A DNA stretch of 64,000 nucleotides from an uncultured Enterobacteriaceae bacterium (GTDB taxonomy: Bacteria; Pseudomonadota; Gammaproteobacteria; Burkholderiales; SG8-39), in the NCBI GenBank assembly GCA_964552535.1, contig CAZKHE010000002.1, forward strand, positions 10,711 to 74,710, written 5' to 3'. The position numbers were made by a program, and so were the translations under genes. Positions within the stretch are counted from its first letter, which is position 1. The number at the start of each line of letters is the position of its first letter. Of the stretch, positions 1 to 64,000 are shown piece after piece. The notes under the pieces are model-generated. The model was not told where the DNA came from. It saw nothing but the letters and a program-made list of their open reading frames with translations, and ran no database searches.

Positions 1-1064
1 GGAATGCGTGCCGGCCAGCGCACCAGCATCGGCACGCGCACGCCGCCTTCCCAGGTGGTGGCCTTCTCGCCCCGGAAGGGCGTGCTGCCGGCGTCGGGCC
101 ACCACGAGGCCATCGCGCCGTTGTCGGTGGTGAAGACCACGATGGTGTTCTCGGCGATCTTCAGGTCGTCGAGCAGCTTGAGCAGCTGGCCCACGTGGCC
201 GTCGTGCTCCATGAGCCCGCTGCCGTAGATGTCGAACTCGCTCGAGATGTCGCTGGCGAGGTGGCGCGACTCGGGTTTCAGGTGGGTGTAGATGTGCATG
301 CGCGACGAGGCGAACCACGCGAAGAACGGCTGCCGGGCCTGCGCCGCGCTGGTGATGAACTTCTTGGTGCGGTCGAGGAACTCCTCGTCCACGGTCTCCA
401 TGCGCTTGGTCGTCAGCGGTCCGGTATCCGTGATCCGCTGCTTGCCGACCTTGCCGAAGCGCGCGTCGACGGTCGGGTCGTCCACGTTCGTCGCCACCGT
501 GTCGAGCACGCCGCGCGGCCGGTAGCGGGCGTTGAAGCCCGGCTCGTTGCGCCACATGCGCAGCTCCGGTTCCTCCTCGGTATTGAGGTGGTAGAGGTTG
601 CCGAAGAACTCGTCGAAGCCGTTGACCGTGGGCAGGTGCTCGTTGCGGTCGCCGAGGTGGTTCTTGCCGAACTGCCCCGTGCGGTAGCCCAGTTCCTTGA
701 GGAGCTTGGCGAGCGTGGGGTCGCGCTGGTCGATGCCCACCGGCGAGCCGGGCAGGCCGACGGTATGCATGCCGGTGCGGATCGGCAGCTGGCCGGTGAT
801 GAAGGCCGCGCGCCCGGGCGTGCAGCTCGGGTGCGCGTAGTGGTCGGTGAAGAGGATGCCTTCGCGCGCGATGCGGTCGATGTTGGGCGTCGGCACCATC
901 ATGCCGTGGCTGTAGATGCCGACGTTCGCGTAGCCGACGTCGTCGGGCATGATGACCAGGATGTTGGGGCGCTGCTGACCCTGCGCGAAGGCCGAGCCGG
1001 CGCACGCGAAGGCGAGCACGGCGGCCAGGGCCAGGCGGCGCCAGAACGATCGAGACGGGTTCAT
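1..1064 (-). CDS. Arylsulfatase (Cys-type sulfatase), secreted; runs off the left edge
   Basis: Manual translation from ATG 1064 (SD AGGAG at 1074-1078): signal peptide, RPNILVIMPDDVG, formylglycine motif SCTPGRAAFITG, GKNHLG, TTDNG, GEKATTWEGGVRVP. Not in the ORF track because no stop lies in the window. Confidence 0.93.
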   Translation of the reverse strand, partial: MNPSRSFWRRLALAAVLAFACAGSAFAQGQQRPNILVIMPDDVGYANVGIYSHGMMVPTPNIDRIAREGILFTDHYAHPSCTPGRAAFITGQLPIRTGMHTVGLPGSPVGIDQRDPTLAKLLKELGYRTGQFGKNHLGDRNEHLPTVNGFDEFFGNLYHLNTEEEPELRMWRNEPGFNARYRPRGVLDTVATNVDDPTVDARFGKVGKQRITDTGPLTTKRMETVDEEFLDRTKKFITSAAQARQPFFAWFASSRMHIYTHLKPESRHLASDISSEFDIYGSGLMEHDGHVGQLLKLLDDLKIAENTIVVFTTDNGAMASWWPDAGSTPFRGEKATTWEGGVRVPMLVRWPARI

Positions 1065-1115
1065 GTGGGGGGGCTCCTGTCGGGGGCTGGAGGTGATTGC
1101 GTTGCGGGCGTGCGG

Positions 1116-2636
1116 TCAGAAGATGGCGGTCAGGCCCAGGCCGAGCGTGGTCCAGGGCTCGGTGCCCTGCGGCGCGATGGCCTTCAGACCATCACGGGGG
1201 CTGCTGCGCGAGATGAAGGCGATTCCGATCAGCCGCGGGTTGAACACGCGGGAGTACTGCAGGTACACCTCGTTCGAGAGCCCTTCCGACGGGACGCCAA
1301 CGAGTAGCTGGTTCCCCGTGAAGCGCGCGCCTTGCCCGAACTGCACCGGGCTGTTCGTCTGATCGACCGAGGCGCGCACGTACTGGAACTGCACGAGGTC
1401 GCGGGGCGAGAGGGCCGCGTCGACGATGAACCGGTGCGCACGCAGGTTGGAGTTGAGCCAGGAGTAGGCGCCGTTGGCGCCGAACCACCAGTTGTCGAGG
1501 CCGTTGCCCCAGAAGAGCGGGTCGAACCGCTCGTAAGTCGGCGTGTCGGGATCGTCTCCGCTGAAGCGCGCGACGTGATAGCTGAACTTCGGCGAGAACG
1601 GCAGCCCGCGCGCGAGCCAGCTCACCCCCAGCATCCACGCGCTGGCCCGCATCGGATCGCGGCGGCCGTCGACGCGCGTGATCTCGTTGCGCTGCTCTGC
1701 GAACTCGGCGCGCAGTCCGAGCTGGGGCAGCTCGGGGATGAAGCCGGTCACGTCCAGCCAGCCGTGCCACGTGTCGAGGCCCTCGCGGCCCCCGTCGATG
1801 AAGTCGAGCGGCGCCAGGTTGCCGGGGTAGATGGCCTGCGACCGCGGCACCGTGAGCCAGGCGACCCCGGCCTTGCCCACCTTCGGCCGCGCCCACTCGA
1901 CCGCCACGCCCTCCACCCGGGTCTCGGTGCGCGCCTCGGGCGCCTCGTCCGGCTCCAGCACGAAGGCGGTGCCGGTCACCTCTCCGCGGCCGGCGCGCGC
2001 GATGGCTGTGCGGCCCCACGTCTTGCGCTGCGCCGAGGCGCCGCCGCCCCAGGAGTACCCGTTGCTCGAGCCGGCGGTGAGCAGCATGCCGGTGCCCAGG
2101 GTGTACACCTGGCGGCCGAAGGAGAGGTCGTAACGCCAGTCGTCGACAGCACCGCGCATGCCGAGCATGGCCGAGCCGAACCGGACCGTGCCCTGGTCGC
2201 GGTAATCGAACGCGTCGGCGCCCAGCGTCTTCGTCGCGCCGACCGATAGCACGCCGTAGGCTTCGTGGCCGGCGTTCACCGCATAGCGCCCGGCCACCCT
2301 CGGATGCACCCAGAACTCGGAGAAGCTGCGGTCCGTGTCGAAGTCGGGGGACGCGGTTGCCGCGAGATTCCACCAGGTGCCGCTCATCGCGTAGAAGGCG
2401 GTGTAGGTGTCGATGCCGGCATCGAGCTCGAGCCCACCGAACGACCGCTTCCAGCCCGACGTGGCGTTGTCCTGCGCAAAGGCCGCCGACGCCATCAGCA
2501 GGAGCGCAACGGCGGCAGCGGTCGGGCAGCGCAGGCCCGCAGGCCCGCGAAGGCGGCGCATCGTGATCACGGCGCGCGAAAGTGTATCGGCCGAACCCTC
2601 GCCGTCTGTCGGTTCCAGCGCGGTCTGTGTACCCAT
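1116..2636 (-). CDS. Alginate-export-family outer-membrane beta-barrel
   Basis: 506 aa; signal ending AAFA-Q (true start may be ATG 2561), amphipathic strands, FSGDDPDT and FDPLFWG segments typical of the family, C-terminal Phe; directly upstream of the sulfatase. Confidence 0.7.
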   Translation of the reverse strand: MGTQTALEPTDGEGSADTLSRAVITMRRLRGPAGLRCPTAAAVALLLMASAAFAQDNATSGWKRSFGGLELDAGIDTYTAFYAMSGTWWNLAATASPDFDTDRSFSEFWVHPRVAGRYAVNAGHEAYGVLSVGATKTLGADAFDYRDQGTVRFGSAMLGMRGAVDDWRYDLSFGRQVYTLGTGMLLTAGSSNGYSWGGGASAQRKTWGRTAIARAGRGEVTGTAFVLEPDEAPEARTETRVEGVAVEWARPKVGKAGVAWLTVPRSQAIYPGNLAPLDFIDGGREGLDTWHGWLDVTGFIPELPQLGLRAEFAEQRNEITRVDGRRDPMRASAWMLGVSWLARGLPFSPKFSYHVARFSGDDPDTPTYERFDPLFWGNGLDNWWFGANGAYSWLNSNLRAHRFIVDAALSPRDLVQFQYVRASVDQTNSPVQFGQGARFTGNQLLVGVPSEGLSNEVYLQYSRVFNPRLIGIAFISRSSPRDGLKAIAPQGTEPWTTLGLGLTAIF

Positions 2637-2746
2637 TGTGGGTACGTGCCGATCGTCTTCGTCGCGGTGCCCTACCTATACTCGTTCCGACTCGGCGGCG
2701 TGCCACGCAGCCGCTGCACCTTTTCTGAACACAACCAGGCTCCGTC

Positions 2747-3118
2747 ATGCGCTCGTCCCTGCTCGCACTCTCGATTGCCCTCCTGCTGCCCATCGCCGCC
2801 GTCGCGCAGGCGCCCAAGCCGGCACCGTCTCCTTCGCTCGCCGAGCAGGAGGATCTGAAGTTCGAGGAGGCCATCCGCGGTTTCGGATTCGTCTCCGGCG
2901 CGGCCTACCAGTGCCTGCCCGAGGCCGACCGCACCGCGCACGACCGCCAGGTCCTCACGGCCTACTCCGGGCTCGTGCGTCTGTTCGGCAGCGACCGCGC
3001 CTTCTTCTATGCCGCGGCGTTCGGGGCCGGCACCAGCATGAGCCTCGACAAGGCGAAGTGCGCCGAGTACATCGAGGACTTCCGCGCCGCGATGAAGTCG
3101 AGCGTCCGCCCTCAGTGA
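2747..3118 (+). CDS. Secreted hypothetical protein with two Cys
   Basis: 123 aa ORF with a clear signal peptide (IAAVA-Q). Confidence 0.75.
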   Translation: MRSSLLALSIALLLPIAAVAQAPKPAPSPSLAEQEDLKFEEAIRGFGFVSGAAYQCLPEADRTAHDRQVLTAYSGLVRLFGSDRAFFYAAAFGAGTSMSLDKAKCAEYIEDFRAAMKSSVRPQ

Positions 3119-3128
3119 GGAGACAGCC

Positions 3129-3584
3129 ATGACGCAACGCATCGCCCGGCTGGGCCGGGCCACCGTGCACGCGGTCATGCTTGCCGCGGCGCTCGCTGCG
3201 GCGCTGCCGGCGGAGGCTTCCCGGTGGGGCGCGCGACGCGAGTTCCGCGAAGGCCAGCGCGAGATCGCGCGCGAGCGCCGCGAGATGCGCCGGGACATCA
3301 TGCGCGCGGACTCGCCCAGGGAGGCGCGCCGCGCCTATTGGGAGGGCCAGCGGGAGATCGGCCGCGAGCGCCGCGAGATGCGGCGCGAGGTCCATCGCGA
3401 GCTCCGCTATGGGCGCTGGGAGCGCGACCGCGTGGGCGAAGTGATCGCCGGCGTGGCCCTGGGCGCGGTGATCGTCGCGGTCGCCCGCGGCGTGGCCCCG
3501 ACGCCGCCGTCGCCGGAACTGTGCTGGGTCTGGAGCGACCCCTATCACGAGCGCGGCTACTGGGACCGCTGCGGCGGGTACTGA
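3129..3584 (+). CDS. Secreted Arg/Glu-rich protein with internal repeat and C-terminal Cys pair
   Basis: SD GAGGAG; EGQREI(A/G)RERREMRR twice; GEVIAGVALGAVIV; CWVWSDPYHERGYWDRC. Confidence 0.75.
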   Translation: MTQRIARLGRATVHAVMLAAALAAALPAEASRWGARREFREGQREIARERREMRRDIMRADSPREARRAYWEGQREIGRERREMRREVHRELRYGRWERDRVGEVIAGVALGAVIVAVARGVAPTPPSPELCWVWSDPYHERGYWDRCGGY

Positions 3585-3748
3585 GCCGCCCGAAGCCCGA
3601 CGGTCCGCGGGGCGGTCGCCTCGCACCCGCCGCGACCCATTTCGCATGCGCGCGTGCACGGACGTGGCGAATGCGATCGGGGCCGTGCTACAGAACGCGC
3701 AGGATCCGCAGGGCCTCCGCTGCAAGGAGGGTCAAGGGAGACGGCGCA

Positions 3749-4207
3749 ATGGACGACGTCGTTCGGAGCTTCGGCGAGACGCTCGGCCGCAACGTGCTTG
3801 CGGGAGCGTGGACTGACGTGCGCGCGCTTCTGGCCCCCTGGTTGCGCGTTTCCTGGAGCGCCGATCAGGTGCGGGCGTTCTTCGAGGACGAGTACCGGTC
3901 GGCGCTCGCCGCGAATGGCGTGCAGGCGCTTCACCATCCCGGACATCCGGAGCCCTCGCTCGGCGGGAATGTCCACATGAACGCCACCAAGCTCCGCGAG
4001 CCGATCGCCGCGCTGGGCGGGAAGGTGCGCCCGGTGCCGCCCGAGTTGACCGACGAGGCGATGCGGTACTGGCTGAAGCTGCAGCTCCATTGCTCCGACG
4101 AGCAGATGGCGAAGTTCGACTTCGACACCTTCTGCGAGGTGTGGATCGCGGTCGTCTCGACGGACGAGGGGCTGCGGGTCGGCTACTGGAGCCACGGCCC
4201 GTACTGA
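3749..4207 (+). CDS. Hypothetical protein (MDDVVRSFG..., 152 aa)
   Basis: C-terminal part of ORF 3224..4207; ATG 3749 preceded by GGGAG; normal globular composition. Confidence 0.7.
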   Translation: MDDVVRSFGETLGRNVLAGAWTDVRALLAPWLRVSWSADQVRAFFEDEYRSALAANGVQALHHPGHPEPSLGGNVHMNATKLREPIAALGGKVRPVPPELTDEAMRYWLKLQLHCSDEQMAKFDFDTFCEVWIAVVSTDEGLRVGYWSHGPY

Positions 4208-4271
4208 CGCCTTGCGGGGCGTCGAGCAACCCGGGCGCCAGTGCGCGCCACCGGGCCTGCGCCGGCCGGCG

Positions 4272-4454
4272 CTAATCCTTCATCGCGTCGATCAGCCCGC
4301 CGACGCCGGCGCCGATCAGCATTCCCGAAGTCGCATTGCCGGAGAGGCCGCCGATGCCGGCGCCGGCGAGGCCGCCGTAGAAGGAGGTGCTGGAGCAGCC
4401 GGGGAGCGTCCACGCCGAGGCGAGCAGGACGAGGATGGCGAGCGTTTTCTTCAT
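4272..4454 (-). CDS. Small glycine-zipper lipoprotein (60 aa)
   Basis: MKKTLAILVLLASAWTLPG-C lipobox; GGLAGAGIGG...GAGVGG zipper; tail of shadow ORF 4272..5582. Confidence 0.8.
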   Translation of the reverse strand: MKKTLAILVLLASAWTLPGCSSTSFYGGLAGAGIGGLSGNATSGMLIGAGVGGLIDAMKD

Positions 4455-4471
4455 GTCGATCTCCGCACCGG

Positions 4472-4879
4472 TTACTTGCTGGGTCCGACCTTGGGCTTGA
4501 TGACTTCGAGCCACATCACGGCCATCACCGCCGTCTCCTGCTTGCCGGGGTTCGCCGCGTACCAGGCATCGATGCGCCGCACGGCTTCGCCGACCGACGT
4601 GTCGGCGAAGCCCGGAGCGATGCGGCGGGCGAACGTCATCTGGTTCGCCGGGATGTGGCGTTCGTCCCACCCGATGCCCGCCGAGATTGCGTTCGCGATG
4701 CCGAAGACGAACGCGCGCTTCTCGGCGATGGAGGAGCTGGCCCAATCGTTCCCGTTCGCGAACCGCTGTTGAGGCACCGCCGCGGAAGGCTGGCCCTGCG
4801 TCTGTGCCTGGGATGCGAGGGGCGCGGCGGCAATGACGGCGCCGGCGGCGAGCGCTGCGACCCTGAAGAGCATCTTCAC
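4472..4879 (-). CDS. Secreted hypothetical protein
   Basis: 135 aa, GTG start with GGAGG SD, signal peptide ending ASQA-Q. Confidence 0.75.
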   Translation of the reverse strand: MKMLFRVAALAAGAVIAAAPLASQAQTQGQPSAAVPQQRFANGNDWASSSIAEKRAFVFGIANAISAGIGWDERHIPANQMTFARRIAPGFADTSVGEAVRRIDAWYAANPGKQETAVMAVMWLEVIKPKVGPSK

Positions 4880-5014
4880 GTTCTTGTCCTCCCCGGTGTG
4901 TCGTGCAAGGGAGGGCGATTGTCGCGCGCGCGTGGGCGGGGCGCAATTTGTGGTCGGGCCCGCGAAACGCGGGCGGGGATTCCGGGAACGTTCGTGTGCT
5001 CGCCGACGCGGCCC

Positions 5015-5482
5015 TCAACTGCCCGTTTGTGACATCGCCCGCATGCGCGCTTCGACCTCCTCGCTGCTGAGGTCTTCCTTGTGGGTGGCGAGATGCCAGG
5101 TGTGGCCGAACGGGTCGCGGACGCTGCCGCTGCGGTCGCCGTAGAACTGGTCCTGCACGGGCCGCACCGGGGTCGCACCGGCTTCCACCGCGCGGGCGTA
5201 CACCGCATCGACGTCCTCGACGTACAGATGCAGGTGGACCGGCGAGCCCTGGTGATGCTCGGGACCGCGGAAGCCGATGTCCGGATGCTCGTCGGCGAGC
5301 ATCACCACCGAATCGCCGATCTCGAGCTCGGCATGGCTGATCTTTCCCTCCGCGCCGGCGAGCCGCATGCGCTCGCGGGCGCCGAACGCGCGCGCGTAGA
5401 ACGCGATCGCGGCGGTGCCGCCGTCCACGCAGAGGTAGGGGGTCAGCGAGTGGTAGCCCTCGGGAATGGGCGTGGCAGCCAT
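5015..5482 (-). CDS. VOC/glyoxalase family protein (PhnB-like)
   Basis: IPEGYHSLTPYL, HAELEIGDSVVMLADE, DQFYGDRSGSVRDPFGHTW. Confidence 0.92.
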   Translation of the reverse strand: MAATPIPEGYHSLTPYLCVDGGTAAIAFYARAFGARERMRLAGAEGKISHAELEIGDSVVMLADEHPDIGFRGPEHHQGSPVHLHLYVEDVDAVYARAVEAGATPVRPVQDQFYGDRSGSVRDPFGHTWHLATHKEDLSSEEVEARMRAMSQTGS

Positions 5483-5540
5483 GGTTTCGTCTCCTGTCGT
5501 CGTTCAATGCCCAGCAAGCGGCATTCCCGCCGCAGCGCGG

Positions 5541-5570
5541 GGCTTCGTATTCTGGGGCCGCGCGGTTACA
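5541..5570 (-). promoter_or_regulatory. ECF-sigma-type promoter TGTAACC-N16-CGAAGCC pointing to the VOC gene
   Basis: Minus strand -35 at 5570-5564 and -10 at 5547-5541; both boxes and the 16-bp spacing recur exactly at 33897-33868. Confidence 0.65.
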
Positions 5571-5611
5571 GCCGGCCTGCAAAAGAAAAGCGCGCCTCGG
5601 CGGCCGGGACG

Positions 5612-5659
5612 GGTAACCGCCGGATGGCTCGGCCCGTACTACCGGTCAGATCGCGGCGA
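5612..5659 (+). promoter_or_regulatory. ECF-type promoter GGTAACC-N16-CGTACT plus conserved leader for repeat protein P1
   Basis: 5635-5659 matches 33953-33977 at 24/25 nt. Confidence 0.65.
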
Positions 5660-5721
5660 CGACGCGAAGCAGGCGGCAAGCAGAGCGATCCCACCCACCC
5701 CAACCGAACTGGAGAACGATC

Positions 5722-6051
5722 ATGCTGAACCTCAAGACCCTGGTTACCGGCCTTGCCCTGGCCGCGTCCTTTGCCTCCTTCAATGCCGTCGCCGCGGACG
5801 ACTGGTATCGCTCGACCGGCGGCGTGGCGCCCCACGCCATCGGCGACGAGTTCTATGCGCGCGGCACCGGCGGCGTGACCCCCAACGCGATCGGCGACGA
5901 GTTCTACGCTCGCGGCACCGGCGGCGTCGCGCCGGCGATCGCCGACGACTTCTTCGCGCGCGGCACCGGCGGCGTGACGCCGGGCGCGGTCAGCGACGAG
6001 TTCTATTCGCGCGGCACCGGCGGCATCGCTCCCCAGGCGCACGGCGAGTGA
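5722..6051 (+). CDS. Secreted TGGV-repeat protein P1 (5 repeats)
   Basis: SD GGAGA; signal peptide NAVA-A; repeats such as DEFYARGTGGVTPNAIG; three paralogues in the window. Confidence 0.9.
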   Translation: MLNLKTLVTGLALAASFASFNAVAADDWYRSTGGVAPHAIGDEFYARGTGGVTPNAIGDEFYARGTGGVAPAIADDFFARGTGGVTPGAVSDEFYSRGTGGIAPQAHGE

Positions 6052-6077
6052 TCGCGCGTCCGTGAAGCGGAGCGCAG

Positions 6078-6105
6078 GCGCGGGTCCCGGTGTCGGGATC
6101 CGCGC
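6078..6105 (+). terminator. GC-rich 12-bp hairpin after P1
   Basis: gcgcgggtcccg-gtgt-cgggatccgcgc (one G-U pair); no U tract, so possibly a stabiliser or attenuator. Confidence 0.45.
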
Positions 6106-6129
6106 GGCATTCATCGCAAAGGAAGCCGC

Positions 6130-6912
6130 ATGATGCTTCGCGCGTGCATGGCGTTGCTTGCCGCAGTCGTGACGCTCGCTCCGGGTACGGCGGACGCGCG
6201 GCGTTGCTCCGCGGTGTCCGGTCCCGATCGCGTCCCGTTGATCGAGCTCTATACCTCCGAGGGTTGCGACAGTTGTCCGCCCGCGGACCGCTGGCTCGCG
6301 ACGACCGCCGCGGAGGCCTTCAAGGCGGGACGCGCCGTGCCGCTCGCGCTGCACGTCGATTACTGGGATCACCTCGGCTGGCGCGACCCCTACGCGTCGG
6401 CGCAGTTCAGCGCACGTCAGCGGGCATCGGCGCAGCGCGCCAACAGCCGCGTCATCTACACGCCGCAGGTGCAGGTGAACGGCCGCGATTTCCGCGGCTG
6501 GGGAGATCGCCGCGCAGTGGCGCGTGCGCTCGACGCCGGCGGCGGACCCGCACGGGCGAAGCTCGCGCTGGAGGCCACGCAACAGGGCGCCGCACCGTGG
6601 ACCATCGCCGTGAACGCGGAGGCGGCGGGCGAGACGGCACGCGGCGCGGGGGTCTACCTCGCGCTCTACGAAAGCGGCCTGGTGTCGCAGGTGAAGGCCG
6701 GCGAGAACCGCGGCGCGACGCTGCGGCACGACTTCGTCGTGCGCGAATGGCTCGGGCCGCTGCCGCTCGACGCGACCGGACGCTTGAGCGACACGCGGAC
6801 GCTGCCGGCGCGCGTGGACATCGACTACTCGCGCGCCGGAATCGCGGCCTTCGTGCAGGATGCGCGCGGCGAGATCCTGCAGACGCTCGCGCTGCCGCTC
6901 TGCGGCGGCTGA
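6130..6912 (+). CDS. DUF1223 thioredoxin-like secreted protein
   Basis: ELYTSEGCDSCPPAD (CxxC), LHVDYWDHLGWRDPY, YTPQVQVNG, GENRGATLRHDFVVR. Confidence 0.9.
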   Translation: MMLRACMALLAAVVTLAPGTADARRCSAVSGPDRVPLIELYTSEGCDSCPPADRWLATTAAEAFKAGRAVPLALHVDYWDHLGWRDPYASAQFSARQRASAQRANSRVIYTPQVQVNGRDFRGWGDRRAVARALDAGGGPARAKLALEATQQGAAPWTIAVNAEAAGETARGAGVYLALYESGLVSQVKAGENRGATLRHDFVVREWLGPLPLDATGRLSDTRTLPARVDIDYSRAGIAAFVQDARGEILQTLALPLCGG

Positions 6913-6950
6913 TGCGCTGATTCGCGGGCGGGCGTACCGAGGCGGGACCG

Positions 6951-8330
6951 CTACACGGGCTTGAGATCCCCCAGCACCGTCGGCACCAGCTCCGCCACCG
7001 TCGGATGGATGTGCACGGCGTGCTTCAGCGTCGTGTAGGGCTGGCGCGCGTACATCGTCTGCAGGATGGTGTGCACCACCTCGTCCCCGCCGACGCCGAG
7101 GATCGCGGCGCCCAGGATCTCCTGCGAGTCGGCGTCCGTCATGACCTTGATGAAGCCCTGGGTCTCGCCCTTCTCGATCGCGCGCCCGACGCGCGACATC
7201 GGCCGCTTGCCGACGAGCACCTTGCGGCCGGCCTTCTGCGCCTCGGCGAGCGTCATGCCCGCACGGCCGAGCGGCGGGTCGATGAACAGGCCGTAGGTCG
7301 CGATGCGGTCGGTCACGCGCCGCGCGGCGCCGTCGAGCAGGTTGTCGGCGACGATCTCGTAGTCGTTGTACGCGGTGTGCGTGAATGCGCCGCGGCCGTT
7401 GCAGTCGCCCAGCGCCCAGACGCCCGGCACCGAGGTCTCCAGCGTGTCGTTCACCTTGATGTAGCCGCGCGCGTCGGTCTCGATGCCGGCGCGGTCGAGC
7501 CCGAGGTCGTCGGTGTTGGGGAGCCGCCCGATCGCGAGCAGCGCGGCGCTGGCCTCGATGCGCGGGGCGCCCTCGACGCACTCGAGTTTGACCGCCACGC
7601 CGCCCGCGCACGGCGCCAATGCGAGGCACTTCGCATCGACGCGGACCGCGACGCCTTCACGCTCGAGGATGGCGCGCACCTCGGCGGACACGTCCTCGTC
7701 CTCGCGCCCGATGAGCCGCGGCCCCATCTCGACGACGGTCACGCGGCTGCCGAAGCGCCGGTACATGTGCCCGAACTCGAGGCCGATGTAGCTCCCGCCG
7801 ACGATGACGAGATGCTCCGGCACGAAGTCCACGTGCATGATGGACGAGCTGGTGAAGTGCGGCGTGACGTCGGCGCCGGCGACCCCGCGCGTGCTCGGCC
7901 GCCCGCCGACGTTGATGAAGATGCGCGGCGCCTCGAGCGTCTCGCCGTTCACCTCGACGGTGTGCGGCCCGGTGAAGCGCGCGTGGCCGCGAAACACCGA
8001 GATGCGCTCGTGGCCCGTCATCCACTTCTCGACGATCTCCCGCGAGCGGCCCACGACCTCGTCCTTGCGCGCCTTGACGCGCTGCATGTCGATGCGCGGC
8101 GGGGCGTCGAGCACCACGCCGTACTCGGCGGCGCGCTGCGCGGCGCGCGCGACGGCGGCGCTCGCGACGAGGGTCTTGGTCGGGGTGCAGCCGGTGTTCA
8201 CGCACGTGCCGCCGAAGCGGGCACGCTCGATGATCGCGACCTGCATGCCGGAGCGTGCGAGGCGGTCGGCCATGGCGGGTCCCGCCTGGCCGGTGCCGAT
8301 GACGATGGCGTCGAAGCGCGCGGCAGTCAT
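6951..8330 (-). CDS. Pyridine nucleotide-disulfide oxidoreductase (RclA/MerA-like family, not MerA)
   Basis: GTGQAG FAD site, GGTCVNTGCTP redox disulfide, GGSYIGLE, HIHPTVAE; no C-terminal Cys pair. Confidence 0.9.
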   Translation of the reverse strand: MTAARFDAIVIGTGQAGPAMADRLARSGMQVAIIERARFGGTCVNTGCTPTKTLVASAAVARAAQRAAEYGVVLDAPPRIDMQRVKARKDEVVGRSREIVEKWMTGHERISVFRGHARFTGPHTVEVNGETLEAPRIFINVGGRPSTRGVAGADVTPHFTSSSIMHVDFVPEHLVIVGGSYIGLEFGHMYRRFGSRVTVVEMGPRLIGREDEDVSAEVRAILEREGVAVRVDAKCLALAPCAGGVAVKLECVEGAPRIEASAALLAIGRLPNTDDLGLDRAGIETDARGYIKVNDTLETSVPGVWALGDCNGRGAFTHTAYNDYEIVADNLLDGAARRVTDRIATYGLFIDPPLGRAGMTLAEAQKAGRKVLVGKRPMSRVGRAIEKGETQGFIKVMTDADSQEILGAAILGVGGDEVVHTILQTMYARQPYTTLKHAVHIHPTVAELVPTVLGDLKPV

Positions 8331-8363
8331 GGGCGCTCTCCCGGGTTGGGGAAAGTATGGAGT

Positions 8364-9236
8364 CTAGGTCGAATGGCGCCGGCGCGCGTTCGCAACCAGC
8401 TCGCACAGCCCGGCGAGCGCCGGCGACTGGTCGTTCGCGCGCCAGACGAGGGGCGTGACGACGTCGGCGTGCACGCGCGGCAGGCGGTGCCGGCTGACGG
8501 CGGCGTGCTGGACCGTGTCGAGGACCGATTCCGGGACGAGCGCGATCCCGGTTCCCGACGCGACGCACGCGACGATGGCGTGATACGACGCGAGCTCGAG
8601 CACGCGGATCGAGGCGATGCGCTGTTCGCCCAGCCAGCGCTGCAGCACGCGACGGTACGCGCACCCGTTGGGGAAGGCGATGACGGAGTCGCCCGCTGCG
8701 TCGTGCGGGCGGCGGATCGGCGGGTGGTCGCTCGAGGCGATGAGCACCAGGCGCTCGGCGAACGCGGCCTGGTGCGCGAGGCCATCGTCCGCGGGCGTCT
8801 CCGCGACGAACGCGGCCTCGACGCGCCGCTCGCGGACGGCGGCGGTGAGCGCGTCGTTGGTGCCGGTCGTCAGCTCGACGCGCACATCCGGATAGGCCGC
8901 GTGATACGCGGACAGGATGCCCGGCAGCCGGCTCGCCGTGGTGCTCTCCAGTGCGCCGAGCTTCAGCACGCCCGACGGCGCGGCGCCGGTGAGCGCGGCG
9001 CGCGCCTGCTCGGAGAGATCGAGCAGGCGCTCGGCATACTCGAGCAAGGCCTGGCCGCTGCGCGACAGCACGAGCCGCTGCTTCTCGCGCACGAAGAGCT
9101 GCACGCCCACCGAGGCCTCGAGCTGCCGGATGCGCGTGGTGACATTGGAGGGCACGCGGTGCAGCTTGCGGGCGGCGCCGCCGATGCCGCCTTCCTGCAC
9201 CACGGCGCGGAAGATTCGCAGGTCCGACAGTTCCAT
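8364..9236 (-). CDS. LysR-type transcriptional regulator
   Basis: MELSDLRIF...AARKLHRVPSNVTTRIRQLE HTH; ATG 9236; divergent from the MFS gene. Confidence 0.93.
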   Translation of the reverse strand: MELSDLRIFRAVVQEGGIGGAARKLHRVPSNVTTRIRQLEASVGVQLFVREKQRLVLSRSGQALLEYAERLLDLSEQARAALTGAAPSGVLKLGALESTTASRLPGILSAYHAAYPDVRVELTTGTNDALTAAVRERRVEAAFVAETPADDGLAHQAAFAERLVLIASSDHPPIRRPHDAAGDSVIAFPNGCAYRRVLQRWLGEQRIASIRVLELASYHAIVACVASGTGIALVPESVLDTVQHAAVSRHRLPRVHADVVTPLVWRANDQSPALAGLCELVANARRRHST

Positions 9237-9240
9237 CGGT

Positions 9241-9311
9241 CTTCTCCAATCCGGAACAAGCTGTTCCCGGTTATTCACTATCCGGGAGCACCACGCGAGG
9301 CTAACATGATC
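9241..9311. promoter_or_regulatory. LysR divergent control region: TTC-N9-GAAC (T-N11-A) plus palindrome GGAACA-agc-TGTTCC
   Basis: Dyad at 9242-9257, palindrome at 9253-9267, candidate -10 TAACAT at 9303-9308. Confidence 0.55.
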
Positions 9312-9316
9312 GCGTC

Positions 9317-10492
9317 ATGCACCCCACGCTCCCGGTTTCTCCCCTCGCGACGGCGCTCGTCGGCCTCGCGGCGCTCGCGGCGGCGATGGGCATCGGCCGC
9401 TTCGCCTTCACGCCGCTCCTGCCCCTGATGCAGCAGCACGGCGAGGTGACGCTCGATGCGGGCGCCTGGCTCGCGGCCGCCAACTACGTGGGCTACCTGT
9501 GCGGCGCGCTCGCGTGCACGTTCCTGCCCATGCGGCCGGGCACGATGGCGCGCATCGGCCTGGCCGGCGTCGCCGTGTCCACGCTCGCGATGGGCGCCAC
9601 GGCATCGATGGGGGCGTGGCTCGCGCTCCGGCTGCTCGCCGGCGTGGCGAGCGCCTTCGTGCTGGTCGGCGTTTCCGGATGGACGCTCGCGCGCCTCGCC
9701 GCGGCGCGGCGCGGGCAATGGGCAGGCTGGGTGTACGCGGGCGTCGGCGCGGGGATCGCGCTCGCCGGCGTGGTCGCACTCGTCGCCGCCACGCGGGGCG
9801 CTTCGCCGGCGGACGCGTGGATCGCGCTCGGAGCGATCGCCGGCGGCGTCGCGCTCGTCGCGTGGCGCACGTTCGCGCGAGCGGGTGGTGGGGCGACCGC
9901 GGCGACGCCGGCCGGGCGCGGGTCGTTCACGCCGGCCACGTGGGGCCTCGTCGCGTGCTACGGCGTGTTCGGCTTCGGCTACATCCTGCCGGCGACGTTC
10001 CTGCCCGCGGCTGCACGCGAGCTCGTCGCCGATCCATCGGTGTTCGGCTGGACGTGGCCCGTCTTCGGCGTGGCCGCGGCGGTGTCGACGGTCGTCGCGT
10101 CGCTCGCCCTGCCGCGCGCCGAGCCGCGCGCCGTGTGGGGCGCGAGCCACGCGGTGATGGCGTTCGGCGTGGCGCTGCCGTTCGTCGCCCCCGGTCTGCC
10201 CGCGCTCGTCGCGTCCGCGCTCTGCGTCGGCGGGACGTTCATGGTCGCCACGATGGCCGGCCTGCAGGAGGCGCGTCGCCTCCACGGCGTCGCAGCGCCG
10301 CGTCTGATGGCGGCGATGACGACCGCCTTCGCGCTCGGCCAGATCCTCGGGCCCGTCGCCGTGCGGTTCATGCCCGCGCAGGCCGACCCGATGCGCGCGC
10401 CGAGCCTCGCTGCCGCCGCGCTGCTCGCCCTCACCGGCGCAGCGCTTGTCCTGTCCTCGCGGCGCGCCAGCGCGACCGCGCTCAACCTGTGA
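9317..10492 (+). CDS. YbfB/YjiJ-family MFS transporter
   Basis: AMGIGRFAFTPLLPLM, AAANYVGYLCGAL; about 12 TM segments. Confidence 0.9.
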   Translation: MHPTLPVSPLATALVGLAALAAAMGIGRFAFTPLLPLMQQHGEVTLDAGAWLAAANYVGYLCGALACTFLPMRPGTMARIGLAGVAVSTLAMGATASMGAWLALRLLAGVASAFVLVGVSGWTLARLAAARRGQWAGWVYAGVGAGIALAGVVALVAATRGASPADAWIALGAIAGGVALVAWRTFARAGGGATAATPAGRGSFTPATWGLVACYGVFGFGYILPATFLPAAARELVADPSVFGWTWPVFGVAAAVSTVVASLALPRAEPRAVWGASHAVMAFGVALPFVAPGLPALVASALCVGGTFMVATMAGLQEARRLHGVAAPRLMAAMTTAFALGQILGPVAVRFMPAQADPMRAPSLAAAALLALTGAALVLSSRRASATALNL

Positions 10493-10502
10493 GGTGCCGC
10501 AC

Positions 10503-11069
10503 ATGATCGCCGACCGCATGCCGATGCTTTCCCGCGAACAGATGAACGAGGCGCAGCGCGCCGCGGCCGACGAGCTGATCGCCGGTCCGCGCAAGGCCGT
10601 GTTCGGGCCGTTCATCCCGCTGCTGCGCAGCCCCGGGCTGCTCGCCACGATGCAGAAGGTGGGCGAGTACCTGCGCTTCCACAGTCCGCTGCCTCGCCGG
10701 GCGGCGGAGTTCGCCACGCTGGTCGTGTCGCGGCAGTGGACGCAGCACTTCGAATGGCACGTGCACCTGCCGCTCGCACGCCAGGCGGGCACCGCCGCCG
10801 AGACCCTCGACGACCTGCGCGCCGGACGCCGTCCGCGCGGCATGAGCGACGAGGAGGGGCTCGTCCACGATTTCATCGTGGAGCTGACGGCGAACAAGGG
10901 CGTGAGCGACGCGACGTACGCGGCCGCCGTCGAGCGGTTCGGCGAGGCGGGGGTGATGGACCTCGTCGGCGTGATCGGCTACTTCACCGCCATCTCGATG
11001 GTGCTCAACGTGGCGGGCACGCCGGGGGCGCCGACGGCGGGGGCGGCGCCATTGCCGCCCCTGCCGTGA
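10503..11069 (+). CDS. Carboxymuconolactone decarboxylase (AhpD-like) family protein
   Basis: GPFIPLLRSP, EFATLVVSRQW, FEWHVH, DLVGVIGYF. Confidence 0.85.
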   Translation: MIADRMPMLSREQMNEAQRAAADELIAGPRKAVFGPFIPLLRSPGLLATMQKVGEYLRFHSPLPRRAAEFATLVVSRQWTQHFEWHVHLPLARQAGTAAETLDDLRAGRRPRGMSDEEGLVHDFIVELTANKGVSDATYAAAVERFGEAGVMDLVGVIGYFTAISMVLNVAGTPGAPTAGAAPLPPLP

Positions 11070-11153
11070 GGCGCGTCGCGAAGGACCGCGTCCCGCGGCG
11101 GCGCGGGCCCCAGGGCGGGGCACGCCCCGACGCGCTCGCGATCGCGCCGGCGA

Positions 11154-11471
11154 TCAGTGCGCGGCGCCGAGCGGGCCGCGGGTGCGTTCGCTGAGCGTCG
11201 GGTTCACGTCGAAGAACCGCGCATCGACGTCCTGCACGCCGAACGCCTGCAAGCGCTCGACGTGCTTGCGCAGGTACCGCTCGGCGGCGGCACGGTCGTC
11301 GAAGAGGTACGCTCCCCCCGCGCGCCCGCCCGTCGCATCCTCCGTCCACAGCTTCCAGCGCAGACCCGGCTCGCCGGCGATATCGTCGGCCAGTCCGGTG
11401 CAGGCCTCGGCCAGCGCAGCGCCCCACGGCCCGTTGAAGGCGAACTCGATTTGCAGAAGAATCGGTGACAT
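11154..11471 (-). CDS. ydhR: YdhR-family putative monooxygenase
   Basis: LLQIEFAFNGPWG, LADDIAGEPGLRWKLWTE, AGGAYLF; start ATG 11471. Confidence 0.85.
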   Translation of the reverse strand: MSPILLQIEFAFNGPWGAALAEACTGLADDIAGEPGLRWKLWTEDATGGRAGGAYLFDDRAAAERYLRKHVERLQAFGVQDVDARFFDVNPTLSERTRGPLGAAH

Positions 11472-11605
11472 CGTCTCACTCCTCCGTTGAAGATGGGCAC
11501 AAGCGTACGGCGCGCGGACGAGGCAACCAAGCCCGCGCAGGTGGAAACAGCATCCCCTGGCAGTTGACAATCGGCGCCTGAGAACGAGCAGGGCGACAAC
11601 GATCC

Positions 11606-12520
11606 ATGGACCGTCTTGAAAGCATGCGGGCGTTCGTCAAGGTCGTCGATCTGGCCGGCTTCGCGGCGGCCGCACGCGCCCTCGACCTGTCCACCACCAT
11701 GGTGAGCAAGCACGTGGCGGCGCTCGAAGCGCATCTCGGTGTGCCGCTGCTCACGCGCACCACGCGCAAGGTGAATCCGACGGAAGCGGGACGGCGTTTC
11801 CACGAGCACTGCCAGGCGATCCTGAACGCGCTGGAGGATGCAGAGCGCGAAGTGGGCGCACAGGGGCAGGCCGCAGTCGGCTGCTTGCGGATCACCGCGC
11901 CGGTCGAGCTCGGCAACCTGCACATCGCGCCCCTCGTGTCGGCACTCCTCAGGCGCCATCCGGCCTTGAGCGCGTGGCTCGATTTCTCCAACCGTGTGGT
12001 CGATCTCGTCGAGGAAGGCTTCGATGCCGCGATCCGGGTCGCGCCGACCCTCGACACCAATCTGCGCGGGCGGCACGTCACGACCTCGCGGCTGCTGCTC
12101 GTCGCGGCGCCTGACTATCTGGCACGTCACGGCAGCCCGCAGCACCCGGGCGAGCTGGCGCACCACGCGACGTTGAGCTTCGCGCTGAGCATGGGAACGG
12201 TCTGGCCCTTCCTGCGCGACGGGGAGCAACAGGAGATTGCCCTCAAGCCGAGGCTGGTGTCGAACAGCGCGGACTCGCTGCGGATCGCCGCCTGCGACGG
12301 CGACGGCATCGCGCTGCTGCCGAGCTTCCTCGTGGCGGCAGACCTCCAGGCCGGCCGGCTGCGTCCGGTGCTCCCGTCGTGGTCGCACGGCGACCTGCGC
12401 ATCTTCGTGCTCCATCCGCACCGCCGCGTGCAGACGGGGCGGCTCCGCGCCTTCATCGACATCCTGATCGAGCGCTTCGGCGAGGATCCCGATCGCGAGG
12501 GTTTCCTGCCGCAGGCTTGA
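11606..12520 (+). CDS. LysR-type regulator (DmlR/CrgA-like)
   Basis: MDRLESMRAFVKVV...LLTRTTRKV; DLVEEGFDAAIR; divergent from ydhR. Confidence 0.93.
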   Translation: MDRLESMRAFVKVVDLAGFAAAARALDLSTTMVSKHVAALEAHLGVPLLTRTTRKVNPTEAGRRFHEHCQAILNALEDAEREVGAQGQAAVGCLRITAPVELGNLHIAPLVSALLRRHPALSAWLDFSNRVVDLVEEGFDAAIRVAPTLDTNLRGRHVTTSRLLLVAAPDYLARHGSPQHPGELAHHATLSFALSMGTVWPFLRDGEQQEIALKPRLVSNSADSLRIAACDGDGIALLPSFLVAADLQAGRLRPVLPSWSHGDLRIFVLHPHRRVQTGRLRAFIDILIERFGEDPDREGFLPQA

Positions 12521-12592
12521 TCCGGCGGGGCGATCGCGCTAGCTTCGCCCCTCCCCGTCGGCGTTGTCGCGGCGGTCGAACGGAGCAGCCTC

Positions 12593-13417
12593 ATGCAATC
12601 CCTGAAGTACGAATGGCCCTCGGGCGCGCGCATCGCCGTGATGCTCACCGTGATGTACGAAGCCTGGCCCGAGGGCAAGGGCCCGCCCTACGGCCCGATG
12701 GCGAGCAGCCTGCGCGAGGGCACGCTCGACCTGCAGAGCATCTCGTGGGCGAACTACGGCGGGCGGACCGGGATCTGGCGGCTGCTGCGGATCTTCGAGT
12801 CGTTCGGCGTGCAGGCGACGGTGTGCGCGAACGCGAAGGCGCTGGAGCGCTTTCCCGAATCGGCGCGCGCGATCGCCGACGCCGGCCACGAGGTGGCGGG
12901 GCACTCGTACACCCAGGACCTGTTCCTGCCGTATCTCCAGCCCGACGAGGAGCGCGCGCTGATCCGGCGCTGCACCGACATCATCCGGTCCACCACCGGG
13001 CAGCAGGCGGTGGGCTGGGCGAGCCCGCGCATGACGCCGACCGAGCACACCGCGAGCATCCTCGCCGAGGAAGGTTTCCTCTGGCACGGCGACTATCACG
13101 ACACCGACCTGCCGTACGTGGTGGAGACGCCGGCCGGCAAGCTGGTCGCGCTGCCGCACAGCGACTTCACCGACAACCGCGTGCTGCGCGGGAGCCCGCG
13201 CGATTTCCTCGACGTGTACCGCGACACGTTCGACTACCTGTACGAGCACGAGCCCGGCTCGCTGCTGAACCTCACCGTGCACGCGCACTTCGGCGCGCGG
13301 CCGCCGCTGGCCGCGATGGTCCACGCTGCGCTCGAGCACATGAAGGCGTCGTCGTCGGTGTGGTTTCCGCGCCACGACGAGCTGGCGCGGCATATCATCG
13401 CCACACCCAAACCATAA
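12593..13417 (+). CDS. Polysaccharide deacetylase / PuuE-like hydrolase
   Basis: YGGRTGIWRLL, GHEVAGHSY, GWASPR, DYHDTDLPY. Confidence 0.85.
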   Translation: MQSLKYEWPSGARIAVMLTVMYEAWPEGKGPPYGPMASSLREGTLDLQSISWANYGGRTGIWRLLRIFESFGVQATVCANAKALERFPESARAIADAGHEVAGHSYTQDLFLPYLQPDEERALIRRCTDIIRSTTGQQAVGWASPRMTPTEHTASILAEEGFLWHGDYHDTDLPYVVETPAGKLVALPHSDFTDNRVLRGSPRDFLDVYRDTFDYLYEHEPGSLLNLTVHAHFGARPPLAAMVHAALEHMKASSSVWFPRHDELARHIIATPKP

Positions 13418-13444
13418 GCTGGTCCACCAAGGAGGAGCTGTCCC

Positions 13445-14416
13445 ATGCGTGCCATCCGTGCACTCGCCCTCGGTCTGTCCGTCGTCGCCGCCGCGGCCAG
13501 CAGCATCGCCGCAGCACAGGGCTATCCGGCGAAGCCCATCACCCTGATCGTGCCGTACGCCCCCGGCGGCGGCGTGGACACCGTCGCGCGCGCGCTCGCG
13601 CAGGAGCTCGGCACCGAGCTGAAGACCGCGGTGATCGTCGAGAACAAGCCGGGCGCGAGCAGTATCATCGGCTCGGACTACGTCTCGAAGCAGCCGGCCG
13701 ACGGCTACGTGCTGCTGGCGAACGTCGGCACGCACTACGCGATGCCGTACCTCTCGAAGAACGTGCCCTACGACCCGGTGAAGGACTTCACGCCCATCAC
13801 CATCATGGGGCGCGCGCCGCAGGTGCTGATCGTGAACCCGAGCGTGCCGGCGAAGACGGTGCCCGAGTTCATCGCGTGGGTGAAGGCCAATCCCGGCAAG
13901 GTGTCGTTCGCGACCGCGGGCAAGGGCACCTCGCAGCACCTCGGCGGCGAGATGCTGAACGCGATGGCCAAGCTCGACATGGTGCACATCCCGTACAAGG
14001 GCGGCGGACCGGCGCTGAACGACGTGCTCGGCGGCCAGGTGCCGGTGGCGATCTCGATCATGTCGAACGTGCTCCCGCACGCGAAGGCGGGCAAGGTCAA
14101 CATGATCGGCACCATCGAAACCAAGCGCTCGAAGGCCGCGCCCGAGGTGCCGACGGTCGGCGAGAGCGTTTCCGGCTTCGCGGTGCCGGATACCTGGATC
14201 GGCCTCCTCGGCCCGAAGAACCTGCCGCCCGACGTGGTCGCGAAGCTCAACGGGGCGCTGGTGAAGGTGAGCGGCGAGGCGAGCGTGCGCACGCGCCTCG
14301 AGGCCGCGGGCTTCGAAGTGGACGTCGTGCCGGCCGCCGATTTCGCCAAGCTCGCGCCGCAGTATTCCGACGCGTATCGCAAGATCACGCAGGACGCGAA
14401 GATCGCGCCGGAGTGA
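13445..14416 (+). CDS. Bug/TctC tripartite tricarboxylate transporter substrate-binding protein
   Basis: YPAKPITLIVPYAPGGGVD, VENKPGA, HIPYKGGGPALNDVLGGQV. Confidence 0.95.
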   Translation: MRAIRALALGLSVVAAAASSIAAAQGYPAKPITLIVPYAPGGGVDTVARALAQELGTELKTAVIVENKPGASSIIGSDYVSKQPADGYVLLANVGTHYAMPYLSKNVPYDPVKDFTPITIMGRAPQVLIVNPSVPAKTVPEFIAWVKANPGKVSFATAGKGTSQHLGGEMLNAMAKLDMVHIPYKGGGPALNDVLGGQVPVAISIMSNVLPHAKAGKVNMIGTIETKRSKAAPEVPTVGESVSGFAVPDTWIGLLGPKNLPPDVVAKLNGALVKVSGEASVRTRLEAAGFEVDVVPAADFAKLAPQYSDAYRKITQDAKIAPE

Positions 14417-14569
14417 GCCGTCGCTCGCGTGCGGCATCGCAGTTCCCTCCGTCGCCCGACCGTGGCCGCCCTCGCCATGCGATCCTCGTCCGTCGTCGCC
14501 CGATGAAGGCGCACAATGGGGGAGCGCAAGCGACGCGGCCCGCGCCGAGCGCCTGACGGGGAGGACGAA

Positions 14570-14728
14570 ATGACGCTATGCCCGATTGCCCTGGTGGCGG
14601 GTTGCAGGAAGTGCCCGGCGTTCTCGATCTGCCCGCTGAAGGGCGTGCTCGGCGATCACGTGCCCGACAAGACGGCGCCGAAGACGCCCGCGAAGCGCGG
14701 CGCGAGCGGAGCGAAGCGCAGCAAGTAG
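14570..14728 (+). CDS. Small Cys4 protein (52 aa) with basic tail
   Basis: SD GGAGG, ATG 14570; C-x7-C-x2-C-x5-C motif. Confidence 0.75.
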   Translation: MTLCPIALVAGCRKCPAFSICPLKGVLGDHVPDKTAPKTPAKRGASGAKRSK

Positions 14729-14746
14729 CGGATCGGCGCTGCAGGA

Positions 14747-15814
14747 TCAGCGCCGCGCCTCCAGGATCAGGTTGAAGGGCGTCTCCGCCGCGCGGCGGAA
14801 GTGCCCGAACCCCGCCTTGCGGAAAACCGACGCGAGGCGGGCCTCGCCTGCCTGCGCGCCCAGCACCAGCTTGCCGCCGTCGGCGAGCGCGTGCGCGCAG
14901 CACAGCGTGGTGGAGGCGGCGTAGTAGAGCCGCGCCACCGGCGACACGTTGTCCTCGACGCGATCGTTCGCGAAGGGCTCGACCAGCATCGCCGTGCCGT
15001 CGGGCGCCAACGCCTGCGCGGCGTGGCGGGCCGCGGCCACGGGATCGCCCATGTCGTGCAGACAGTCGAAGAAGCAGATGAGGCCGTAGCCGCGCCCGGG
15101 ATAGTCGGTCGCCCGGTTCACCTCGAAGGTCACGCGGTCGGCAAGGCCGGCGTCCTCGGCGTTGCGGCGCGCGGCGTCGATGGAGGCCGCATGCGCGTCG
15201 AAGCCGCGGAAGCGCGATCGCGGAAACGCCTCGGCCATGAGCAACGTCGAGTGGCCGTGGCCGCAGCCGACGTCGGCGACCTCGATGCCGGCCTCGAGCC
15301 GCTCGACCACGCCGTCGAGCGCGGGCAGCCATTCCGCGAGCAGGCTTCCGCGGTAGGCGTTGCGATAGAACGCCGCGACGCCGCAGTACAGGCGTCCGTC
15401 GTGATCGCCCCAGGCGACGCCGCGTCCGGTGCGGAAGGCGTCGATCGCCTTGTGCTCGTCGAACCACATCGAGGCCGGGACTTGCCAGGCGTGCGGGATG
15501 AACACCGGGCTGTCCTCGTCGGCCAGCACCATCGCCTGCTCCGGCGTGAGCTCGTAGGTCTCGCTCGCGGCGTGGTAGAGCACGTAGCCGCCCGCGGCCT
15601 GCGCGTTCAGCCACTCGGCGACGTAGCGCTCGGCGCAGCCGGCGCGCTGCGCCACTTCGTGCGCGCTCAGGGGGCCGGCGCCCGCCATGGCGCGATAGAG
15701 GCCCAGCTTGGCGCCCAGGCTGACCATCACGCCGCCGTAGCCGGCGGAGAGGTCGCCGACCGCGCGGGCGAGAAAGGCGTCGAGCCTGGTGCGATCGATC
15801 ACGGGTGCGTCCAT
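14747..15814 (-). CDS. Class I SAM methyltransferase with N-terminal winged-helix domain (Rv2258c-like)
   Basis: ERYVAEWLNAQAAGGYV, VADVGCGHG, FFDCLHDMGDP; ATG 15814. Confidence 0.9.
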   Translation of the reverse strand: MDAPVIDRTRLDAFLARAVGDLSAGYGGVMVSLGAKLGLYRAMAGAGPLSAHEVAQRAGCAERYVAEWLNAQAAGGYVLYHAASETYELTPEQAMVLADEDSPVFIPHAWQVPASMWFDEHKAIDAFRTGRGVAWGDHDGRLYCGVAAFYRNAYRGSLLAEWLPALDGVVERLEAGIEVADVGCGHGHSTLLMAEAFPRSRFRGFDAHAASIDAARRNAEDAGLADRVTFEVNRATDYPGRGYGLICFFDCLHDMGDPVAAARHAAQALAPDGTAMLVEPFANDRVEDNVSPVARLYYAASTTLCCAHALADGGKLVLGAQAGEARLASVFRKAGFGHFRRAAETPFNLILEARR

Positions 15815-15952
15815 GGCTGCTGCTCCTTTGTCGGGAATGTCGGGATGACGCGGTGATGATCGCGACCCGGGCGCGCCGCGCACAGTGGCGAAATCGCCCT
15901 CGAACGGTTCGTTCGTGCCACGCCCTGCACGAGTGAGCGAGAATCGGGCGTC

Positions 15953-16984
15953 ATGGCGAAGTCATCGCGACCCGCGGGCGCCGGCGCCTGCCACGTCAGC
16001 CTGGTGGCGCTCCCCGATGCGGTGGCGTCCACGCTCTTCGGCATCTTCGACGTGGTGAACGCGTTCGCCATGATGCGCGGCGCCGCGACCGAGGCCGGCG
16101 AGCCGCCGTTCCGCGTGCAGATCGTCGCCGAATCCGTGGGGACGATGCGTCTCGCGAGCCGCGTGCCGATCGACGTTCCCGACGCCATCGACGCGGTGGC
16201 CTCGACCGACGTGGTCATCGTCCCGTCCGTGCTCCTCCCGCCGGGCGGCTGGGAGAAGGGGCGCTACGGTGGGCTGGTGAAGTGGGTGCGCGCGATGCAC
16301 GCGCGCGGCGCGGTGCTGTGCTCCGCCTGTTCTGGCATCTTCCTGCTGGCGGAGACCGGGCTCTTCGACGGCCGCGACGCGACCGTCCACTTCGAGTACG
16401 CCCGCGCCTTCGCTTCGCTGTATCCGCAGGTGCCCATCCATCCCGAGCGCGTGCTCGTGATCTCAGGCGAGCGCCAGGAGCTGGTGAGCTCCGGCGCCTC
16501 GACGAGCTGGCACGACCTGATGCTCTATCTGATTGCGCGCTACGCCGGTGCCACCGCGGCGCAGGACGTGGCGCGGATGTTCGCCCTGCAGTGGCACCAG
16601 GACGGCCTCGCGCCGTACATCGTCTTCAAGGGCCGGACGGACCACGGCGATGCGGAGATCGCCGCCGCGCAGGAATGGGTGGCCAAGCACTTCTCGGTGG
16701 CCGCGCCGGTCGAGGCGATGGTGCGGCGCTCGCGCCTCGCCGAGCGCACGTTCAAGCGGCGCTTCCTAGCCGCCACCGGGCTCACGCCGCTCGCGTACGT
16801 CCAGCGCCTGCGCATCGAGGATGCGAAGCGGCGGCTCGAGCGCACGGACGCGTCGGTGGACGAGATCGGCTGGCGCGTCGGTTACGAGGACGGGGCGTTC
16901 TTCAGGCGGCTGTTCAAGCGCACCACCGGGCTTGCGCCCGGCGCCTACCGCAAGCGCTTCCAGGTGCCGGATTTCACGCGGTAG
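15953..16984 (+). CDS. GlxA-family AraC regulator (DJ-1 sensor domain)
   Basis: CSACSG nucleophile elbow; ERTFKRRF...YVQRLRIEDAKRRLE; VGYEDGAFFRRLFKR. Confidence 0.92.
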   Translation: MAKSSRPAGAGACHVSLVALPDAVASTLFGIFDVVNAFAMMRGAATEAGEPPFRVQIVAESVGTMRLASRVPIDVPDAIDAVASTDVVIVPSVLLPPGGWEKGRYGGLVKWVRAMHARGAVLCSACSGIFLLAETGLFDGRDATVHFEYARAFASLYPQVPIHPERVLVISGERQELVSSGASTSWHDLMLYLIARYAGATAAQDVARMFALQWHQDGLAPYIVFKGRTDHGDAEIAAAQEWVAKHFSVAAPVEAMVRRSRLAERTFKRRFLAATGLTPLAYVQRLRIEDAKRRLERTDASVDEIGWRVGYEDGAFFRRLFKRTTGLAPGAYRKRFQVPDFTR

Positions 16985-17026
16985 CGAGGTGGGGCGTGTG
17001 CGGCGGGCCGGCTGACGCCCCGCCGC

Positions 17027-17057
17027 TTGACCTTCCCATGATTGGAAGCTCTAGGCT
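17027..17057 (+). promoter_or_regulatory. CueR/MerR-type promoter: TTGACC-N19-TAGGCT with ACCTTCC-N7-GGAAGCT dyad
   Basis: 19-bp spacer, with the dyad at 17030-17050 differing at one position from the CueR box ACCTTCC-N7-GGAAGGT. Confidence 0.8.
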
Positions 17058-17091
17058 GCGATCCCCTTCACCCAGCCAGGAAGCGCCGATC

Positions 17092-17598
17092 ATGACCCAC
17101 CTCCACAACGCCCATCACCTGCGGCACGTCCCTCCCGTGCATCATCACGCGCGCCACGGCAACGAGTCGCTCGACAGGGTCGCGCTCATTGCCACGCTGC
17201 ACTGCCTGCTCGGATGCGCGATCGGCGAGGTCGCGGGTCTCGTCATCGGGACCGCGCTCGGATGGAGCAACGCCGCCACCATCGCGCTGGCGGTCGGTCT
17301 CGCGTTCGCCTCCGGGTTCGCCCTGACCGCGGTGCCTTTCCTCCGCCGCGGGTACGCCTTCAAGGCGGCGTTGCGGATCGCGCTCGCGGCCGACACCGTA
17401 TCGATCGCCATCATGGAGATCGTCGACAACGCGCTCATGTTGGCGATCCCCGGCGCGATGGACGCGCCCCTCGACTCGCTCCGGTTCTGGGCGAGCATGG
17501 CCTTCGCGCTCGCGGTCGCGGGCGTCGCGGCCTACCCGGTGAATCGCTGGCTCATCGCGCGGGGGAAGGGGCACGCGGTGGCGCACGCCGGCCACTGA
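17092..17598 (+). CDS. DUF4396 membrane protein with His-rich N-terminus
   Basis: MTHLHNAHHLRHVPPVHHHARHG; ATLHCLLGCAIGE, DTVSIAIMEIVDN, AYPVNRWLIARGKGHA. Confidence 0.9.
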   Translation: MTHLHNAHHLRHVPPVHHHARHGNESLDRVALIATLHCLLGCAIGEVAGLVIGTALGWSNAATIALAVGLAFASGFALTAVPFLRRGYAFKAALRIALAADTVSIAIMEIVDNALMLAIPGAMDAPLDSLRFWASMAFALAVAGVAAYPVNRWLIARGKGHAVAHAGH

Positions 17599-17644
17599 AG
17601 GGGCAGCGCGGCCACTGCGGGCCACGAGAAAAACTGCGGCGTCC

Positions 17645-17673
17645 TGTATCCGAATCGATCCGGCCTGCGTACT
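17645..17673 (+). promoter_or_regulatory. ECF-type promoter TGTATCC-N16-CGTACT
   Basis: Same -10 (CGTACT) as the P1 and P4 promoters and the same 16-bp spacer as P1; A-tract GAGAAAAAC upstream. Confidence 0.6.
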
Positions 17674-17730
17674 TGCAGACGCACCGGCCGCCAACGCCGG
17701 TGCGCCCCCTCACTACAGGATGAGACCGCC

Positions 17731-18737
17731 ATGACTCGTGCCAGACACGTGCCGCCCATGCTGCTCGCCGCTGCGGCCGCGGCAATGACCGCCTTGCCCG
17801 CCTCCGCCCAGGTCGATCCGGCCGCGGCCGTCGACCAGTTCGAAGCCACGTTCGGCAAGTACGAGGGCTATCGCCGCTCCGGCGCCAAGGGCGTCTGCGC
17901 GGTCGGTGAATTCACCGGGAGCGCGGAGGCACGCGCGCTGTCCACCGCGTCGGCGTTCAGCGGGAAACCCGTACCGGTCATCGCGCGTTTCTCGGTCGGC
18001 GGCGCGAACCCCAAGGCGCCCGACAACGCGCGGACCCAGCGCAACATGGCGCTGCAGTTCAACCTGCCCAACGGCGAATCCTGGCAGATGGGCAACATCT
18101 CCGCGCCGGTCTTCGGCGCCGCCACGCCGGAACAGCTGATCGGCCGGCTCAAGTCGCTGCAACCGGATCCGACGACGAAGGCCGCCGATCCGGCCAAGGT
18201 CAAGGCTTTCGCCGATGCCAACCCCGAGGTGCTGGCGCAGGGCCGCTACTTTGCGAGCCAGCCGGTGCCGGCGAGCTTCGCCACGGTGAACTACTGGGGC
18301 GTGCACGCGTTCGGCTTCGTCAACGCCAAGGTGAGAAGCAGTGGGGCAAGTGGGTGTTCGAGCCCGTCGGCGGCACGCAGGGGCTGAGCGACGAGGAGGC
18401 CAAGGCGAAGGGCACGGACTTCCTGATCGGCGACCTTCGCCAGCGCGCGGCGAGCGGGTCGGTGGCGTTCGACTTCATGCTGCAGCTCGCGCAGCCGGGC
18501 GACCGCCTCGACAGCGCGGTGACGCCCCTGCCCGACGACCGCCGGAAGGTGAATCTCGGCCGCCTCGTGATCAAGTCCGTGTCGCCCGACATGACCGGCG
18601 AATGCCTCACCATCACCTACAACCCGATGATCCTGCCGAAGGGCGTGGAGCCCTCGGCCGATCCGATGCTCGCGGCGCGCGCGGCGCCGTATGCCGTAGG
18701 CCTCGGACGGCGGTTGGCCGAAGGCGCGAAGCAGTAG
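17731..18737 (+). pseudogene. Catalase-related (SrpA-like) heme protein split by an apparent 1-nt deletion near 18330
   Basis: ORF 17731..18387 (signal peptide, RRSGAKG, NYWGVHAF) continues in another frame as GEKQWGKWVFEP...ARAAPY (ORF 18354..18737); adding one G at aag|gtgag restores a single frame. Confidence 0.8.
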
Positions 18738-18784
18738 CGACGCCGGGCGGAGCGGATCGGTCACCCGCTCGGCCTTCGCGGCAC

Positions 18785-18892
18785 CGTTCGGTTCCGGCGA
18801 ACGATGAATTGCGCGCAGGACGGTTTTTCTCGCGAGGCCGAGCGGTCACACTGCAAGCCATGGAGTCGCCCAACGCAAAAAAGCGGCTCCGG
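18785..18892 (+). promoter_or_regulatory. LysR-type activated promoter for P2: CGTTC-N9-GAACG dyad plus candidate -10 CACACT
   Basis: Gap-free match to 33413-33520 (constant offset 14628; 56/70 nt identical over the 3' part). Confidence 0.7.
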
Positions 18893-18931
18893 GCAAACCG
18901 ACCGACCCAACTTTCAGTGAAGGAGACCATC

Positions 18932-19255
18932 ATGATCCGCAACATTCTCGCCATCACCGCCGCCGCCTTCGGCATCGCTTCCACCAGCGCCATCGCGGCG
19001 GACGACTGGTATCGCTCCACCGGCGGCGTGTCGCCGAATGCGCAGGAAGACTTCTATGCCCGCGGCACGGGCGGCGTGAGCCCGAACGCGATCGCGGACG
19101 ACTTCTATGCTCGCGGCACGGGCGGCGTGACGCCCAACGCGATCGCCGACGATTTCTACGCGCGGGGCACCGGCGGCGTCGCCCCGCAGGCGGTCAGCGA
19201 CGAGTTCTACGCCCGCGGCACGGGCGGCGTCGCGCCGCAGTCGCACGCCGAGTAA
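18932..19255 (+). CDS. Secreted TGGV-repeat protein P2 (107 aa, 5 repeats)
   Basis: SD AAGGAG; signal SAIA-A; tail of ORF 18341..19255. Confidence 0.9.
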   Translation: MIRNILAITAAAFGIASTSAIAADDWYRSTGGVSPNAQEDFYARGTGGVSPNAIADDFYARGTGGVTPNAIADDFYARGTGGVAPQAVSDEFYARGTGGVAPQSHAE

Positions 19256-19289
19256 CTCGGTTCGCGCAGTCCCCCGCGCGATCAGCGCT

Positions 19290-19338
19290 CGCCGCGAGGC
19301 CCCGGTTCACGGGCGCCTCGCGGCGCTTCGTCTTTGTT
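19290..19338 (+). terminator. Intrinsic terminator after P2
   Basis: cgccgcgaggc/gcctcgcggcg 11-bp stem plus inner cccg/cggg, followed by cttcgtctttgtt. Confidence 0.6.
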
Positions 19339-19495
19339 GCGGGACTGCCCCATCCGCGAAGGGGTTCCGGGCCGGTACTCGGTGCGCTGCCGATTGCGAT
19401 CCTCGCCTGGCGCCGGCCGCGGCAACGCCGGCAACCGGAGCGCATCGAACCGGCGTAGCCTTCCCATCTCGTGCATCGGCAGAAGAGAGGGGTCC

Positions 19496-19942
19496 ATGTC
19501 CACCAACGCCGTTCGGCTGCACCGCGTCCTGCGCGCCCCGCCGGAGCGCGTGTATCGCGCGTTCACGGACCGTGACGCCTGGGCGAAGTGGCTGCCGCCG
19601 CACGGCTTCGTCGCGAAGGTCCACGCGATGGAGCCCAAGGTCGGCGGGACGTACCGGATGTCGTTCACCAACTTCACCACCGGGCACAGCCATTCGTTCG
19701 GCGGCGAGTACCTGGAGCTCGTCCCCGCCGAGAAGCTGCGCTACACCGCGGCATTCGACGATCCCCATCTGCCGGGCACGATGCAGACCACCGTGACGCT
19801 GAAGCCGGTGTCGTGCGGCGTCGAGCTGGACGTGGTGCAGGAGGGCATTCCGGGCGTCATTCCCGCCGAGGCGTGCTATCTCGGCTGGCAGGAGTCGCTG
19901 CAGCTGCTGGCCCAGCTCGTCGAGCCGGAGATCCGGGAATGA
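19496..19942 (+). CDS. SRPBCC (AHSA1-like) family protein
   Basis: LHRVLRAPPERVYRAF, KWLPPHGF, VGGTYRMSF, CYLGWQESL. Confidence 0.9.
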   Translation: MSTNAVRLHRVLRAPPERVYRAFTDRDAWAKWLPPHGFVAKVHAMEPKVGGTYRMSFTNFTTGHSHSFGGEYLELVPAEKLRYTAAFDDPHLPGTMQTTVTLKPVSCGVELDVVQEGIPGVIPAEACYLGWQESLQLLAQLVEPEIRE

Positions 19943-19946
19943 ACCG

Positions 19947-20402
19947 GTGAGCTTCCGCACCTCGCGCGAGATCGCCGCGGACCCGGCAAGCGTCTTCGCG
20001 GCCTTCGCGGACAGCGCGCGCCTGGCCGTGTGGTGGGGACCGGCCGGCTTCAGCAACACCATCGAGGTCTGCGAGTTCGCGCCGGGCGGGACCTGGCGTT
20101 ACGTGATGCACGGGCCGAACGGCAAGGACTATCGCAACGAGAGCGTCTTCCGCGAGATCCGGCCGGGGACGCGCATCGTCATCGAGCACCGGTCGCATCC
20201 GCGGTACCTGCTGACCATCGATCTCGAGCCCGCGGCGAGCGGCGGGACGGTGGTGCGGTGGGAGCAGGCGTTCGAGAGCCCGAAGGTCGAAGCCGGGCTC
20301 GCGGACATCGTCGTGCCGGCGAACGAGCAGAACCTCGATCGGCTGACGGCCGAGGTGCTGCACCCGGCCGGCGGCGAGGGTCGGGCTGAGACCGCTCGCT
20401 GA
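19947..20402 (+). CDS. SRPBCC family protein
   Basis: LAVWWGPAGFSNT, PGGTWRYVMHGPNG, ANEQNLDRL; GTG start. Confidence 0.88.
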   Translation: MSFRTSREIAADPASVFAAFADSARLAVWWGPAGFSNTIEVCEFAPGGTWRYVMHGPNGKDYRNESVFREIRPGTRIVIEHRSHPRYLLTIDLEPAASGGTVVRWEQAFESPKVEAGLADIVVPANEQNLDRLTAEVLHPAGGEGRAETAR

Positions 20403-20914
20403 TGCCGGTTCCCGATTACATCCGCAAGCTCCGGGCGCACGTCGGCACCGATCTGCTGTTCGTGCCCACCGTGGCCGTGATCGCGCGCGACGAGGCCGGC
20501 CGGCTGCTCCTGGTGCGCGACCGCGAGTCGGGCTTCTGGGGGTTTCCGGGCGGGATCGTCGAGCCGCTGGAGGTCCCGGCCGACGCCGCGGTGCGCGTGG
20601 CGTGGGAGGAAGCGGGCGTGCACGTCGAGCTGACGCGCCTCGTCGGGGTGTTCGGCGGCCCCGGGTTCGTCACGACCTATCCCCACGGCGATCGGCTCGC
20701 GTGGGTCGCGACGGTGTTCGCGGCGCGCGTCCTGGACGGCCAGCCCCGGCCCGACGCGGCGGAGACGAGCGACGCACGTTACGTCGCCGAGGATGCGCTG
20801 GGTCGGCTCGCCGTCCGCGATCACGCGCTGCACTTCCTGGCCGCCGAGCGCGACGGCGCGGCGGGCGGGCACTTCGCGCCGGCGAGCTGGCGCCCCGCGC
20901 CGCGCGGCGGCTAG
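20402..20914 (+). CDS. NUDIX hydrolase
   Basis: YIRKLRAHVGTDLL; Nudix box GGIVEPLEVPADAAVRVAWEEAGV. Confidence 0.88.
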   Translation: MPVPDYIRKLRAHVGTDLLFVPTVAVIARDEAGRLLLVRDRESGFWGFPGGIVEPLEVPADAAVRVAWEEAGVHVELTRLVGVFGGPGFVTTYPHGDRLAWVATVFAARVLDGQPRPDAAETSDARYVAEDALGRLAVRDHALHFLAAERDGAAGGHFAPASWRPAPRGG

Positions 20915-21066
20915 TAGAAGCCGCCGAAGAGCGCCGCGAGCGCCGCCAGCGCGATGACGGCGGCGGCAAGCTCGACCGCCCTCTCGGCCCGGGACGGCCG
21001 TTGCGCAGGACCATCGGTGTGCGAGGCCGCCTGATCCGACCCCCACCGTTGCATGTCGATGCCCAT
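20911..21066 (-). CDS. Small single-pass membrane protein (51 aa), not in the ORF track
   Basis: GGAGG SD on the minus strand at 21073-21077; MGIDMQRWGSDQAASHTDGPAQRPSRAERAVELAAAVIALAALAALFGGFY*. Confidence 0.6.
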   Translation of the reverse strand: MGIDMQRWGSDQAASHTDGPAQRPSRAERAVELAAAVIALAALAALFGGFY

Positions 21067-21226
21067 TGCCGTCCTCCGTCGAACCGCAGCCGGGACAGCT
21101 TAGCGCAGGGCCGTTGCCCGGCAATGACAGTGGCATAACCGGCGTGGCGTAGTCCACGTTCGGTCGACCGCCGTGCCGGGCGCCGCGCGCCCCAACCGTT
21201 GGCACGCCGCTTGCGCCGCCCGTGGC

Positions 21227-21610
21227 ATGGGCGACGACATCGGCAAGCTGATCCTGCGCATCACGCTGGGCGGGCTCATGCTGCTCCACGGCATCGCAAA
21301 GGTCATCGGCGGCGTCGCCGGTGTGGAGAAGATGCTCGGCGGGGTCGGACTGCCCGCGGCGCTCGCGCTCGGCGTGTACGTCGGCGAGGTACTCGCGCCG
21401 CTCCTGGTGCTGCTCGGCTTCTACGCGCGCGTCGGCGCCGGGATCATCGTGATCAACATGCTCTTCGCCGTGCTGCTCGCGCATCGCGGCGATCTCTTCT
21501 CGCTCACCCGGACGGGCGGCTGGGCGCTCGAGCTGCAGGCGTTCTTCCTGCTCACCGCGCTGGCGCTCGCCTTCATGGGCCCGGGGCGCTTCGGCATCAA
21601 CCGGCGCTAG
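21227..21610 (+). CDS. DoxX family membrane protein
   Basis: GKLILRITLGGLMLLHG, GEVLAPLLVLLG, GGWALELQ. Confidence 0.9.
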   Translation: MGDDIGKLILRITLGGLMLLHGIAKVIGGVAGVEKMLGGVGLPAALALGVYVGEVLAPLLVLLGFYARVGAGIIVINMLFAVLLAHRGDLFSLTRTGGWALELQAFFLLTALALAFMGPGRFGINRR

Positions 21611-21634
21611 CGCGCCCGCGAAAGGACCGACACG

Positions 21635-21991
21635 ATGAGTCGACTCACGCAGCTTTTCCTCGCCCTGGCGCTCGGCGCCGTGGCGGGGCTCGGCATGGCG
21701 CAGGGTCCCGGGGAGCGAGGCTCGACGCCTCCGGGGCTGAGCCGGGACGGCAGCGCTCCGGCGGATGGCGCGATCAAGGGGGGCTCCATTCAGTCCGACA
21801 TCGGCAACAGCCGCGCGCCGGCGCGCGACGTCGCGCGGTGCCAGCAACTCGCCGACCCGCTGCGCGCGCAATGCCTGCGCGACCTGGACCCCGGCGCGGG
21901 GGGAACGCTGCCGCCGCAAGGTGCGCCGCGCTCGCCGGCGCAACGCGACCCCAGCGAGCCGCCGCCGCAGAACCCGCGCGGGCCGCGGTAG
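21635..21991 (+). CDS. Secreted Pro/Gly-rich hypothetical protein with Cys pair
   Basis: SD AAGGA; signal peptide; RCQQLADPLRAQCLRD. Confidence 0.7.
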   Translation: MSRLTQLFLALALGAVAGLGMAQGPGERGSTPPGLSRDGSAPADGAIKGGSIQSDIGNSRAPARDVARCQQLADPLRAQCLRDLDPGAGGTLPPQGAPRSPAQRDPSEPPPQNPRGPR

Positions 21992-22148
21992 GCCGAGCCC
22001 GGGGAGTCCCGCGAGGGTGCTGCTGGCGCAGGACTTATCGCGCAGTCCGCGCCATGCCACCCTCCCGGACGCGCAGGCCGCGTGCTAGAAGCGGGGGCGT
22101 GCACGGGCGACCCCGGTCCGTGGCGCACCAGGCGGAGAGCGGCTGTCC

Positions 22149-22391
22149 ATGAGCCGGACCGAGGAAGCGATCCTCCGACGATGGTCGGGCGCGACGATCG
22201 CGCTCGCGAGCCTCGCGCTCGGGGGCGCCGCCGTCCTGCCGCTGCTGCTCTACATCGCCTTCGGCCCTGCCGACGGCAATCCGATCGGGCTCGGTCTGCT
22301 GGCCGCCCTGGCCGTCCCCGTAGCCGGTCTTGGCGTGATGATCGGGGTGGTCAAGATGCTGGTCGAGCGCGGCGGTCACCGGGAGCAGTGA
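22149..22391 (+). CDS. Small two-TM hypothetical protein
   Basis: GPADGNPIGLGLL between two hydrophobic helices. Confidence 0.65.
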   Translation: MSRTEEAILRRWSGATIALASLALGGAAVLPLLLYIAFGPADGNPIGLGLLAALAVPVAGLGVMIGVVKMLVERGGHREQ

Positions 22392-22576
22392 GCGTGTTCA
22401 AGGGCCTCGGGTTGCTCGTGCTGCTCTACTGCGCGTACGCGGCGGCCCGGGGCGAGGTCTTCGCGAAATCCGGCGCATCGGGCCGCACCGTGTCCCGCGC
22501 CGAATCGCCCGAGTACTTCTGGGTGGTGGTCACGATCTACGCGGCCTTGGGCGTCGCGCTGCTGACCGTGTTCTGA
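22388..22576 (+). CDS. Small two-TM hypothetical protein (62 aa)
   Basis: GTG overlapping the upstream stop (GTGA); GEVFAKSG...ESPEYFWVVV. Confidence 0.65.
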   Translation: MSVFKGLGLLVLLYCAYAAARGEVFAKSGASGRTVSRAESPEYFWVVVTIYAALGVALLTVF

Positions 22577-22631
22577 CCGGTCGCCCGACCGCCTGGCGTG
22601 CATTCCCGCGCGCGAGGCGCGATGATGCGGC

Positions 22632-23264
22632 ATGGAAGACGCGCGCTTTCATCCCATCCAGTGCCGCTGCGGCCAGTTCCAGGCACGGCTCGCGCGCCCG
22701 GACCTCGCGATGCGCGCGATCTGCTACTGCCGCGACTGCCGGGCCTACGCGCACTTCCTGGGCGCCCCCGAGGGGCTGCTCGACGCCCTGGGCGGGACCG
22801 AGGTGGCGATCGTGCGCCCGCGCCGCGTCGCGTTCGTCGCCGGCGTCGAACAGCTCGCGTGCATGTCGCTGTCGCCCCGCGGGATCTTCCGCTGGTACGC
22901 GCGCTGCTGCCGGACGCCGATCGGCAACACGCCGCGCGACGCCCGCATCCCCTACCTCGGCCTGGTCCACAGTTGCTACGCGCAGGGCGGGCGTCCGCCC
23001 GGCGCCGCAATGGGGCCGGTTCGGATGAAGGTCAATCGCCGCAGCGCGCACGGCGATCCGGGCGGCACGCCGCTGGTGCCGCTCATGCTCGGGGGCGCCC
23101 GGCAGGTTGCATCGATCGCGTGGGACCGCGTGAGCGGCCGGTACCGCGACAACCCCTTCTTCGACGCGGCGACCGGCGCGCCGTGCCGCGAGCCCCAGGT
23201 GATCGAGAAGGCGGCGCGGGACGCGTTGATGACGCGTGATGCGCCGAGGCGAGGTCCGGGCTAG
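22632..23264 (+). CDS. DUF6151 / GFA-like Cys-rich protein
   Basis: CRCG, ICYCRDC, RWYARCCRTPIGNT. Confidence 0.8.
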   Translation: MEDARFHPIQCRCGQFQARLARPDLAMRAICYCRDCRAYAHFLGAPEGLLDALGGTEVAIVRPRRVAFVAGVEQLACMSLSPRGIFRWYARCCRTPIGNTPRDARIPYLGLVHSCYAQGGRPPGAAMGPVRMKVNRRSAHGDPGGTPLVPLMLGGARQVASIAWDRVSGRYRDNPFFDAATGAPCREPQVIEKAARDALMTRDAPRRGPG

Positions 23265-23359
23265 GGCATTTCGAGCCCTGCCTGGGACGGACCGCGGGGA
23301 TGCGGAGTGTACGCCACGACGGCGGCGGCGTATGCCGTTGGAATGCCGGTTCCGGCCGC

Positions 23360-23386
23360 TGTCGATTTCCGGCCGTCCCGTTCGAC
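23360..23386 (+). promoter_or_regulatory. ECF42-type promoter TGTCGA-N16-TCGAC
   Basis: tgtcga tttccggccgtcccgt tcgac, ending 35 nt upstream of a DGPF/YciI gene. Confidence 0.6.
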
Positions 23387-23421
23387 CAAGGGGTGGAATC
23401 CCACTCACCAGGAGACGATCC

Positions 23422-23865
23422 ATGCGCTTCATGATCATTCTGAAAGCCACCCGCAACACCGAAGCCGGCGTGATGCCGAGCACCGAGCTGCTGGAGGCGA
23501 TGGGCAGGTTCAACGAGGAGCTGGTCAAGGCCGGCGTCATGCTGGCCGGCGAGGGCCTGCAGCCGAGCAGCAAGGGCGCGCGCGTGCGCTTCGCGGGCGA
23601 CAAGCGCATCGTCACCGACGGCCCGTTCCCGGAGACCAAGGAACTGGTCGCCGGCTTCTGGCTCTGGCAGGTCAAGTCGAAGGAGGAGGCGATCGGGTGG
23701 GTGAAGCGCTGCCCGCACCCGATGCCCGGCGAGGACACCGAGATCGAGATTCGCCAGGTGTTCGAGCCCGAAGACTTCGGCGCGGAGTTCACGCCGGAGT
23801 TGCGCGAGCAGGAGGATCGGTTGCGGGCGGAGATCGAGGGGAAGCAATCGCCGGCCCGCGGGTGA
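23422..23865 (+). CDS. YciI/DGPF family protein
   Basis: MRFMIILKAT, YciI-type GEGLQPSSKG, VTDGPFPETKELVAGFW; SD AGGAG. Confidence 0.92.
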   Translation: MRFMIILKATRNTEAGVMPSTELLEAMGRFNEELVKAGVMLAGEGLQPSSKGARVRFAGDKRIVTDGPFPETKELVAGFWLWQVKSKEEAIGWVKRCPHPMPGEDTEIEIRQVFEPEDFGAEFTPELREQEDRLRAEIEGKQSPARG

Positions 23866-24037
23866 TGTAAGATCATCCGAGATAACAGTCGTTGCCGCGC
23901 GAGCGCGGGCGCTCGAGCCGGGGAGGCGGAGCGCCTGCAGGCTCAGCGACGGGGAAACGAGACGACGGCAGTGCTCCAGGAGTCGGTCGGCCGTGCGGTG
24001 CCGACCGATCGGATTCGCATCTTTCCTGGGGACACCC

Positions 24038-24586
24038 ATGCGCACCAAGCTTCTCGTCTGTGGGCTCGCCGCCCTCGTGCTCGGCGGCTGCTCGACCTAC
24101 ATGCCGCAGCGCTACAGCATCTCGGCGGACAACAACGTGGCGCTCAAGTCGATCGGCGCGGGCAACATCAACGTCGGGCCGTTCAAGGGTCCGGCCGGCT
24201 TCGACAACAGCTGCCGCGCCGCGGGCCCGATCGCGCCGCCGGACAACATGAGCTTCGAGGCTTACATCCAGAAGGCCCTCGCCGACGAGCTCAAGGTCGC
24301 GGGCATGTTCGACGACAAGCAGCCGAAGGTCACCCTGACCGGAACCGTCGAGCAGCTCGCGTTCTCGTCGTCGCGCGGACTGACGGGCGGGTCCTGGGAC
24401 ATCGGCCTGCGGGTCAACTCGTCGAACGGCAAGTCGACGTTCGTGTCAGAGCATTACGAGTTCAACAGCGGGTTCGTTGCCGATACGGCCTGCAAGCAGA
24501 CCGCCGAGGCCTACCTGCCGGCGGTCCAGAACCTGATCGGCAAGCTGGTCAAGGACCCGGCATTCAAGACGCTCGTGACGCCGTGA
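24038..24586 (+). CDS. Hypothetical lipoprotein
   Basis: MRTKLLVCGLAALVLGG-C lipobox; two further Cys. Confidence 0.8.
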   Translation: MRTKLLVCGLAALVLGGCSTYMPQRYSISADNNVALKSIGAGNINVGPFKGPAGFDNSCRAAGPIAPPDNMSFEAYIQKALADELKVAGMFDDKQPKVTLTGTVEQLAFSSSRGLTGGSWDIGLRVNSSNGKSTFVSEHYEFNSGFVADTACKQTAEAYLPAVQNLIGKLVKDPAFKTLVTP

Positions 24587-24600
24587 GGTGAGCCGCTTAC

Positions 24601-24632
24601 CATCGGGGTCGCCGAGAGGAGCGACCCCGATG
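24601..24632 (+). promoter_or_regulatory. Perfect 12-bp hairpin containing the PaiB start codon, with the SD in the loop
   Basis: catcggggtcgc-cgagagga-gcgaccccgATG. Confidence 0.55.
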
Positions 24633-25271
24633 TACCTGCCCGCGCATTTCGAGGAGACGCGCCTCGAGGAACTGCACCGCGTCATCGCCGAGCATCCGCT
24701 CGGCGCGCTGGTGGTGAACGGACCCGAGGGTCTCGACGCCAACCACCTCCCCTTCCTGCTGGATGCGGCGCCGGCGCCGCACGGCCGGCTGCTCGCGCAC
24801 GTCGCGCGCGCGAACCCGCTGTGGCGCGACTCACGCGACGGAGACGCGGTGCTCGTGATCTTCCGTGCGGTCAGCGCGTACATCTCGCCCAACTGGTACC
24901 CGAGCAAGCACGAGACGCATCGCCAGGTGCCGACCTGGAATTACCAGGCCGTGCACGTGCACGGACGGCTGCGCATCCGCGACGACGAGCGGTTCGTGCG
25001 CGGCGTGGTGGCGCGCCTGACCCGCACGCATGAAGCGCGCGCCGGCGAACCGCGACCCTGGCGCATGACCGACTCCGCACCGGAGTACATCGACCAGATG
25101 GTCGCGAACGTCGTCGGCATCGAAGTCGAGATCGAGCGCCTGGTCGGCAAGTGGAAGCTCAGCCAGAACAAGGACGAGCGCGATCGCGCGGGTGCGGCCG
25201 AGGCGCTGCGCAGCCGCGGCGACGCGCAGACGTCCGACGCCATGCAGGCGGCCCCGCCGAAGCGCTCGTAA
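24630..25271 (+). CDS. FMN-binding negative transcriptional regulator (PaiB family)
   Basis: MYLPAHFEE, HVARANP, YISPNWY, VPTWNYQAVHVHG, GKWKLSQN. Confidence 0.92.
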   Translation: MYLPAHFEETRLEELHRVIAEHPLGALVVNGPEGLDANHLPFLLDAAPAPHGRLLAHVARANPLWRDSRDGDAVLVIFRAVSAYISPNWYPSKHETHRQVPTWNYQAVHVHGRLRIRDDERFVRGVVARLTRTHEARAGEPRPWRMTDSAPEYIDQMVANVVGIEVEIERLVGKWKLSQNKDERDRAGAAEALRSRGDAQTSDAMQAAPPKRS

Positions 25272-25336
25272 CGTCGCGCGAGCTTCGCTTGTCCGCGCCG
25301 CGAATCGTCCGGTGGTGGCGCGGCCCCCGCGCGAGG

Positions 25337-26053
25337 GTGGGACTGCTCCTCTGGCTGCTCTCGCTCCCGGGCGCCGTGGCCGCTGCCGTGCTCGGCCTGC
25401 CCGTCATGCTGAAGGGGCAGCCGCTCCCCGCGCCGATGGAGACGCTCATGCTCGCCGCCGGCCTCCAGTCCGCCCTGCTGCTGGCCGCGGCCGCGTTCGG
25501 CGGCGCGCTGCTGGCGCCGTCTGTCGGCCTGCACAGCCCATTGCTGGAGGCGCTGGCCGGGGAGCCCCGTCCCCAGCGCATCGGTGCGCGCGTGGCCGCG
25601 GGCGCAGTCGGGGGAGTGTTCGGCGCCGGGCTCCTGCTCGCGCTCGCGCAGGTCGCACCCACGGCCCTCGAAGCGGCGCGCAGCGCAGGCGGGATGCCGC
25701 TCCCCGTGCGGCTGCTGTACGGCGGCATCAGCGAGGAGGTGCTCGTCCGTTGGGGATTGATGACCGGCTGCCTCTGGGCGCTGTGGCGCGCCGCGCAGCG
25801 TGGCCAGGGCGCGCCGCGCACCGGGCTCGTCGGCGCGGCGATCGTGGCGAGCGCGCTGCTGTTCGGGGCCGGTCATCTGCCTGCGGCTGCGGCGTGGGCG
25901 CCGAACCTGGATGCGACGGTGGTCGCGTACGTGGTGCTCGGCAACGCCGCGTTCGGCGTGGTGGCGGGCTATCTCTTCTGGAAGCACGGACTGGAGAGCG
26001 CCATGCTCGCGCACCTCGCGGCGCACCTTCTCGCCTACGCCGCCGCCGGTTGA
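25337..26053 (+). CDS. CPBP (Abi/CAAX) intramembrane metalloprotease; start uncertain
   Basis: GGISEEVLVRWG, LFGAGHLP, AMLAHLAAH motifs. Confidence 0.85.
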   Translation: MGLLLWLLSLPGAVAAAVLGLPVMLKGQPLPAPMETLMLAAGLQSALLLAAAAFGGALLAPSVGLHSPLLEALAGEPRPQRIGARVAAGAVGGVFGAGLLLALAQVAPTALEAARSAGGMPLPVRLLYGGISEEVLVRWGLMTGCLWALWRAAQRGQGAPRTGLVGAAIVASALLFGAGHLPAAAAWAPNLDATVVAYVVLGNAAFGVVAGYLFWKHGLESAMLAHLAAHLLAYAAAG

Positions 26054-26146
26054 CCTCGCCACGGGGTCGCGTCGTGCCAAATGCCGCGGTGGCCCGCCGC
26101 CGCCTCGGCTAGAGTCCGGTTCACTCGACCTGCGGACGGGCGCGCG

Positions 26147-26440
26147 ATGGAAGTGCTGCTCATCACCCTGCTGTTGGCGGTCCTCCCGATCCTGCCCTGG
26201 GTGGCGGGCTTCTGGATCGTGCGCCACGGGCCGTGGCCCAATCGCTTCTGGGCGGGGGAGACCGTCGCCGGCTTCACGGCCACCGTCGCCATGGCGGCGT
26301 GCGTCGTCGGCTTCCTGATCGGGGGCCTGTATCTCGGTCAGTTCGGCCCGCCGCTCGGCGTCGGGGCGGCGCTGCCGATCGGCCTGGCGGTGGGCGTCCC
26401 GTGGGCGCTCCAGCGCGCACGCCGGCGCACCGAGGCGTAG
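26147..26440 (+). CDS. Small three-TM hypothetical protein
   Basis: MEVLLITLLL...; hydrophobic helices. Confidence 0.6.
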   Translation: MEVLLITLLLAVLPILPWVAGFWIVRHGPWPNRFWAGETVAGFTATVAMAACVVGFLIGGLYLGQFGPPLGVGAALPIGLAVGVPWALQRARRRTEA

Positions 26441-26450
26441 CGGCGCCGCG

Positions 26451-27185
26451 ATGATCGAGTGGCTCGCCGTGCTCGGCATCGGCGTGGCGGCGGGCACGCT
26501 CGGCGGCGTGGTGGGCTTCGGCTCGTCGGTCATCATGGTGCCGATCCTCGCCTTCGTGTTCGGCCCGAAGGCGGCGATCCCGATCATGGCGATCGCGAGC
26601 CTGATGGCGAACCTCTCGCGCGTGGCGATCTGGTGGCGCACCGTGGACTGGCGTGCGGTCGCGGCGTATTCGGTCACCGCGATCCCCGCTGCGGCGCTCG
26701 GCGCCCGCACGCTGCTCGCGCTCGATGCAGGCGTCGTCGAGCTCGCGCTCGGCGTGTTCCTCGTCGCAACGGTGCCCGCGCGGCGGGTGCTCGGACGCCG
26801 CGGCTTCCGGGTCACGCGTCCGCAGCTTGCCATCGTCGGCGCCGTGATCGGCTTTCTCACCGGCATCGTCGCCTCCACCGGCCCGGTCAACGCGCCGTTC
26901 TTCCTCGCCTACGGCCTGGTGAAGGGGGCGTATCTCTCGACCGAGGCGATGTCGTCGGCGTTCGTGTATCTCACCAAGTCCGCGGTGTTCCTCGAGGGCG
27001 GTGCGCTGCCGACCGAGACGCTCGTGCGCGGACTCATCGTCGGCAGCGCGCTCATGCTCGGCTCGTGGCTCGCCAAGCGGCTGGTCGAGCGCATGAGCCC
27101 GGGCGACTTCCGTTTCGTGATGGACGTGCTGCTGCTCGTCGCCGGCACGTGGATGATCGTGCAGGGGCTCGGCGAGCACGCGTGA
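26451..27185 (+). CDS. TauE/SafE sulfite-exporter-family protein
   Basis: AGTLGGVVGFGSS, GFLTGIVASTGP. Confidence 0.88.
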   Translation: MIEWLAVLGIGVAAGTLGGVVGFGSSVIMVPILAFVFGPKAAIPIMAIASLMANLSRVAIWWRTVDWRAVAAYSVTAIPAAALGARTLLALDAGVVELALGVFLVATVPARRVLGRRGFRVTRPQLAIVGAVIGFLTGIVASTGPVNAPFFLAYGLVKGAYLSTEAMSSAFVYLTKSAVFLEGGALPTETLVRGLIVGSALMLGSWLAKRLVERMSPGDFRFVMDVLLLVAGTWMIVQGLGEHA

Positions 27186-27195
27186 CCGTGCGTGG

Positions 27196-28977
27196 TCAGG
27201 GCTGCAGCATCGACCGCGCCGGCTCCTCCTGCAGCGCCCGCGCGATCGCCTCGTGGTGGGGCGTCCCGGCTCGCAGCGCCTTCTCCAGGTTCTGCGCGTA
27301 CTTCTCCATGCGCTTGGGCGGCAGCAGCGGCTCGTTCGGGTCGATGACGGCTTCCACCAGCGCGGGCCCGTTCTCGGCGAGCGCCACGTCGAGGATCGCG
27401 CCGCACTGGTCGGGCCGGTCGATGCGGAAGCCGCGGATGCCGAACGCCTCGGCGGCCTTAACGAAGTCGATCGGCTGCAGCGCGCACTCGGTCTCGGGAT
27501 GACCGAGGAACATCATCTGTTCCCACTTGATCTGCGCGAGGGAGTCGTTGCGCACCACGACGATCCGGATCGGCAGCCGGTACTTCGCCACGGTCGCCAG
27601 CTCGCCGAGGAGCATCGCGAGGCCGCCGTCGCCCGTGAACGCCACCACCTGGCGCTGCGGAAACGCGAGCTGCGCCGCGATGGCATAGGGCACCGAGCAG
27701 GCCATGGAAGCCATCAGCCCCGAGCCGGCGTACATCTGCCCTTCGCGCGCGTCGCAGTAGCGGGCGAGGAGGCCGGTGTTGTGGCCGGAGTCCCACGCGA
27801 CGATCGCGTCCGGCGCGAGGCGGTCGCCGAGATCGCGCGCAATGCGGCCGGGCTTCATCAGCCCGCCCGGCCGTTCGACCGACTCGCGCAGCAGCCGGCG
27901 CCATGCGACCGTCTCGCGCTGCGCCTGCTCGAGGAAGCCGCGGTCGTCCTTGCGCACCAGCCGCTGGCTGAGCGCCGCGAGCGTCGCGCGTGCGTCGCCC
28001 GCGAGTCCGACCTCGACCGGAAAGCGCAGTCCGATGCGCGTCGCGTCGCGGTCGATCTGCACACCGGCGGCCTGTCCCGGCTTCGGGTAGTACTCGATGT
28101 ACGGAAACGTCGAGCCGACGATGAGCAGCGCATCGCACTGCTCCATCGCCTCCTGCGAGGGCCGCGTGCCGAGCAGGCCGATGCCGCCGGTCGTGAGGGG
28201 ATGGTCGTCCGCCACGAGTGCCTTGCCGAGCAGCGCCTTCACGATCGGCGCACCGAGGCGTTCCGCGATGTCCAGCAGTTCCGCGCGTGCGCCGAGGGCG
28301 CCCTGTCCGGCGAGGATCGTCACGCGCTGCGCGCGATTGAGCACGTCGGCGGCGGCGTCGAGATCCGCTTCGGGCGGCACGCGCAGCGCGTCGGCCTGCG
28401 CGAGCGAGGCGTGATGCGCGACGTTGCGCGGCGAGCGCTTCGCCGCCTCGAGCGCCTGCTCCTGCACGTCCACGGGCAGGGCGACATGGCCCACCCCGCG
28501 ACGCGTGAGCGCCGTGCGGCAGGCGAGTGCCACCGTGTTCTCGACGTGCGCGGCGCTCATCACGCGCGCCGTGTAGGCGGCCACGTCGGCGAAGAGCCGC
28601 GTGTGGTCCACGTCCTGCTGGGTGAACGTGTTGTCGAGGTCGTGGTAGGGGAGACCGGTGACGGCGATCACCGGGGCGTGATCGAACTTCGCGTCGTAGA
28701 GGCCGTTGAGCAGGTGCACGCCCCCCGGACCGGTGGTGGCGAGACAGCAGCCGAGCCGTCCCGTCCACTTGGCGTGCGCGCAAGCCATGAACGCGGCCGA
28801 CTCCTCGTGGCGCACCTGCACGAAGCGCACGCGGTCGGCCCGCGTGCGGATCGCTTCCATGATGCCGTTGATGCCGTCGCCCGGCATCCCGAAGATCGTG
28901 TCCACGCCCCATTCGAGCAGCGTGTCGATCAGCACGTCCGCACCGTTGCGCGGTGCCTCGCTGTTCGCCGCGTTCAT
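27196..28977 (-). CDS. ThDP-dependent pyruvate oxidase/dehydrogenase (PoxB-like)
   Basis: FGMPGDGING, QVRHEESAAF, ATTGPGGVHLLNGLYDA, TGDGGLAM...N ThDP motif; ATG 28977 inside track ORF 27196..29913. Confidence 0.92.
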   Translation of the reverse strand: MNAANSEAPRNGADVLIDTLLEWGVDTIFGMPGDGINGIMEAIRTRADRVRFVQVRHEESAAFMACAHAKWTGRLGCCLATTGPGGVHLLNGLYDAKFDHAPVIAVTGLPYHDLDNTFTQQDVDHTRLFADVAAYTARVMSAAHVENTVALACRTALTRRGVGHVALPVDVQEQALEAAKRSPRNVAHHASLAQADALRVPPEADLDAAADVLNRAQRVTILAGQGALGARAELLDIAERLGAPIVKALLGKALVADDHPLTTGGIGLLGTRPSQEAMEQCDALLIVGSTFPYIEYYPKPGQAAGVQIDRDATRIGLRFPVEVGLAGDARATLAALSQRLVRKDDRGFLEQAQRETVAWRRLLRESVERPGGLMKPGRIARDLGDRLAPDAIVAWDSGHNTGLLARYCDAREGQMYAGSGLMASMACSVPYAIAAQLAFPQRQVVAFTGDGGLAMLLGELATVAKYRLPIRIVVVRNDSLAQIKWEQMMFLGHPETECALQPIDFVKAAEAFGIRGFRIDRPDQCGAILDVALAENGPALVEAVIDPNEPLLPPKRMEKYAQNLEKALRAGTPHHEAIARALQEEPARSMLQP

Positions 28978-28982
28978 CGGCG

Positions 28983-30197
28983 TCAGGCGGCCGGCATCAG
29001 CTCGACCTTGACCCAGCCGGGCTCGCGCCGGTCGAAGGCCTCGTAGGCGCCGATCACTTCGGAGAGCGGTTCGATCTCGGTCAGCACCTCGGTCGGGTCG
29101 ATCGCGCCGCTGCGCACGAGCTCGATGAGATGCGGGACGTAGCGCCGATGGTTGCAGTTGCCCATCTTGATGGTGATGTTCTTGTTCATCGCCTCGCCGA
29201 GGGGAAAGCTGTCCATCGACGGCGGATACACGCCGATGATCGAGAGCGTCCCGGCCTTCGCCAGCGCCTGCACCGCCCACTGCAGCGCCTGGCTCGGCGC
29301 GTCGCCGGGCTGCCACTGGCCGTCGTGCGGATGCTGCTCGGGCGCGACTTTCTGCACCTCCGCTTCGAACGTCTTCTGCTGCTGCACCGCCTTCTCGGCT
29401 GCCGGGCCGGCGTGCGCATGCTCGGCATCCACGCCCACCGCATCGATCACCCGGTCCACGCCGATGCCGCCCGTCATCGCGAGGATCGTCTCGACCGGAT
29501 CCTCGCGATCGAAATTGACGCACTCGGCGCCCTGACGGCGCGCCATGGCCAGCCGGTCGTCCCGATGGTCCACGGCAATGACGCGGCCCGCTCCGAGCAT
29601 CCGCGCCGAGGCGATCGCGAACTGTCCGACGGGCCCGCAGCCGAATACCGCGACGGTGCGGCCTTCCTCGATGTCGGCCAGCTCGGCGCCGAACCAGCCG
29701 GTGGGAAAGATGTCGGAGAGCAGGATCGCCTGGTCGTCGTTCACCTCGTCGGGCAGCTTCACCATGTTCACGTGGGCGTAGGGGATGCGGGCCTTCTCCG
29801 CCTGCAGCCCGTTGAACGGCCCGCTGGGGCCGGGTCCGCCGAAGAACGCGGTGCCCGCGCGCTTGCCCTGCGGGTTGGCGGTGTCGCACTGGGAGAAGTA
29901 GCCGGATCGGCAATAGCTGCAGAAGCCGCAGGCAATGGTGGACGTGACGACCACCCGATCGCCCACGTCGAAGTTGCGCACCATCGGGCCGAGCTGCTCC
30001 ACCACGCCGACCGCTTCGTGGCCGAGGATCGTTCCGGCCTCCATGCCAGGAAAGGTGCCGCGGATCATGTGCAGATCCGTCCCGCAGATGGCCGAGGCGG
30101 TGATGCGGATGACCGCGTCGGTGGGCTGCTCGACCTTCGGTTCGGGGACGTCGTCGAGCCGGATGTCGCCGATGCCGTGGAAGACGACTGCTTTCAT
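28983..30197 (-). CDS. Zn-dependent alcohol/formaldehyde dehydrogenase (MDR family)
   Basis: MKAVVFHG, ICGTDLH, GHEAVG, ACGFCSYCRSGYFSQC, LSDIFPTGW. Confidence 0.92.
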   Translation of the reverse strand: MKAVVFHGIGDIRLDDVPEPKVEQPTDAVIRITASAICGTDLHMIRGTFPGMEAGTILGHEAVGVVEQLGPMVRNFDVGDRVVVTSTIACGFCSYCRSGYFSQCDTANPQGKRAGTAFFGGPGPSGPFNGLQAEKARIPYAHVNMVKLPDEVNDDQAILLSDIFPTGWFGAELADIEEGRTVAVFGCGPVGQFAIASARMLGAGRVIAVDHRDDRLAMARRQGAECVNFDREDPVETILAMTGGIGVDRVIDAVGVDAEHAHAGPAAEKAVQQQKTFEAEVQKVAPEQHPHDGQWQPGDAPSQALQWAVQALAKAGTLSIIGVYPPSMDSFPLGEAMNKNITIKMGNCNHRRYVPHLIELVRSGAIDPTEVLTEIEPLSEVIGAYEAFDRREPGWVKVELMPAA

Positions 30198-30262
30198 GAG
30201 AGGTGCTCCGCTGCGAGAGGGCGATCCGTCCCGCGCTCGCAGGGATCGTGCCGGCGTGGCGT

Positions 30263-30913
30263 CTACTGCGCGGCCTCTGCCTTGGGACCCGGCGCGTACT
30301 GGTCCACCGCTTCGGCCATCTCGGTCAGCGTGCGCTCCATCGACTTCGCCCCGTAGGGATAGAACGCCGACTTGTCTCCTGCGTCCCACTGCTTCCGGAG
30401 CTCGGGGCGGCCGAGGTCCCAGTCGGCCCGCATCTCTTGTGTGAGACCGCGGAGGCGCTCGTGCAGCTCCCCCGTGGAAGGCCGTCCCCAGTAGTAGTAG
30501 CCGTTCCACACGCTGTGGATGCGCAACTTCGGGGCGAGCAGGACCGTGTGCGGCACCATCGGCTCGTGCGACGGATCGGTGTACTCCAGGATGTCCAGCT
30601 CGTCGCGCACCACGTGCGCCTCGTCGTACAGGAAGGTGTAGCTCGCGCCGAGCTGCTGGCGCAGGTTGTTAGTGGTGTGCCAGTCGTCGCTGGTGATCAC
30701 GACGAGGTGGCAGCTTCCGACGACGAGCTGCGGATGGAATGCCGTCAGTTCCTTCAGCTGCTGGCGGTCCTTCGGACAGAAGAAGCCGCGGATGAGGACG
30801 ACGAGCATCGGATCGGCCGTCCCCTGCAGCGCGGACAGGCGGCGCAGCGTCTGCGTGTGGTCGGGCAGCTCGAAGTCCGGGAAAGTCTCACCGGGTTTGA
30901 TGTCGGGTCGCAT
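30263..30913 (-). CDS. Redoxin-domain protein (single Cys, RGFFCPKD)
   Basis: PGETFPDFELPDHT, VLIRGFFCPKD, YYYWGRPS; ATG 30913. Confidence 0.8.
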   Translation of the reverse strand: MRPDIKPGETFPDFELPDHTQTLRRLSALQGTADPMLVVLIRGFFCPKDRQQLKELTAFHPQLVVGSCHLVVITSDDWHTTNNLRQQLGASYTFLYDEAHVVRDELDILEYTDPSHEPMVPHTVLLAPKLRIHSVWNGYYYWGRPSTGELHERLRGLTQEMRADWDLGRPELRKQWDAGDKSAFYPYGAKSMERTLTEMAEAVDQYAPGPKAEAAQ

Positions 30914-31118
30914 GGGCGGCAGGCCGGCGCGCCGGCGGGAAGGGGGTGCGCGATGGCAAGCAACCGACATGCCGCGGCCGTCGCTCGGCGATCCGGGAGC
31001 GCTGCGTTCGGCCATCAGGCTATGATCGCGGCCGCACTTCCTTCCCTCATCGGAGCAGATACGCCGTGCAACGACCGCAGCATGAATGGCCCGACGGCCT
31101 CTCCGTCGGGGCGACACG

Positions 31119-31841
31119 GTGACGCCCGCGCCGGCCCTGGCGCAGCTCGCGCCGCACGGCGTGCTGCGCGCCGGGATGAACCTCACCAACACGCTCTTCG
31201 CCCAGCAGGATGCCGCCAGCGGCGAACTGCGCGGGGTGGGCGTGGACCTGATGCGCGAGCTCGCCGCGCGACTCGGCGTGCCGCTCGAGCTCGTCGTGCA
31301 CGCCACGCCGGGCGAGGTCGCGGATGCGGCGAGCGCGGATACCTGGGACGCGGCCATCCTCGCGATCGAGCCGGCGCGCGCGCAGGCCATCGCGTTCTCG
31401 CCGCCGCTCAGCGAGATCGAGGCGACCTATGCGGTGCGCCGCGACTCGCCCTGGCGCGACGCGGCCGGGATCGATGCGCCCGGCGTGCGGATCGCCGCGG
31501 CGGCCAAGGCCGGGTACGAGCTGTACCTCACGCGCACGCTGCGCCACGCGACGCTGCTGCGCACGCCGGGCATCCCCGCCTCGATCGAGCTGTTCGAGGC
31601 CGGTAGGGTCGACGCGGTGGCGGCGCTGCGCCCGATGCTGCTCGAGCTCATCGCCCGCATGCCCGATGCACGGCTCGTGGAGGGTAACTTCATGTTGATC
31701 AATCACGGCATCGGGACGCCGCGAGGGCGGACGGCCGCCGCGGCCTACCTCGACGACTTCGTGCGCGACCTGAACGTCAGCGGGTTCGTCGCCGCCGCGA
31801 TTGCGCGGCACGGGGTGAAGGGGCTGACGGCGGTGAGGTGA
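31119..31841 (+). CDS. Family-3 solute-binding-like protein without signal peptide
   Basis: LAPHGVLRAGMNLTN, GVGVDLMRELAARLG, YELYLTRTL; start GTG 31119 (or 31086). Confidence 0.8.
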   Translation: MTPAPALAQLAPHGVLRAGMNLTNTLFAQQDAASGELRGVGVDLMRELAARLGVPLELVVHATPGEVADAASADTWDAAILAIEPARAQAIAFSPPLSEIEATYAVRRDSPWRDAAGIDAPGVRIAAAAKAGYELYLTRTLRHATLLRTPGIPASIELFEAGRVDAVAALRPMLLELIARMPDARLVEGNFMLINHGIGTPRGRTAAAAYLDDFVRDLNVSGFVAAAIARHGVKGLTAVR

Positions 31842-31852
31842 CGCAGGGCACG

Positions 31853-31921
31853 ATGCGGGCCTTCAACGACGAGCAGTGGATCGGCGCACGGGTGCCCCCG
31901 GGCACGCCGCAGGAGATCCTC
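31853..31921 (+). pseudogene. Relic of a Bug/TctC C-terminal segment
   Basis: MRAFNDEQWIGARVPPGTPQEIL resembles WxGxxxPxxTPxxV(I) in the intact Bug genes at 38913 and 58894. Confidence 0.5.
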
Positions 31922-31970
31922 AGTCCGGATGGCCGAGGACATGCGCGTCGCGCCCCCCGAGGGCCCGCCC

Positions 31971-32141
31971 TCAGGCCGCGCGCGACGCCTTGAGGATCGC
32001 GCGCTTCACCCGCGGGTACGTGCCGCAGCGGCAGAGATCGGTGATGCGCTCGTCGATGTCGGGCTGGCCCGCCGCCATCAGCATCCCGCTCTGGCAGTAG
32101 CCGCACTGCGACACCTGCTCCTCGATCCACGCCTGCTGCAG
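31971..32141 (-). pseudogene. Relic of a [2Fe-2S] small subunit (IorA/CoxS/XdhA family), C-terminal half with internal deletion
   Basis: LQQAWIEEQVSQCGYCQSGMLMAA-GQP-DIDERITDLCRCGTYPRVKRAI*; no start codon and no N-terminal ferredoxin domain. Confidence 0.8.
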
Positions 32142-32185
32142 CCGCGCCTCGGGCGTCGCGGCGTCTCGAGGCGGCCGACGCGCGC

Positions 32186-32491
32186 CACGAGCTCGAGCCC
32201 CTGTTCGAGGAGCGGCACCTGTGCCTGTTCAATCCGAAGCTGGTCGGACGGCATGCGGTGCTCAAGCTGGAGGACTACCTGCGCTACCCGCATGTGCTGC
32301 TCGCGCACGCCGGCGACCTGTCCGGCGTGGTCGACAGGACGCTCGAGCAGAAGAAGCGCCGGCGACGGGTCCTCGCGACGACGCCGTATGCGGTGTCGCT
32401 GAAGTGGTACGCGCGCAGCCGCGGCGATGCCGGGCTGCTGTGGATGCGCGAACTGTTGAAGCGCCTGGCGCCGGAACGCGCCGCGAGCTAG
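32186..32491 (+). pseudogene. Relic of a LysR substrate-binding domain (NodD/LeuO-like) with internal deletion
   Basis: EPLFEERHLCLFNP...LEDYLRYPHVLL..GDLSGVVD...RRVLATTP|YAVSLKWYARS...WMRELL*; no HTH. Confidence 0.7.
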
Positions 32492-32501
32492 CGGCGCGGC
32501 A

Positions 32502-33008
32502 TCACCGCTTCCGGCGCAGCAGCGTGCCCGGCGACTTCGCCTCCGTCTCCAGCCACTCGATCGCGGTGGCGATGCGGCGTGCTCGCGTCGCCGCGGTCTT
32601 CGCGCCGGCCACCAGGTAGGCGAGCGCGCGCTGCTTGCCCGCGGTGAGGCCTTGCCATGCTTTGCTCGCCGTTCGATGCGCGGCGAGCGCTTGTGCGAGG
32701 TCGGCCGGCACGTCGACCGCATCCGGATCGTCGAGGCTGAAGCGAACGGCCACGCGGTCGCCGAGGTGCAGGCCCGCCTCACGGCAGAGCCGCGGCGACA
32801 CCATTGCGTAACGCCGGCCGCCGGGCGCGGGTTGCCACGCCGCGCGCACGGGGTGATCGGCGATCTCTCCGACGAAGCGCAGCCGCGGATTGCGCTCGAA
32901 CGGCAGTCGGGCCGCCAGCCGCGGCGTCATGAAGATGACGCGATAGGTGTAGCGGCCGAGGTTGTGCGTCTCCAGCACGCCCTCGAACTCGTGCTCGAAT
33001 GCGCTCAT
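32502..33008 (-). CDS. DUF1905 + YdeI/OmpD-associated domain protein
   Basis: FEGVLE, LRFVGEIAD, VDVPADLAQAL, WQGLTAGKQR, TRARR. Confidence 0.85.
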   Translation of the reverse strand: MSAFEHEFEGVLETHNLGRYTYRVIFMTPRLAARLPFERNPRLRFVGEIADHPVRAAWQPAPGGRRYAMVSPRLCREAGLHLGDRVAVRFSLDDPDAVDVPADLAQALAAHRTASKAWQGLTAGKQRALAYLVAGAKTAATRARRIATAIEWLETEAKSPGTLLRRKR

Positions 33009-33092
33009 GGACTCCGTTGGTGGTTGCCCGCGGGGAGCGTTCGCCGCAGCCGGGCTTGCTAGACTCACCGGGTTCTCATCCTTCCGGCCATC

Positions 33093-33374
33093 ATGCCCGA
33101 GCCTTTCCTGGGCGACATGGTGATCGTCGAGCGCGGCCTCACGTTCACCGAAGCGCATATCGCGTGCTCGTGCCTGCGCGCCGCCGGCATTCCCGCGCAG
33201 GTCGGCGACGTGCACATCGTGCAGACCGACCCGCTGCTGTCCATCGCCGTGGGCGGAGCGTGCATCCGCGTGCCCGAGGCACGCGTCGCGGCCGCGCGCC
33301 AGGTGCTCGACGCGTACGCGCGCGGCGAGTACGACCTGGGCGAGGGGTTCGACCCCGGCGCCGGGCCCCGATAG
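33093..33374 (+). CDS. DUF2007 putative signal-transducing protein
   Basis: EAHIACSCLRAAGIPA, GGACIRVPE. Confidence 0.8.
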   Translation: MPEPFLGDMVIVERGLTFTEAHIACSCLRAAGIPAQVGDVHIVQTDPLLSIAVGGACIRVPEARVAAARQVLDAYARGEYDLGEGFDPGAGPR

Positions 33375-33390
33375 GCGGGGGAACGCCGCT

Positions 33391-33412
33391 CAGCCCCGGT
33401 TTTGGGGCTGTT
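33391..33412 (+). terminator. Hairpin after the DUF2007 gene
   Basis: cagcccc-ggtttt-ggggctg followed by tt. Confidence 0.4.
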
Positions 33413-33520
33413 CGTTCAGCCAAACTGAACGATCCTTTCTTTCCAGCCCCGTTTTTCTCTTCCCGCCGAGCAGCCACACTGCAGGCCATGGAGTCGCCAA
33501 ACACGGAAGTGCGGCTCCGG
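33413..33520 (+). promoter_or_regulatory. LysR-type activated promoter for P3 (CGTTCAG-N5-CTGAACG; candidate -10 CACACT)
   Basis: Colinear copy of 18785-18892. Confidence 0.7.
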
Positions 33521-33555
33521 ACCCTACAGTCAACTTCGTCAGGAAAGGAAACGCC

Positions 33556-33864
33556 ATGATCCGCAAGACCCTCGGCCTCACCGCCATCGCCCTCGCGCTC
33601 TCCGCCAACGCCGCCCTCGCGGCCACCGACTACAACCTCGGCACTGGCGGCGTCCCGCCCCAGGTGAACGAAGACTTCTACGCCCGCGGCACCGGCGGCG
33701 TCTCGCCCAACGCCTACGACGACTACGCCCGCGGCACGGGCGGCGTCTCCCCGAACGCCTACGACGACTTCGCCCGCGGCACCGGCGGCGTCCCGCCCCA
33801 GGTGAACGACGACTTCTACGCCCGCGGCACCGGCGGCGTGGCGCCGCAGGCGACCGCGGAGTAA
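33556..33864 (+). CDS. Secreted TGGV-repeat protein P3 (102 aa, 5 repeats)
   Basis: SD AGGAAAGGA; signal AALA-A; repeats DDYARGTGGVSPNAY. Confidence 0.9.
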   Translation: MIRKTLGLTAIALALSANAALAATDYNLGTGGVPPQVNEDFYARGTGGVSPNAYDDYARGTGGVSPNAYDDFARGTGGVPPQVNDDFYARGTGGVAPQATAE

Positions 33865-33867
33865 CGC

Positions 33868-33897
33868 GGCTTCGCGTGGAGATCCGCTTCGGTTACA
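33868..33897 (-). promoter_or_regulatory. ECF-type promoter TGTAACC-N16-CGAAGCC facing antisense into P3
   Basis: Boxes and spacing identical to 5570-5541. Confidence 0.6.
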
Positions 33898-33928
33898 GCA
33901 CGGCGAGAAAACATTCTTCCGCCCGACC

Positions 33929-33977
33929 TGAAACCGAAGCGCCGCATGCCAACGTACTAACGGTCAGATCGCGGCGA
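33929..33977 (+). promoter_or_regulatory. ECF-type promoter TGAAACC-N17-CGTACT plus conserved leader for P4
   Basis: 33953-33977 matches 5635-5659 at 24/25 nt. Confidence 0.65.
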
Positions 33978-34036
33978 TCACGCAAACAGCGAAGCGCCGA
34001 GCGGTCCCGCCCGACACCATTCAAGGAGACTCGATC

Positions 34037-34354
34037 ATGAAACTGAAGACCATCGCTTCCAGCCTCGCCCTCGCGGCGTCCCTCGTGTCCGTCAACGCCA
34101 TCGCGGCCGACGACTGGCACCGTTCGACCGGCGGCGTGCCGCCCCAGGCGTATGACGACTTTGCCCGCGGCACGGGCGGCGTGACGCCGAACGCGTACGA
34201 CGACTTCGCGCGCGGCACGGGCGGCGTCTCGCCCAACGCGATCGACGACTCGTTCTACGCGCGCGGCACCGGCGGCACCTCGCCCCAGGCCGTGAGCGAC
34301 GAGTTCTACGCGCGCGGGACCGGCGGCGTGGCGCCCCAGTCGCACGCCGAGTAA
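34037..34354 (+). CDS. Secreted TGGV-repeat protein P4 (105 aa, 5 repeats)
   Basis: SD AAGGAG; signal NAIA-A; signal peptide most similar to that of P1. Confidence 0.9.
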   Translation: MKLKTIASSLALAASLVSVNAIAADDWHRSTGGVPPQAYDDFARGTGGVTPNAYDDFARGTGGVSPNAIDDSFYARGTGGTSPQAVSDEFYARGTGGVAPQSHAE

Positions 34355-34371
34355 GCACCACCCATCACGAC

Positions 34372-34407
34372 GCGACGCGCCGTCCGGGCTGCCGGGCGGC
34401 GCGTCGC
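34372..34407 (+). terminator. 16-bp GC hairpin after P4
   Basis: gcgacgcgccgtccgg-gctg-ccgggcggcgcgtcgc (one G-U pair); no U tract. Confidence 0.5.
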
Positions 34408-34469
34408 TGCGCGCGCTGCAAAGGCGTGGGAGGTATCCTCCGCCCTCTCGAGCTCCTTCAAGCCTGCGC

Positions 34470-35375
34470 ATGCCGCCGACTGGTCTTCGCGCTCCCGATC
34501 TGCGTCGCACGGCGCTCTTCGGTCCCGGTGCCGATGCTGTCGCACACGCGGCGATGCTCGCATGCAGCGCGGACATGCTCATCGTCGACCTGGAGGACTT
34601 CACGCCCCCGGAACGACGCGACGAGGCGCGCCGCGCCCTGCCGTCGCTGCTGCAGCGCTGCCGCGATGCGGGCAAGGTTGCCGCGGTGCGCATCAACCGC
34701 ATCGGCGAGGCACGTGACGGCGACGGCCGGCTCGATCTCGCCGCCGCGATGCACGCGCGGCCCGACGTCATCGCGTATCCGATGGCGTCTTGCGGCGACG
34801 AGATGGCCCGCCTCGATGCGCTCCTCGTCGAGCTGGAGCACGGCCTGGGCCTCGCAGCAGGCACCACCGAGCTGCTGCCCGTGTGCGAGACCGCGCTCGG
34901 CGTGGTCAACGTGCGCGGGATCGCCGCAGGCTCGGCGCGCGTGCACAGTGCGCTGCTCGGCGCCGAGGATCTGGCGAACGACCTGTGCGCGGAGCGACGG
35001 CCCGATGCCGTCGAGCTCGACTACGCGCGCCGCCGCTTCGTGCTCGAGTGCCGCGCCGCCGGCATCGAGCCGATCGATGCGCCGTACACCTTCAGCGACG
35101 CGGACGGTGCCGCGCGCGAAGCGGGGTACGCGAGGCGGCTGGGCTATCGCAGCAAGTCGCTGGTGCGGCCGGAGCACGCCGAGGCGTTGAACGCGGTGCT
35201 GACGCCGGGCGACGAGGAGGTGCGCCGCGCCGCGGCGATGATCGCGGCGTTCGAGGCGGCCCGCGCGCGCGGCGAAGAGCGCGCGCTCGTGGACGGATTG
35301 TGGGTGGAAGTGCCCACCTATCGCAATGCGCGGCGGCTGCTCGAACGGGCGCGGCGCCTCGGCGCCGGCGGCTAG
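34470..35375 (+). CDS. CitE/HpcH-family CoA ester lyase
   Basis: RRTALFGPG, IVDLEDFTPP, VCETALGV, GAEDLANDL, PIDAPY. Confidence 0.88.
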   Translation: MPPTGLRAPDLRRTALFGPGADAVAHAAMLACSADMLIVDLEDFTPPERRDEARRALPSLLQRCRDAGKVAAVRINRIGEARDGDGRLDLAAAMHARPDVIAYPMASCGDEMARLDALLVELEHGLGLAAGTTELLPVCETALGVVNVRGIAAGSARVHSALLGAEDLANDLCAERRPDAVELDYARRRFVLECRAAGIEPIDAPYTFSDADGAAREAGYARRLGYRSKSLVRPEHAEALNAVLTPGDEEVRRAAAMIAAFEAARARGEERALVDGLWVEVPTYRNARRLLERARRLGAGG

Positions 35376-35447
35376 GGTCGCGCGCTCCCCGCGATCGCGG
35401 GAGCGCATCTTGCAGCGTTCCGGCGCATCCAACGCCCGGAGTACGCC

Positions 35448-35651
35448 ATGACGCCGCTGCACGCCCACATTCCGCCGACGCCGGATCTGCCCGAACCGAC
35501 GCCCGGCGACCCGCCCCATCGTCCGGGCGACCTGCCCGGCCCCGAGATCGATCCCGTGCCCGACGACACACCGGAGCTTCCGGACACGCGACCGCCCACC
35601 GAGGTGCCGCCGATGCCGCCGCCGGAGGTGCCGTCGCCCGGGCCGTACTGA
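35448..35651 (+). CDS. Small Pro-rich acidic protein (67 aa)
   Basis: SD GGAG; 26 of 67 residues are Pro. Confidence 0.6.
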   Translation: MTPLHAHIPPTPDLPEPTPGDPPHRPGDLPGPEIDPVPDDTPELPDTRPPTEVPPMPPPEVPSPGPY

Positions 35652-35655
35652 GGCG

Positions 35656-36738
35656 TCAGTCGAACCGGTAGCCGATCTGGATGCGGCCCCAGCGGTGCGC
35701 GGTGAGCGAATCCGACTGCGACTCGATTTCCTGGGAGCGCCACAGCATCGCGTAGCCGAGCATCCAGCGCTCGCCGGCCCAGGCGATCCCGACTTCGCTC
35801 TCGACGACGAACGGCTCGGCGTCCAGCGTGCGCGGGCTGTCGTTGAACCAGCCGCCTTCGATGGTCGCGTTGTGCGCAACGTAGCGGGCTTCGATGCGCG
35901 CGTACGCGAAGAGCTCGGTGGCGTGCTCGGGAGCCCACGCCGAGGCGCCCGCACCTGCCGCGAGGCCGCGTCCGGGCGCGTTCATCCAGGTGCCGGTGAA
36001 GGGGGCGTTGAATCGCCCCACGCGCACCGTCGCCCCGGCGCCCGCGGTCACGAAGACATTGCCGAGCTGTCCACGCACGTAGGGGGCCGCATCCGCCCAG
36101 CTTCCGAACACCCATCGCCCGGGCGAGTACTCGGCGCTCAGCTGCAGCGTCGGCTCGTTGCGGATCTGCTGGCTCCAGCCCTGCGGCTCCGACGAGCCCA
36201 CCCAGCCGTGCACGGCGCGCTGCAATTCCTCGGCACCGGAGCATGGGCCGATGCAGCCGACGTCGAGGGCGAGCCGCAGGTAGCGACCGCCGTTGCCCTC
36301 GCTCCAGAAGGTATCGCGGGATGCGCCGAGATAGAGATAGCCGGCATACGGCCGCTCGGCGGGCGGCAATGCCGCCGGGGGCAGGTCGATGTCCGAGGGC
36401 GTGTAGATGTGCTGACCAAGCCGCAGCCCGTACACGTGGCGCTGCAGGCTGGTCGTGCCGTCGTCGCGCCGCACCGTGTGCGTGTCCGGGGAGGCGTAGC
36501 GCAGCGTGAAGCGCACGCCGTTGCTGTACGAACCGTCGTCCCGGGAGAAGCCGAAGGCGTCGTTGTCCCACTCCATCCCGAGCGTGGGGCGACCGGCCTC
36601 GAGCGCGCGGCGCAGATCGTCGGCAAGGTTTGCCTCGGCGCGCGCCGTTGCTGCGCTGGCGACCGTGCACGCAAGTGCCAGCGCGCACAGGCCCTTTCCA
36701 GACGGCCATGGCGATCGGAAGAGGGACGTGCAGCGCAT
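35656..36738 (-). CDS. Lipid A deacylase LpxR-family (DUF2219) outer-membrane protein
   Basis: EWDNDAF, DGSYSNG, GQHIYTP, RPYAGYL, GWSQQIRNE, terminal YRFD. Confidence 0.85.
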   Translation of the reverse strand: MRCTSLFRSPWPSGKGLCALALACTVASAATARAEANLADDLRRALEAGRPTLGMEWDNDAFGFSRDDGSYSNGVRFTLRYASPDTHTVRRDDGTTSLQRHVYGLRLGQHIYTPSDIDLPPAALPPAERPYAGYLYLGASRDTFWSEGNGGRYLRLALDVGCIGPCSGAEELQRAVHGWVGSSEPQGWSQQIRNEPTLQLSAEYSPGRWVFGSWADAAPYVRGQLGNVFVTAGAGATVRVGRFNAPFTGTWMNAPGRGLAAGAGASAWAPEHATELFAYARIEARYVAHNATIEGGWFNDSPRTLDAEPFVVESEVGIAWAGERWMLGYAMLWRSQEIESQSDSLTAHRWGRIQIGYRFD

Positions 36739-36957
36739 GATCGCGCCCCAGGCAGGTTTCAGGCCAGTCGTCGCACGGCGCCTTCAGCGGTTCTGCCGCT
36801 TCCCCACCTGGCGTCCGGCGCTCGCTTTCATGACGATCTCCGGTGATCCACGAATGCTAATCGCCGGATCCGCGAGGCGCGTGTCGAAGCGCTGCAGAGG
36901 TGCCGTGAGCGGCGCAAACCCGCTACACTCCGCGCGCTTCACGCATCGGAGACGCAA

Positions 36958-37827
36958 TTGGACCAGCAAGTCAGTTTCCAGTCCGGAGGCCTGCGGCTCG
37001 CCGGAACGCTCACGCTTCCCGCGGGCATGCGCGCCGGCGAGCGCCGCGCGGCGATGCTCTCGCTCCACGGCTTCGGCAGCAACCGCAACGGCGGCGTGGC
37101 CGAGGCCGCGGCGAAGTTCTTCGCCTCGCTGGGCTACGTGGTGCTGCGCTTCGACATGCGCGGCTGCGGCGAGAGCGAAGGCCAGCGCGGGCGCGTGATT
37201 TGCCTCGAGCAGGTGGAGGACACCCGCAATGCGGTCTCGTTTCTCGCGGGGCGTCAGGAGGTCGATGCCACACGCATCGGCGTGTTCGGCCACAGCTTCG
37301 GCGCGGCCGTGGCGATCTACGCGGCCGGCGTGGACGAGCGCCTCGCCGCCTGCGTGTCCTCGGGCGGCTGGGGCGACGGCGAGAAGAAGTTCCGCCGGCA
37401 GCACGCCTCCGATGCCGCGTGGAAGAAGTTCACCGACATGATGGCCGAGGGGCGCCGGCGGCTGGCGAAAGGCGAATCGATGATGGTGCCCCGTTACGAC
37501 ATCGTGCCGATTCCGCCGGGGCTGCGCGGCAACCTCGCGCCCGGCTCCATCACGGAGTTTCCGTTCGAGGTGGTGGAGAGCATGTACGCCTTCCGCGCGA
37601 TCGACGTGGTCGCGAAGATCGCACCGCGCCCGCTGCTGCTCCTGCATCCGTCGCAGGATTCGGTCACGCCGACCGAGCAGTCCGTCGATCTCTTCATGGC
37701 GGCCGGGCAGCCGACCGACCTGCATCTCGTCGCGAACACCGACCACTTCATCATGTCGGAGGACAACCCGCTCGTCCTCAACCTGGTGCGCGACTGGATG
37801 GCCCGCTACCTGCCCGTCTCGCAATGA
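36958..37827 (+). CDS. Alpha/beta hydrolase
   Basis: TTG start with GGAG; LHGFGS, RFDMRGCGES, GHSFG nucleophile elbow, NTDH. Confidence 0.9.
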   Translation: MDQQVSFQSGGLRLAGTLTLPAGMRAGERRAAMLSLHGFGSNRNGGVAEAAAKFFASLGYVVLRFDMRGCGESEGQRGRVICLEQVEDTRNAVSFLAGRQEVDATRIGVFGHSFGAAVAIYAAGVDERLAACVSSGGWGDGEKKFRRQHASDAAWKKFTDMMAEGRRRLAKGESMMVPRYDIVPIPPGLRGNLAPGSITEFPFEVVESMYAFRAIDVVAKIAPRPLLLLHPSQDSVTPTEQSVDLFMAAGQPTDLHLVANTDHFIMSEDNPLVLNLVRDWMARYLPVSQ

Positions 37828-38885
37828 CCGCGGCGCCCGCAAGACCGCAGCCGGTCGTGGTGGCGGGCGCGGCGCTGCACGCGTTCATCGCCGCGGTCTT
37901 CGCGAAGCTCGGCTTCGCCGACGGCCACGCGCGCGAGCTGGCGGACGTGCTCGCGTGGGCGAACCTGCGCGGCATCGACACTCACGGGGTGGTGCGTGTG
38001 CCGCGCTACGTCGAGATGATCCGCGCCGGCGACATGAATCCCGCCCCCGCGATGCGGCTCGCGCTCGACCTGCCTGCGATGGCGCTCCTCGATGCGGACC
38101 GCGCGGCGGGGCCGGTGGCGATGACGCGCGCCGCACGGCTCGCGGCCGATCGCGCGCGCACGGCCGGCGTGGCGCTGGTCATGGTGCGGGCGACGACGCA
38201 CACCGGTCCGCTCGGCTACTACACGTCGCTCGCCGCGAAATCCGGGCTCGCGGCAATCGCCATGTCCGCGTCGGGCCCGAACATGGCCTATCACGGCGCC
38301 CGCGCGGCGGGGGTGGCCACGAACCCGCTTTCCATCGCCGTGCCCGGTCCCGACGCGACGCCGCTGGTGCTCGACATGGCGACCAGCGTGATCTCGCTCG
38401 GACGCATCATGAGCGCGCGCCGCCTCGGCGAGACGCTGCCCGCGGGGGTCGCACTCGATCGCGACGGCCATCCGGCCATCGACCCGAAGGTCGCGGAGGT
38501 CCCGCTGCCGCTCGGCGGCCCCAAGGGCTCCGGGCTCTCGCTGATGATCGAGTGCCTGGCGAGCGTCGCCAGCGGAAACGCGCTCATCGTCGAGGCGCTC
38601 GAAGGCACCGCCGCCGGCCGCCGCCATCGGCAGAACGGCCTCGTCATCGCCGTCGACGTCGCGAAGCTCGGCCCCGTGGAGACTTTCCGCGAGGAGGTGC
38701 GGCGCCTCGCGCGCGACGTGAAGGCGCTGCCCGTCGACCCGGCGATCGGGGAGATCCTGATGCCCGGCGAGCGTGGGGATCGTGTATTCATGCAGCGCGG
38801 CCGCGACGGCATCCCGATCCCGAAGCCCGTCCACGCCGAGCTCGCGTCGCTTGCCGCCTCGCTCGGCGTCGCGCTGCCCGCATGA
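37824..38885 (+). CDS. Ldh_2-family oxidoreductase (malate/lactate/ureidoglycolate dehydrogenase family)
   Basis: ANLRGIDTHGVVR, TTHTG, ATNPLSIA, LDMATS, GGPKGSGL, MPGERG. Confidence 0.92.
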   Translation: MTAAPARPQPVVVAGAALHAFIAAVFAKLGFADGHARELADVLAWANLRGIDTHGVVRVPRYVEMIRAGDMNPAPAMRLALDLPAMALLDADRAAGPVAMTRAARLAADRARTAGVALVMVRATTHTGPLGYYTSLAAKSGLAAIAMSASGPNMAYHGARAAGVATNPLSIAVPGPDATPLVLDMATSVISLGRIMSARRLGETLPAGVALDRDGHPAIDPKVAEVPLPLGGPKGSGLSLMIECLASVASGNALIVEALEGTAAGRRHRQNGLVIAVDVAKLGPVETFREEVRRLARDVKALPVDPAIGEILMPGERGDRVFMQRGRDGIPIPKPVHAELASLAASLGVALPA

Positions 38886-38912
38886 GATATCCCTAGCACC
38901 AGGAGGAAGACC

Positions 38913-39875
38913 ATGAAGCATTGGCTGTCCGCACTCTGCACCGGTGCCGCCATCGCGCTTGCCGCGCCCGCGGCATTCGCGCAGGAGTACCCCAACCGTC
39001 CGATCAAGCTCGTCGTGCCGTTCCCGCCGGGGGGCACGCTCGATGCGACGGGGCGCCTCGTCGCGCAGAAGCTCCAGGAGTCGCTCGGCCAGCCGGTGAT
39101 CGTCGAGAACCGCGGCGGTGCCGCGGGGACGATCGGCTCGGACTACGTGGCGAAGAGCGAGCCCGACGGCTACACGCTGCTCATCAACTCGACGCCGTTC
39201 GTGACCACCCCGCACCTGCAGAAGCTGCCGTACGACGTGAAGAAGGACTTCGTCGGCGTCGCGCAGGTCGCGCAGATCGAGTACGTGCTCGCGGCAAGCC
39301 CGAAGCTCGGCGTCAACAGCATGAAGGAGCTGGTCGATCTCGCGCGCAAGGAGCCCGGGAAGCTGAACTACTCCAGCGCCGGCAACGGCTCGGGACAGCA
39401 CCTGTTCATGGAGCTGGTGAAGAGCGCGGCGAAGATCGACGTGGTGCACGTGCCCTACAAGGGCAACGGCCCGGCGCTGCAGGCCTTCCTCGCCGGCGAG
39501 GTGCAGCTCATCTTCGACACCACCGCCGGCATCCTGCCGCACATCGCCGCCGGCCGCGCGAAGCCGCTGCTGGTCACCGGCGACAAGGCGCTGGAGGCAT
39601 TGCCCGGCGTCCCCGCGCTCGACGTGACGTATCCCGGCCTCGGCATCGGCGCTTGGCATGGCGTGTTCGCGCCGGCGCGCACGCCGAAGCCCGTCGTGGA
39701 CAAGCTCGCGGAGGCGATCCGCGCCGGCGTGAACACGCCGGACATGGGGAAGCGCATCCGCGACCTCGGCTTCACGCCCACCGGCGTCACCAGCGACAAG
39801 TTCAATCCGATCTTCCAGCGCGACGTGGACGCGTGGGGCAAGGTCATCCGCGAGAACAACGTGAAGGGAGACTAG
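38913..39875 (+). CDS. Bug/TctC substrate-binding protein
   Basis: YPNRPIKLVVPFPPGGTLD, HVPYKGNGPAL. Confidence 0.95.
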   Translation: MKHWLSALCTGAAIALAAPAAFAQEYPNRPIKLVVPFPPGGTLDATGRLVAQKLQESLGQPVIVENRGGAAGTIGSDYVAKSEPDGYTLLINSTPFVTTPHLQKLPYDVKKDFVGVAQVAQIEYVLAASPKLGVNSMKELVDLARKEPGKLNYSSAGNGSGQHLFMELVKSAAKIDVVHVPYKGNGPALQAFLAGEVQLIFDTTAGILPHIAAGRAKPLLVTGDKALEALPGVPALDVTYPGLGIGAWHGVFAPARTPKPVVDKLAEAIRAGVNTPDMGKRIRDLGFTPTGVTSDKFNPIFQRDVDAWGKVIRENNVKGD

Positions 39876-39879
39876 CGTC

Positions 39880-41283
39880 ATGGCGCAACAGGAAGCGGAC
39901 CTCGTCGTCGCCGGCATCGACTGGCTCGTCACGGTCGATCCGCAGCGGCGCGTGATCCGCGACGCCGCGATCGCGGTGAAGGACGGCAGGTTCGCCGCGG
40001 TCGGCAAGACGGCGGCGATCGACGCGGCGTGGCGCGCGCAGCGACGCGTCGAGGCGCCCGGGACCGTCGGCACCCCGGGGTTCATCGACAACCACCTGCA
40101 CGCGTCCTTCCAGATGGCGCGCGGTCTGGCCGACGAGGCGAACGCGCAGTCGTTCCTGTTCGAGCACATGTACCCGTTCGAGGGAGCGAACACCGCCGAG
40201 GACGTGTACGTGAGCTCGCAGCTCGCCGCGCTCGAGCTGCTGCGCCACGGCGTGACCTGCTTCGTCGACCCGGGCAACTACCACCCGGACGCCACCGTGC
40301 GCGCGGTGATGGCCACGGGCATGCGCATGATCATGGCGACGAGCTGCTTCGACAAGACGAAGTCGGTCATGGGGCTCCTGCCGGAGAGCATGATCGAGAC
40401 CACGAAGCAGTGCCTCGACAAGACCGAGGCGCTCTTCGAGCAGTACTCCGGGAAGCATCCCGGCAAGCTCACGGTGAGCGCGTCGTTCCGCGGCCTGAAC
40501 AACTCCTCGGACGAGCTCATCACCGGGCTGAAATCGATCGCCGACCGCCACGGTGCGCTGCTGCAGACGCACGCGTGCTTCTCGTACCAGACGCGCGACT
40601 CGAGCATCCAGGGCTACGGCAAGCCCGAGATCGAGCGGCTCGAATCGCTGGGCGTGCTCGACGAGCGGACGCTGCTCGTTCACACCGGCTGGCTCGAGCC
40701 GCACGAGCTCGCGATCCTCGCGCAGCGCAAGCCGACGCTCGTCTGCAGCCCGAGCTCGTCGCTGCACAACGGCTACGGCTATCTCGGCGTCGGCCTGCAT
40801 CCGGAGCTGATGGCGCTCGGCGTGAACGTCAGCCTCGGCTCCGACCACGCCTGCTCGGGCGTGGTGGACATCGTGCAGGAGATGCGCATGTGCGCCTGCG
40901 GCTACAAGGAGGCGCGCGCCAATCCGCGCGTCATGCCGCCGGAGCAGGCGATCGAGATGGCGACGCTCAACGGCGCGAAGGGCGTGGGCATGCTCGACCG
41001 GCTGGGCTCGATCGAGGTCGGCAAGGAGGCGGACTTCGTGCTCTTCGACGCCACCGTGCCCGAGTGGCAGCCGCTCTACAACCCGGTGTCGAACCTCGTG
41101 TACGGGGCGACCGGCAACACGGTGAAGGACGTGTACGTCGGCGGCGAGCAGGTGCTGCGCGACGGCCGCCTCGCCCGGGTGGACCAGGACGAGATCCTGC
41201 GCGAGGTGAGGAAGACCACCGAGCGCATCGCCGCGCGGCTCGACATGAAGAAGATCGTCAAGCTGCGCTGGCCGGTGGAGTAG
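39880..41283 (+). CDS. Amidohydrolase superfamily protein (deaminase/chlorohydrolase-like)
   Basis: PGFIDNHLH, QTHAC, LLVH, LGSD, GSIEVGKEAD. Confidence 0.9.
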   Translation: MAQQEADLVVAGIDWLVTVDPQRRVIRDAAIAVKDGRFAAVGKTAAIDAAWRAQRRVEAPGTVGTPGFIDNHLHASFQMARGLADEANAQSFLFEHMYPFEGANTAEDVYVSSQLAALELLRHGVTCFVDPGNYHPDATVRAVMATGMRMIMATSCFDKTKSVMGLLPESMIETTKQCLDKTEALFEQYSGKHPGKLTVSASFRGLNNSSDELITGLKSIADRHGALLQTHACFSYQTRDSSIQGYGKPEIERLESLGVLDERTLLVHTGWLEPHELAILAQRKPTLVCSPSSSLHNGYGYLGVGLHPELMALGVNVSLGSDHACSGVVDIVQEMRMCACGYKEARANPRVMPPEQAIEMATLNGAKGVGMLDRLGSIEVGKEADFVLFDATVPEWQPLYNPVSNLVYGATGNTVKDVYVGGEQVLRDGRLARVDQDEILREVRKTTERIAARLDMKKIVKLRWPVE

Positions 41284-41284
41284 G

Positions 41285-42895
41285 TCAGCTCACGCGGCCG
41301 TCGGGCGCACGCCGCAGCACCGTCCCGGGCGTTGCACCGGTGTGCGCGGCGTTCTCCACCACCGGGACGCCGTTCACGATCACCGTGGTGCGCGCGCCGC
41401 TCGGGTAGCGGTGCGGCTGCTCGTACGTCGCGAGGTCCAGGAAGTCCGCGGGATCGAAGATCGTCACATCCGCGCGCTGGCCGGGGGCGAGCGTGCCGCG
41501 GTCGGCGAGATGCAGCGCCTGCGCCGTCGCGCCGGTCATCTTGTGGATGGCGAGGGCGAGCGGCACGAGCTTCTCTTGGTTCACGTAGCGGCCGAGGACG
41601 CGCGGGAAGGTGCCGTAGAAGCGCGGGTGCGGCATGCCCTGGCTCACGATGCCGTAGGTCGCGACGCAGTTGCCGTCCGAGCCGACCAGCGCGATCGGCG
41701 AGCGGATCAGCGCGCGCACGTCGTCCTCGGCGATCGAAGTGACCAGCACGCGGGTCGCGCCCTTGTCGTCGCGCAGGTAGTCGCACAGCGTATCGATGGG
41801 GTCCTGACCGCGCTCGGCGGCGAGCGACGCGATCGTCCGGCCCGCGTACTGCGGCAGGTTCGGCGAGATGGAAATGCGCACCGCGTCCCAGTCGGGAATG
41901 CGGCCCCAGTTGTTGAGGCCGTGCGCGGCGATGTCGGCGCGGAGCCGCGCGCGCGTCTCGGGCAGCGGCAGTCGCGCGAGCATGGCGTCCACGCCGCCCG
42001 CCTGCACCCACTGGGGCAGGATGTTCTTCAGCGGATTGCTGCCGGCGGTGTAGGGATAGGCGTCGCAGTCCACGGCCACGCCGCGCGCGCGGGCCGCCTC
42101 GATCATCGCCAGCGCCTGCGAGACCTTGCCCCAGTTGTCGGTCCCCGAGCACTTGAAGTGCACGACCTGCACGTGCACGCCGCAAGCCTCGCCGACTTCG
42201 ATCGCCTCGGCGAGCGAGTCCAGCACGCCGTTCGACTCGTCGCGCAAGTGGGTGAAGTAGAGGCCGTTGTGGCGGGCGAGCACGCGCGCGAGCGCATGGA
42301 TCTCCTCGCGTTCCGCGTACGAACCCGGCGACGTGAAGAGCCCGGTGGAGAGGCCGAGCGCGCCGGCGCGCAGCCCCTCCTGGAGCAGCGCCTCCATCTG
42401 CTCGAGCTCCGCCGGCGTGGGCGCGCGCTGCTCCATGCCCATCACCATGAGACGCAGCGTGTTGTGCCCGACCAGCATGCCGGCGTTGACCGAGGTCGCC
42501 GGGAAGGTGTCGAGGTACTGCGGAAAGGACATCTCCCGGAACGGCAGCCAGGGCGCGCTTGGCGAGAGGTAGTCGCGCAGCAGCTCGACCTTGCCCGGGA
42601 GGCACGGCGCTACGGAGAACCCGCAGTGGCCGATGATCTCCGTCGTCACGCCCTGCCGCACCTTGCTCTCCGCCTTGGGGTTGATCGGGAGCGTGAAGTC
42701 CGAGTGCGTCTTGATGTCGATGAAGCCGGGCGCAACCGCCAGCCCGGTCGCATCGATGTCGCGTGCCGTGGCGCCGGTCAGGGACGGCCCGAGGGCGGCG
42801 ATGCGACCGCCGGCGATCGCGACGTCGGCGAGGATCGATTCGCGGCCGGTGCCGTCGTACACTCGGCCATTGCGGATGACGAGGTCGTAGTCCAT
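41285..42895 (-). CDS. N-acyl-D-amino-acid deacylase family protein
   Basis: APGFIDIKTHSD, QGVTTEIIGHCG, HLRDE, HFK, GSDG, HPRFYGTFPRVLG. Confidence 0.9.
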   Translation of the reverse strand: MDYDLVIRNGRVYDGTGRESILADVAIAGGRIAALGPSLTGATARDIDATGLAVAPGFIDIKTHSDFTLPINPKAESKVRQGVTTEIIGHCGFSVAPCLPGKVELLRDYLSPSAPWLPFREMSFPQYLDTFPATSVNAGMLVGHNTLRLMVMGMEQRAPTPAELEQMEALLQEGLRAGALGLSTGLFTSPGSYAEREEIHALARVLARHNGLYFTHLRDESNGVLDSLAEAIEVGEACGVHVQVVHFKCSGTDNWGKVSQALAMIEAARARGVAVDCDAYPYTAGSNPLKNILPQWVQAGGVDAMLARLPLPETRARLRADIAAHGLNNWGRIPDWDAVRISISPNLPQYAGRTIASLAAERGQDPIDTLCDYLRDDKGATRVLVTSIAEDDVRALIRSPIALVGSDGNCVATYGIVSQGMPHPRFYGTFPRVLGRYVNQEKLVPLALAIHKMTGATAQALHLADRGTLAPGQRADVTIFDPADFLDLATYEQPHRYPSGARTTVIVNGVPVVENAAHTGATPGTVLRRAPDGRVS

Positions 42896-42979
42896 GAGGG
42901 CGATGCGTGCTGAAGCGAAGCGCGCATGTTACCGCCCGCGACCTCGCCAAAGTCCACTGACTTGAACGCGAGGAAAGCC

Positions 42980-44188
42980 GTGAGCGAAGAATTCCTGGTC
43001 GGCGGGGTGCGCCTGCCGCGTCCTTTCCGGGTGCGCCGCCTGGGCCACTTCGGCCTCAACGTGACCGATCCGGAGGCGAGCTTCGATTTCTACTGCCGCC
43101 TGCTCGGCTTCCGCGTCTCGGATCCCATCGACTTCACCGGCCGCCTGCCGGAGGAGCAGATGGCGGCGCTCGGTCCCCGCGTCGGCTACTTCACCCGGCA
43201 CGGCACGGATCACCACTCGTTCGTGTTCTTCCCGAAGCGGGTGTACGAGGCGATCACCGGGGCGAAGAACCCGCACGTCATCGCGAACCAGGTGACCTGG
43301 CAGGTCGGGTCGCTGCGCGAGGTCGTGGACGGCCACGCGTGGTTCACGCGCCGCGACAAGCCGGTGCGGCGCTCGGGCCGCGACCTGCCCGGATCGAACT
43401 GGCATTTCTACCCGGCCGACCCGGAAGGCCACACCAACGAGCTGTACTACGGCATCGAGCAGATCGGCTGGGACGGCCTCTCCAAGCCGAAGGCGCTGCA
43501 CAAGATCCGCTACATGAAGCCGCCGGAGCTGCCGCACGTCTCCGAGTACGCCGAGGTGATGAGCGCGATCGCCGAGGGCATCGACCCGGCGAGCGGCCTG
43601 CGCCAGCGCGAGCTGGGCGAGGAGCGCCACGACGTCGGCGGCGTGCTGCTCGGGCGGCCATTCAAGGTCACCCGCATCGGGCCGGTGCGCCTGTTCGTGC
43701 AGGACACGGAGGCGATGGTGCGGTTTTATCGCGACGAGCTCGGCCTCGCGATCACCGAGGAGGTGGTCTGGAACGGCCACCGGTGCGTGTTCTTCCGCGC
43801 CAACACCGAGCACCACTCGCTCGCGCTTTATCCGATGGCCCTGCGCGCCGAGCTCGGCCTGCGCGCGGACTCGACGCTCATGTCCTTCGGCCTGCAGGTG
43901 GGCGACTACGGCCAGCTGCGCAACGCAGTGGACTTCCTGAAGGCGGCCGGCGTCACCATTCGCTACCTGCCGCCGGAGCTCTTCCCCGGCATCGACTACT
44001 GCGCGTTCGCCCTCGACCCGGACGGCAACGCGTTCCAGCTCTACTACTACATGGAGCAGGTGGGCTGGGACGGCCGGCCGCGCCCGGCGCACGAGCGGCC
44101 GAAGGTCGACAACGCGCGCTGGCCCGAGAGCGTCCCCGCCGCGAGCGACACCTTCCTCGGCGAGAACCTGCTCGGGCCGTGGGGATGA
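42980..44188 (+). CDS. Two-module VOC protein (extradiol dioxygenase/glyoxalase fold)
   Basis: GTG 42980; RRLGHFGLNV...DPEGHTNELYY and a second copy RIGPVRLFV...DPDGNAFQLYY. Confidence 0.85.
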   Translation: MSEEFLVGGVRLPRPFRVRRLGHFGLNVTDPEASFDFYCRLLGFRVSDPIDFTGRLPEEQMAALGPRVGYFTRHGTDHHSFVFFPKRVYEAITGAKNPHVIANQVTWQVGSLREVVDGHAWFTRRDKPVRRSGRDLPGSNWHFYPADPEGHTNELYYGIEQIGWDGLSKPKALHKIRYMKPPELPHVSEYAEVMSAIAEGIDPASGLRQRELGEERHDVGGVLLGRPFKVTRIGPVRLFVQDTEAMVRFYRDELGLAITEEVVWNGHRCVFFRANTEHHSLALYPMALRAELGLRADSTLMSFGLQVGDYGQLRNAVDFLKAAGVTIRYLPPELFPGIDYCAFALDPDGNAFQLYYYMEQVGWDGRPRPAHERPKVDNARWPESVPAASDTFLGENLLGPWG

Positions 44189-44214
44189 GCGCTCGCGCCG
44201 GCGCGTGACGCTTC

Positions 44215-44610
44215 GTGGCCGCGATCCTTCGCGGGAGCCTCGCCTACTTCGCACTGGTCTTCGGCGCGGGCTTCGCCTTCGGCGTGCTGCGCACGCTTTA
44301 TCTGGCACCGGCGCTGGGCGAGGATCGCGCGCAGCTCGTCGAGGCGCCGCTCATGCTCGTGGTGATCGTCCTGGCGGCGCGTTGGCTCGCGCGGCGCTGG
44401 CGCGGTTCGTCCGCCGGCCTTGTCGCAGTCGGCGTGCTCGCCGCGGCGTACGTGCTCGCCGCCGATGTCGCGGTGGGGGTGGGCCTGCGGGGTATGACCC
44501 TCGGCGCGGTGTTGTTCGGCAGATCCTGGCAGGCGGGCCTGGCGTACTACGGGCTGGTGCTCGCGTTCGCCGCACTGCCGCGGCTGCTCGCCTTCCGTAT
44601 CCGGGCGTAA
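44215..44610 (+). CDS. Membrane hypothetical protein
   Basis: YFALVFGAGFAFGVLR, AQLVEAPLM; 4 TM. Confidence 0.7.
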   Translation: MAAILRGSLAYFALVFGAGFAFGVLRTLYLAPALGEDRAQLVEAPLMLVVIVLAARWLARRWRGSSAGLVAVGVLAAAYVLAADVAVGVGLRGMTLGAVLFGRSWQAGLAYYGLVLAFAALPRLLAFRIRA

Positions 44611-44643
44611 TAAAGTAGGGGCAGGAGCGACCGGGGAGAAACG

Positions 44644-45252
44644 ATGTCGGGCTGCGGATGCGGTGAGGCGAGCGCCGCACTGGAGCGCAGGACGCTGGCT
44701 GCGCTGCTGGCCATCAACGGCGCGATGTTCGTCGGCGAGGCTGTCGCCGGCTGGTGGGCGCAGTCCGCCGGGCTGCTCGCAGACTCCCTCGACATGCTGG
44801 CCGATGCGCTGGTCTACGGGATCGCCCTGTACGCCGTCGGCCGCGCCGCGCGGTGGCAGGCGGGTGCGGCCAGCGCCAGCGGGGTGCTGCAGCTCGCGCT
44901 CGGCGCCGGGGTGCTCGTCGAGGTCGCGCGGCGATTCGTGCATGGCAGCGAGCCGCTGAGCTTCGCCATGGTCGCCGTCGGGCTGGTGGCCCTCGCCGCC
45001 AATGTCTGGTGCCTGCGGCTCGTCTCGAGGCACCGCGACGGAGGCGTGCACATGCGCGCCTCCTGGATCTTCTCGAGGAACGACGTGGTCGCCAACGCCG
45101 GCGTCATCCTTTCGGGCGTGCTCGTGATGGTGCTCGGGAGCCCGGTCCCGGATCTGGTCATCGGCGCGGTCATCTCGTTCATCGTCATGCGCGGCGGCGT
45201 GCAGATCCTCCGCGAGGCGCACGGCGCCCGTGCGGCCATCGCCAGGACCTAG
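44644..45252 (+). CDS. Cation diffusion facilitator, TM domain only
   Basis: MSGCGCG; LAINGAMF, GLLADSLDMLADA, SRNDVVAN. Confidence 0.88.
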   Translation: MSGCGCGEASAALERRTLAALLAINGAMFVGEAVAGWWAQSAGLLADSLDMLADALVYGIALYAVGRAARWQAGAASASGVLQLALGAGVLVEVARRFVHGSEPLSFAMVAVGLVALAANVWCLRLVSRHRDGGVHMRASWIFSRNDVVANAGVILSGVLVMVLGSPVPDLVIGAVISFIVMRGGVQILREAHGARAAIART

Positions 45253-45267
45253 GAGACGCCGGTGCAG

Positions 45268-45591
45268 ATGTCCGACATTCCCTTCGGCACCACCGACTGG
45301 TCGACGGTCGCGCGAACCGAGCATCGCGGCGAGACGGGCATGGCGTACTGGCGCACCCGGCACTTCGGCGGCATCCGCGTGCGGATGGTGGAGTACTCGC
45401 CCGGATACCTCGCCGACCACTGGTGCGTGAAGGGCCACATCCTGCTGTGCCTCGAAGGCGAGCTGCACACCGAGCTGCGCGACGGGCGCACCTTCGTGCT
45501 GAAGCCGGGCATGAGCTACCAGGTGGCGGACGACGCCGAGCCCCATCGCTCCTCGACCGCCGCCGGCGCCAAGCTCTTCATCGTCGATTGA
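45268..45591 (+). CDS. DHCW-motif cupin protein
   Basis: IPFGTTDWS, YLADHWCVKGH, SYQVADDAEPHRS. Confidence 0.9.
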   Translation: MSDIPFGTTDWSTVARTEHRGETGMAYWRTRHFGGIRVRMVEYSPGYLADHWCVKGHILLCLEGELHTELRDGRTFVLKPGMSYQVADDAEPHRSSTAAGAKLFIVD

Positions 45592-45597
45592 ACGCCC

Positions 45598-45876
45598 ATG
45601 AAGCGCGACGACGAGTCCATTTCCCGCGGCCGGCCCGCCCGCCGCTCGCTCGACGCCCTCGCCCTCGGCCCGACGAAGGGCGCCGTGCTCGCGGTGGTGT
45701 GCATCGTCCTCGGCCTGCTGTTCGCGGCGGGCTGGTTCGAGCCTCCGCCCGATCGCGCGACCATCCCCGGGCGGGACCTGATGATGGCCTTGCTGTGCTG
45801 GGTCATGGCGGCGGTGTTCGCGCGCGCGGCCTACCTCGGCACGAAGCTTCGCGACCGCCGGCGCGGCCGCCGCTGA
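45598..45876 (+). CDS. Small two-TM hypothetical protein
   Basis: 92 aa, two hydrophobic helices, fits the operon. Confidence 0.55.
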   Translation: MKRDDESISRGRPARRSLDALALGPTKGAVLAVVCIVLGLLFAAGWFEPPPDRATIPGRDLMMALLCWVMAAVFARAAYLGTKLRDRRRGRR

Positions 45877-45883
45877 CCGCCCG

Positions 45884-46645
45884 ATGCCGAGCGAAGGGCC
45901 GCTGCTCATCGCCTGGATCGTCGCGACGTTCGTTGTCGCCGGCTTCGTGAAAGGCGTGGTCGGCATGGGCCTCCCCACGGTGGCCATGGGCGTGCTGAGC
46001 GTGGCGATGGCACCGGCGGCCGCGGCCGCCATGCTGGTGGTGCCGTCGCTCGTCACCAACGTTTGGCAGCTCATGGCGGGGCCTGCCTTCGGCGCGATCT
46101 CACGGCGACTCGCCACGATGATGATCGGCGCATTCGGCGGCACCGTGATCGGCATCGGCGTGATCACCGGCAGCTCCGCCGGCCTCGCCGGAGCCGCCCT
46201 CGGTGCCGTGTTGGCGCTGTACGGCGTGGTTGGCCTCGCGGCGCCGCGGTTCACGGTGCCGCGCCGCGCGGAGCCGTGGCTCTCGCCGGTCGTCGGCCTC
46301 GTCACCGGGCTCGTCACCGGCGCCACCGGCGTCTTCGTCGTGCCGGCCGTGCCGTATCTCAACTCGCTCGGCTTCGCGAAGGACGAGTTGATCCAGGCGC
46401 TCGGGCTGTCGTTCACCGTCTCGACGCTCGCACTCGCGACCGCGCTGGCCACGCGCGGACAATTCCAGCTCGCCACGGCGTGGACGTCGGCGCTCGCGGT
46501 GCTGCCCGCGCTCGGCGGCATGTTCCTCGGTCAGCGCGTGCGCGACCGCATGGACCCGGTCGCGTTCCGGCGCGGGTTCTTCGTCGGTCTGATCGCGCTC
46601 GGGCTGTACATGGTGGGGCGGGCGCTGTGGCGGGGGGCGGCATGA
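45884..46645 (+). CDS. TauE/SafE-family membrane protein
   Basis: AGFVKGVVGMGLPT, PSLVTNVWQ, GATGVFVVPAVPYL. Confidence 0.88.
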   Translation: MPSEGPLLIAWIVATFVVAGFVKGVVGMGLPTVAMGVLSVAMAPAAAAAMLVVPSLVTNVWQLMAGPAFGAISRRLATMMIGAFGGTVIGIGVITGSSAGLAGAALGAVLALYGVVGLAAPRFTVPRRAEPWLSPVVGLVTGLVTGATGVFVVPAVPYLNSLGFAKDELIQALGLSFTVSTLALATALATRGQFQLATAWTSALAVLPALGGMFLGQRVRDRMDPVAFRRGFFVGLIALGLYMVGRALWRGAA

Positions 46646-47103
46646 AGGCCCTCGAGCTCAGGATCCCGCCGCCGGTCGTGGCCCTTCTGTGCGGCCTCGG
46701 GATCTGGCTGCTTGCCGAGCATCTGCCCGCGCTCGCCTTCGACGTCCCGGCGCGGGCGTGGGTCGCGGGCGCGCTGGTGCTGGTCGGGCTCACGCTCGAT
46801 CTCGTGTCGCTCGCGCGGTTCTTCCGCACGAGGACGACGGTGAACCCGCTCAACCCGCAAGGCACCTCGGCGCTGGTGACCGGCGGCCTGTACCGGCTCA
46901 CGCGCAACCCGATGTACGTCGGGCTGCTCCTCGTGCTCACCGGGTATGCGGCATGGAAGGCGAATGTCGCGGGATTTGCGATGATCGCGGTGTTCGTGGC
47001 GTATCTCACACGCTTCCAGATCATGCCCGAGGAGCGCGTGCTGGCCGCGAAGTTCGGCGCCGAGTACGACGCCTACCGCCGGCGGGTACGGCGCTGGCTG
47101 TGA
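46642..47103 (+). CDS. Isoprenylcysteine carboxyl methyltransferase / PEMT-family protein
   Basis: TTVNPLNP, GLYRLTRNPMYVG, QIMPEERVL, YDAYRRRVRRWL. Confidence 0.9.
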   Translation: MKALELRIPPPVVALLCGLGIWLLAEHLPALAFDVPARAWVAGALVLVGLTLDLVSLARFFRTRTTVNPLNPQGTSALVTGGLYRLTRNPMYVGLLLVLTGYAAWKANVAGFAMIAVFVAYLTRFQIMPEERVLAAKFGAEYDAYRRRVRRWL

Positions 47104-47141
47104 CCGACGCCGCCTTCGGCCGTTGCGAGGACCGGACCCTG

Positions 47142-47966
47142 ATGCTCCGCACGCTGCTGACCTGCGCGCTCGCGCTCACCGTCGCCGGCTGTGCCAGCCT
47201 GTCCCCGGCGCCGTCGACCTTGATCGTGAAGGGCGAGCTCACCTATGCCGGGCGGATCGTCCTGCCCGGCAGTGCTCAGGCGCTCGTCGAGGTGCGCGAC
47301 GCGTCGCAGCCGGAGGGCCGCGGCGTCGTGGCGGAGCGGCGCATCGACCTGCGCGGACGGCAGGTCCCCATCGCGTTCGAGCTCGCCGTGGACCCGGGGA
47401 CACTCGACCCAGGCAGGCGATACGCCGCGCGCGGCGGCATCACCATCGCCGGGCGTCCGGCGTGGGCGACGGCATCCATCCCGCTCGAGGCGCGCAGCGG
47501 TGTCGTCGATCTCGGCACCCTCGTGATGCAGCCGGTGCGGCTGCAGGCCTTACCCACGACGTCCGGGCGACTTTCGGTGCGCGGCCGCGCGTATCCGGAG
47601 TGCCGGATCGTCGAGGCCTCGGGCGCGGACCTGCAGGGCGTCGAGTGGGTCGTGGAGGACATCGACGGCGGCGGCATCATCGACCGCTCGCGCGCCACGC
47701 TCGTGTTCGGCGCGGGCGGACGCCTGAACGGGCGCGGGTCGTGCAATACGTACACCGGCGGCTACGTCGCGGACGGCGACACGCTGAAGATCGCGGACGT
47801 GGCCAGTACCATGAGGGCGTGCGCGCCCTCGCTCATGCACCAGGAGGCAAAGTTCCACGCCGTGCTGAAGAATGTGACGCGATTCGAGTTCCGCGCCGAT
47901 GGCGCGCTGGTGCTGCACGCCGACGACCGGCGCAGCATCGTCGCGCGACGCGGCGGACCGGCATGA
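47142..47966 (+). CDS. Lipoprotein with YbaY-like and META (HslJ) domains
   Basis: Lipobox VAG-C; QVPIAFEL; EWVVEDIDG, GRGSCNTYTG, STMRAC. Confidence 0.85.
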   Translation: MLRTLLTCALALTVAGCASLSPAPSTLIVKGELTYAGRIVLPGSAQALVEVRDASQPEGRGVVAERRIDLRGRQVPIAFELAVDPGTLDPGRRYAARGGITIAGRPAWATASIPLEARSGVVDLGTLVMQPVRLQALPTTSGRLSVRGRAYPECRIVEASGADLQGVEWVVEDIDGGGIIDRSRATLVFGAGGRLNGRGSCNTYTGGYVADGDTLKIADVASTMRACAPSLMHQEAKFHAVLKNVTRFEFRADGALVLHADDRRSIVARRGGPA

Positions 47967-48526
47967 CCCTCGACGCGGACGGGGTCATCGGCCGCACGCG
48001 CGCGTGGATCGAGCGCGCGGTGATCGGCCTCAACCTGTGTCCGTTCGCCAAGGCGGTCTACGTGAAGGAGCGCATCCGGTACGTGGTGAGCGACGCGGAG
48101 ACGCCGGAGGCGCTGCTCGCGGACCTGGAGCGCGAGCTCGCACACCTTGCCGCGGTGCCGGCGGAGGAGACCGACACGACGCTGCTGATCCATCCGCACG
48201 TCCTGCAGGACTTCCTCGACTACAACGACTTCCTCGACGAGGCGGACGCGGCGGTCGAGCGGCTGGACCTCGGCGGCGCGCTGCAGGTGGCGAGCTTCCA
48301 CCCCCAGTACCAGTTCGCGGAGACGAAGCCCGACGACGTCACCAATTGCACCAACCGCTCGCCCTATCCGACGCTGCACCTGCTGCGCGAGGCGAGCGTG
48401 GACGAGGCGGTCGCGGCGTTTCCGGATGCGGACGAAATCTACCTGCGCAACATGCAGACGCTCCGTCGCCTGGGTCGCGCGGGGTGGGAAGCGCTCGACG
48501 TCGGGCCGCCCGCCACCGAGCACTAG
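47963..48526 (+). CDS. DUF1415 protein
   Basis: VIGLNLCPFA, QVASFHPQYQF, TNRSPYPTLHLLRE. Confidence 0.92.
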   Translation: MTLDADGVIGRTRAWIERAVIGLNLCPFAKAVYVKERIRYVVSDAETPEALLADLERELAHLAAVPAEETDTTLLIHPHVLQDFLDYNDFLDEADAAVERLDLGGALQVASFHPQYQFAETKPDDVTNCTNRSPYPTLHLLREASVDEAVAAFPDADEIYLRNMQTLRRLGRAGWEALDVGPPATEH

Positions 48527-48533
48527 GCCGGGG

Positions 48534-49454
48534 TCAGACGACCCGCCGCTCCTGCAGCACCTGCGGCAGGGCGAGCAGCGCGCCGGCGCGGATCGCCGCG
48601 CGCCGGTCGTGGCGGGCGAGCCGGTGGAGCGCGCGGCCGCCCGGATTGGCCGCCTTGCCGGTCAGGCGCAGGAACCAGTACCAGGCGTCCGGATTCTGGC
48701 GCATGAACTGCAGGGTTCCGCGTGCCTGGGTGCGGATGTACTCGTGATGCGACGTGTGGTCGTCCAGCCCGGCTTCATGGTGGACGGCGTGCATGAGTTC
48801 ATGCCAGAAGATGACGGCAAGGTGCGGGCCTTCCAGGATGCACGAGTACTCCAGCACGCGGTTGGCGACGTCGCACTGCGCCCACCGGCGGAGCCGGTTG
48901 GTGGTGGCCACCGACAGGAACTTCACCCGCCACAGGTGGCGGCCGACCTTCACCTCGCGCGGCGCGAACACCGCGATCATCCCCTGGAAGCGCTTGAGCG
49001 TGGATGCGTAGAACGCCTCCACAGGGAACAGCATCTTGCCGTCGTCGCAGACGAGGGCGTTGAACCAGGCCCAGACGTCGGGGTTGTCGCGGACGAACTG
49101 CACCAGCGCCGCGGCGTACCCGTGCGCGTAGGCGCCTTCGGACGAGCGGTCGTGATCGAGGCCGCTGGTGTAGTGCATGAGCGCCACGACGCGGCGCCAG
49201 AAATGCTCGGCCAGGCGGCGGCCGGCGAGTGACTTGTCGAGCTTGATGACCTGCAGGTTGCAGCAGGACTCGGACAGGCGGTTCTTGGCGGCGAAGTCGG
49301 TGCGCGTCGCCCAGACCACGGCAAGCGAGTAGGGTCCGATCTTCACCGACCATGGGATGACGAGCTCGCCGGCGAGCGGCGGCGGCATGCGGCCGGCGAT
49401 GGCGGCGGCGCGAAGGCTGCGTGCGGCGCGGTACGCGAGCGTAGGCCGTTGCAT
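48534..49454 (-). CDS. Tandem two-domain zincin-like (HEXXH) protein with first copy degenerate
   Basis: Paired motifs VKIGPYS/VKVGRHL, FWRRVVALMH/FWHELMHAVH, QFVRDNPDVW/QFMRQNPDAW; start uncertain (49523, 49454 or 49388). Confidence 0.75.
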   Translation of the reverse strand: MQRPTLAYRAARSLRAAAIAGRMPPPLAGELVIPWSVKIGPYSLAVVWATRTDFAAKNRLSESCCNLQVIKLDKSLAGRRLAEHFWRRVVALMHYTSGLDHDRSSEGAYAHGYAAALVQFVRDNPDVWAWFNALVCDDGKMLFPVEAFYASTLKRFQGMIAVFAPREVKVGRHLWRVKFLSVATTNRLRRWAQCDVANRVLEYSCILEGPHLAVIFWHELMHAVHHEAGLDDHTSHHEYIRTQARGTLQFMRQNPDAWYWFLRLTGKAANPGGRALHRLARHDRRAAIRAGALLALPQVLQERRVV

Positions 49455-49521
49455 GAGCGGTACTCCGAAAAGCGGTTGCGGGTTGCGTGCGGGCCGGGGG
49501 AAGAGCGCTGCCGCCAGAGGC

Positions 49522-49544
49522 AAGTCCTTGTTCGTCTAGGACTT
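49522..49544. promoter_or_regulatory. Inverted repeat AAGTCCT-N9-AGGACTT in the divergent intergenic region
   Basis: Perfect 7-bp arms; half-site GCAAGTCC repeated at 49582-49589. Confidence 0.45.
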
Positions 49545-49674
49545 TTCGAACGGGGCGGGCGGCCCGGTGATCTATTCTGCCGCAAGTCCGGATTTCTCTC
49601 CCGGCGCCGGGTCGCACGTCCGGACGGCCGCCGGACGCGTATCTTGCAGGGATTAAGTCACACGGGGACGCACC

Positions 49675-50235
49675 ATGGACCGCCGCAGTGCACTGAAGAC
49701 GTTGTTCGCAGGCAGCGCCGCCGCCGCGCTCGCCGCCTGTCGCAGCGAAGCGCAGACGCTCGCCGCGCCGAAAGGCGTCGAGACGCTGCAAGCGAACTGG
49801 AAATCATTTCTGCCGCCGGGGGCGCAGGTGCCCTCGCCTGCCGAGCCGCTCAAGCTCGCGGACGCGGAGTGGCGCAAGCGCCTGGACAAGCCGCAGTACT
49901 ACGTGCTGCGCGAAGAAGGCACCGAGCGACCGGGGTCGAGCCCGCTCAACGACGAGAAGCGCGCCGGCGTCTTCGCCTGCGCCGGGTGCGGCCTGCCGCT
50001 CTTCACCTCGGCGATGAAGTACGACAGCGGCACCGGCTGGCCGAGCTTCTTCACCACCATCCCCGGCGTGTTCGGCACCAAGCGCGACTTCAAGTTGGTG
50101 CTGCCGCGCACGGAGTACCACTGCACCCGTTGCGGCGGCCACCACGGCCATGTGTTCGACGACGGCCCCGCGCCGACCGGCCAGCGGTGGTGCAACAACG
50201 GCGTCGCGTTGCGCTTCCTGCCGCAGGCCGGCTGA
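49675..50235 (+). CDS. msrB: Peptide methionine (R)-sulfoxide reductase, Tat-exported
   Basis: MDRRSALK Tat signal; YYVLREEGTERP, CAGC, KYDSGTGWPSF, CTRCGGHHGHVFDDGP, RWCNNG. Confidence 0.95.
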   Translation: MDRRSALKTLFAGSAAAALAACRSEAQTLAAPKGVETLQANWKSFLPPGAQVPSPAEPLKLADAEWRKRLDKPQYYVLREEGTERPGSSPLNDEKRAGVFACAGCGLPLFTSAMKYDSGTGWPSFFTTIPGVFGTKRDFKLVLPRTEYHCTRCGGHHGHVFDDGPAPTGQRWCNNGVALRFLPQAG

Positions 50236-50251
50236 TCGGCGCGGGCGCGGC

Positions 50252-50467
50252 TCAGGCGGGACGCAGCGGTGCCGGCCGACGCGCCACGTAGGCCAGGACG
50301 GCGGCCACCGGCAGCAGCGCACCGCCGACCATGCGCAGCGTGCTCTCGGTGACGCCCACCAGCGGCGCGACGAGGCTTGCGTCGGCGAGCAGGACGGCGC
50401 CGGCCACTGCGCAGAGGATCGCATCGGCGAGCAGCAGGCGGCGCATGAGGGGTGACGACAGGTTCAT
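50252..50467 (-). pseudogene. Apparently truncated membrane protein (two TM, 71 aa)
   Basis: LMRRLLLADAILCAVAG...LLPVAAVLAYVARRPAP*; in my recollection, homologues divergent from MmyB-type regulators continue for two more helices. Confidence 0.45.
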
Positions 50468-50557
50468 GGTGGCACTCCTTTCGGATCGTTGGCGGCTTCC
50501 GGCACCCGTGCCGTGAAGCCATGACCGCGATGCTGCGCGGGACGCGGCATGCGGTCG

Positions 50558-50574
50558 ATGACCTCGCAGGTAAT
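50558..50574. promoter_or_regulatory. Palindromic operator ATGACCT-cgc-AGGTAAT
   Basis: Near-perfect dyad between the XRE/MmyB regulator and its divergent partner. Confidence 0.55.
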
Positions 50575-50607
50575 GGAAGCGCTGCGGCGCTGCGCTATCG
50601 TTGCGCC

Positions 50608-51393
50608 ATGAGCGCCGTCCTTGCCAGCACCTTTGGCGAGCAGCTCCGCGCGTGGCGCCAGCGCCGGCGCATGAGCCAGCTCGACCTGGCCGCCGAGGCC
50701 GACACCTCGACGCGGCACTTGAGCTTTCTCGAAACCGGCCGGGCGACGCCGAGCCGCGAGATGGTGCTGCGCCTCGCCGAGCGCTTGGACGTGCCGCTGC
50801 GGGAACGCAATGCGCTGCTCGTCGCCGCGGGCTACGCCCCGATGTATGCGCAGCGGCCGCTCGCCGACCCGTCGATGGCCGAAGCCCGGCACGCGGTGGA
50901 GCTCGTGCTCGCCGGCCACGAGCCGTATCCGGCGTTGGCGGTCGATCGTTCGTGGACGCTGATCCTCGCCAATCGCGCGGTCGCCCCGCTGCTCGCCGGC
51001 GTCGATCCGGCATTGCTCGAGCCGCCGGTCAACGTCCTGCGGCTGAGCCTGCATCCGCGCGGTCTGGCGCCGCGCATCGCCAACCTCGGCGCATGGCGCG
51101 CGCACCTGCTCGCGCGCCTGCGCCGCGACCGCGCGGTGGGCGGCGATGCGCGGATCGGCGCGTTGCTGGAGGAACTGCGCGGCTATCCCGGCGATGCGGC
51201 GCCGCACGACGAGCAGGACACGCCGGGCGTCGCGGTGCCCTTCGTGCTCCGGACCGACCGCGGCCTGCTCTCGTTCATCAGCACCATCACGGTCTTCGGG
51301 ACGCCCCTGGACGTCACCCTGTCGGAGCTCGCGATCGAGTCGTTCTTCCCCGCCGACGCGGCGACCGCGGAACGACTGCGCGAAGGGGCCTAG
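50608..51393 (+). CDS. XRE-family HTH regulator with MmyB-like ligand-binding domain
   Basis: LRAWRQRRRMSQLDLA, HLSFLETGR, HEPYPALAVDR, NVLRLSLHP, ELAIESFFPAD. Confidence 0.93.
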   Translation: MSAVLASTFGEQLRAWRQRRRMSQLDLAAEADTSTRHLSFLETGRATPSREMVLRLAERLDVPLRERNALLVAAGYAPMYAQRPLADPSMAEARHAVELVLAGHEPYPALAVDRSWTLILANRAVAPLLAGVDPALLEPPVNVLRLSLHPRGLAPRIANLGAWRAHLLARLRRDRAVGGDARIGALLEELRGYPGDAAPHDEQDTPGVAVPFVLRTDRGLLSFISTITVFGTPLDVTLSELAIESFFPADAATAERLREGA

Positions 51394-51465
51394 CGGCGCA
51401 TCGCGCGACGGGGCTTCCCGACAGCCTGTTAGCATGTCGGCCGCCGAACGCCTCCGCTGAACACC

Positions 51466-51960
51466 GTGCTCCTGATCCGCCCCTGCCGTCCGGACGACTT
51501 CGACGCCATCCACGCCATCATCAACGACGCCGCGCAGGCCTATCGCGGCGTCATTCCCGCGGACCGGTGGCACGACCCCTACATGACGCGCGAGGCGCTC
51601 GCGGCGGAGATCGCCGACGGCGTGGCGTTCTCCGGCGCCGAGGTCGACGGCGCCCTCGCGGGTGTGATGGGCATCCAGGACCGCGGCGAGGTCGCGCTGG
51701 TGCGCCACGCCTACGTGCGCACCGCCGTGCGCCGGGGCGGCATCGGGTCCGCGTTGCTCGCCCACGTCGAAGGGCTCGCCGGCAAGCCGATCCTCATCGG
51801 CACCTGGGCCGCCGCCGACTGGGCGATCCGGTTCTACGAGAAGCACGGCTATCGCCAGGTGACGCCGGCGGAAAAGGACGTGCTGCTCCCGCGCTACTGG
51901 CGCATCCCGGCGCGCCAGGTGGAGACGTCGGTCGTGCTCGCGAGTCCCTCGTACCGATGA
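51466..51960 (+). CDS. GNAT N-acetyltransferase
   Basis: YRGVIPADRWHDPYM, RRGGIGSALL, WAIRFYEKHGY. Confidence 0.9.
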   Translation: MLLIRPCRPDDFDAIHAIINDAAQAYRGVIPADRWHDPYMTREALAAEIADGVAFSGAEVDGALAGVMGIQDRGEVALVRHAYVRTAVRRGGIGSALLAHVEGLAGKPILIGTWAAADWAIRFYEKHGYRQVTPAEKDVLLPRYWRIPARQVETSVVLASPSYR

Positions 51961-52913
51961 AGTCGGCCGCCGCCGGGACGCTGACGCGGCGGGACGTGTG
52001 GGTCGGCATGCTGCTGTATCCCGCGCACACCCTGCCCACTGCGGCCGGCCCGGTGCTCGTTTCCGTCGGCCTCGCCCTGCACGACGGCGTGTTCGTCCCA
52101 TGGGCGGCGCTCGCCGCGTTCGCATCGGGCTGGCTGGTGCAGCTCGGTGGCGTGTTCACCGACAACTACCAGAACCTCTCGCGCCACCCGGACGACGAGG
52201 AGCACGCCGACTTCGTGCAGGCGGTGGCGACCGGCCTCATCTCGCTGGCGGAGATCCGCCGCGCCATCCATGCGTGCTATGCCGCCGCCATTCTCATCGG
52301 CCTCACGCTGGTGCCGGCGGGCGGCGTGCCCATCCTCGTCATCGGCGGCGTCGCGATCATCGCGAGCCTCGCCTACTCCGCCGGGCCGTTCCCGCTCGGC
52401 GACCGGGCGCTCGGCGACCCGCTGTTCTTCCTGTGCTTCGGGCCGCTCTCGGTGCTGGGCGGCTATTACGCGCAGGCGGCGGTGGCGGCCGGGGGGACGT
52501 TCCCGCTGTGGCCGCCGGCCGGCGCCCTGCCGCTCGAGGCGCTCGTCGCCGGCCTCGCCTTCGGCGCGCTCATCACCAACATCCTCGTCATCGACAACAT
52601 CCGCGACCTCGACTACGACCGCTCGAAGAACGAGTGGACCATCGCCGTGCTCATCGGTCCGACGTGGAGCCGCGTCGAGTTCGTCGCGCTCTATCTCTTC
52701 GCCTACGCGGTGCCGCTGTGGTTTCTCGCTCGCGGCTGGGGGCCGGCGGTGCTGCTGCCCTGGCTCACCGCGCCGCTGGCCGTCGTCGTGGCGCGCCGCG
52801 TGATCGGTGCGCCAAGCCGGGAGGCGATGATGCCGCTCACGCCCCAGGCCGGGGTGGTGATGCTCGCGTACGCGGTGCTGCTCGCCATCGGCCTCGGATG
52901 GGGGCGCCCGTGA
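51957..52913 (+). CDS. menA: UbiA-family prenyltransferase, MenA-like
   Basis: PAHTLPTAAGPV, AYSAGPFPLG, LGDPLFFLCFG, NIRDLDYDRSKNEWTIAV; assignment to MenA is tentative. Confidence 0.7.
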   Translation: MKSAAAGTLTRRDVWVGMLLYPAHTLPTAAGPVLVSVGLALHDGVFVPWAALAAFASGWLVQLGGVFTDNYQNLSRHPDDEEHADFVQAVATGLISLAEIRRAIHACYAAAILIGLTLVPAGGVPILVIGGVAIIASLAYSAGPFPLGDRALGDPLFFLCFGPLSVLGGYYAQAAVAAGGTFPLWPPAGALPLEALVAGLAFGALITNILVIDNIRDLDYDRSKNEWTIAVLIGPTWSRVEFVALYLFAYAVPLWFLARGWGPAVLLPWLTAPLAVVVARRVIGAPSREAMMPLTPQAGVVMLAYAVLLAIGLGWGRP

Positions 52914-53848
52914 GCGCGGGCATCCTCGGCCTCATGGTCGTCAACACGCTGCTGCCGCTGCTCGCGCTCTGGTGGCTGATCGCGCCGCAGCGCGCCGGAC
53001 GGCTCGAGTGGGCGGCGAAGACGCTCCTCATCCTCGCGTATCTGTTCTGCGTGACCTACGCGAGCGTCTGGCTGGTGCCCTCGGTGTATGCGCCGTCCGC
53101 GTACTTCGTGCTGTACGTCATTGCCGTGGGGCTCTCGTGGCTCAGCGTGCGCCAGCGGCCGTGGCCGCTTGCCTCCGGCGGGGCCCGCGCGCGCGTCGGC
53201 CTGTATCTCGCGTTCGCCGTGGTGTTCGTCGGCATCGGCCTGTACGGCCGGGCGGGGCGGGAGGCGCCGGACGCGGACACCATCGCGCTCGACTTCCCGC
53301 TGCGAGACGGGCGCTTCTACGTCGCGAGCGGTGGTTCCAATCGCGCGGTCAACTATCACTTCGACGCGCCGCAGCGCTATCGCGGGCAGTCGCTCGGCCT
53401 CGACATCGTCGCCTTCGATCGGCTGGGACAGCGCGCGGCGGGGCTGAAGCCCGCCGACCCCGAGGCCTACACGGTGTTCGGTCTGCCGGTGTACGCGCCG
53501 TGCGACGGGCGGGTGAAGCACGTCGTCGACGGACTCCCCAACCAGTCGCCGCCGGATGCCGACGCGGCCCATCTCGCCGGCAACCACGTCGTGCTGGCCT
53601 GCGGGGCGGCGGAAATCGTGCTCGCGCACCTGCGCGAGCGATCGATCGAGGTGAAGGCGGGCGACCTCGTGCAGCGCGGCCAGCGCCTCGGCGCCGTCGG
53701 CAATTCGGGCAACAGCAGCGAACCGCACCTGCACCTCCACGCCCAGCGCGCAGGCGACGGCGATCCGCTGCTCGACCGCGAGCCCCTCGCCATGACCTTC
53801 GGCGGCCGCAGCCTCTCCCGTGGCATCGTGCGGCTGGAGGCGCAGTGA
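52910..53848 (+). CDS. Membrane-anchored M23 metallopeptidase
   Basis: LGLDIV, AGNHVVL, LAHL, GNSGNSSEPHLHLH. Confidence 0.9.
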   Translation: MSAGILGLMVVNTLLPLLALWWLIAPQRAGRLEWAAKTLLILAYLFCVTYASVWLVPSVYAPSAYFVLYVIAVGLSWLSVRQRPWPLASGGARARVGLYLAFAVVFVGIGLYGRAGREAPDADTIALDFPLRDGRFYVASGGSNRAVNYHFDAPQRYRGQSLGLDIVAFDRLGQRAAGLKPADPEAYTVFGLPVYAPCDGRVKHVVDGLPNQSPPDADAAHLAGNHVVLACGAAEIVLAHLRERSIEVKAGDLVQRGQRLGAVGNSGNSSEPHLHLHAQRAGDGDPLLDREPLAMTFGGRSLSRGIVRLEAQ

Positions 53849-54729
53849 CCCGGCGCGTCTGGTTCCCGCTCGCCGGCCTCGTCACGTCGGCAGCGATCCT
53901 CGCGTGCGGGCACGTCTTCGCGCGCCTCGCGTTTTCCAACGGCGTCAACGTCCTCACCGCCGCGACCACGCGCTCGGTCTTCACCGCCGTCGTGCTGCTC
54001 GCGATGCTGCGCCTGCGCGGCACGCGGATCTTCCCGGTGTCGCGCGAGGCCAAGCTCGCGCTGGTGCTCGGCTTCTTCGTCGCCGGTCAGACCGCGCTGG
54101 TGCAGGCGGCGGTGCTGCTCATGCCGGTGACGCTCGCCATCCTCGTGTTCTACACGTTCCCGTTCTTCACCGGCGTGGCGAGCAGCGCGCTCGGCACCGA
54201 TCGCCTCACCTGGACCACGTTCCTGGCGCTGGTGCTCGCGCTGATCGGGCTCGCGCTCGTGCTCGGCATCGGACGCCAGCCGGTCAACGTGCTCGGAGTC
54301 GTCGCCGGACTCGGCGCGGCGCTGTGCTTCACCGGCGCGCTCGTGCTCACGCCGCGCTTCGCCCCCACGCTCGACGGACCGCTGCGCACCTTCATGATGA
54401 TCAGCATGGCGGCAGCGATCTTCGTCGGTGCCTCCGCCGCGACACAGGACTTCCACCTGCCCACCGAGCGCCTCGGGCAGATCGGCCTCGCGGGATTGGT
54501 GGTGTGCTACTCGGCGGGCATCATCCTGCTGTTCCTGCTGCTGCCGCTGCTCGGCCCGGCGCAGAGCGCGGTGATCCTCAACACCGAGCCGGTGTTCGTC
54601 GCGCTGATCGCATGGGCCGCGCTCGGCGAGGGGCTCTCGGCGGTGCAGCTCCTCGGCGCGGCGATCGTGGTCGGCGCGGTGATGGGCTACCAGCTCGCCA
54701 AGGCGCGGCAGGCGCAGCGGCCGAAGTAG
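53845..54729 (+). CDS. DMT/EamA transporter
   Basis: 10 TM; LVFYTFPFFT, ILNTEPVFVALIAW. Confidence 0.9.
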   Translation: MTRRVWFPLAGLVTSAAILACGHVFARLAFSNGVNVLTAATTRSVFTAVVLLAMLRLRGTRIFPVSREAKLALVLGFFVAGQTALVQAAVLLMPVTLAILVFYTFPFFTGVASSALGTDRLTWTTFLALVLALIGLALVLGIGRQPVNVLGVVAGLGAALCFTGALVLTPRFAPTLDGPLRTFMMISMAAAIFVGASAATQDFHLPTERLGQIGLAGLVVCYSAGIILLFLLLPLLGPAQSAVILNTEPVFVALIAWAALGEGLSAVQLLGAAIVVGAVMGYQLAKARQAQRPK

Positions 54730-54739
54730 CGCGCGGGCG

Positions 54740-55618
54740 TCACCCGGGCTTGCCGTAGGTCGCCCGCAGCATCTCCAGCGTCGCCTCGACATGCGGCGGT
54801 GCGACGCGGCGATCGCGCAGCACCCACGGCAGGCCGCCGAGCGCGGCGAGCGCGGCCGGCCACAGCGCCGGTTCGCGCGCCGCGGCGCGCAGCGCCTCGC
54901 GCGTGTCGCGCCACGCGCCGCGCGGCGCGCGACGCAGCCATGCGCACCAGAGCGCGTTGCGCAGCAGCAGTCGGCGGCGGGCGATCGGGTCGCGGCGCGG
55001 CGAGGGCCGGTGGTGGACGGTGACCGACGGCACGTACGCCATGGTCCAGCCGGCCGCGGCGAGATCGATGGCGAGCAGCGCCTCCTCGCGGCCGAGGAAG
55101 AGCCGCGGCTCGTACCCACCGACGCCCAGGAACGCGGCGCGGCGCATCATGCACGCGCCGGCCATCACGCCGAGGATCTCCCAGCCCGGCACGCCGCTAC
55201 GGTTCGGCAGCGGACTCGCCGCCATCGCCGCGCAGGTGGGATCCTCGCGCCCGTCCGGCTCGACGAGCACTCGCGCGGTGATCGCGGCGAGGCGCGGGTG
55301 CGCGTCGAGCACGTCGGCCGCACGTTGCAGCGCGCCCGGCGCCCACCAGGTGTCGTCGTCGGCGAAGGCGACATAAGGCGCGGCGATGCACTGCGCGGCA
55401 GCGTTGCGCGCGGCTGCGCCGATGTTGCACGCGAGGCGCAGCACGCGCGCACGCGGGAACGCCGCGGCGAGGGCGGCGGCACTGCCGTCGGACGACGCGT
55501 TGTCCACCACCACGATCGCCGCTTCGTCGACCACGGCGGCGATCCGCGCGACGGTATCGAGGACCTCCCTGCGACGGTTGTACGTGAGCACCGCCACGCC
55601 GTAGCGCGACGCGGTCAC
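54740..55618 (-). CDS. Glycosyltransferase family 2
   Basis: VAVLTYNR, VVDNASSDGS, ARN, FADDDTW, LFLGREE; GTG 55618. Confidence 0.9.
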   Translation of the reverse strand: MTASRYGVAVLTYNRRREVLDTVARIAAVVDEAAIVVVDNASSDGSAAALAAAFPRARVLRLACNIGAAARNAAAQCIAAPYVAFADDDTWWAPGALQRAADVLDAHPRLAAITARVLVEPDGREDPTCAAMAASPLPNRSGVPGWEILGVMAGACMMRRAAFLGVGGYEPRLFLGREEALLAIDLAAAGWTMAYVPSVTVHHRPSPRRDPIARRRLLLRNALWCAWLRRAPRGAWRDTREALRAAAREPALWPAALAALGGLPWVLRDRRVAPPHVEATLEMLRATYGKPG

Positions 55619-56280
55619 GCCTTCACGCTCCAGTAGGCTTCCGGCGCGAGCGCGTCGCGATGGCCGAGACGCTGCGGCGTGCGCAGGCCGCGCAGTTGCG
55701 AGCGATAGCACGCCATGGCGGCGCGCTTGCGCTTGAGCGACGCCGGCGCCGTCGTCTGCGTCCCGGCGCGAACGACGAACCCGCGGCGGCGCAGCGCATC
55801 CACGCGCTCCTCGACCGCGTCCTCGAGGGATCGATAGAGCGCGTCCTCGTAGGCGTACCAGGCGGTCTCGGGATGCAGCGCGACCAGCGACAGCGCCGCC
55901 TCCGAGACGAGCGCATGGTCGGAGTGGAAGAGCCCGAGCGGAAAGCACACTTGTCCCGGCCGCTCGCGTACGACGTACGCGCCGAGCGCCACCGCGATCT
56001 CGCGCGCGCTGGGCGGCTCCCCGTACTGACGGTCCCGGAAGGGCAGCCAGGCGCCGCGCACGCCCAAGCGGGCGAAGGCGCAACGGTCCTCCTCCCGCCG
56101 GCGCGGCATCACCTCGCCGCTGGTGCGAAAGCCGCAGTCGCGGTCCCAGGACGTGAGCGGGGCGCCGGGCGGCGGGTTGCCGGCGAACACGGTGACCACC
56201 AGCGCGTCGTTCGCCTGCAGCGACAGCCGCTCGCCGCAGGCGAGCACGGCATCGTCGCAATGCGGGGAGACGGCGAGCAT
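55615..56280 (-). CDS. PIG-L/LmbE-family deacetylase
   Basis: AVSPHCDDAVL, RREED, GLFHSDH; ATG 56280. Confidence 0.88.
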   Translation of the reverse strand: MLAVSPHCDDAVLACGERLSLQANDALVVTVFAGNPPPGAPLTSWDRDCGFRTSGEVMPRRREEDRCAFARLGVRGAWLPFRDRQYGEPPSAREIAVALGAYVVRERPGQVCFPLGLFHSDHALVSEAALSLVALHPETAWYAYEDALYRSLEDAVEERVDALRRRGFVVRAGTQTTAPASLKRKRAAMACYRSQLRGLRTPQRLGHRDALAPEAYWSVKA

Positions 56281-56834
56281 CAGGCGCGGGCCTCGACGAA
56301 CAGCGACTCCCGCGGCCGGTTGTCGAGCGCGACGATGTCGGCTCGGCCGCTCGCCGACGCGCCGAAGGCGCAGCGGCGCACGTCGTGAAAGCCGGCTGCC
56401 TCCAGCACCTCCCGCGCATAGCCGAAGGTGAACGGCGTGCGCACCGAGCCGTACCAGATGATCTGCGTGACGAGCTTCGCGCCGATGTCGCGCGCATCGC
56501 TGTCGGGCACGTAGAAGTACGCGGCGTCGCCGCGGCGATAGGCGTCGATCGCCCGGTCGAGGTCGGGGACCCCGATCCGCAGGAGCCCGCCGGGCACCAG
56601 CACCCGGCGCAGCTCGGCGACGGCGTGCGGGATCTCGTCCCAGCCGAGGTCCTGCAGCCCGTGCATTGCGACGGCGTGGGTCATGCAGGCGTCGGGCAAC
56701 GGCAGGCCTTCGCGGATGTCGCACACGAGCTGTACGCCCGCGGCGGGATGGCGGTCGGAGTTGAGCCAGCCGGGGGCGGGATGTGGGCCGCAGCCCCAGT
56801 TGAGCCGAGTGGGGGTCGGGGGCGGAGCAGACAC
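56280..56834 (-). CDS. SAM-dependent methyltransferase (type 11-like)
   Basis: LNWGCG, WLNSD, ELRRVLVPGGLLRIGVPD. Confidence 0.85.
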   Translation of the reverse strand: MSAPPPTPTRLNWGCGPHPAPGWLNSDRHPAAGVQLVCDIREGLPLPDACMTHAVAMHGLQDLGWDEIPHAVAELRRVLVPGGLLRIGVPDLDRAIDAYRRGDAAYFYVPDSDARDIGAKLVTQIIWYGSVRTPFTFGYAREVLEAAGFHDVRRCAFGASASGRADIVALDNRPRESLFVEARA

Positions 56835-56888
56835 TGCCGGGCACGCTCAGCAATCGGCGTGCCCAGCAGGGCCGGGCGGCGCGGGCGG

Positions 56889-58115
56889 CTACGCGGCGGC
56901 CGGCGTCGCCCGGACGATGCGCGGCTCGCGGATGGGCAGGTTGATCAGCGCGGCGAACACCGCGAGCGCGATGTCCGCGTACCACATCCAGTCGTAGTGG
57001 CCGGTCGCCTCGAATGCGAGGCCCCCGAGCCACGCGCCGAAGAAGCCGCCCACCTGGTGTGCGAACAGGGTGATGCCGAACAGCGTCGCGAGGTAGCGGG
57101 TGCCGAACAGCTTGCCGACCAGCCCGGCCGTCGGCGGCACCGTCGCGAGATACGTGAGGCCCATCCACACCGAGAACGCGAGGATGGTGAACTCGGTCTT
57201 CGGCGCGACCAGGAAGACCGCCACGCCGACGCCGCGCGACGCGTACAGCAGCGCCAGGATGACCTTCATCGGCCAGCGCTGCACCGCCATGCCGGCCAGG
57301 ATGCTGCCGGCGATGTTGAAGAGGCCGATGATCGCGATGGAGGTGCCGGCCAGGGTCGGCGACAGGCCGCACAGCTCGATCACGCCCGGCATGTGCGTGA
57401 TGAGGAAGGCGATGTGGAAGCCGCAGACGAAGAAGCCGCCCATCAGGTACCAGTAGCTCGGGCTGCGCATCGCGTCGCGCAGCGCCTCGCGCATGCCCGG
57501 CCCCGGGGCGGCCGCTTTCGCGGCGGCGGGCCGGGGCGGCGTCCGGAAGAAGAGCGCGAGCGGCAGCGTGAGCAGCGCGACCGCGGCGAGGCCGTACATG
57601 GCGTTGACCCAGCCCCAGCCGGCGATGCCGACGGCGACGATGGGCGCGAAGATGAGCTGACCGGTAGAGCCGCCGGCGTTCACGATGCCGGTGGCGAGGC
57701 CCCGCTTCTCCGGCGGGATGCGCTGGCCGATGGTGCCGAGCAGGGTCGACATGCTGCCCGCCGCCGCGCCCGCGGCGACCACGATCCCCAGCGAGAACAC
57801 CAGCCCCGGTCCGCTCGTCGTGTAGGGGATCAGGGCGGTGCCCGCCGCCAGCAGCAGGCCGCCGAAGACGATCACGGCGGCCGCACCGTAGCGGTCGGCC
57901 ATGGCGCCGAACACCGGCTGCCACGCGCCCCACATCAGCTGGCTTACCGCCGCCGCGAAGCTGATGGTGGCGATGCCGAGGCCGGTCGAGGTGTTGATCG
58001 GCGACAGGAACAGCCCGACGGAGGCGCGCGAGCCGAACGTGATGGCGAGCACCGCGCAGGCGGCGGCCACGAGGATCCACATCGCGGCGGTGCTCGATCG
58101 TGCAGGAGCGTTCAT
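56889..58115 (-). CDS. MFS transporter
   Basis: GAMADRYG, GGFFVCGFHIAF, TVPPTAGLV, HQVGGFFGAWLGG. Confidence 0.92.
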   Translation of the reverse strand: MNAPARSSTAAMWILVAAACAVLAITFGSRASVGLFLSPINTSTGLGIATISFAAAVSQLMWGAWQPVFGAMADRYGAAAVIVFGGLLLAAGTALIPYTTSGPGLVFSLGIVVAAGAAAGSMSTLLGTIGQRIPPEKRGLATGIVNAGGSTGQLIFAPIVAVGIAGWGWVNAMYGLAAVALLTLPLALFFRTPPRPAAAKAAAPGPGMREALRDAMRSPSYWYLMGGFFVCGFHIAFLITHMPGVIELCGLSPTLAGTSIAIIGLFNIAGSILAGMAVQRWPMKVILALLYASRGVGVAVFLVAPKTEFTILAFSVWMGLTYLATVPPTAGLVGKLFGTRYLATLFGITLFAHQVGGFFGAWLGGLAFEATGHYDWMWYADIALAVFAALINLPIREPRIVRATPAAA

Positions 58116-58190
58116 GCGGGCATTCTGCGGGGTCAGGGCGCCGATGATACGCGCTGGCGACTGACCGATGGCTGACGCCGGGCGGTGCGC

Positions 58191-58892
58191 TCAGACCTCG
58201 AAGCCGCGGGCACGCCGGGCCGCGCGGGAGGCCTCCCCGGTCAGCGCCGCGGCGAGCCAGCGGGCGGCGGCCGGCGACTGCGCGCGCGCCGCGACGGCGA
58301 CCGAGTAGGTGGTGGCGAGCTCGAAGCCCGGCGGTAGCGGCCCGACGAGCTCGATGCCGGGCTCGTCGGCGATCTCGGTGATCTGCGTGCAGCCGATCGC
58401 GGTGCGCGCGTTGGACCCGGCCAGCGCGTGCATCGCGACGTGGCCGCGCGGATGGGGCCGCAGCCGGTCGGCAAGCGCGTCGCGCAGGCCGAGCTTCTCG
58501 ATCACGCCGGCGAAGTGAATGCCCGCCGTCGCCTTGGCGGGGTCGGCGAGGAAGATCTCGTCCGCCGCGCGCAGCGCCGCGGCGAGCGCGGGGCCGTCCT
58601 GGATCGCCGGGTGCGGGTCGCCCTTGCGTACCGCGATGCCGGTGCGCACCACCCCGAGCGGTCCGCCGGCGTCCCGGAGAACGAGCCCCTCCGCGGCCAG
58701 CGCCTCGATCTGCGCGGCGGTGAGGATGAGCAGGTCGCACGGCTCGCCGGCGAGAAAACGTTCGCGCATCGCACCGACGGCGCCGAAAGTGCCCTCGAGC
58801 GTGGCGTCGGTGGCCTGCTTGAGCACCGCCGCGAAGCCGGTCGCGATGCCCTGCGCCGCGCCGGCGCTCAACAGCCTGATCGAACCCGCCAC
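58191..58892 (-). CDS. ModA-like (molybdate-type) substrate-binding protein
   Basis: LLSAGA, FGAVGAM, GIAVRKG, DPAKATAG, TQITEI; GTG 58892. Confidence 0.82.
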   Translation of the reverse strand: MAGSIRLLSAGAAQGIATGFAAVLKQATDATLEGTFGAVGAMRERFLAGEPCDLLILTAAQIEALAAEGLVLRDAGGPLGVVRTGIAVRKGDPHPAIQDGPALAAALRAADEIFLADPAKATAGIHFAGVIEKLGLRDALADRLRPHPRGHVAMHALAGSNARTAIGCTQITEIADEPGIELVGPLPPGFELATTYSVAVAARAQSPAAARWLAAALTGEASRAARRARGFEV

Positions 58893-58893
58893 G

Positions 58894-59865
58894 TCAGTCC
58901 ACCTTCGCTCCGGAGATGCGCACCACGTCCGCCCACTTGCGGATGTCCTCGCGCAGGTAGGCATCGAACTGCGACGGCGTCATCACCATCGGCTCGGCGC
59001 CCTGCTTCGCCCACTGCTCCTTCACGTCCGCGGAGGCGACGATCTTCGACACCGCCGCGTTCAGCTTGTCGATGACCGGCTTCGGCGTGCCGGCGGGCGC
59101 CATGAGGCCGAGCCAGATCGTCGCCTCGTAGCCGGGCACGCCGGCTTCGGCCACGGTCGGCACCTCGGGCAGCACCGGCGAGCGCTTGGTGCCGGTGGTG
59201 CCGAGCGCCTTCACCTTGCCCGCGCGCACGTTCTGCGCCATGGTGGGAATGGCGTCGAACATCATGTGCACCTGCCCGCCGAGAATGTCGTTGCGTGCGC
59301 CGGAGCTCCCCTTGTACGGAACGTGCACGATGTCCACGCCCGCGGTCGCCTTGAACAGTTCGCCGGCCATGTGATACGGCGTGCCCGGTCCCGACGAGGC
59401 GTAGTTCAGGCCCTTGGGCTTGGCCTTGGCGAGATCGATGAACTCGCGCAGGTTGTTCACCGGCACGGACGGGTGGATCACCATCACCAGGTCCGAGTAG
59501 TTCACCGGCGCCACCGGCACGAAGTCGCGCATCAGCTGGTACGGCTTCCGGGGGATGAGGGACTCGTTGGTGGTGTGGGTGTTCGACATCATCAACAGCG
59601 TGTAGCCGTCGGCAGGCGACTTCGCGACCGCCTCGGTGCCGATCACCGAGCCCGCACCGGGTCGGTTCTCGACCAAGAACGACTGGCCGAGCGTCTCCTG
59701 CAGGCGCTGACCCAGGAAGCGTGCGTAGACGTCGGCGGGGCCGCCGGCGGCGAACGGCACGATGATCTTGACCGGCCGCTGCGGCCACGCGTCCTGGGCG
59801 AAGACGGCGGGCGAGGGCGCGAGGAGCGGCGCGGCGAGCGCGCACGCGGCGAGGAGACGGCGCAT
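58894..59865 (-). CDS. Bug/TctC substrate-binding protein
   Basis: WPQRPVKIIVPFAAGGPAD, HVPYKGSSGA. Confidence 0.95.
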   Translation of the reverse strand: MRRLLAACALAAPLLAPSPAVFAQDAWPQRPVKIIVPFAAGGPADVYARFLGQRLQETLGQSFLVENRPGAGSVIGTEAVAKSPADGYTLLMMSNTHTTNESLIPRKPYQLMRDFVPVAPVNYSDLVMVIHPSVPVNNLREFIDLAKAKPKGLNYASSGPGTPYHMAGELFKATAGVDIVHVPYKGSSGARNDILGGQVHMMFDAIPTMAQNVRAGKVKALGTTGTKRSPVLPEVPTVAEAGVPGYEATIWLGLMAPAGTPKPVIDKLNAAVSKIVASADVKEQWAKQGAEPMVMTPSQFDAYLREDIRKWADVVRISGAKVD

Positions 59866-59954
59866 CGGAGATCCTCCTTGAGGGGTGTCCGCCGTCTGTC
59901 ATGCGGCGGATCGTCCCGCAGTTGTATCACGGTGTTTCGCCGCGTGTCGGTGGC

Positions 59955-59982
59955 GGAACTTTTGGCGCGGCCGGGACTCCAT
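59955..59982 (+). promoter_or_regulatory. Candidate RpoE/AlgU-type promoter GGAACTT-N16-TCCAT
   Basis: Matches GAACTT-N16-TC; ends 33 nt upstream of ATG 60016. Confidence 0.4.
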
Positions 59983-60015
59983 CGCGGACGAACATCACCG
60001 CGGGAAAACACCGGC

Positions 60016-60987
60016 ATGGATCAGCGCGAGCAGCAGGCCATCCTCACCATCGCCCTCATGGCGGCGTTCGCCGACGGGGCCAAGGACGAGCGCGAGCGCA
60101 CCGCGATCAAGCGCATCGCCGAGGGCCTGGGACGCGAGGCGGGGCTCGACGTGCCGGGCATCTACCAGGACGTGCTGCTGAAACGGCGCTCGCTCGACGA
60201 CGCGGCGGGTGCGCTCCAGAGCGGCGAGACGCGGCAGCTCGCCTACGAAATGGCGGTGTGCGTGTGCGATGCCGACGACGTGCAGAGCGACGGGGAGCGC
60301 GCGTTCCTCGACGGGCTGCGACGCACGCTGAACCTGGATGCCGGCGCCGCGGCCGCCTTCACCCGGCAGGCCGACGAGATCGCCGCGACGCCGATCGGCG
60401 GGACCGCGGCCGGCGCGGCGCCGCGGCCCGCGCCCGACGGCCGACTGGTCGCCGCCCAGGCGCCGGACAGCGCGGCGCTGGACAAGTCCATCCTGAACTA
60501 CTCGATCCTCAACGGCGCGCTCGAGCTGCTGCCGCAGTCGCTCGCGTCGATGGCGATCATCCCGCTGCAGATGAAGATGGTCTACGCCGTCGGCAAGGCG
60601 CACGGGTACGAGCTCGACCGCGGCCACATCCGCGACTTCCTCGCCACGCTGGGCGTGGGGCTCACTTCGCAGTACGTCGAGGAGATCGGCCGCAAGCTGA
60701 TCGGCGGACTGCTGAAGAAGGTCGGCGGGGGCATGCTCGGCGGCATGGGGCGGGCGGCCACGGGCGCCGCGTTCTCGTTCGCCACCACGTACGCCCTCGG
60801 GCACGTCGCCAAGCGCTACTACGCGAGCGGCCGCACCATCTCGATGGAGCAGCTCAAGGAGACCTTCGCGTCGCTCGTCGGCGAGGCGAAGGCGCTGCAG
60901 CCTCGCTACGCCGGCGAGATCGAGCAGAAGGCGCGCACCATCGACATGGCGCAGCTCGCCGCGCTGGTCAAGAGCCAGCCGGTCTAG
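60016..60987 (+). CDS. TerB-like domain fused to a DUF697/YcjF-like domain
   Basis: IALMAAFADGAKDERER, AYEMAVCVCDAD, ERAFLDGL; GALELLPQSL...PLQMKMVYAVG. Confidence 0.8.
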   Translation: MDQREQQAILTIALMAAFADGAKDERERTAIKRIAEGLGREAGLDVPGIYQDVLLKRRSLDDAAGALQSGETRQLAYEMAVCVCDADDVQSDGERAFLDGLRRTLNLDAGAAAAFTRQADEIAATPIGGTAAGAAPRPAPDGRLVAAQAPDSAALDKSILNYSILNGALELLPQSLASMAIIPLQMKMVYAVGKAHGYELDRGHIRDFLATLGVGLTSQYVEEIGRKLIGGLLKKVGGGMLGGMGRAATGAAFSFATTYALGHVAKRYYASGRTISMEQLKETFASLVGEAKALQPRYAGEIEQKARTIDMAQLAALVKSQPV

Positions 60988-61682
60988 TATCCCCCGCCGG
61001 GGGGCGGGGGATACTGCACCACCTTCGCGGCGCGGCGCTCCAGGGCGTCGCGGTAGCGGACGCGTCGTTCCTGCTGTGGCGTGACGAGTGGATAGTGCCG
61101 CGCCGCCTCCAGCGAGTGCTGCATGTGCCAGCAGTCGCGGTCGTTGGTGACCCACAGGGACGGGTCGTAGCGCCGCAGGTCGATGGCGCCGGAATAGGCG
61201 CGCAGCGTCTTCTGGCCGCGCTTGTTGGCGTACTCGTGGAAGTACGTCATCGCGAGCTCCCGGAGACTGCGGTACACCGGGTCGCGCCAGCGCAGCACCG
61301 GGCCGTTGGTCTTGGAGATGGCGCCCCAGCAGCCGTCGCGCCGGAACAGCGTGATCACGTGCGCCCAGTCGTACACGGCGTGCAGGTACATGACCAGCGG
61401 CGGCTCGCCGTTCACCCACAGCGCGCACGCGGCGAGCATCGCCCCTTCGATGCAGTGGGCGTGGCGCTCGCGCAGCACGCCGCGGACCGAGAGGATCGTC
61501 TCGCCGCCCTGCTCGTGGTTGATCGACAGGCGGTTGGCCACGAAGTCCTGGATCCGCTCCGGCGTCGAGAGGCGCTTCAGCAGCAGGTACTCGGACCGGC
61601 TGAGGCCGAGGTCCTCGCGGGTCGCCATGCGGCGCGTGGCGAAGCGGCGGGCGGCGGTGCGGGGCAGGGGCATCGGGCTCAT
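60984..61682 (-). CDS. Hypothetical protein with transglutaminase/papain-like Cys-His pair
   Basis: TPERIQDFV, AHCIEGAMLAA, WAHVITLF, GAISKTN, RELAMTYFHEY. Confidence 0.7.
   Translation of the reverse strand: MSPMPLPRTAARRFATRRMATREDLGLSRSEYLLLKRLSTPERIQDFVANRLSINHEQGGETILSVRGVLRERHAHCIEGAMLAACALWVNGEPPLVMYLHAVYDWAHVITLFRRDGCWGAISKTNGPVLRWRDPVYRSLRELAMTYFHEYANKRGQKTLRAYSGAIDLRRYDPSLWVTNDRDCWHMQHSLEAARHYPLVTPQQERRVRYRDALERRAAKVVQYPPPPGGGY
60986..61015. terminator. Perfect 13-bp hairpin at a convergent gene junction
   Basis: agtatcccccgcc-gggg-ggcgggggatact. Confidence 0.5.
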
Positions 61683-62611
61683 CCTCGTGCGGCGACGCGC
61701 AGGATATCGCGCCACCACGATTCGGTCGGAAACGCTTCCGCCGCGAAATCGGCGAACGCGCGCACCTTCGCGGTGAGATAGCGGTTGCCGGGATACACGA
61801 CCGACACCGGCGGGCCCGGCGGGGTCCAGCCGGTGAGGACGGGCACGAGGGTGCCGGCCATCACCGGTCCGTGCGCCACGCTGGAGAAGACGTGCGCGAT
61901 GCCGAGCCCGGCGAGCGCGGCGTCGATGGCGGCCTCCATGCTGCTGAAGGCCACGCGGTGGCGCGGCGTGACGCGGATCGCGTCGCCCGCCTGATCGAAG
62001 AGCCACGTGGCCGGCTGACCCGTGTCCGCATCGAGGCAGCCGATGCAGTCGTGCCGCTCCAGCTCGACCGGTTCCCCGGGAACGCCACGGCGCGCGAGGT
62101 AGTCGGGCGCAGCGACCGTCACCAGGCGCGCGGTGCCGATGCGCCGCGCAACCAGGTCGCCCTCGTCCACCGCCGCCGCGCGCACGGCGCAATCGAGCCC
62201 TTCGCGTACCAGGTCGGGACGGCCCTCGTGCAGCACCAGCTCCAGCGTGAGCTCGGGATGCAGCGCCATCAGCTGCGGAAGCTGCGGGACCAGTACCCGA
62301 TGCGCGAAGGCCGCGGGCATCGCCGCGCGCAGCCGGCCGCGCGCCTGCGCGCGTCGCCCGCTCACCGCGTCCTGCGCCTCGGCGACCTCGTCGAGGATGC
62401 GCAGCGCGCGCGCGTAGAACGCGCGGCCGTCCTCGGTCAGCGCGAGCCGACGGGTCGTGCGCGTGAGCAGGCGCGTGGCGAGGTGACGCTCGAGCTGCGC
62501 GACGCGCGTGGTGACGATGGGCCGCGACACGTCCATGCGCTCCGCCGCCCGGGCGAAGCTGCCGGCGTCGACGACGGCGACGAAGGCGCGCGTGGCCTCG
62601 AGGAAGTCCAT
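61679..62611 (-). CDS. LysR-type regulator (DmlR/CrgA-like)
   Basis: MDFLEATRAFVAVVDAGSF, LLTRTTRRL; divergent from ilvE. Confidence 0.93.
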   Translation of the reverse strand: MDFLEATRAFVAVVDAGSFARAAERMDVSRPIVTTRVAQLERHLATRLLTRTTRRLALTEDGRAFYARALRILDEVAEAQDAVSGRRAQARGRLRAAMPAAFAHRVLVPQLPQLMALHPELTLELVLHEGRPDLVREGLDCAVRAAAVDEGDLVARRIGTARLVTVAAPDYLARRGVPGEPVELERHDCIGCLDADTGQPATWLFDQAGDAIRVTPRHRVAFSSMEAAIDAALAGLGIAHVFSSVAHGPVMAGTLVPVLTGWTPPGPPVSVVYPGNRYLTAKVRAFADFAAEAFPTESWWRDILRVAARG

Positions 62612-62703
62612 TGTTAATGATTCCGGAACGCTCGTGTCGGTGGCGCAGAGTTTATTCCCTCGAGCGCGGGTAATAAAGTGGCCCAACATCGAAGGAGGCG
62701 ACC

Positions 62704-63618
62704 ATGGACGATCGGGACGGCTGGATCTGGTACGACGGGCGGCTGGTGCCGTGGCGCGCGGCGACCACGCACGTGCTCACCCACTCTCTGCACTACGGGC
62801 TCGCGGTGTTCGAAGGCATCCGCGCCTACGCCACGCCGCGCGGGCCGGCGCTGTTCCGCCTCGACGAGCACCTCGCGCGGCTGTACGGCTCCGCGCACGT
62901 CTACGCGATGCCGCTGCCCTTCGACCGCGACACGGTGCGTGCCGCATGCATCGAGGTGGTCCGCGCGAACGGGCTCCCCGATGGCTATCTGCGCCCGATC
63001 GCCTTCTACGGCCCGGAGAAGGTGGGCGTGTCGCCGCGCGGCGCGCGGGTGCACGTCGCGGTCGCCGCCTGGCCGTGGGGCGCGTACCTTGGCGAGGAGG
63101 CACTGGAGCGCGGCATCCGCGTGAAGGTCTCGTCGTACACCCGACACCACGTGAACGCCACGCTGCCGCGCGCGAAGCTCGCCGCGACCTACGCCAACTC
63201 GATTCTCGCCAACCAGGAGGCGCAGGCCGAAGGCTACGACGAGGCGCTGCTGCTGGACGTCGACGGGTTCGTCGCGGAAGGCTCGGGGGAGAACCTGTTC
63301 GTGGTGAAGCGCGGCACGGTGTACGAGCCGGAGCTCACCTCCGCGCTGGCCGGCATCACGCGCGACACGGTGCACGCGCTGGCCGCCGACCTCGGGCTGC
63401 GCGTGAGCGCGAAGCGCATCACCCGCGACGACGTCTATCTCGCCGACGAGGCGTTCTTCTGCGGCACGGCGGCGGAGATCACGCCGATCCGCGAGCTCGA
63501 CCGGCGCACCATTGGCGATGGCCGGCGCGGTCCGGTGACGGCGGCGCTGCAGCGCGCGTATTTCGAGGCCGCGGGCGGCGCCGACGTGCGCCACGCGGGC
63601 TGGCTCACGCCGGTGTGA
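62704..63618 (+). CDS. ilvE: Branched-chain amino acid aminotransferase
   Basis: HSLHYGLAVFEGIRAY, YLRP, AKLAATY, EGSGENLF, LAGITR, CGTAAEITPI. Confidence 0.95.
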   Translation: MDDRDGWIWYDGRLVPWRAATTHVLTHSLHYGLAVFEGIRAYATPRGPALFRLDEHLARLYGSAHVYAMPLPFDRDTVRAACIEVVRANGLPDGYLRPIAFYGPEKVGVSPRGARVHVAVAAWPWGAYLGEEALERGIRVKVSSYTRHHVNATLPRAKLAATYANSILANQEAQAEGYDEALLLDVDGFVAEGSGENLFVVKRGTVYEPELTSALAGITRDTVHALAADLGLRVSAKRITRDDVYLADEAFFCGTAAEITPIRELDRRTIGDGRRGPVTAALQRAYFEAAGGADVRHAGWLTPV

Positions 63619-63691
63619 GCGGGGCGGGGCGGTAGAATGCGCGTCCGCCTTCCGCCGCGGCGCGCCCTGGGTGCGCGCCCTCCGCCTCCCC

Positions 63692-64000
63692 GTGCGCAAG
63701 TCCATCCTCGCCGAGATCGTGCGTCTCGGCTGGCCGGTGTTCATCGCCCAGTTCGCCGTCATGGCGAACGGGCTGATCGACACCGTCATGGCGGGCCGCT
63801 ACGGCACGGAGGATCTCGCCGCGGTCGGCATCGGCGCGAGCATCTACGCGACGCTCTTCATCACGCTGATGGGCGTGCTCTTCGCCGTGACGCCGATCGC
63901 CGCCCAGCTCTACGGGGCCGGACGCCATCACGCCATCGGCGAGGAGGTGCGGCAGAGCGCCTGGCTCGCGCTCGCCCTCGCGCTCGTCTCGTTCCTCGCG
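63692..64000 (+). CDS. MATE efflux transporter (NorM-like), 5' part only
   Basis: Manual translation MRKSILAEIVRLGWPVFIAQ...IDTVMAGRYGTEDLAAVGIG; runs off the right edge. Confidence 0.9.
   Translation, partial: MRKSILAEIVRLGWPVFIAQFAVMANGLIDTVMAGRYGTEDLAAVGIGASIYATLFITLMGVLFAVTPIAAQLYGAGRHHAIGEEVRQSAWLALALALVSFLA

Follow-up and report, generated by a model that had tools for sequence, protein, structure and literature searches.

What reads the control region that stands in duplicate ahead of two genes for small secreted repeat proteins? The genes, P1 and P4, lie in the 64,000-nucleotide stretch of DNA analyzed here (hereafter the window; 71% G+C), which contains two copies of a conserved control module of about 180 bp. 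The answer that we favor, and consider fairly probable, is that these class-1 P genes stand behind a module read by a sigma factor of the ECF16 kind that is encoded in trans. The cassette is a new target of a known type of regulator and not a new kind of regulation.

A shared control region upstream of P1 and P4

Direct reading of the sequence bore out the architecture that a preliminary description of this DNA had reported. Specifically, the minus strand carries TGTAACC-N16-CGAAGCC at 5570-5541 and 33897-33868, the plus strand carries GGTAACC-N16-CGTACTA ahead of P1 and TGAAACC-N17-CGTACTA ahead of P4, and an A-tract precedes the plus-strand promoter at both loci. The 25-nt leader CGTACTAnCGGTCAGATCGCGGCGA is identical at 24 of 25 positions between 5635-5659 and 33953-33977. 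The further claim that the cassette was duplicated along with the repeat genes holds for P1 and P4, but not for P2 and P3, which share another upstream element. The features of the two loci are as follows.

5015..5482, minus strand: VOC/glyoxalase-family gene (Pfam PF00903, E 1e-17)
5541..5570, minus strand: predicted outward promoter of the P1 cassette, ECF16 consensus (-35 TGTAACC at 5570-5564, 16-nt spacer, -10 CGAAGCC at 5547-5541)
5581..5589, no strand assigned: A-tract AAAAGAAAA between the two -35 boxes of the P1 cassette (invariant A columns in alignment A3)
5612..5641, plus strand: P1 proximal promoter (-35 GGTAACC at 5612-5618, 16-nt spacer, -10 CGTACTA at 5635-5641)
5648..5691, plus strand: 5'-terminal hairpin of the P1 mRNA (AGAUCGC at 5648-5654 pairs with GCGAUC(C) at 5685-5691)
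5722..6051, plus strand: P1, secreted protein of 109 aa (signal peptide, DDFYARGTGGVxPxA repeats)
33868..33897, minus strand: predicted outward promoter of the P4 cassette, ECF16 consensus (TGTAACC-N16-CGAAGCC, -35 at 33891-33897)
33905..33912, no strand assigned: A-rich tract GAGAAAAC between the two -35 boxes of the P4 cassette (from reading and alignment)
33929..33959, plus strand: P4 proximal promoter (-35 TGAAACC at 33929-33935, 17-nt spacer, -10 CGTACTA at 33953-33959)
33966..34007, plus strand: 5'-terminal hairpin of the P4 mRNA (AGAUCGC...GCGGUC with a U-G wobble; -18.1 kcal/mol, z -2.5)
34037..34354, plus strand: P4, a 105-aa secreted repeat protein, paralog of P1

Transcription is predicted to start at about 5643-5647 from the proximal promoter of P1 and at about 33961-33965 from that of P4. 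The outward promoter at P1 has a predicted start at about 5533-5538, which is 50-55 nt ahead of the divergent VOC gene. The A-tract may act as a shared, putative UP-like element.

Chance does not account for the motifs of the cassette. The leader has two matches in the window versus 0 expected, and TGTAACC-N16-CGAA, with at most one mismatch, has two versus 0.16. For the strict form GTAAC[CA]-N16-CGAA, there are two matches versus 0.01 expected, and for G[AT]AACC-N16/17-CGTA two versus 0.075. No sigma70-like promoter was found in the intergenic region of either P1 or P4. A sigma54 reading of the -10 region was ruled out by eye, GG-N10-GC being absent.

Conservation among related cassettes

Our comparison covered 12 distinct class-1 cassettes, those of the window together with others on metagenome contigs of relatives, and eight of them make up alignment A3. 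Mean column identity in A3 is 65%, with free variation in the spacers and invariant columns at TTCG, CGGTTAC, the A-tract, AACC, CGTACTA, and CAGATCGC. All 12 cassettes have the plus-strand promoter, kGwAAC(C/G)-N16/17-CG(T/A)ACTA, each time with a spacer of 16 or 17 nt, with 71-88 nt from the end of the -10 to the ATG, and with AGATCGC starting 6 nt past the -10. CGTACTA is the -10 in 11 of them, and sites orthologous to the P4 proximal promoter are present in L013b and L182b. The minus-strand site is found in nine of the 12 cassettes, with a spacer of 16 nt in eight and of 15 nt in L186; it is missing in L184, L182b, and L185, which retain the proximal promoter. The distance from the outward site to the proximal -35 is 32 bp in three cassettes and 42-45 bp in six, two spacing classes that differ by about one helical turn. 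Among GTDB representative genomes, the exact cassette pattern had 0 matches, and no plasmid match was found.

An argument can be made that such boxes are not promoters, but rather operators for a DNA-binding regulator or relics that were copied passively with the gene. GGTTAC and GTAACC do form an inverted repeat, and a difference of about one helical turn in box spacing would suit operators. Yet each box is paired with its partner at a fixed 16-17 nt across spacers that are not conserved, which is the signature of a -35 and a -10. Furthermore, the T-to-A change in TGAAACC is uncompensated in GGTTAC, and there is no sigma70-like promoter at these loci for an operator to regulate. Passive relics are excluded because the boxes are invariant over 8-12 diverged copies. 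We judge this whole class of explanations to be very improbable and continue to read the boxes as promoters.

Two readings of the region as RNA structure were also set aside. Pairing between CGGTTAC and GTAACCG was ruled out by the same uncompensated change in the TGAAACC cassettes, and a conserved hairpin or terminator in the A-tract region between the sites was ruled out by z-scores near 0 in seven of nine cassettes.

Probable assignment to an ECF16-type sigma factor

Previous work in four organisms used mapped 5' ends to place GTAAC at the -35 and CGAA at the -10. The promoter of SigF in Caulobacter is GTAACC-N16-CGAA, and that of RpoE7 in Sinorhizobium (S. meliloti) is TGTAACA...CGAAT, found ahead of rpoE7 and SMb20530. 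In Bradyrhizobium (B. japonicum), EcfF recognizes GTAAC(g,a)-N14-15-(c,t)CG(t,a), which permits CGT, and transcription starts 6 bp past the -10. Finally, the BcrS promoter of Brucella was determined by 5'-RACE as TGTAAC / GCGAAA.

The ECF16 resemblance proposed in the preliminary description is exact for the minus-strand sites, which match this consensus at every position, and looser for the plus-strand sites, whose CGTA fits only the relaxed -10 of EcfF. At the -35, the form (T)GTAAC(C/A) was found in the minus-strand sites (TGTAACC), in the plus-strand site of P1 (GGTAACC), and in the plus-strand site of the relative L184 (TGTAACC), with the TGAAACC of P4 being one base off. At the -10, CGAA was found in both minus-strand sites of the window (CGAAGCC) and in the plus-strand site of L184 (CGAACTA), whereas the plus-strand sites of the window have CGTACTA, and 12 of 13 plus-strand -10 boxes have CGTA, not CGAA. 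L184 (also indexed as L018) has the exact consensus TGTAACC-N16-CGAACTA on its plus strand. Because this cassette is canonical, the proximal promoters form a series with the exact ECF16 consensus at one end and the CGTA variants of the window at the other.

The genomic setting of L184 is also of note. Its P gene and an Oxidored_molyb (MsrP/YedY-like) gene are arranged divergently, and homologs of yedY are members of described ECF16 regulons. A second plus-strand site, the ECF18-like TGCATCC-N16-CGTATC, lies about 160 nt farther upstream (L184:4691-4719), directly adjoining the start of the divergent MsrP-like gene.

As had been stated earlier, no ECF sigma gene is present in the 64-kb window. 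A phmmer search with an RpoE sequence as query and a Pfam search of 40 ORFs returned no ECF sigma factor and no anti-sigma gene, including DUF1109 (NrsF).

A hairpin at the 5' end of the mRNA

The conserved leader of the preliminary description is present, and it is better described as the 5' arm of an mRNA hairpin. All nine leaders that were folded have the closing stem AGAUCGC...GCGAUC, in a hairpin of 27-47 nt whose interior differs by lineage and whose stem starts within a few bases of the predicted transcription start. Energies range from -9.6 to -27.9 kcal/mol, and z-scores from -1.4 to -5.1 for segments whose ends were chosen by hand, which favors the scores. In the stem variants GCGGUC (P4) and GCGAUU (L001), pairing is kept via G-U wobbles, and this is so in the plus-strand RNA only. 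When RNAalifold was run on the leader alignment, it returned only an invariant pairing of 5 bp with the start-codon region; it missed the hairpin because MAFFT had misaligned the 3' arm, and single-sequence folds revealed the structure. The inter-site region, which served as a negative control, gave no consistent fold. The hairpin likely acts as a 5'-terminal stabilizer, or as a switch together with the CGAUC just before the AUG.

Searches for known RNA families were negative. Rfam 15 had no match at gathering score in the whole window, and at E<=1 it had only chance-level matches in 5480-5725 and none in 33380-34040. No tRNAs were found.

RNA ends in relatives

For RNA, we relied on metatranscriptome contigs of relatives, which are unstranded and of low depth; the window's own organism is represented only in DNA metagenomes, including the biofilm metagenomes X1-X5. 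The P gene of L009 has its -35 at 2893-2899 and its -10 at 2916-2922, and one contig there has its first base at 2944. At L014 (-10 at 2915-2921), two contigs, each from a separate study, begin at about 2942. These three contigs (X17, X32, and X33) have their starts 21-22 nt past CGTACTA. Likewise, at the catalase gene of L009 (-10 at 5171-5176), contig X30 starts at 5186, which is 10 nt past the -10, and there is no coverage upstream. Across these unstranded data, four of six contig starts lie 10-22 nt past a predicted -10, or three of five when the proximal P promoter is taken alone. The P4-type cassette had no RNA coverage in the metatranscriptome contigs. The ECF16-type reading is well supported by sequence and comparison, and partly by these RNA ends.

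Two further contigs of L009, X28 and X29, come from different studies and begin 2 nt apart, at 2866 and 2868, inside the A-tract and ahead of the proximal -35. The position is homologous to about 5586 in the window, and contig depth is 2-3. Such starts could reflect a distal start, read-through, DNA carry-over, or an assembly break.

The predicted outward promoter

The outward site faces a gene at a suitable distance in three of nine cassettes. The genes faced are a VOC/glyoxalase gene (at P1 of the window and again in L186) and, in L001/L002, an FAD oxidoreductase gene; at the P1 locus, the VOC gene is the only candidate. In the other six cassettes the upstream gene is co-directional, being a P3-type gene (window and L013) or a gene for DUF1223, a pirin, an acyl-CoA-synthetase-like protein, or a 249-aa ORF (L010). 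The -10 of the outward promoter at P4 lies 3 nt from the P3 stop codon, an arrangement that recurs in L013. This promoter is directed into the 3' part of P3 and would transcribe antisense to it. No RNA leaving the outward promoter was seen in the unstranded metatranscriptome contigs of relatives. The outward boxes are invariant even where the divergent gene is absent. An orphan outward site of this kind is possibly a means of sigma-dependent antisense control or of promoter coupling, or else a motif that should be read in the reversed orientation.

With the orientation reversed, the upstream motif would be a plus-strand promoter with a -35 of TTCG and a -10 of GGTTAC, P would have a distal start in the A-tract, and there would be no outward promoter. 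This would fit the constant orientation of the motif relative to P, at the cassette border whatever the neighbor, as well as the six of nine sites that have no divergent gene and the two independent contigs that start at L009:2866/2868, 16-18 nt past GGTTAC. In addition, a 2026 study of transcription start sites in Cupriavidus metallidurans lists ECF16 in its Table 4 as -35 AATTCG / -10 GGTTAC (PMC13492112). However, transcription start mapping in four species sets GTAAC at the -35 and CGAA at the -10, and the Cupriavidus entry is the reverse complement of the motif mapped there. The Cupriavidus authors found no RpoQ-dependent promoter carrying their own motif (PMC13492112), and a reversed orientation may be the reason. 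Moreover, the motif is almost exactly the reverse complement of the proximal promoter, so that one specificity used in two orientations is the simpler account, and the three cassettes without the site retain everything else. The contigs that would support a distal start are unstranded and have a depth of 2-3. We find the reversed orientation quite improbable, and read the upstream motif as an ECF16-type promoter that would face away from P.

A related site upstream of a catalase-like gene

A forward site resembling those of the cassettes had also been reported ahead of a catalase-like gene elsewhere in the window.

17645..17673, plus strand: related promoter-like site TGTATCC-N16-CGTACT, 58 nt ahead of the catalase-like ATG at 17731
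17731..18737, plus strand: catalase-related gene (Pfam PF00199), in two frames

Orthologous sites and a 55-fold enrichment place this site in the motif family of the cassette. The orthologous sites are TGTAGCC-N16-CGTAAT in L009 and TGTATCC-N16-CGTACTA in L181. The enrichment is that of the degenerate motif nG[TC]A[ATG]CC-N16-CG[AT]A in 80 Burkholderiales loci, mostly from relatives of Rubrivivax, Ramlibacter, and Methylibium, with 14 occurrences in the 23 kb upstream of catalase-like genes versus 13 in the remaining 1.17 Mb. Canonical TGTAACC-N16-CGAAAT precedes the catalase-like gene at three loci, and these are the sole strict ECF16 sites in 971 kb. In about 11 relatives the gene is preceded by (T/C/A)GCATCC-N16-CGTA.

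The catalase-related gene of the window is split between overlapping frames at 17731-18387 and 18354-18737, with a frame change near 18328, and tblastn alignments pass from frame +1 to frame +3 at residue 200. In L009, the ortholog is a single uninterrupted ORF (about 335 aa). Either a frameshift has made the gene of the window a pseudogene, or the assembly is in error here.

The diversity of these sites could indicate that two ECF factors are involved, with an ECF16 factor reading the outward CGAA and an ECF18/19-like factor (RpoT/SigK-RskA type) reading CGTACTA and the catalase site. In favor of two factors, 11 of the 12 P cassettes have the same -10, CGTACTA. The (T/C/A)GCATCC-N16-CGTA sites also fit the ECF18-type consensus GCATCC / CGTAT tabulated for RpoP of C. 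metallidurans (PMC13492112, Table 4), and the TGTATCC of the window is one base from the TGCATCC of its relatives. Against this, L184 reads CGAACTA at the homologous plus-strand position, and EcfF, which is an ECF16 factor, takes CG(t/a). Moreover, GTAACC at the proximal -35 corresponds to ECF16, and the -35 boxes of P (GTAACC or GAAACC) do not fit the GCATCC of ECF18. The canonical sites of the catalase family in three genomes suggest a continuum and orthologous factors. In the ECF18 literature, we found no experimental link of ECF18 factors to catalase-like genes. A pair of factors seems unlikely to us, and a single factor of the ECF16 kind is our preferred reading for the P cassettes.

The P proteins and their neighborhood

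The P family has no Pfam or NCBIfam model. Among 5.8 billion protein clusters we recovered 13 members (P0001-P0013), all of them unnamed. In 185,579 GTDB representatives, a single P sequence recovered no locus and the family alignment recovered one distant locus (L007); the closest IlvE in these representatives is 72% identical. Each protein has 2 to 5 units of 15-17 aa, with DNA periods of 45, 48, and 51 nt, and the family is almost confined to freshwater, sediment, and biofilm metagenomes of Burkholderiales-like organisms. An AlphaFold2 model of P1 has a mean pLDDT of 48 and no confident fold past the signal peptide; such a low-confidence model is compatible with a disordered periplasmic peptide.

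Neighboring genes in the window have an oxidative or thiol-stress flavor; they are listed here together with the two further repeat-protein genes, P2 and P3.

6130-6912: DUF1223
6951-8330: FAD disulfide oxidoreductase related to RclA/MerA
10503-11069: CMD
18932-19255: P2, small secreted repeat protein
21227-21610: DoxX
30263-30913: AhpC-like
33556-33864: P3, small secreted repeat protein
49675-50235: exported MsrB

The P genes of other loci have MsrP-like, AhpC, CMD, OsmC, pirin, and catalase-like genes as neighbors. One gene order, in which a VOC gene diverges from P, DUF1223 follows P in the same direction, and an FAD oxidoreductase gene converges on both, is common to the window (5015-8330) and L186:989-4079. 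DUF1223, a secreted CxxC protein, adjoins the P gene on either side in four independent contexts (further coordinates are L014:2100-3279 and L185:3547-4635), and this recurrent adjacency suggests a functional pairing. A search for ECF-like sites ahead of MsrB (49675) and DoxX (21227) returned nothing convincing.

Genes of the P2/P3 type have their own conserved upstream element of about 130 nt, located at 18780-18931 and 33408-33555 in the window and at L010:140-295, L013:436-588, L016:125-278, L180:7860-8000, and L182:1530-1675 in relatives. It contains a palindromic hairpin, GTTCGG-N5-CCGAAC, with the compensatory change GTTCAG/CTGAAC in P3, a segment GUUUUUCU able to pair with the Shine-Dalgarno region AGGAAAGGAAA, and a further hairpin GGAGUCGCC...GCGGCUCC. 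RNAalifold assigns the element -20 kcal/mol and five pairs with compensatory changes, and there is no Rfam match. The element is a candidate for a new cis-regulatory leader that would sequester the ribosome-binding site.

One more repeat-bearing gene lies near the start of the window. The ORF at 3129-3584 encodes a small exported protein with three tandem GQREIxRERREMRR units, rich in Arg and Glu, at 3226-3432, and the protein belongs to no Pfam family.

Proposed mechanism and significance

In the mechanism that we propose, an ECF16-kind factor (like SigF/NrsF, EcfF, RpoE7, and BcrS), encoded in trans, would read the module. The proximal plus-strand promoter would fire, with transcription starting about 5-7 nt past the -10, and the mRNA would open with the AGAUCGC...GCGAUC hairpin, followed by a C-rich linker, the Shine-Dalgarno sequence, and the ATG. 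The product would be a small periplasmic repeat protein, probably disordered. Where a divergent gene exists, the outward TGTAACC-N16-CGAA would co-induce it, that is, the VOC/glyoxalase gene in the window and L186 and the FAD disulfide oxidoreductase gene in L001. The catalase-like gene would come under a variant of the cassette promoter family. By analogy with known ECF16 systems, the inducing stress may be an oxidant, a chlorine species, or a metal.

ECF16 systems are a widespread periplasmic response to oxidant, chlorine, and metal stress, with regulons that are small and partly understood. Our analysis adds a candidate member, a rare family of secreted tandem-repeat proteins described in no database. 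The promoter geometry of the cassette and the 5' hairpin of its mRNA are precisely defined and open to reporter tests. Promoter type ties the P family to a catalase-related gene across many Burkholderiales, and position ties it to DUF1223, VOC, MsrP-like, and RclA/MerA-like oxidoreductase genes. The cassette is also a natural example of an orphan divergent promoter that has been conserved.

A bolder proposal, which we advance as a conjecture with rather little expectation that it will hold, is that the P proteins are new ECF16-controlled periplasmic repeat peptides that serve as MrpX-like scavengers, carried on a self-contained, relocatable cassette whose orphan promoter is functional. If true, the P proteins would use aromatic/Asp/Arg-Gly chemistry in place of the methionine of MrpX. 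The orphan promoter would then exert sigma-dependent antisense control, with P3 as its target at the P3-P4 tandem, or alternatively it would be coupled to the proximal promoter by helical phase.

Comparison with known systems

The ECF16 system of Caulobacter crescentus resembles the present one in several respects. Its sites (sigF, CC3254, CC2907, and CC2748) have the same -35 GTAACC, 16-nt spacer, and -10 CGAA. The SigF regulon is small and comprises periplasmic and redox stress proteins, including a YedY/MsrP-type gene and DoxX, and sigF is itself divergent from its target operon. Unlike in Caulobacter, no sigF-nrsF pair lies beside the sites described here, and the proximal -10 is CGTA. Furthermore, the targets in Caulobacter are bufferin-type DUF2282/DUF692/DUF2063 operons, whereas here they are genes of an undescribed repeat-protein family.

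Similar parallels can be drawn with EcfF/OsrA, RpoE7/EcfR7, and BcrS/AbcS. These systems share the (T)GTAAC(a/c/g) -35 and the CG(a/t)A -10, a transcription start about 6 nt past the -10, and regulons that respond to oxidants or hypochlorite. They differ in being alphaproteobacterial and in their autoregulation, for which each has a promoter next to its sigma gene. No conserved 5' hairpin leader or orphan outward promoter has been reported for them.

There is also a likeness in layout to the betaproteobacterium Azospira suillum, in which back-to-back SigF promoters lie between sigF-nrsF and yedY1Z1-mrpX. MrpX is a small, Sec-exported periplasmic peptide of biased composition that is strongly induced by SigF. 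MrpX is rich in methionine and is recycled by YedY. The P proteins, in contrast, are built of DDFYARGTGGVxPxA repeats and lack internal Met and Cys, and in the cassettes described here one of the two promoters often has no gene ahead of it. The two systems are alike in having two diverging SigF-type promoters within one intergenic region and a small exported product. Because of SigF and MrpX in Azospira, both the architecture of the cassette and the type of its product have a precedent.

What the first reader, a model, noticed from the sequence alone, without database searches (positions are those of the whole stretch)
5722..34354. Family of four secreted five-repeat TGGV proteins: candidate multi-core peptide system
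Seen: four paralogues (5722-6051, 18932-19255, 33556-33864, 34037-34354) of 102-109 aa. Each has an SD, a Sec signal with an AxA cleavage site, exactly five 15-17 aa units (consensus [DE][DE]FYARGTGGVxP[NQ]A) and a C-terminus PQ(A/S)(H/T)(G/A)E. The mature parts have no Cys or Lys. Three of the four are followed by a strong hairpin, and they use two shared promoter classes. I recognise no named family. Inference: signal peptide plus repeated cores plus an ECF16-like promoter parallels the Sec-exported RiPP precursors of metal stress (bufferin, oxazolin), but these proteins are Cys-free, so any chemistry would be different. Alternatives are an unmodified periplasmic metal/ligand buffer, a beta-solenoid or functional amyloid, or processed signalling peptides.
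Basis: partly seen in the sequence, partly recalled or inferred. Interest (0 to 1): 0.92.

Follow-up and report, generated by a model that had tools for sequence, protein, structure and literature searches.

The report
Stress-regulated secreted repeat proteins, unnamed family
Four small exported proteins built from 15-17-residue 'TGGV' repeats are real genes of a very rare, unnamed family, and they look like the periplasmic output of an oxidative/metal-stress sigma factor (ECF16, SigF/NrsF type) rather than precursors of modified peptides.

Summary
The mature parts have no Cys, Lys or Met. Three of the four are followed by hairpins, and there are two classes of upstream region. The genes are under purifying selection (dN/dS 0.13-0.29). 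No Pfam, NCBIfam, PDB or literature match exists. An exhaustive profile search of 1.84 billion representatives found about seven true clusters. Members carry 2-5 units, and R, T, G, G and P are invariant in 91-93 of 93 units.

TGGV1 and TGGV4, and orthologues in about 12 metagenomic loci, sit behind G(T/A)AACC-N16/17-CGTA. This is paired back-to-back with a perfect ECF16 consensus, GTAACC-N16-CGAA. In two related contigs the family flanks nrsF directly, and sigF-nrsF in one of them. No maturase (MNIO, rSAM, lasso) lies in the 64 kb window, and none is recorded in the annotated related loci. Neighbours are redox and detoxification genes.

The best reading is unmodified periplasmic stress proteins that occupy the niche of MrpX or the bufferins with different chemistry. 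Whether they fold is unresolved: AlphaFold gave pLDDT 49 on one alignment and 65 (all-beta) on another. The RiPP reading is unsupported but not excluded.

The parts
5722..6051 (+). TGGV1 gene (signal peptide 5722-5793, mature 85 aa, five units)
   Evidence: An identical protein was called on metagenome contig L033/L051. dN/dS is 0.29 against L025.
18932..19255 (+). TGGV2 gene (signal 18932-18997, mature 85 aa, five units)
   Evidence: dN/dS is 0.13-0.15 against L010 and L023. The upstream in-frame ATG at 18860 is not a conserved start.
33556..33864 (+). TGGV3 gene (signal 33556-33621, mature 80 aa, five units). No terminator hairpin follows it.
34037..34354 (+). TGGV4 gene (signal 34037-34105, mature 82 aa, five units), in tandem with TGGV3
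   Evidence: The orthologous tandem pair is in L041.
5613..5638 (+). ECF16-type promoter of TGGV1: GTAACC-N16-CGTA, followed by the conserved CTACCGGTCAGATCGC
   Evidence: Consensus from PMC3511200 and PMC8315932.
5544..5569 (-). Back-to-back partner promoter GTAACC-N16-CGAA (perfect ECF16 consensus), 62 nt upstream of the VOC/glyoxalase-family gene
   Evidence: It is conserved, with a diverged spacer, in L010, L019, L023, L025, L028, L032, L033, L041 and L044.
5015..5482 (-). Glyoxalase/VOC-family gene, divergent from TGGV1 and probably co-regulated with it
   Evidence: PF00903, 1e-17; promoter
5639..5721 (+). Leader of TGGV1 with a 5' stem, GAUCGC (5649-5654) pairing with GCGAUC (5685-5690)
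   Evidence: The same stem appears in most of the 15 leaders folded independently, and it covaries in L007b (GACCGCC/GGCGGUC). The MAFFT/RNAalifold alignment failed to show it.
33930..33956 (+). ECF16-type promoter of TGGV4: GAAACC-N17-CGTA, followed by CTAACGGTCAGATCGC
33871..33896 (-). Partner promoter GTAACC-N16-CGAA pointing antisense into TGGV3
   Evidence: The same arrangement occurs in orthologous locus L041 with a different spacer.
33957..34036 (+). Leader of TGGV4 (5' stem GAUCGC 33967-33972 pairing with GCGGUC 34001-34006)
18785..18890 (+). Second upstream class, here before TGGV2. It holds the dyad CGTTC-N9-GAACG (18785-18803), GTTTTTC (18823-18829), N17, CACACT (18847-18852), then CCATGGAGTCGCC and the hairpin GGAGTCGC/GCGGCTCC (18862-18890).
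33413..33518 (+). The same upstream class before TGGV3 (dyad 33413-33431, GTTTTTC 33451-33457, CACACT 33475-33480, hairpin 33490-33518)
6078..6105 (+). 12-bp GC hairpin after TGGV1 (no U tail), before the DUF1223 gene
19290..19325 (+). Intrinsic-terminator-like hairpin with a U-rich tail after TGGV2
34372..34407 (+). 16-bp perfect hairpin after TGGV4
6130..6912 (+). DUF1223 gene (CxxC-containing, N-terminus looks like a signal peptide). It is a recurrent neighbour of the family.
   Evidence: PF06764, 4.5e-54. It is adjacent to TGGV genes in three arrangements: the window/L033, L032/L044 and L049.
17646..17671 (+). Weaker ECF16-like site GTATCC-N16-CGTA, 60 nt upstream of the catalase-related gene, followed by CTTGCAGACGC and a 5' stem
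   Evidence: It has one mismatch and is inferred only.

Best explanation
The four genes encode small (about 8.1-8.7 kDa), acidic proteins that the Sec system exports to the periplasm, where the signal peptide is cut after AxA. Each mature chain displays five copies of a strictly conserved motif, aromatic-x-R-x-T-G-G-V-x-P-(Q/N)-A, joined by Asp/Glu linkers.

TGGV1 and TGGV4 are transcribed from ECF16 (SigF/NrsF-type) promoters. They are therefore switched on when the membrane anti-sigma factor senses oxidative, reactive-chlorine or metal stress, together with cytoplasmic detoxification enzymes (a VOC/glyoxalase-family protein here, an RclA/MerA-like FAD oxidoreductase in relatives). TGGV2 and TGGV3 have a different upstream region, with a dyad operator and a sigma-70-like promoter. 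They probably give basal or separately regulated expression. The ECF16 partner promoter beside TGGV4 fires antisense into TGGV3.

I infer that the proteins act without dedicated modifying enzymes, and stoichiometrically, as a multivalent periplasmic protectant that binds or absorbs the stressor. This is the role that the Met-rich peptide MrpX/BcrX and the Cys-derived bufferins play in other ECF16 regulons, but the chemistry must differ because the chains have no Met, Cys or Lys.

Shown: gene reality, the export signal, repeat conservation, promoter motifs, linkage to sigF-nrsF in relatives, and absence of maturases nearby. Inferred: induction by stress, the unmodified state, and the scavenger or buffer activity.
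For: Real genes:
- ORFs, GC3 and dN/dS of 0.13-0.29.

Rare, unnamed family:
-.
- Both whole-collection scans of 185,579 species genomes found only chance hits.

Unit conservation:
- R 92, T 91, G 92, G 92 and P 93 of 93 units, with 2-5 units per protein.

ECF16 promoters:
- The window has five motif hits against 1.05 expected, and four of the five lie in the two TGGV intergenic regions.
- There are 30 hits in 124 kb of related loci, most of them directly upstream of TGGV genes or back-to-back with them.
- Published consensus: GTAACC-N16-CGAA and (T/C)GTAAC-N17-CGAA.
- Brucella bcrX/bcrS has the same back-to-back layout.

Physical linkage to the sigma system:
- L007 reads TGGV, ECF sigma, NrsF, TGGV. 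The sigma gene has its own GTAACC-N16-CGAA.
- L052 has the same synteny around NrsF.
- L050 is divergent from another ECF sigma/anti-sigma pair.

Neighbours are redox and detoxification genes, with no maturase:
-.

Precedents for a small Sec-exported peptide as the effector of an ECF16 regulon:
- MrpX (PMC4436054), BcrX (PMC8315932) and the bufferins (PMC11626156).
Against: - No sigF-nrsF pair lies in the window itself, so the regulator is inferred from motifs and from relatives.
- Only two of the four paralogues carry the ECF16-type promoter.
- The -10 element of the TGGV promoters is CGTA or CGGA rather than the consensus CGAA.
- Near-invariance of five positions in every unit is more than a simple sacrificial sponge needs. 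It points to a specific partner, ligand or fold.
- The residues most reactive to hypochlorite (Met, Cys, Lys) are absent (established chemistry, my knowledge), so an MrpX-like sink for that oxidant is unlikely.
- One AlphaFold run gave an all-beta model with pTM 0.57.
- There are no expression or mass data of any kind.
Confidence: 0.45

Rival explanations
1. The repeats fold, one strand or rung per unit, into a small beta-sheet or beta-solenoid. It may stack between molecules (amyloid-like) or be stabilised by bound cations on the Asp/Asp ladder. The proteins would then be structural or ion-binding elements of the envelope rather than flexible scavengers.
For: - AlphaFold on the mature-only alignment gave a best model with pLDDT 65 and pTM 0.57. 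It is all-beta, with one long strand per unit.
- The Foldseek list is dominated by beta-solenoids and functional amyloids: FapC, bactofilin, ice-binding proteins and CsgA.
- Stacking would explain invariant G, G, P, T and R in every unit, the specialised first and last units, and the freely varying unit number of 2-5.
Against: - The other four models scored 37-50, and the 17-sequence full-length run gave pLDDT 49 and pTM 0.17.
- No Foldseek match is significant (best E 0.24, TM at most 0.46).
- AlphaFold is known to draw beta-solenoids for tandem repeats (my knowledge).
- The scanned ORFs hit no curli-type (csgB/E/F/G) or Fap-type assembly or export family. No CsgA or FapC chain matched the family profile.
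- Members with two units (36-aa mature, P0011) cannot form a monomeric solenoid.
- Net charge is -6.
Confidence: 0.2
2. Each unit is a recognition peptide for a periplasmic sensor, protease or binding protein. The proteins would then act as signalling or feedback ligands, for example modulating NrsF or a protease, and not as protectants.
For: - The strict 12-residue motif is repeated 2-5 times, and the first unit and C-terminal tail are conserved.
- In L007 and L052 the genes lie immediately beside the anti-sigma gene nrsF, which in L007 follows the sigma gene.
- DUF1223 is a recurrent neighbour in three arrangements.
Against: - No candidate receptor is conserved in all contexts.
- Four paralogues per genome, behind strong stress promoters, suggest bulk production rather than a signal.
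Confidence: 0.1
3. Multi-core precursor: the units are modified or cut out (for example after the single Arg of each unit) by enzymes encoded elsewhere in the genome. This would give 15-17-residue Cys-free peptides.
For: - The proteins combine a Sec signal with repeated near-identical cores and a variable core number.
- Sec-exported RiPP precursors under SigF control exist (bufferins; PMC11626156).
- Each unit has exactly one Arg and no Lys.
Against: - No MNIO, DUF2063, rSAM, YcaO, lasso or dedicated peptidase lies near any copy. This holds for the window ORFs scanned and for the annotated related contigs.
- Contexts are heterogeneous.
- There is no Cys, Ser/Thr-Cys or other classic modification pair.
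- The whole unit is conserved, with no conserved core set in variable spacers.
Confidence: 0.07
4. The ORFs are not functional genes, just repeats that happen to be open in a GC-rich genome.
For: - None of the four exact sequences is in the 15-billion-protein collection.
- Gene callers skipped some orthologues (L010 9239-9562, L015 6519-6848).
Against: - dN/dS is 0.13-0.29 and GC3 is 0.91-0.97.
- SD sites, signal peptides and terminators are conserved.
- Promoters are conserved across lineages that share only 45-60% identity.
Confidence: 0.02

Closest known systems
MrpX (Azospira suillum) / BcrX (Brucella), the methionine-rich 'MXKDX repeat' periplasmic peptides of ECF16 regulons
   Same: These are small, Sec-exported, low-complexity repeat proteins. 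They are driven by an ECF16 promoter that sits back-to-back with a second one, and are encoded next to sigF-nrsF, as the TGGV genes are in L007 and L052. They act stoichiometrically in the periplasm (PMC4436054; PMC8315932).
   Different: TGGV mature chains have no Met at all, no msrPQ/yedYZ neighbour and no sequence similarity. A strictly conserved 12-residue motif replaces compositional richness, so recycling by methionine sulfoxide reductase is impossible.
Bufferins (BufA1/BufA2, DUF2282 and BUF_6/12Cys) and oxazolins: Sec-exported, MNIO-modified copper-binding RiPPs
   Same: These also have a Sec signal peptide, a size of 60-120 aa and a periplasmic location. In Caulobacter they belong to the SigF/NrsF regulon and serve as a stoichiometric metal buffer (PMC11626156).
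   Different: Bufferins need Cys residues and an adjacent MNIO plus DUF2063 pair. TGGV proteins have no Cys, match no such profile and have no such neighbours. They are tandem repeats rather than a small fold predicted with good confidence.
Functional amyloid subunits CsgA (curli) and FapC
   Same: These are secreted proteins of a few imperfect repeats, with varying repeat number and specialised terminal repeats. They are the top, though non-significant, structural neighbours of the one confident-looking model.
   Different: There is no sequence or profile match, no Q/N-rich motif and no dedicated nucleator, chaperone or outer-membrane pore genes. The chains are acidic, and predictions are low-confidence and inconsistent.

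Membership tests
ECF16 (SigF/NrsF-type) regulon | Promoter matching (T/C)GTAAC(C)-N16/17-CGAA at a suitable distance upstream | tested here: met
   TGGV1 has GTAACC-N16-CGTA (5613-5638) and TGGV4 has GAAACC-N17-CGTA (33930-33956). Perfect GTAACC-N16-CGAA partners lie at 5569-5544 and 33896-33871. The sites are conserved in about 12 related loci. This is not met for TGGV2 and TGGV3.
ECF16 (SigF/NrsF-type) regulon | A cognate ECF sigma with a DUF1109/NrsF anti-sigma factor in the genome | tested here: inconclusive
   It is absent from the 64 kb window. It is present and flanked by TGGV genes in relative L007. NrsF is retained in L052. The rest of the source genome is not available.
ECF16 (SigF/NrsF-type) regulon | Sigma-dependent induction by oxidative, chlorine or metal stress | not testable with these tools
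   This needs RNA-seq or reporters in sigF/nrsF mutants.
MrpX/BcrX methionine-rich peptides | High methionine content (about 20%) as the sacrificial residue | tested here: not met
   There are 0 Met in all four mature chains.
MrpX/BcrX methionine-rich peptides | Operon or neighbourhood with msrP/msrQ (yedYZ) | tested here: not met
   No such family appears among the window ORFs scanned or among the related loci's called genes.
MrpX/BcrX methionine-rich peptides | Small Sec-exported repeat peptide under an ECF16 promoter | tested here: met
Bufferin/oxazolin RiPP precursors | Cys residues that are converted to thiooxazoles | tested here: not met
   There are 0 Cys.
Bufferin/oxazolin RiPP precursors | Adjacent MNIO (DUF692) enzyme and DUF2063 partner | tested here: not met
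   They are not found in the window ORFs scanned or in the annotated related contigs. A DoxX gene at 21173-21610 stands alone.
Bufferin/oxazolin RiPP precursors | Match to DUF2282 or related precursor profiles | tested here: not met
   Pfam and NCBIfam gave only sub-threshold noise.
Bufferin/oxazolin RiPP precursors | N-terminal Sec signal peptide | tested here: met
   Read from the sequences. No predictor was run.
Curli/Fap functional amyloids | Dedicated assembly and export genes (csgB/E/F/G or fapA/B/D/E/F) | tested here: not met
   None of the window ORFs scanned against Pfam hit such a family. The related loci were not searched for these genes specifically.
Curli/Fap functional amyloids | Repeats that fold as stacked beta-arches | tested here: inconclusive
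   One of two AlphaFold runs gave an all-beta model with pTM 0.57, and the rest had low confidence. Foldseek found nothing significant.

The most novel reading that the evidence does not exclude
The TGGV units are a third, sulfur-free chemistry for ECF16 periplasmic defence, and there are two forms this could take. In the first, each unit is an exposed Tyr/Trp site, flanked by acidic residues and a Gly/Pro turn, that is sacrificially nitrated, halogenated or cross-linked. In the second, each unit is released or modified by unlinked enzymes as a Cys-free 15-17-residue peptide. Either way this would be a new class of ribosomal stress peptide with 2-5 cores per precursor.
Probability: 0.12. Interest if true: 0.85.

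Novelty: new variant of a known kind. Interest (0 to 1): 0.55.

Why it matters
ECF16 (SigF/NrsF) systems protect the periplasm against hypochlorite, peroxide and metals. In each studied case the effector is a small exported peptide whose chemistry rests on sulfur: Met in MrpX/BcrX and Cys-derived heterocycles in the bufferins. A family wired into the same circuit but free of Met, Cys and Lys would show that the circuit can deploy a different protective principle. It would also give a compact, testable model: 8 kDa, five identical motifs, four paralogues with two regulatory programmes and a built-in antisense promoter.

The case also shows how small GC-rich genes escape annotation. None of the four exact sequences is in a 15-billion-protein collection, and several orthologues were not called. 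The family's narrow distribution limits its general reach.

Tried and rejected
- **Pfam and NCBIfam on the four proteins.** Only sub-threshold PHBC_N and SspL noise appeared, caused by the G-rich motif.
- **PDB profile search.** No hits even at E 10.
- **Plasmid tblastn.** Only chance hits.
- **Rfam on the whole window.** Nothing.
- **The search for related loci on species genomes.** It matched 37 pattern stretches but confirmed none.
- **DNA-pattern rescan of the same collection.** Six hits, all chance matches in unrelated taxa. Both scans of that collection are now spent, and the family looks absent from the representative genomes.
- **Long hits in the exhaustive profile search** (P0018-P0025, P0030). 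These are unrelated repeats.
- **A leaderless upstream ORF 'MESPN' before TGGV2 and TGGV3.** Rejected, because its frame relative to the main ATG varies (0, 1 or 2) and one copy has a stop.
- **Sigma-54 and canonical sigma-70 promoters.** Not found.
- **RNAalifold on the TGGV1/TGGV4-type leaders.** It failed because MAFFT misaligned the variable spacer. Single-sequence folds were used instead.
- **Organism identity.** It could not be established. Accession and sample strings found no paper. Gene content (TctC/Bug receptors, Porin_4, 71% GC, best DNA match at 75% to a Ralstonia megaplasmid gene) suggests Burkholderiales.
- **One dN/dS pair (L015b vs TGGV1).** It was misregistered and is ignored.

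Full report
**1. The observation**

All four ORFs are present at the stated coordinates on the + strand: 109, 107, 102 and 105 aa. The window has 71% GC, so long spurious ORFs abound. These four nevertheless have third-position GC of 0.91-0.97 with second-position GC below 0.6, like the other credible genes.

Each ORF is preceded by a GGAG/AGGAG-type ribosome-binding site. Each begins with a basic n-region, a hydrophobic core and an AxA|A site. This is my reading; no signal-peptide predictor was available.

The mature parts have the following properties:
- They are 80-85 aa, 8.1-8.7 kDa, pI 4.1-4.6 and net charge -6.
- They contain five TGG(V/I/T)xP motifs spaced 15-17 residues apart.
- They have no Cys, Lys or Met and at most one Leu.

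Strong hairpins follow TGGV1, TGGV2 and TGGV4 but not TGGV3. A motif scan finds no fifth copy in the window.

Orthologue pairs from metagenomic contigs give dN/dS of 0.13-0.29. These are therefore protein-coding genes under purifying selection.

**2. How rare the family is**

- Pfam and NCBIfam give nothing above noise.
- A profile of the family finds no PDB chain even at E 10.
- Motif strings occur in no paper in the library.
- A word-indexed search of 5.8 billion clusters returned 16 proteins, none carrying a functional family name.
- An exhaustive HMM search of 1.84 billion 50%-identity representatives returned 24 hits. Only about seven are true members; the rest are unrelated repeats.
- Two scans of 185,579 species-representative genomes found only chance matches.
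- A metagenome scan gave 12 true loci out of 26, all at 65-71% GC.
- None of the window's four exact sequences is in the 15-billion-protein collection.
- Gene callers skipped some orthologues, for example L010 9239-9562 and L015 6519-6848. The family is therefore partly hidden by annotation, but it is also rare at the DNA level.

**3. Anatomy of the family**

I compared 23 distinct proteins with 2-5 units each, 93 units in all.
- Arg is present in 92 units, Thr in 91, the two Gly in 92 each and Pro in 93.
- An aromatic residue sits four positions before Thr in 90 units.
- The core is aromatic-x-R-x-T-G-G-V-x-P-(Q/N)-A, joined by Asp/Glu linkers.
- The first unit (DDW[YH]R[SAQ]TGGV) and the last unit with its tail (…RGTGGVAPQxHAE) are the best conserved. 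The middle units vary in number.
- The last unit is identical in protein between TGGV2 and TGGV4 but differs at many synonymous sites. That indicates selection on the protein rather than recent gene conversion.

**4. Regulation, TGGV1/TGGV4 type**

TGGV1 and TGGV4 share CGTACTA(C/A)CGGTCAGATCGCGGCGA. Just upstream lie GTAACC-N16-CGTA (5613-5638) and GAAACC-N17-CGTA (33930-33956).

The experimentally defined Caulobacter SigF site is GTAACC-N16-CGAA (PMC3511200). The ECF16 consensus quoted for Brucella BcrS is (T/C)GTAAC-N17-CGAA (PMC8315932).

- The window has five motif hits against 1.05 expected, and four of them lie in the two TGGV intergenic regions.
- The same promoter, with the same downstream CTAnCnGTCAGATC, precedes orthologues in L010, L011, L015/16, L019, L023, L025, L028, L032, L033, L041, L044, L045 and L049.
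- Diverged versions (GTAACG-N15-CGGA/CGAA, GTAAGC-N15-CGGA) precede the distant members in L007, L052 and L050.

Nearly every such promoter has a partner, a perfect GTAACC-N16-CGAA on the other strand about 40 nt away. The hexamers are conserved but the spacers have diverged, which argues that the partner is kept by selection.
- In the window, one partner drives the VOC/glyoxalase-family gene (5015-5482).
- In L010 the partner drives an RclA/MerA-like FAD oxidoreductase.
- Elsewhere it points into the 3' end of a convergent gene: TGGV3 in the window and L041, DUF1223 in L032, Pirin in L019 and FMN_bind_2 in L028.
- Brucella bcrX and bcrS are arranged back-to-back in the same way.

**5. Physical link to the sigma system**

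- In L007 (assembly GCA_964491825.1) the order is LysR, TGGV (76 aa), ECF sigma, NrsF, TGGV (93 aa), DUF3179. The sigma gene has its own GTAACC-N16-CGAA.
- A related contig from another metagenome (L052) keeps TGGV, NrsF, TGGV and DUF3179, although the sigma gene is missing there.
- A distant member (L050) is divergent from another ECF sigma with a short zinc-finger anti-sigma factor.
- The window itself has no sigma/NrsF homologue.

**6. Regulation, TGGV2/TGGV3 type**

TGGV2 and TGGV3 share a different 100-nt region with orthologues in L010, L015, L023 and L041, and in diverged form in L043 and L018. It contains, in order:
- a dyad, CGTTC-N9-GAACG, at constant spacing;
- GTTTTTC, then N17, then CACACT;
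- CCATGGAGTCGCC and a hairpin.

The ATG inside this element is not a conserved reading frame. The hairpin shows only weak covariation. I read this as an operator plus a sigma-70-like promoter and leader. The binding protein is unknown.

Every genome fragment long enough to judge carries more than one copy. L010, L015/16, L023/28, L041 and the window carry both regulatory types. L007 and L052 carry two copies, both of the TGGV1/TGGV4 type.

**7. Context**

The 44 ORFs scanned from the window, most of them between 1 and 43 kb, encode the following:
- a VOC protein, DUF1223 (CxxC) and an FAD oxidoreductase;
- LysR regulators, an AhpD-like CMD protein and YdhR;
- a frameshifted catalase-related protein, two AHSA1/SRPBCC proteins and a NUDIX protein;
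- DoxX, DUF6151, YCII, FMN_bind_2, an Rce1-like protease and TauE;
- AhpC/TSA, OmdA, DUF2007, an HpcH-type lyase and LpxR.

Related contigs add Pirin, OsmC, HbpS-like, nitrobindin-like, Redoxin and thioredoxin/DsbD. The order is shuffled between relatives.

No MNIO/DUF692, DUF2063, radical-SAM, YcaO, lanthipeptide or lasso enzyme appears near any copy. DUF1223 is adjacent in three different arrangements, and a LysR gene in at least two lineages.

**8. Structure**

- AlphaFold with the 17-sequence full-length alignment gave pLDDT 49 and pTM 0.17.
- With the four mature paralogues alone, the best model reached pLDDT 65 and pTM 0.57. It is all-beta with one long strand per unit, but the other four models scored 37-50.
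- Foldseek against the PDB found nothing significant (best E 0.24). The list is dominated by beta-solenoids and functional amyloids.
- Composition sits on the order/disorder boundary.

The fold question is open.

**9. Interpretation**

Three lines of evidence place at least TGGV1, TGGV4 and their orthologues in an ECF16-type regulon. I put that at about 0.75.
- The promoter evidence.
- The sigF-nrsF linkage in relatives.
- The redox and detoxification neighbourhood.

In the ECF16 systems studied, the effector includes a small Sec-exported peptide that acts stoichiometrically:
- MrpX and BcrX are oxidised by hypochlorite and recycled by MsrPQ.
- Bufferins chelate copper.

The TGGV proteins occupy the same genomic and regulatory niche but have no Met or Cys. 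They are not members of either family (see the membership table). They may work like them, as a bulk periplasmic protectant made without a dedicated maturase.

The near-invariance of five positions per unit suggests a defined binding site or fold in each unit rather than mere composition. That is why the beta-fold rival (0.2) and the ligand rival (0.1) keep real weight.

The multi-core RiPP reading (0.07) is not excluded, because enzymes could be encoded elsewhere. Nothing found here supports it.

**10. Verdict**

- This is a new, very narrowly distributed family that looks like a new variant of a known design, a small exported effector of an ECF16 stress regulon.
- Interest is 0.55.

Noticed in passing
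window 33871-33896 (-) and 5544-5569 (-); L041 738-763; L019 4777-4752; L032 8829-8804; L028 11290-11315: A perfect ECF16 consensus promoter travels back-to-back with the TGGV promoter. In several loci it points into the 3' end of a convergent gene, and in the window it points antisense across TGGV3. The hexamers are conserved while the spacers diverge. This suggests a functional antisense or divergent transcript, possibly a switch from TGGV3 to TGGV4 under stress.
   Followed up: partly
window 18785-18803 and 33413-33431; also L010, L015, L023, L041: A conserved dyad, CGTTC-N9-GAACG, at fixed spacing upstream of TGGV2/TGGV3-type genes looks like an operator for an unidentified regulator. The right half-site (CCGAACG) also appears just upstream of the -35 element in L019, L032 and L049.
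   Followed up: partly
window 5649-5690 and 33967-34006; 15 related leaders: The TGGV1/TGGV4-type mRNA leaders start with a conserved stem, GAUCGC/GCGAUC, around a variable inner hairpin. It is recovered in most of the independent single-sequence folds and covaries in L007b. It may be a 5' stabiliser or a regulatory element.
   Followed up: partly
window 17731-18737 (+), promoter-like site 17646-17671: The catalase-related gene is split into two frames (17731-18387 and 18354-18737), whereas orthologues in L015 and L025 are in one frame. This is either a frameshift or a sequencing error. It is preceded by GTATCC-N16-CGTA with a similar downstream element, so it may belong to the same regulon.
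   Followed up: partly
L052 6232-6511 vs L007 10232-11190: In L052 the ECF sigma gene that separates TGGV and nrsF in L007 is absent. A TTAACC-N16-CGAA site is left in front of nrsF.
   Followed up: partly
L010 9239-9562; L015 6519-6848; window, all four genes: Family members are often not called by gene finders, or are called from an upstream in-frame ATG (P0001, P0002). Long opposite-strand ORFs overlap them, for example 5566-7629 (-) and 33893-34909 (-).
   Followed up: yes
window 30263-31390 (-) and 31086-31841 (+): The longest ORFs for the AhpC/TSA-domain protein and the SBP_bac_3 protein overlap by about 300 nt. At least one start codon is probably further in.
   Followed up: no
window about 10-27 kb; L010, L015, L025: A shuffled but shared island of small redox and detoxification genes (CMD, YdhR, AHSA1 x2, NUDIX, DoxX, DUF6151, YCII, FMN_bind_2, DUF2007) accompanies the TGGV genes in related organisms at 60-90% protein identity.
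   Followed up: partly
P0020 (616 aa): A protein with about 70-residue repeats carries 'GDYYSxTGGVGPIAxGTD', which resembles the TGGV core. It is probably a chance motif match.
   Followed up: no
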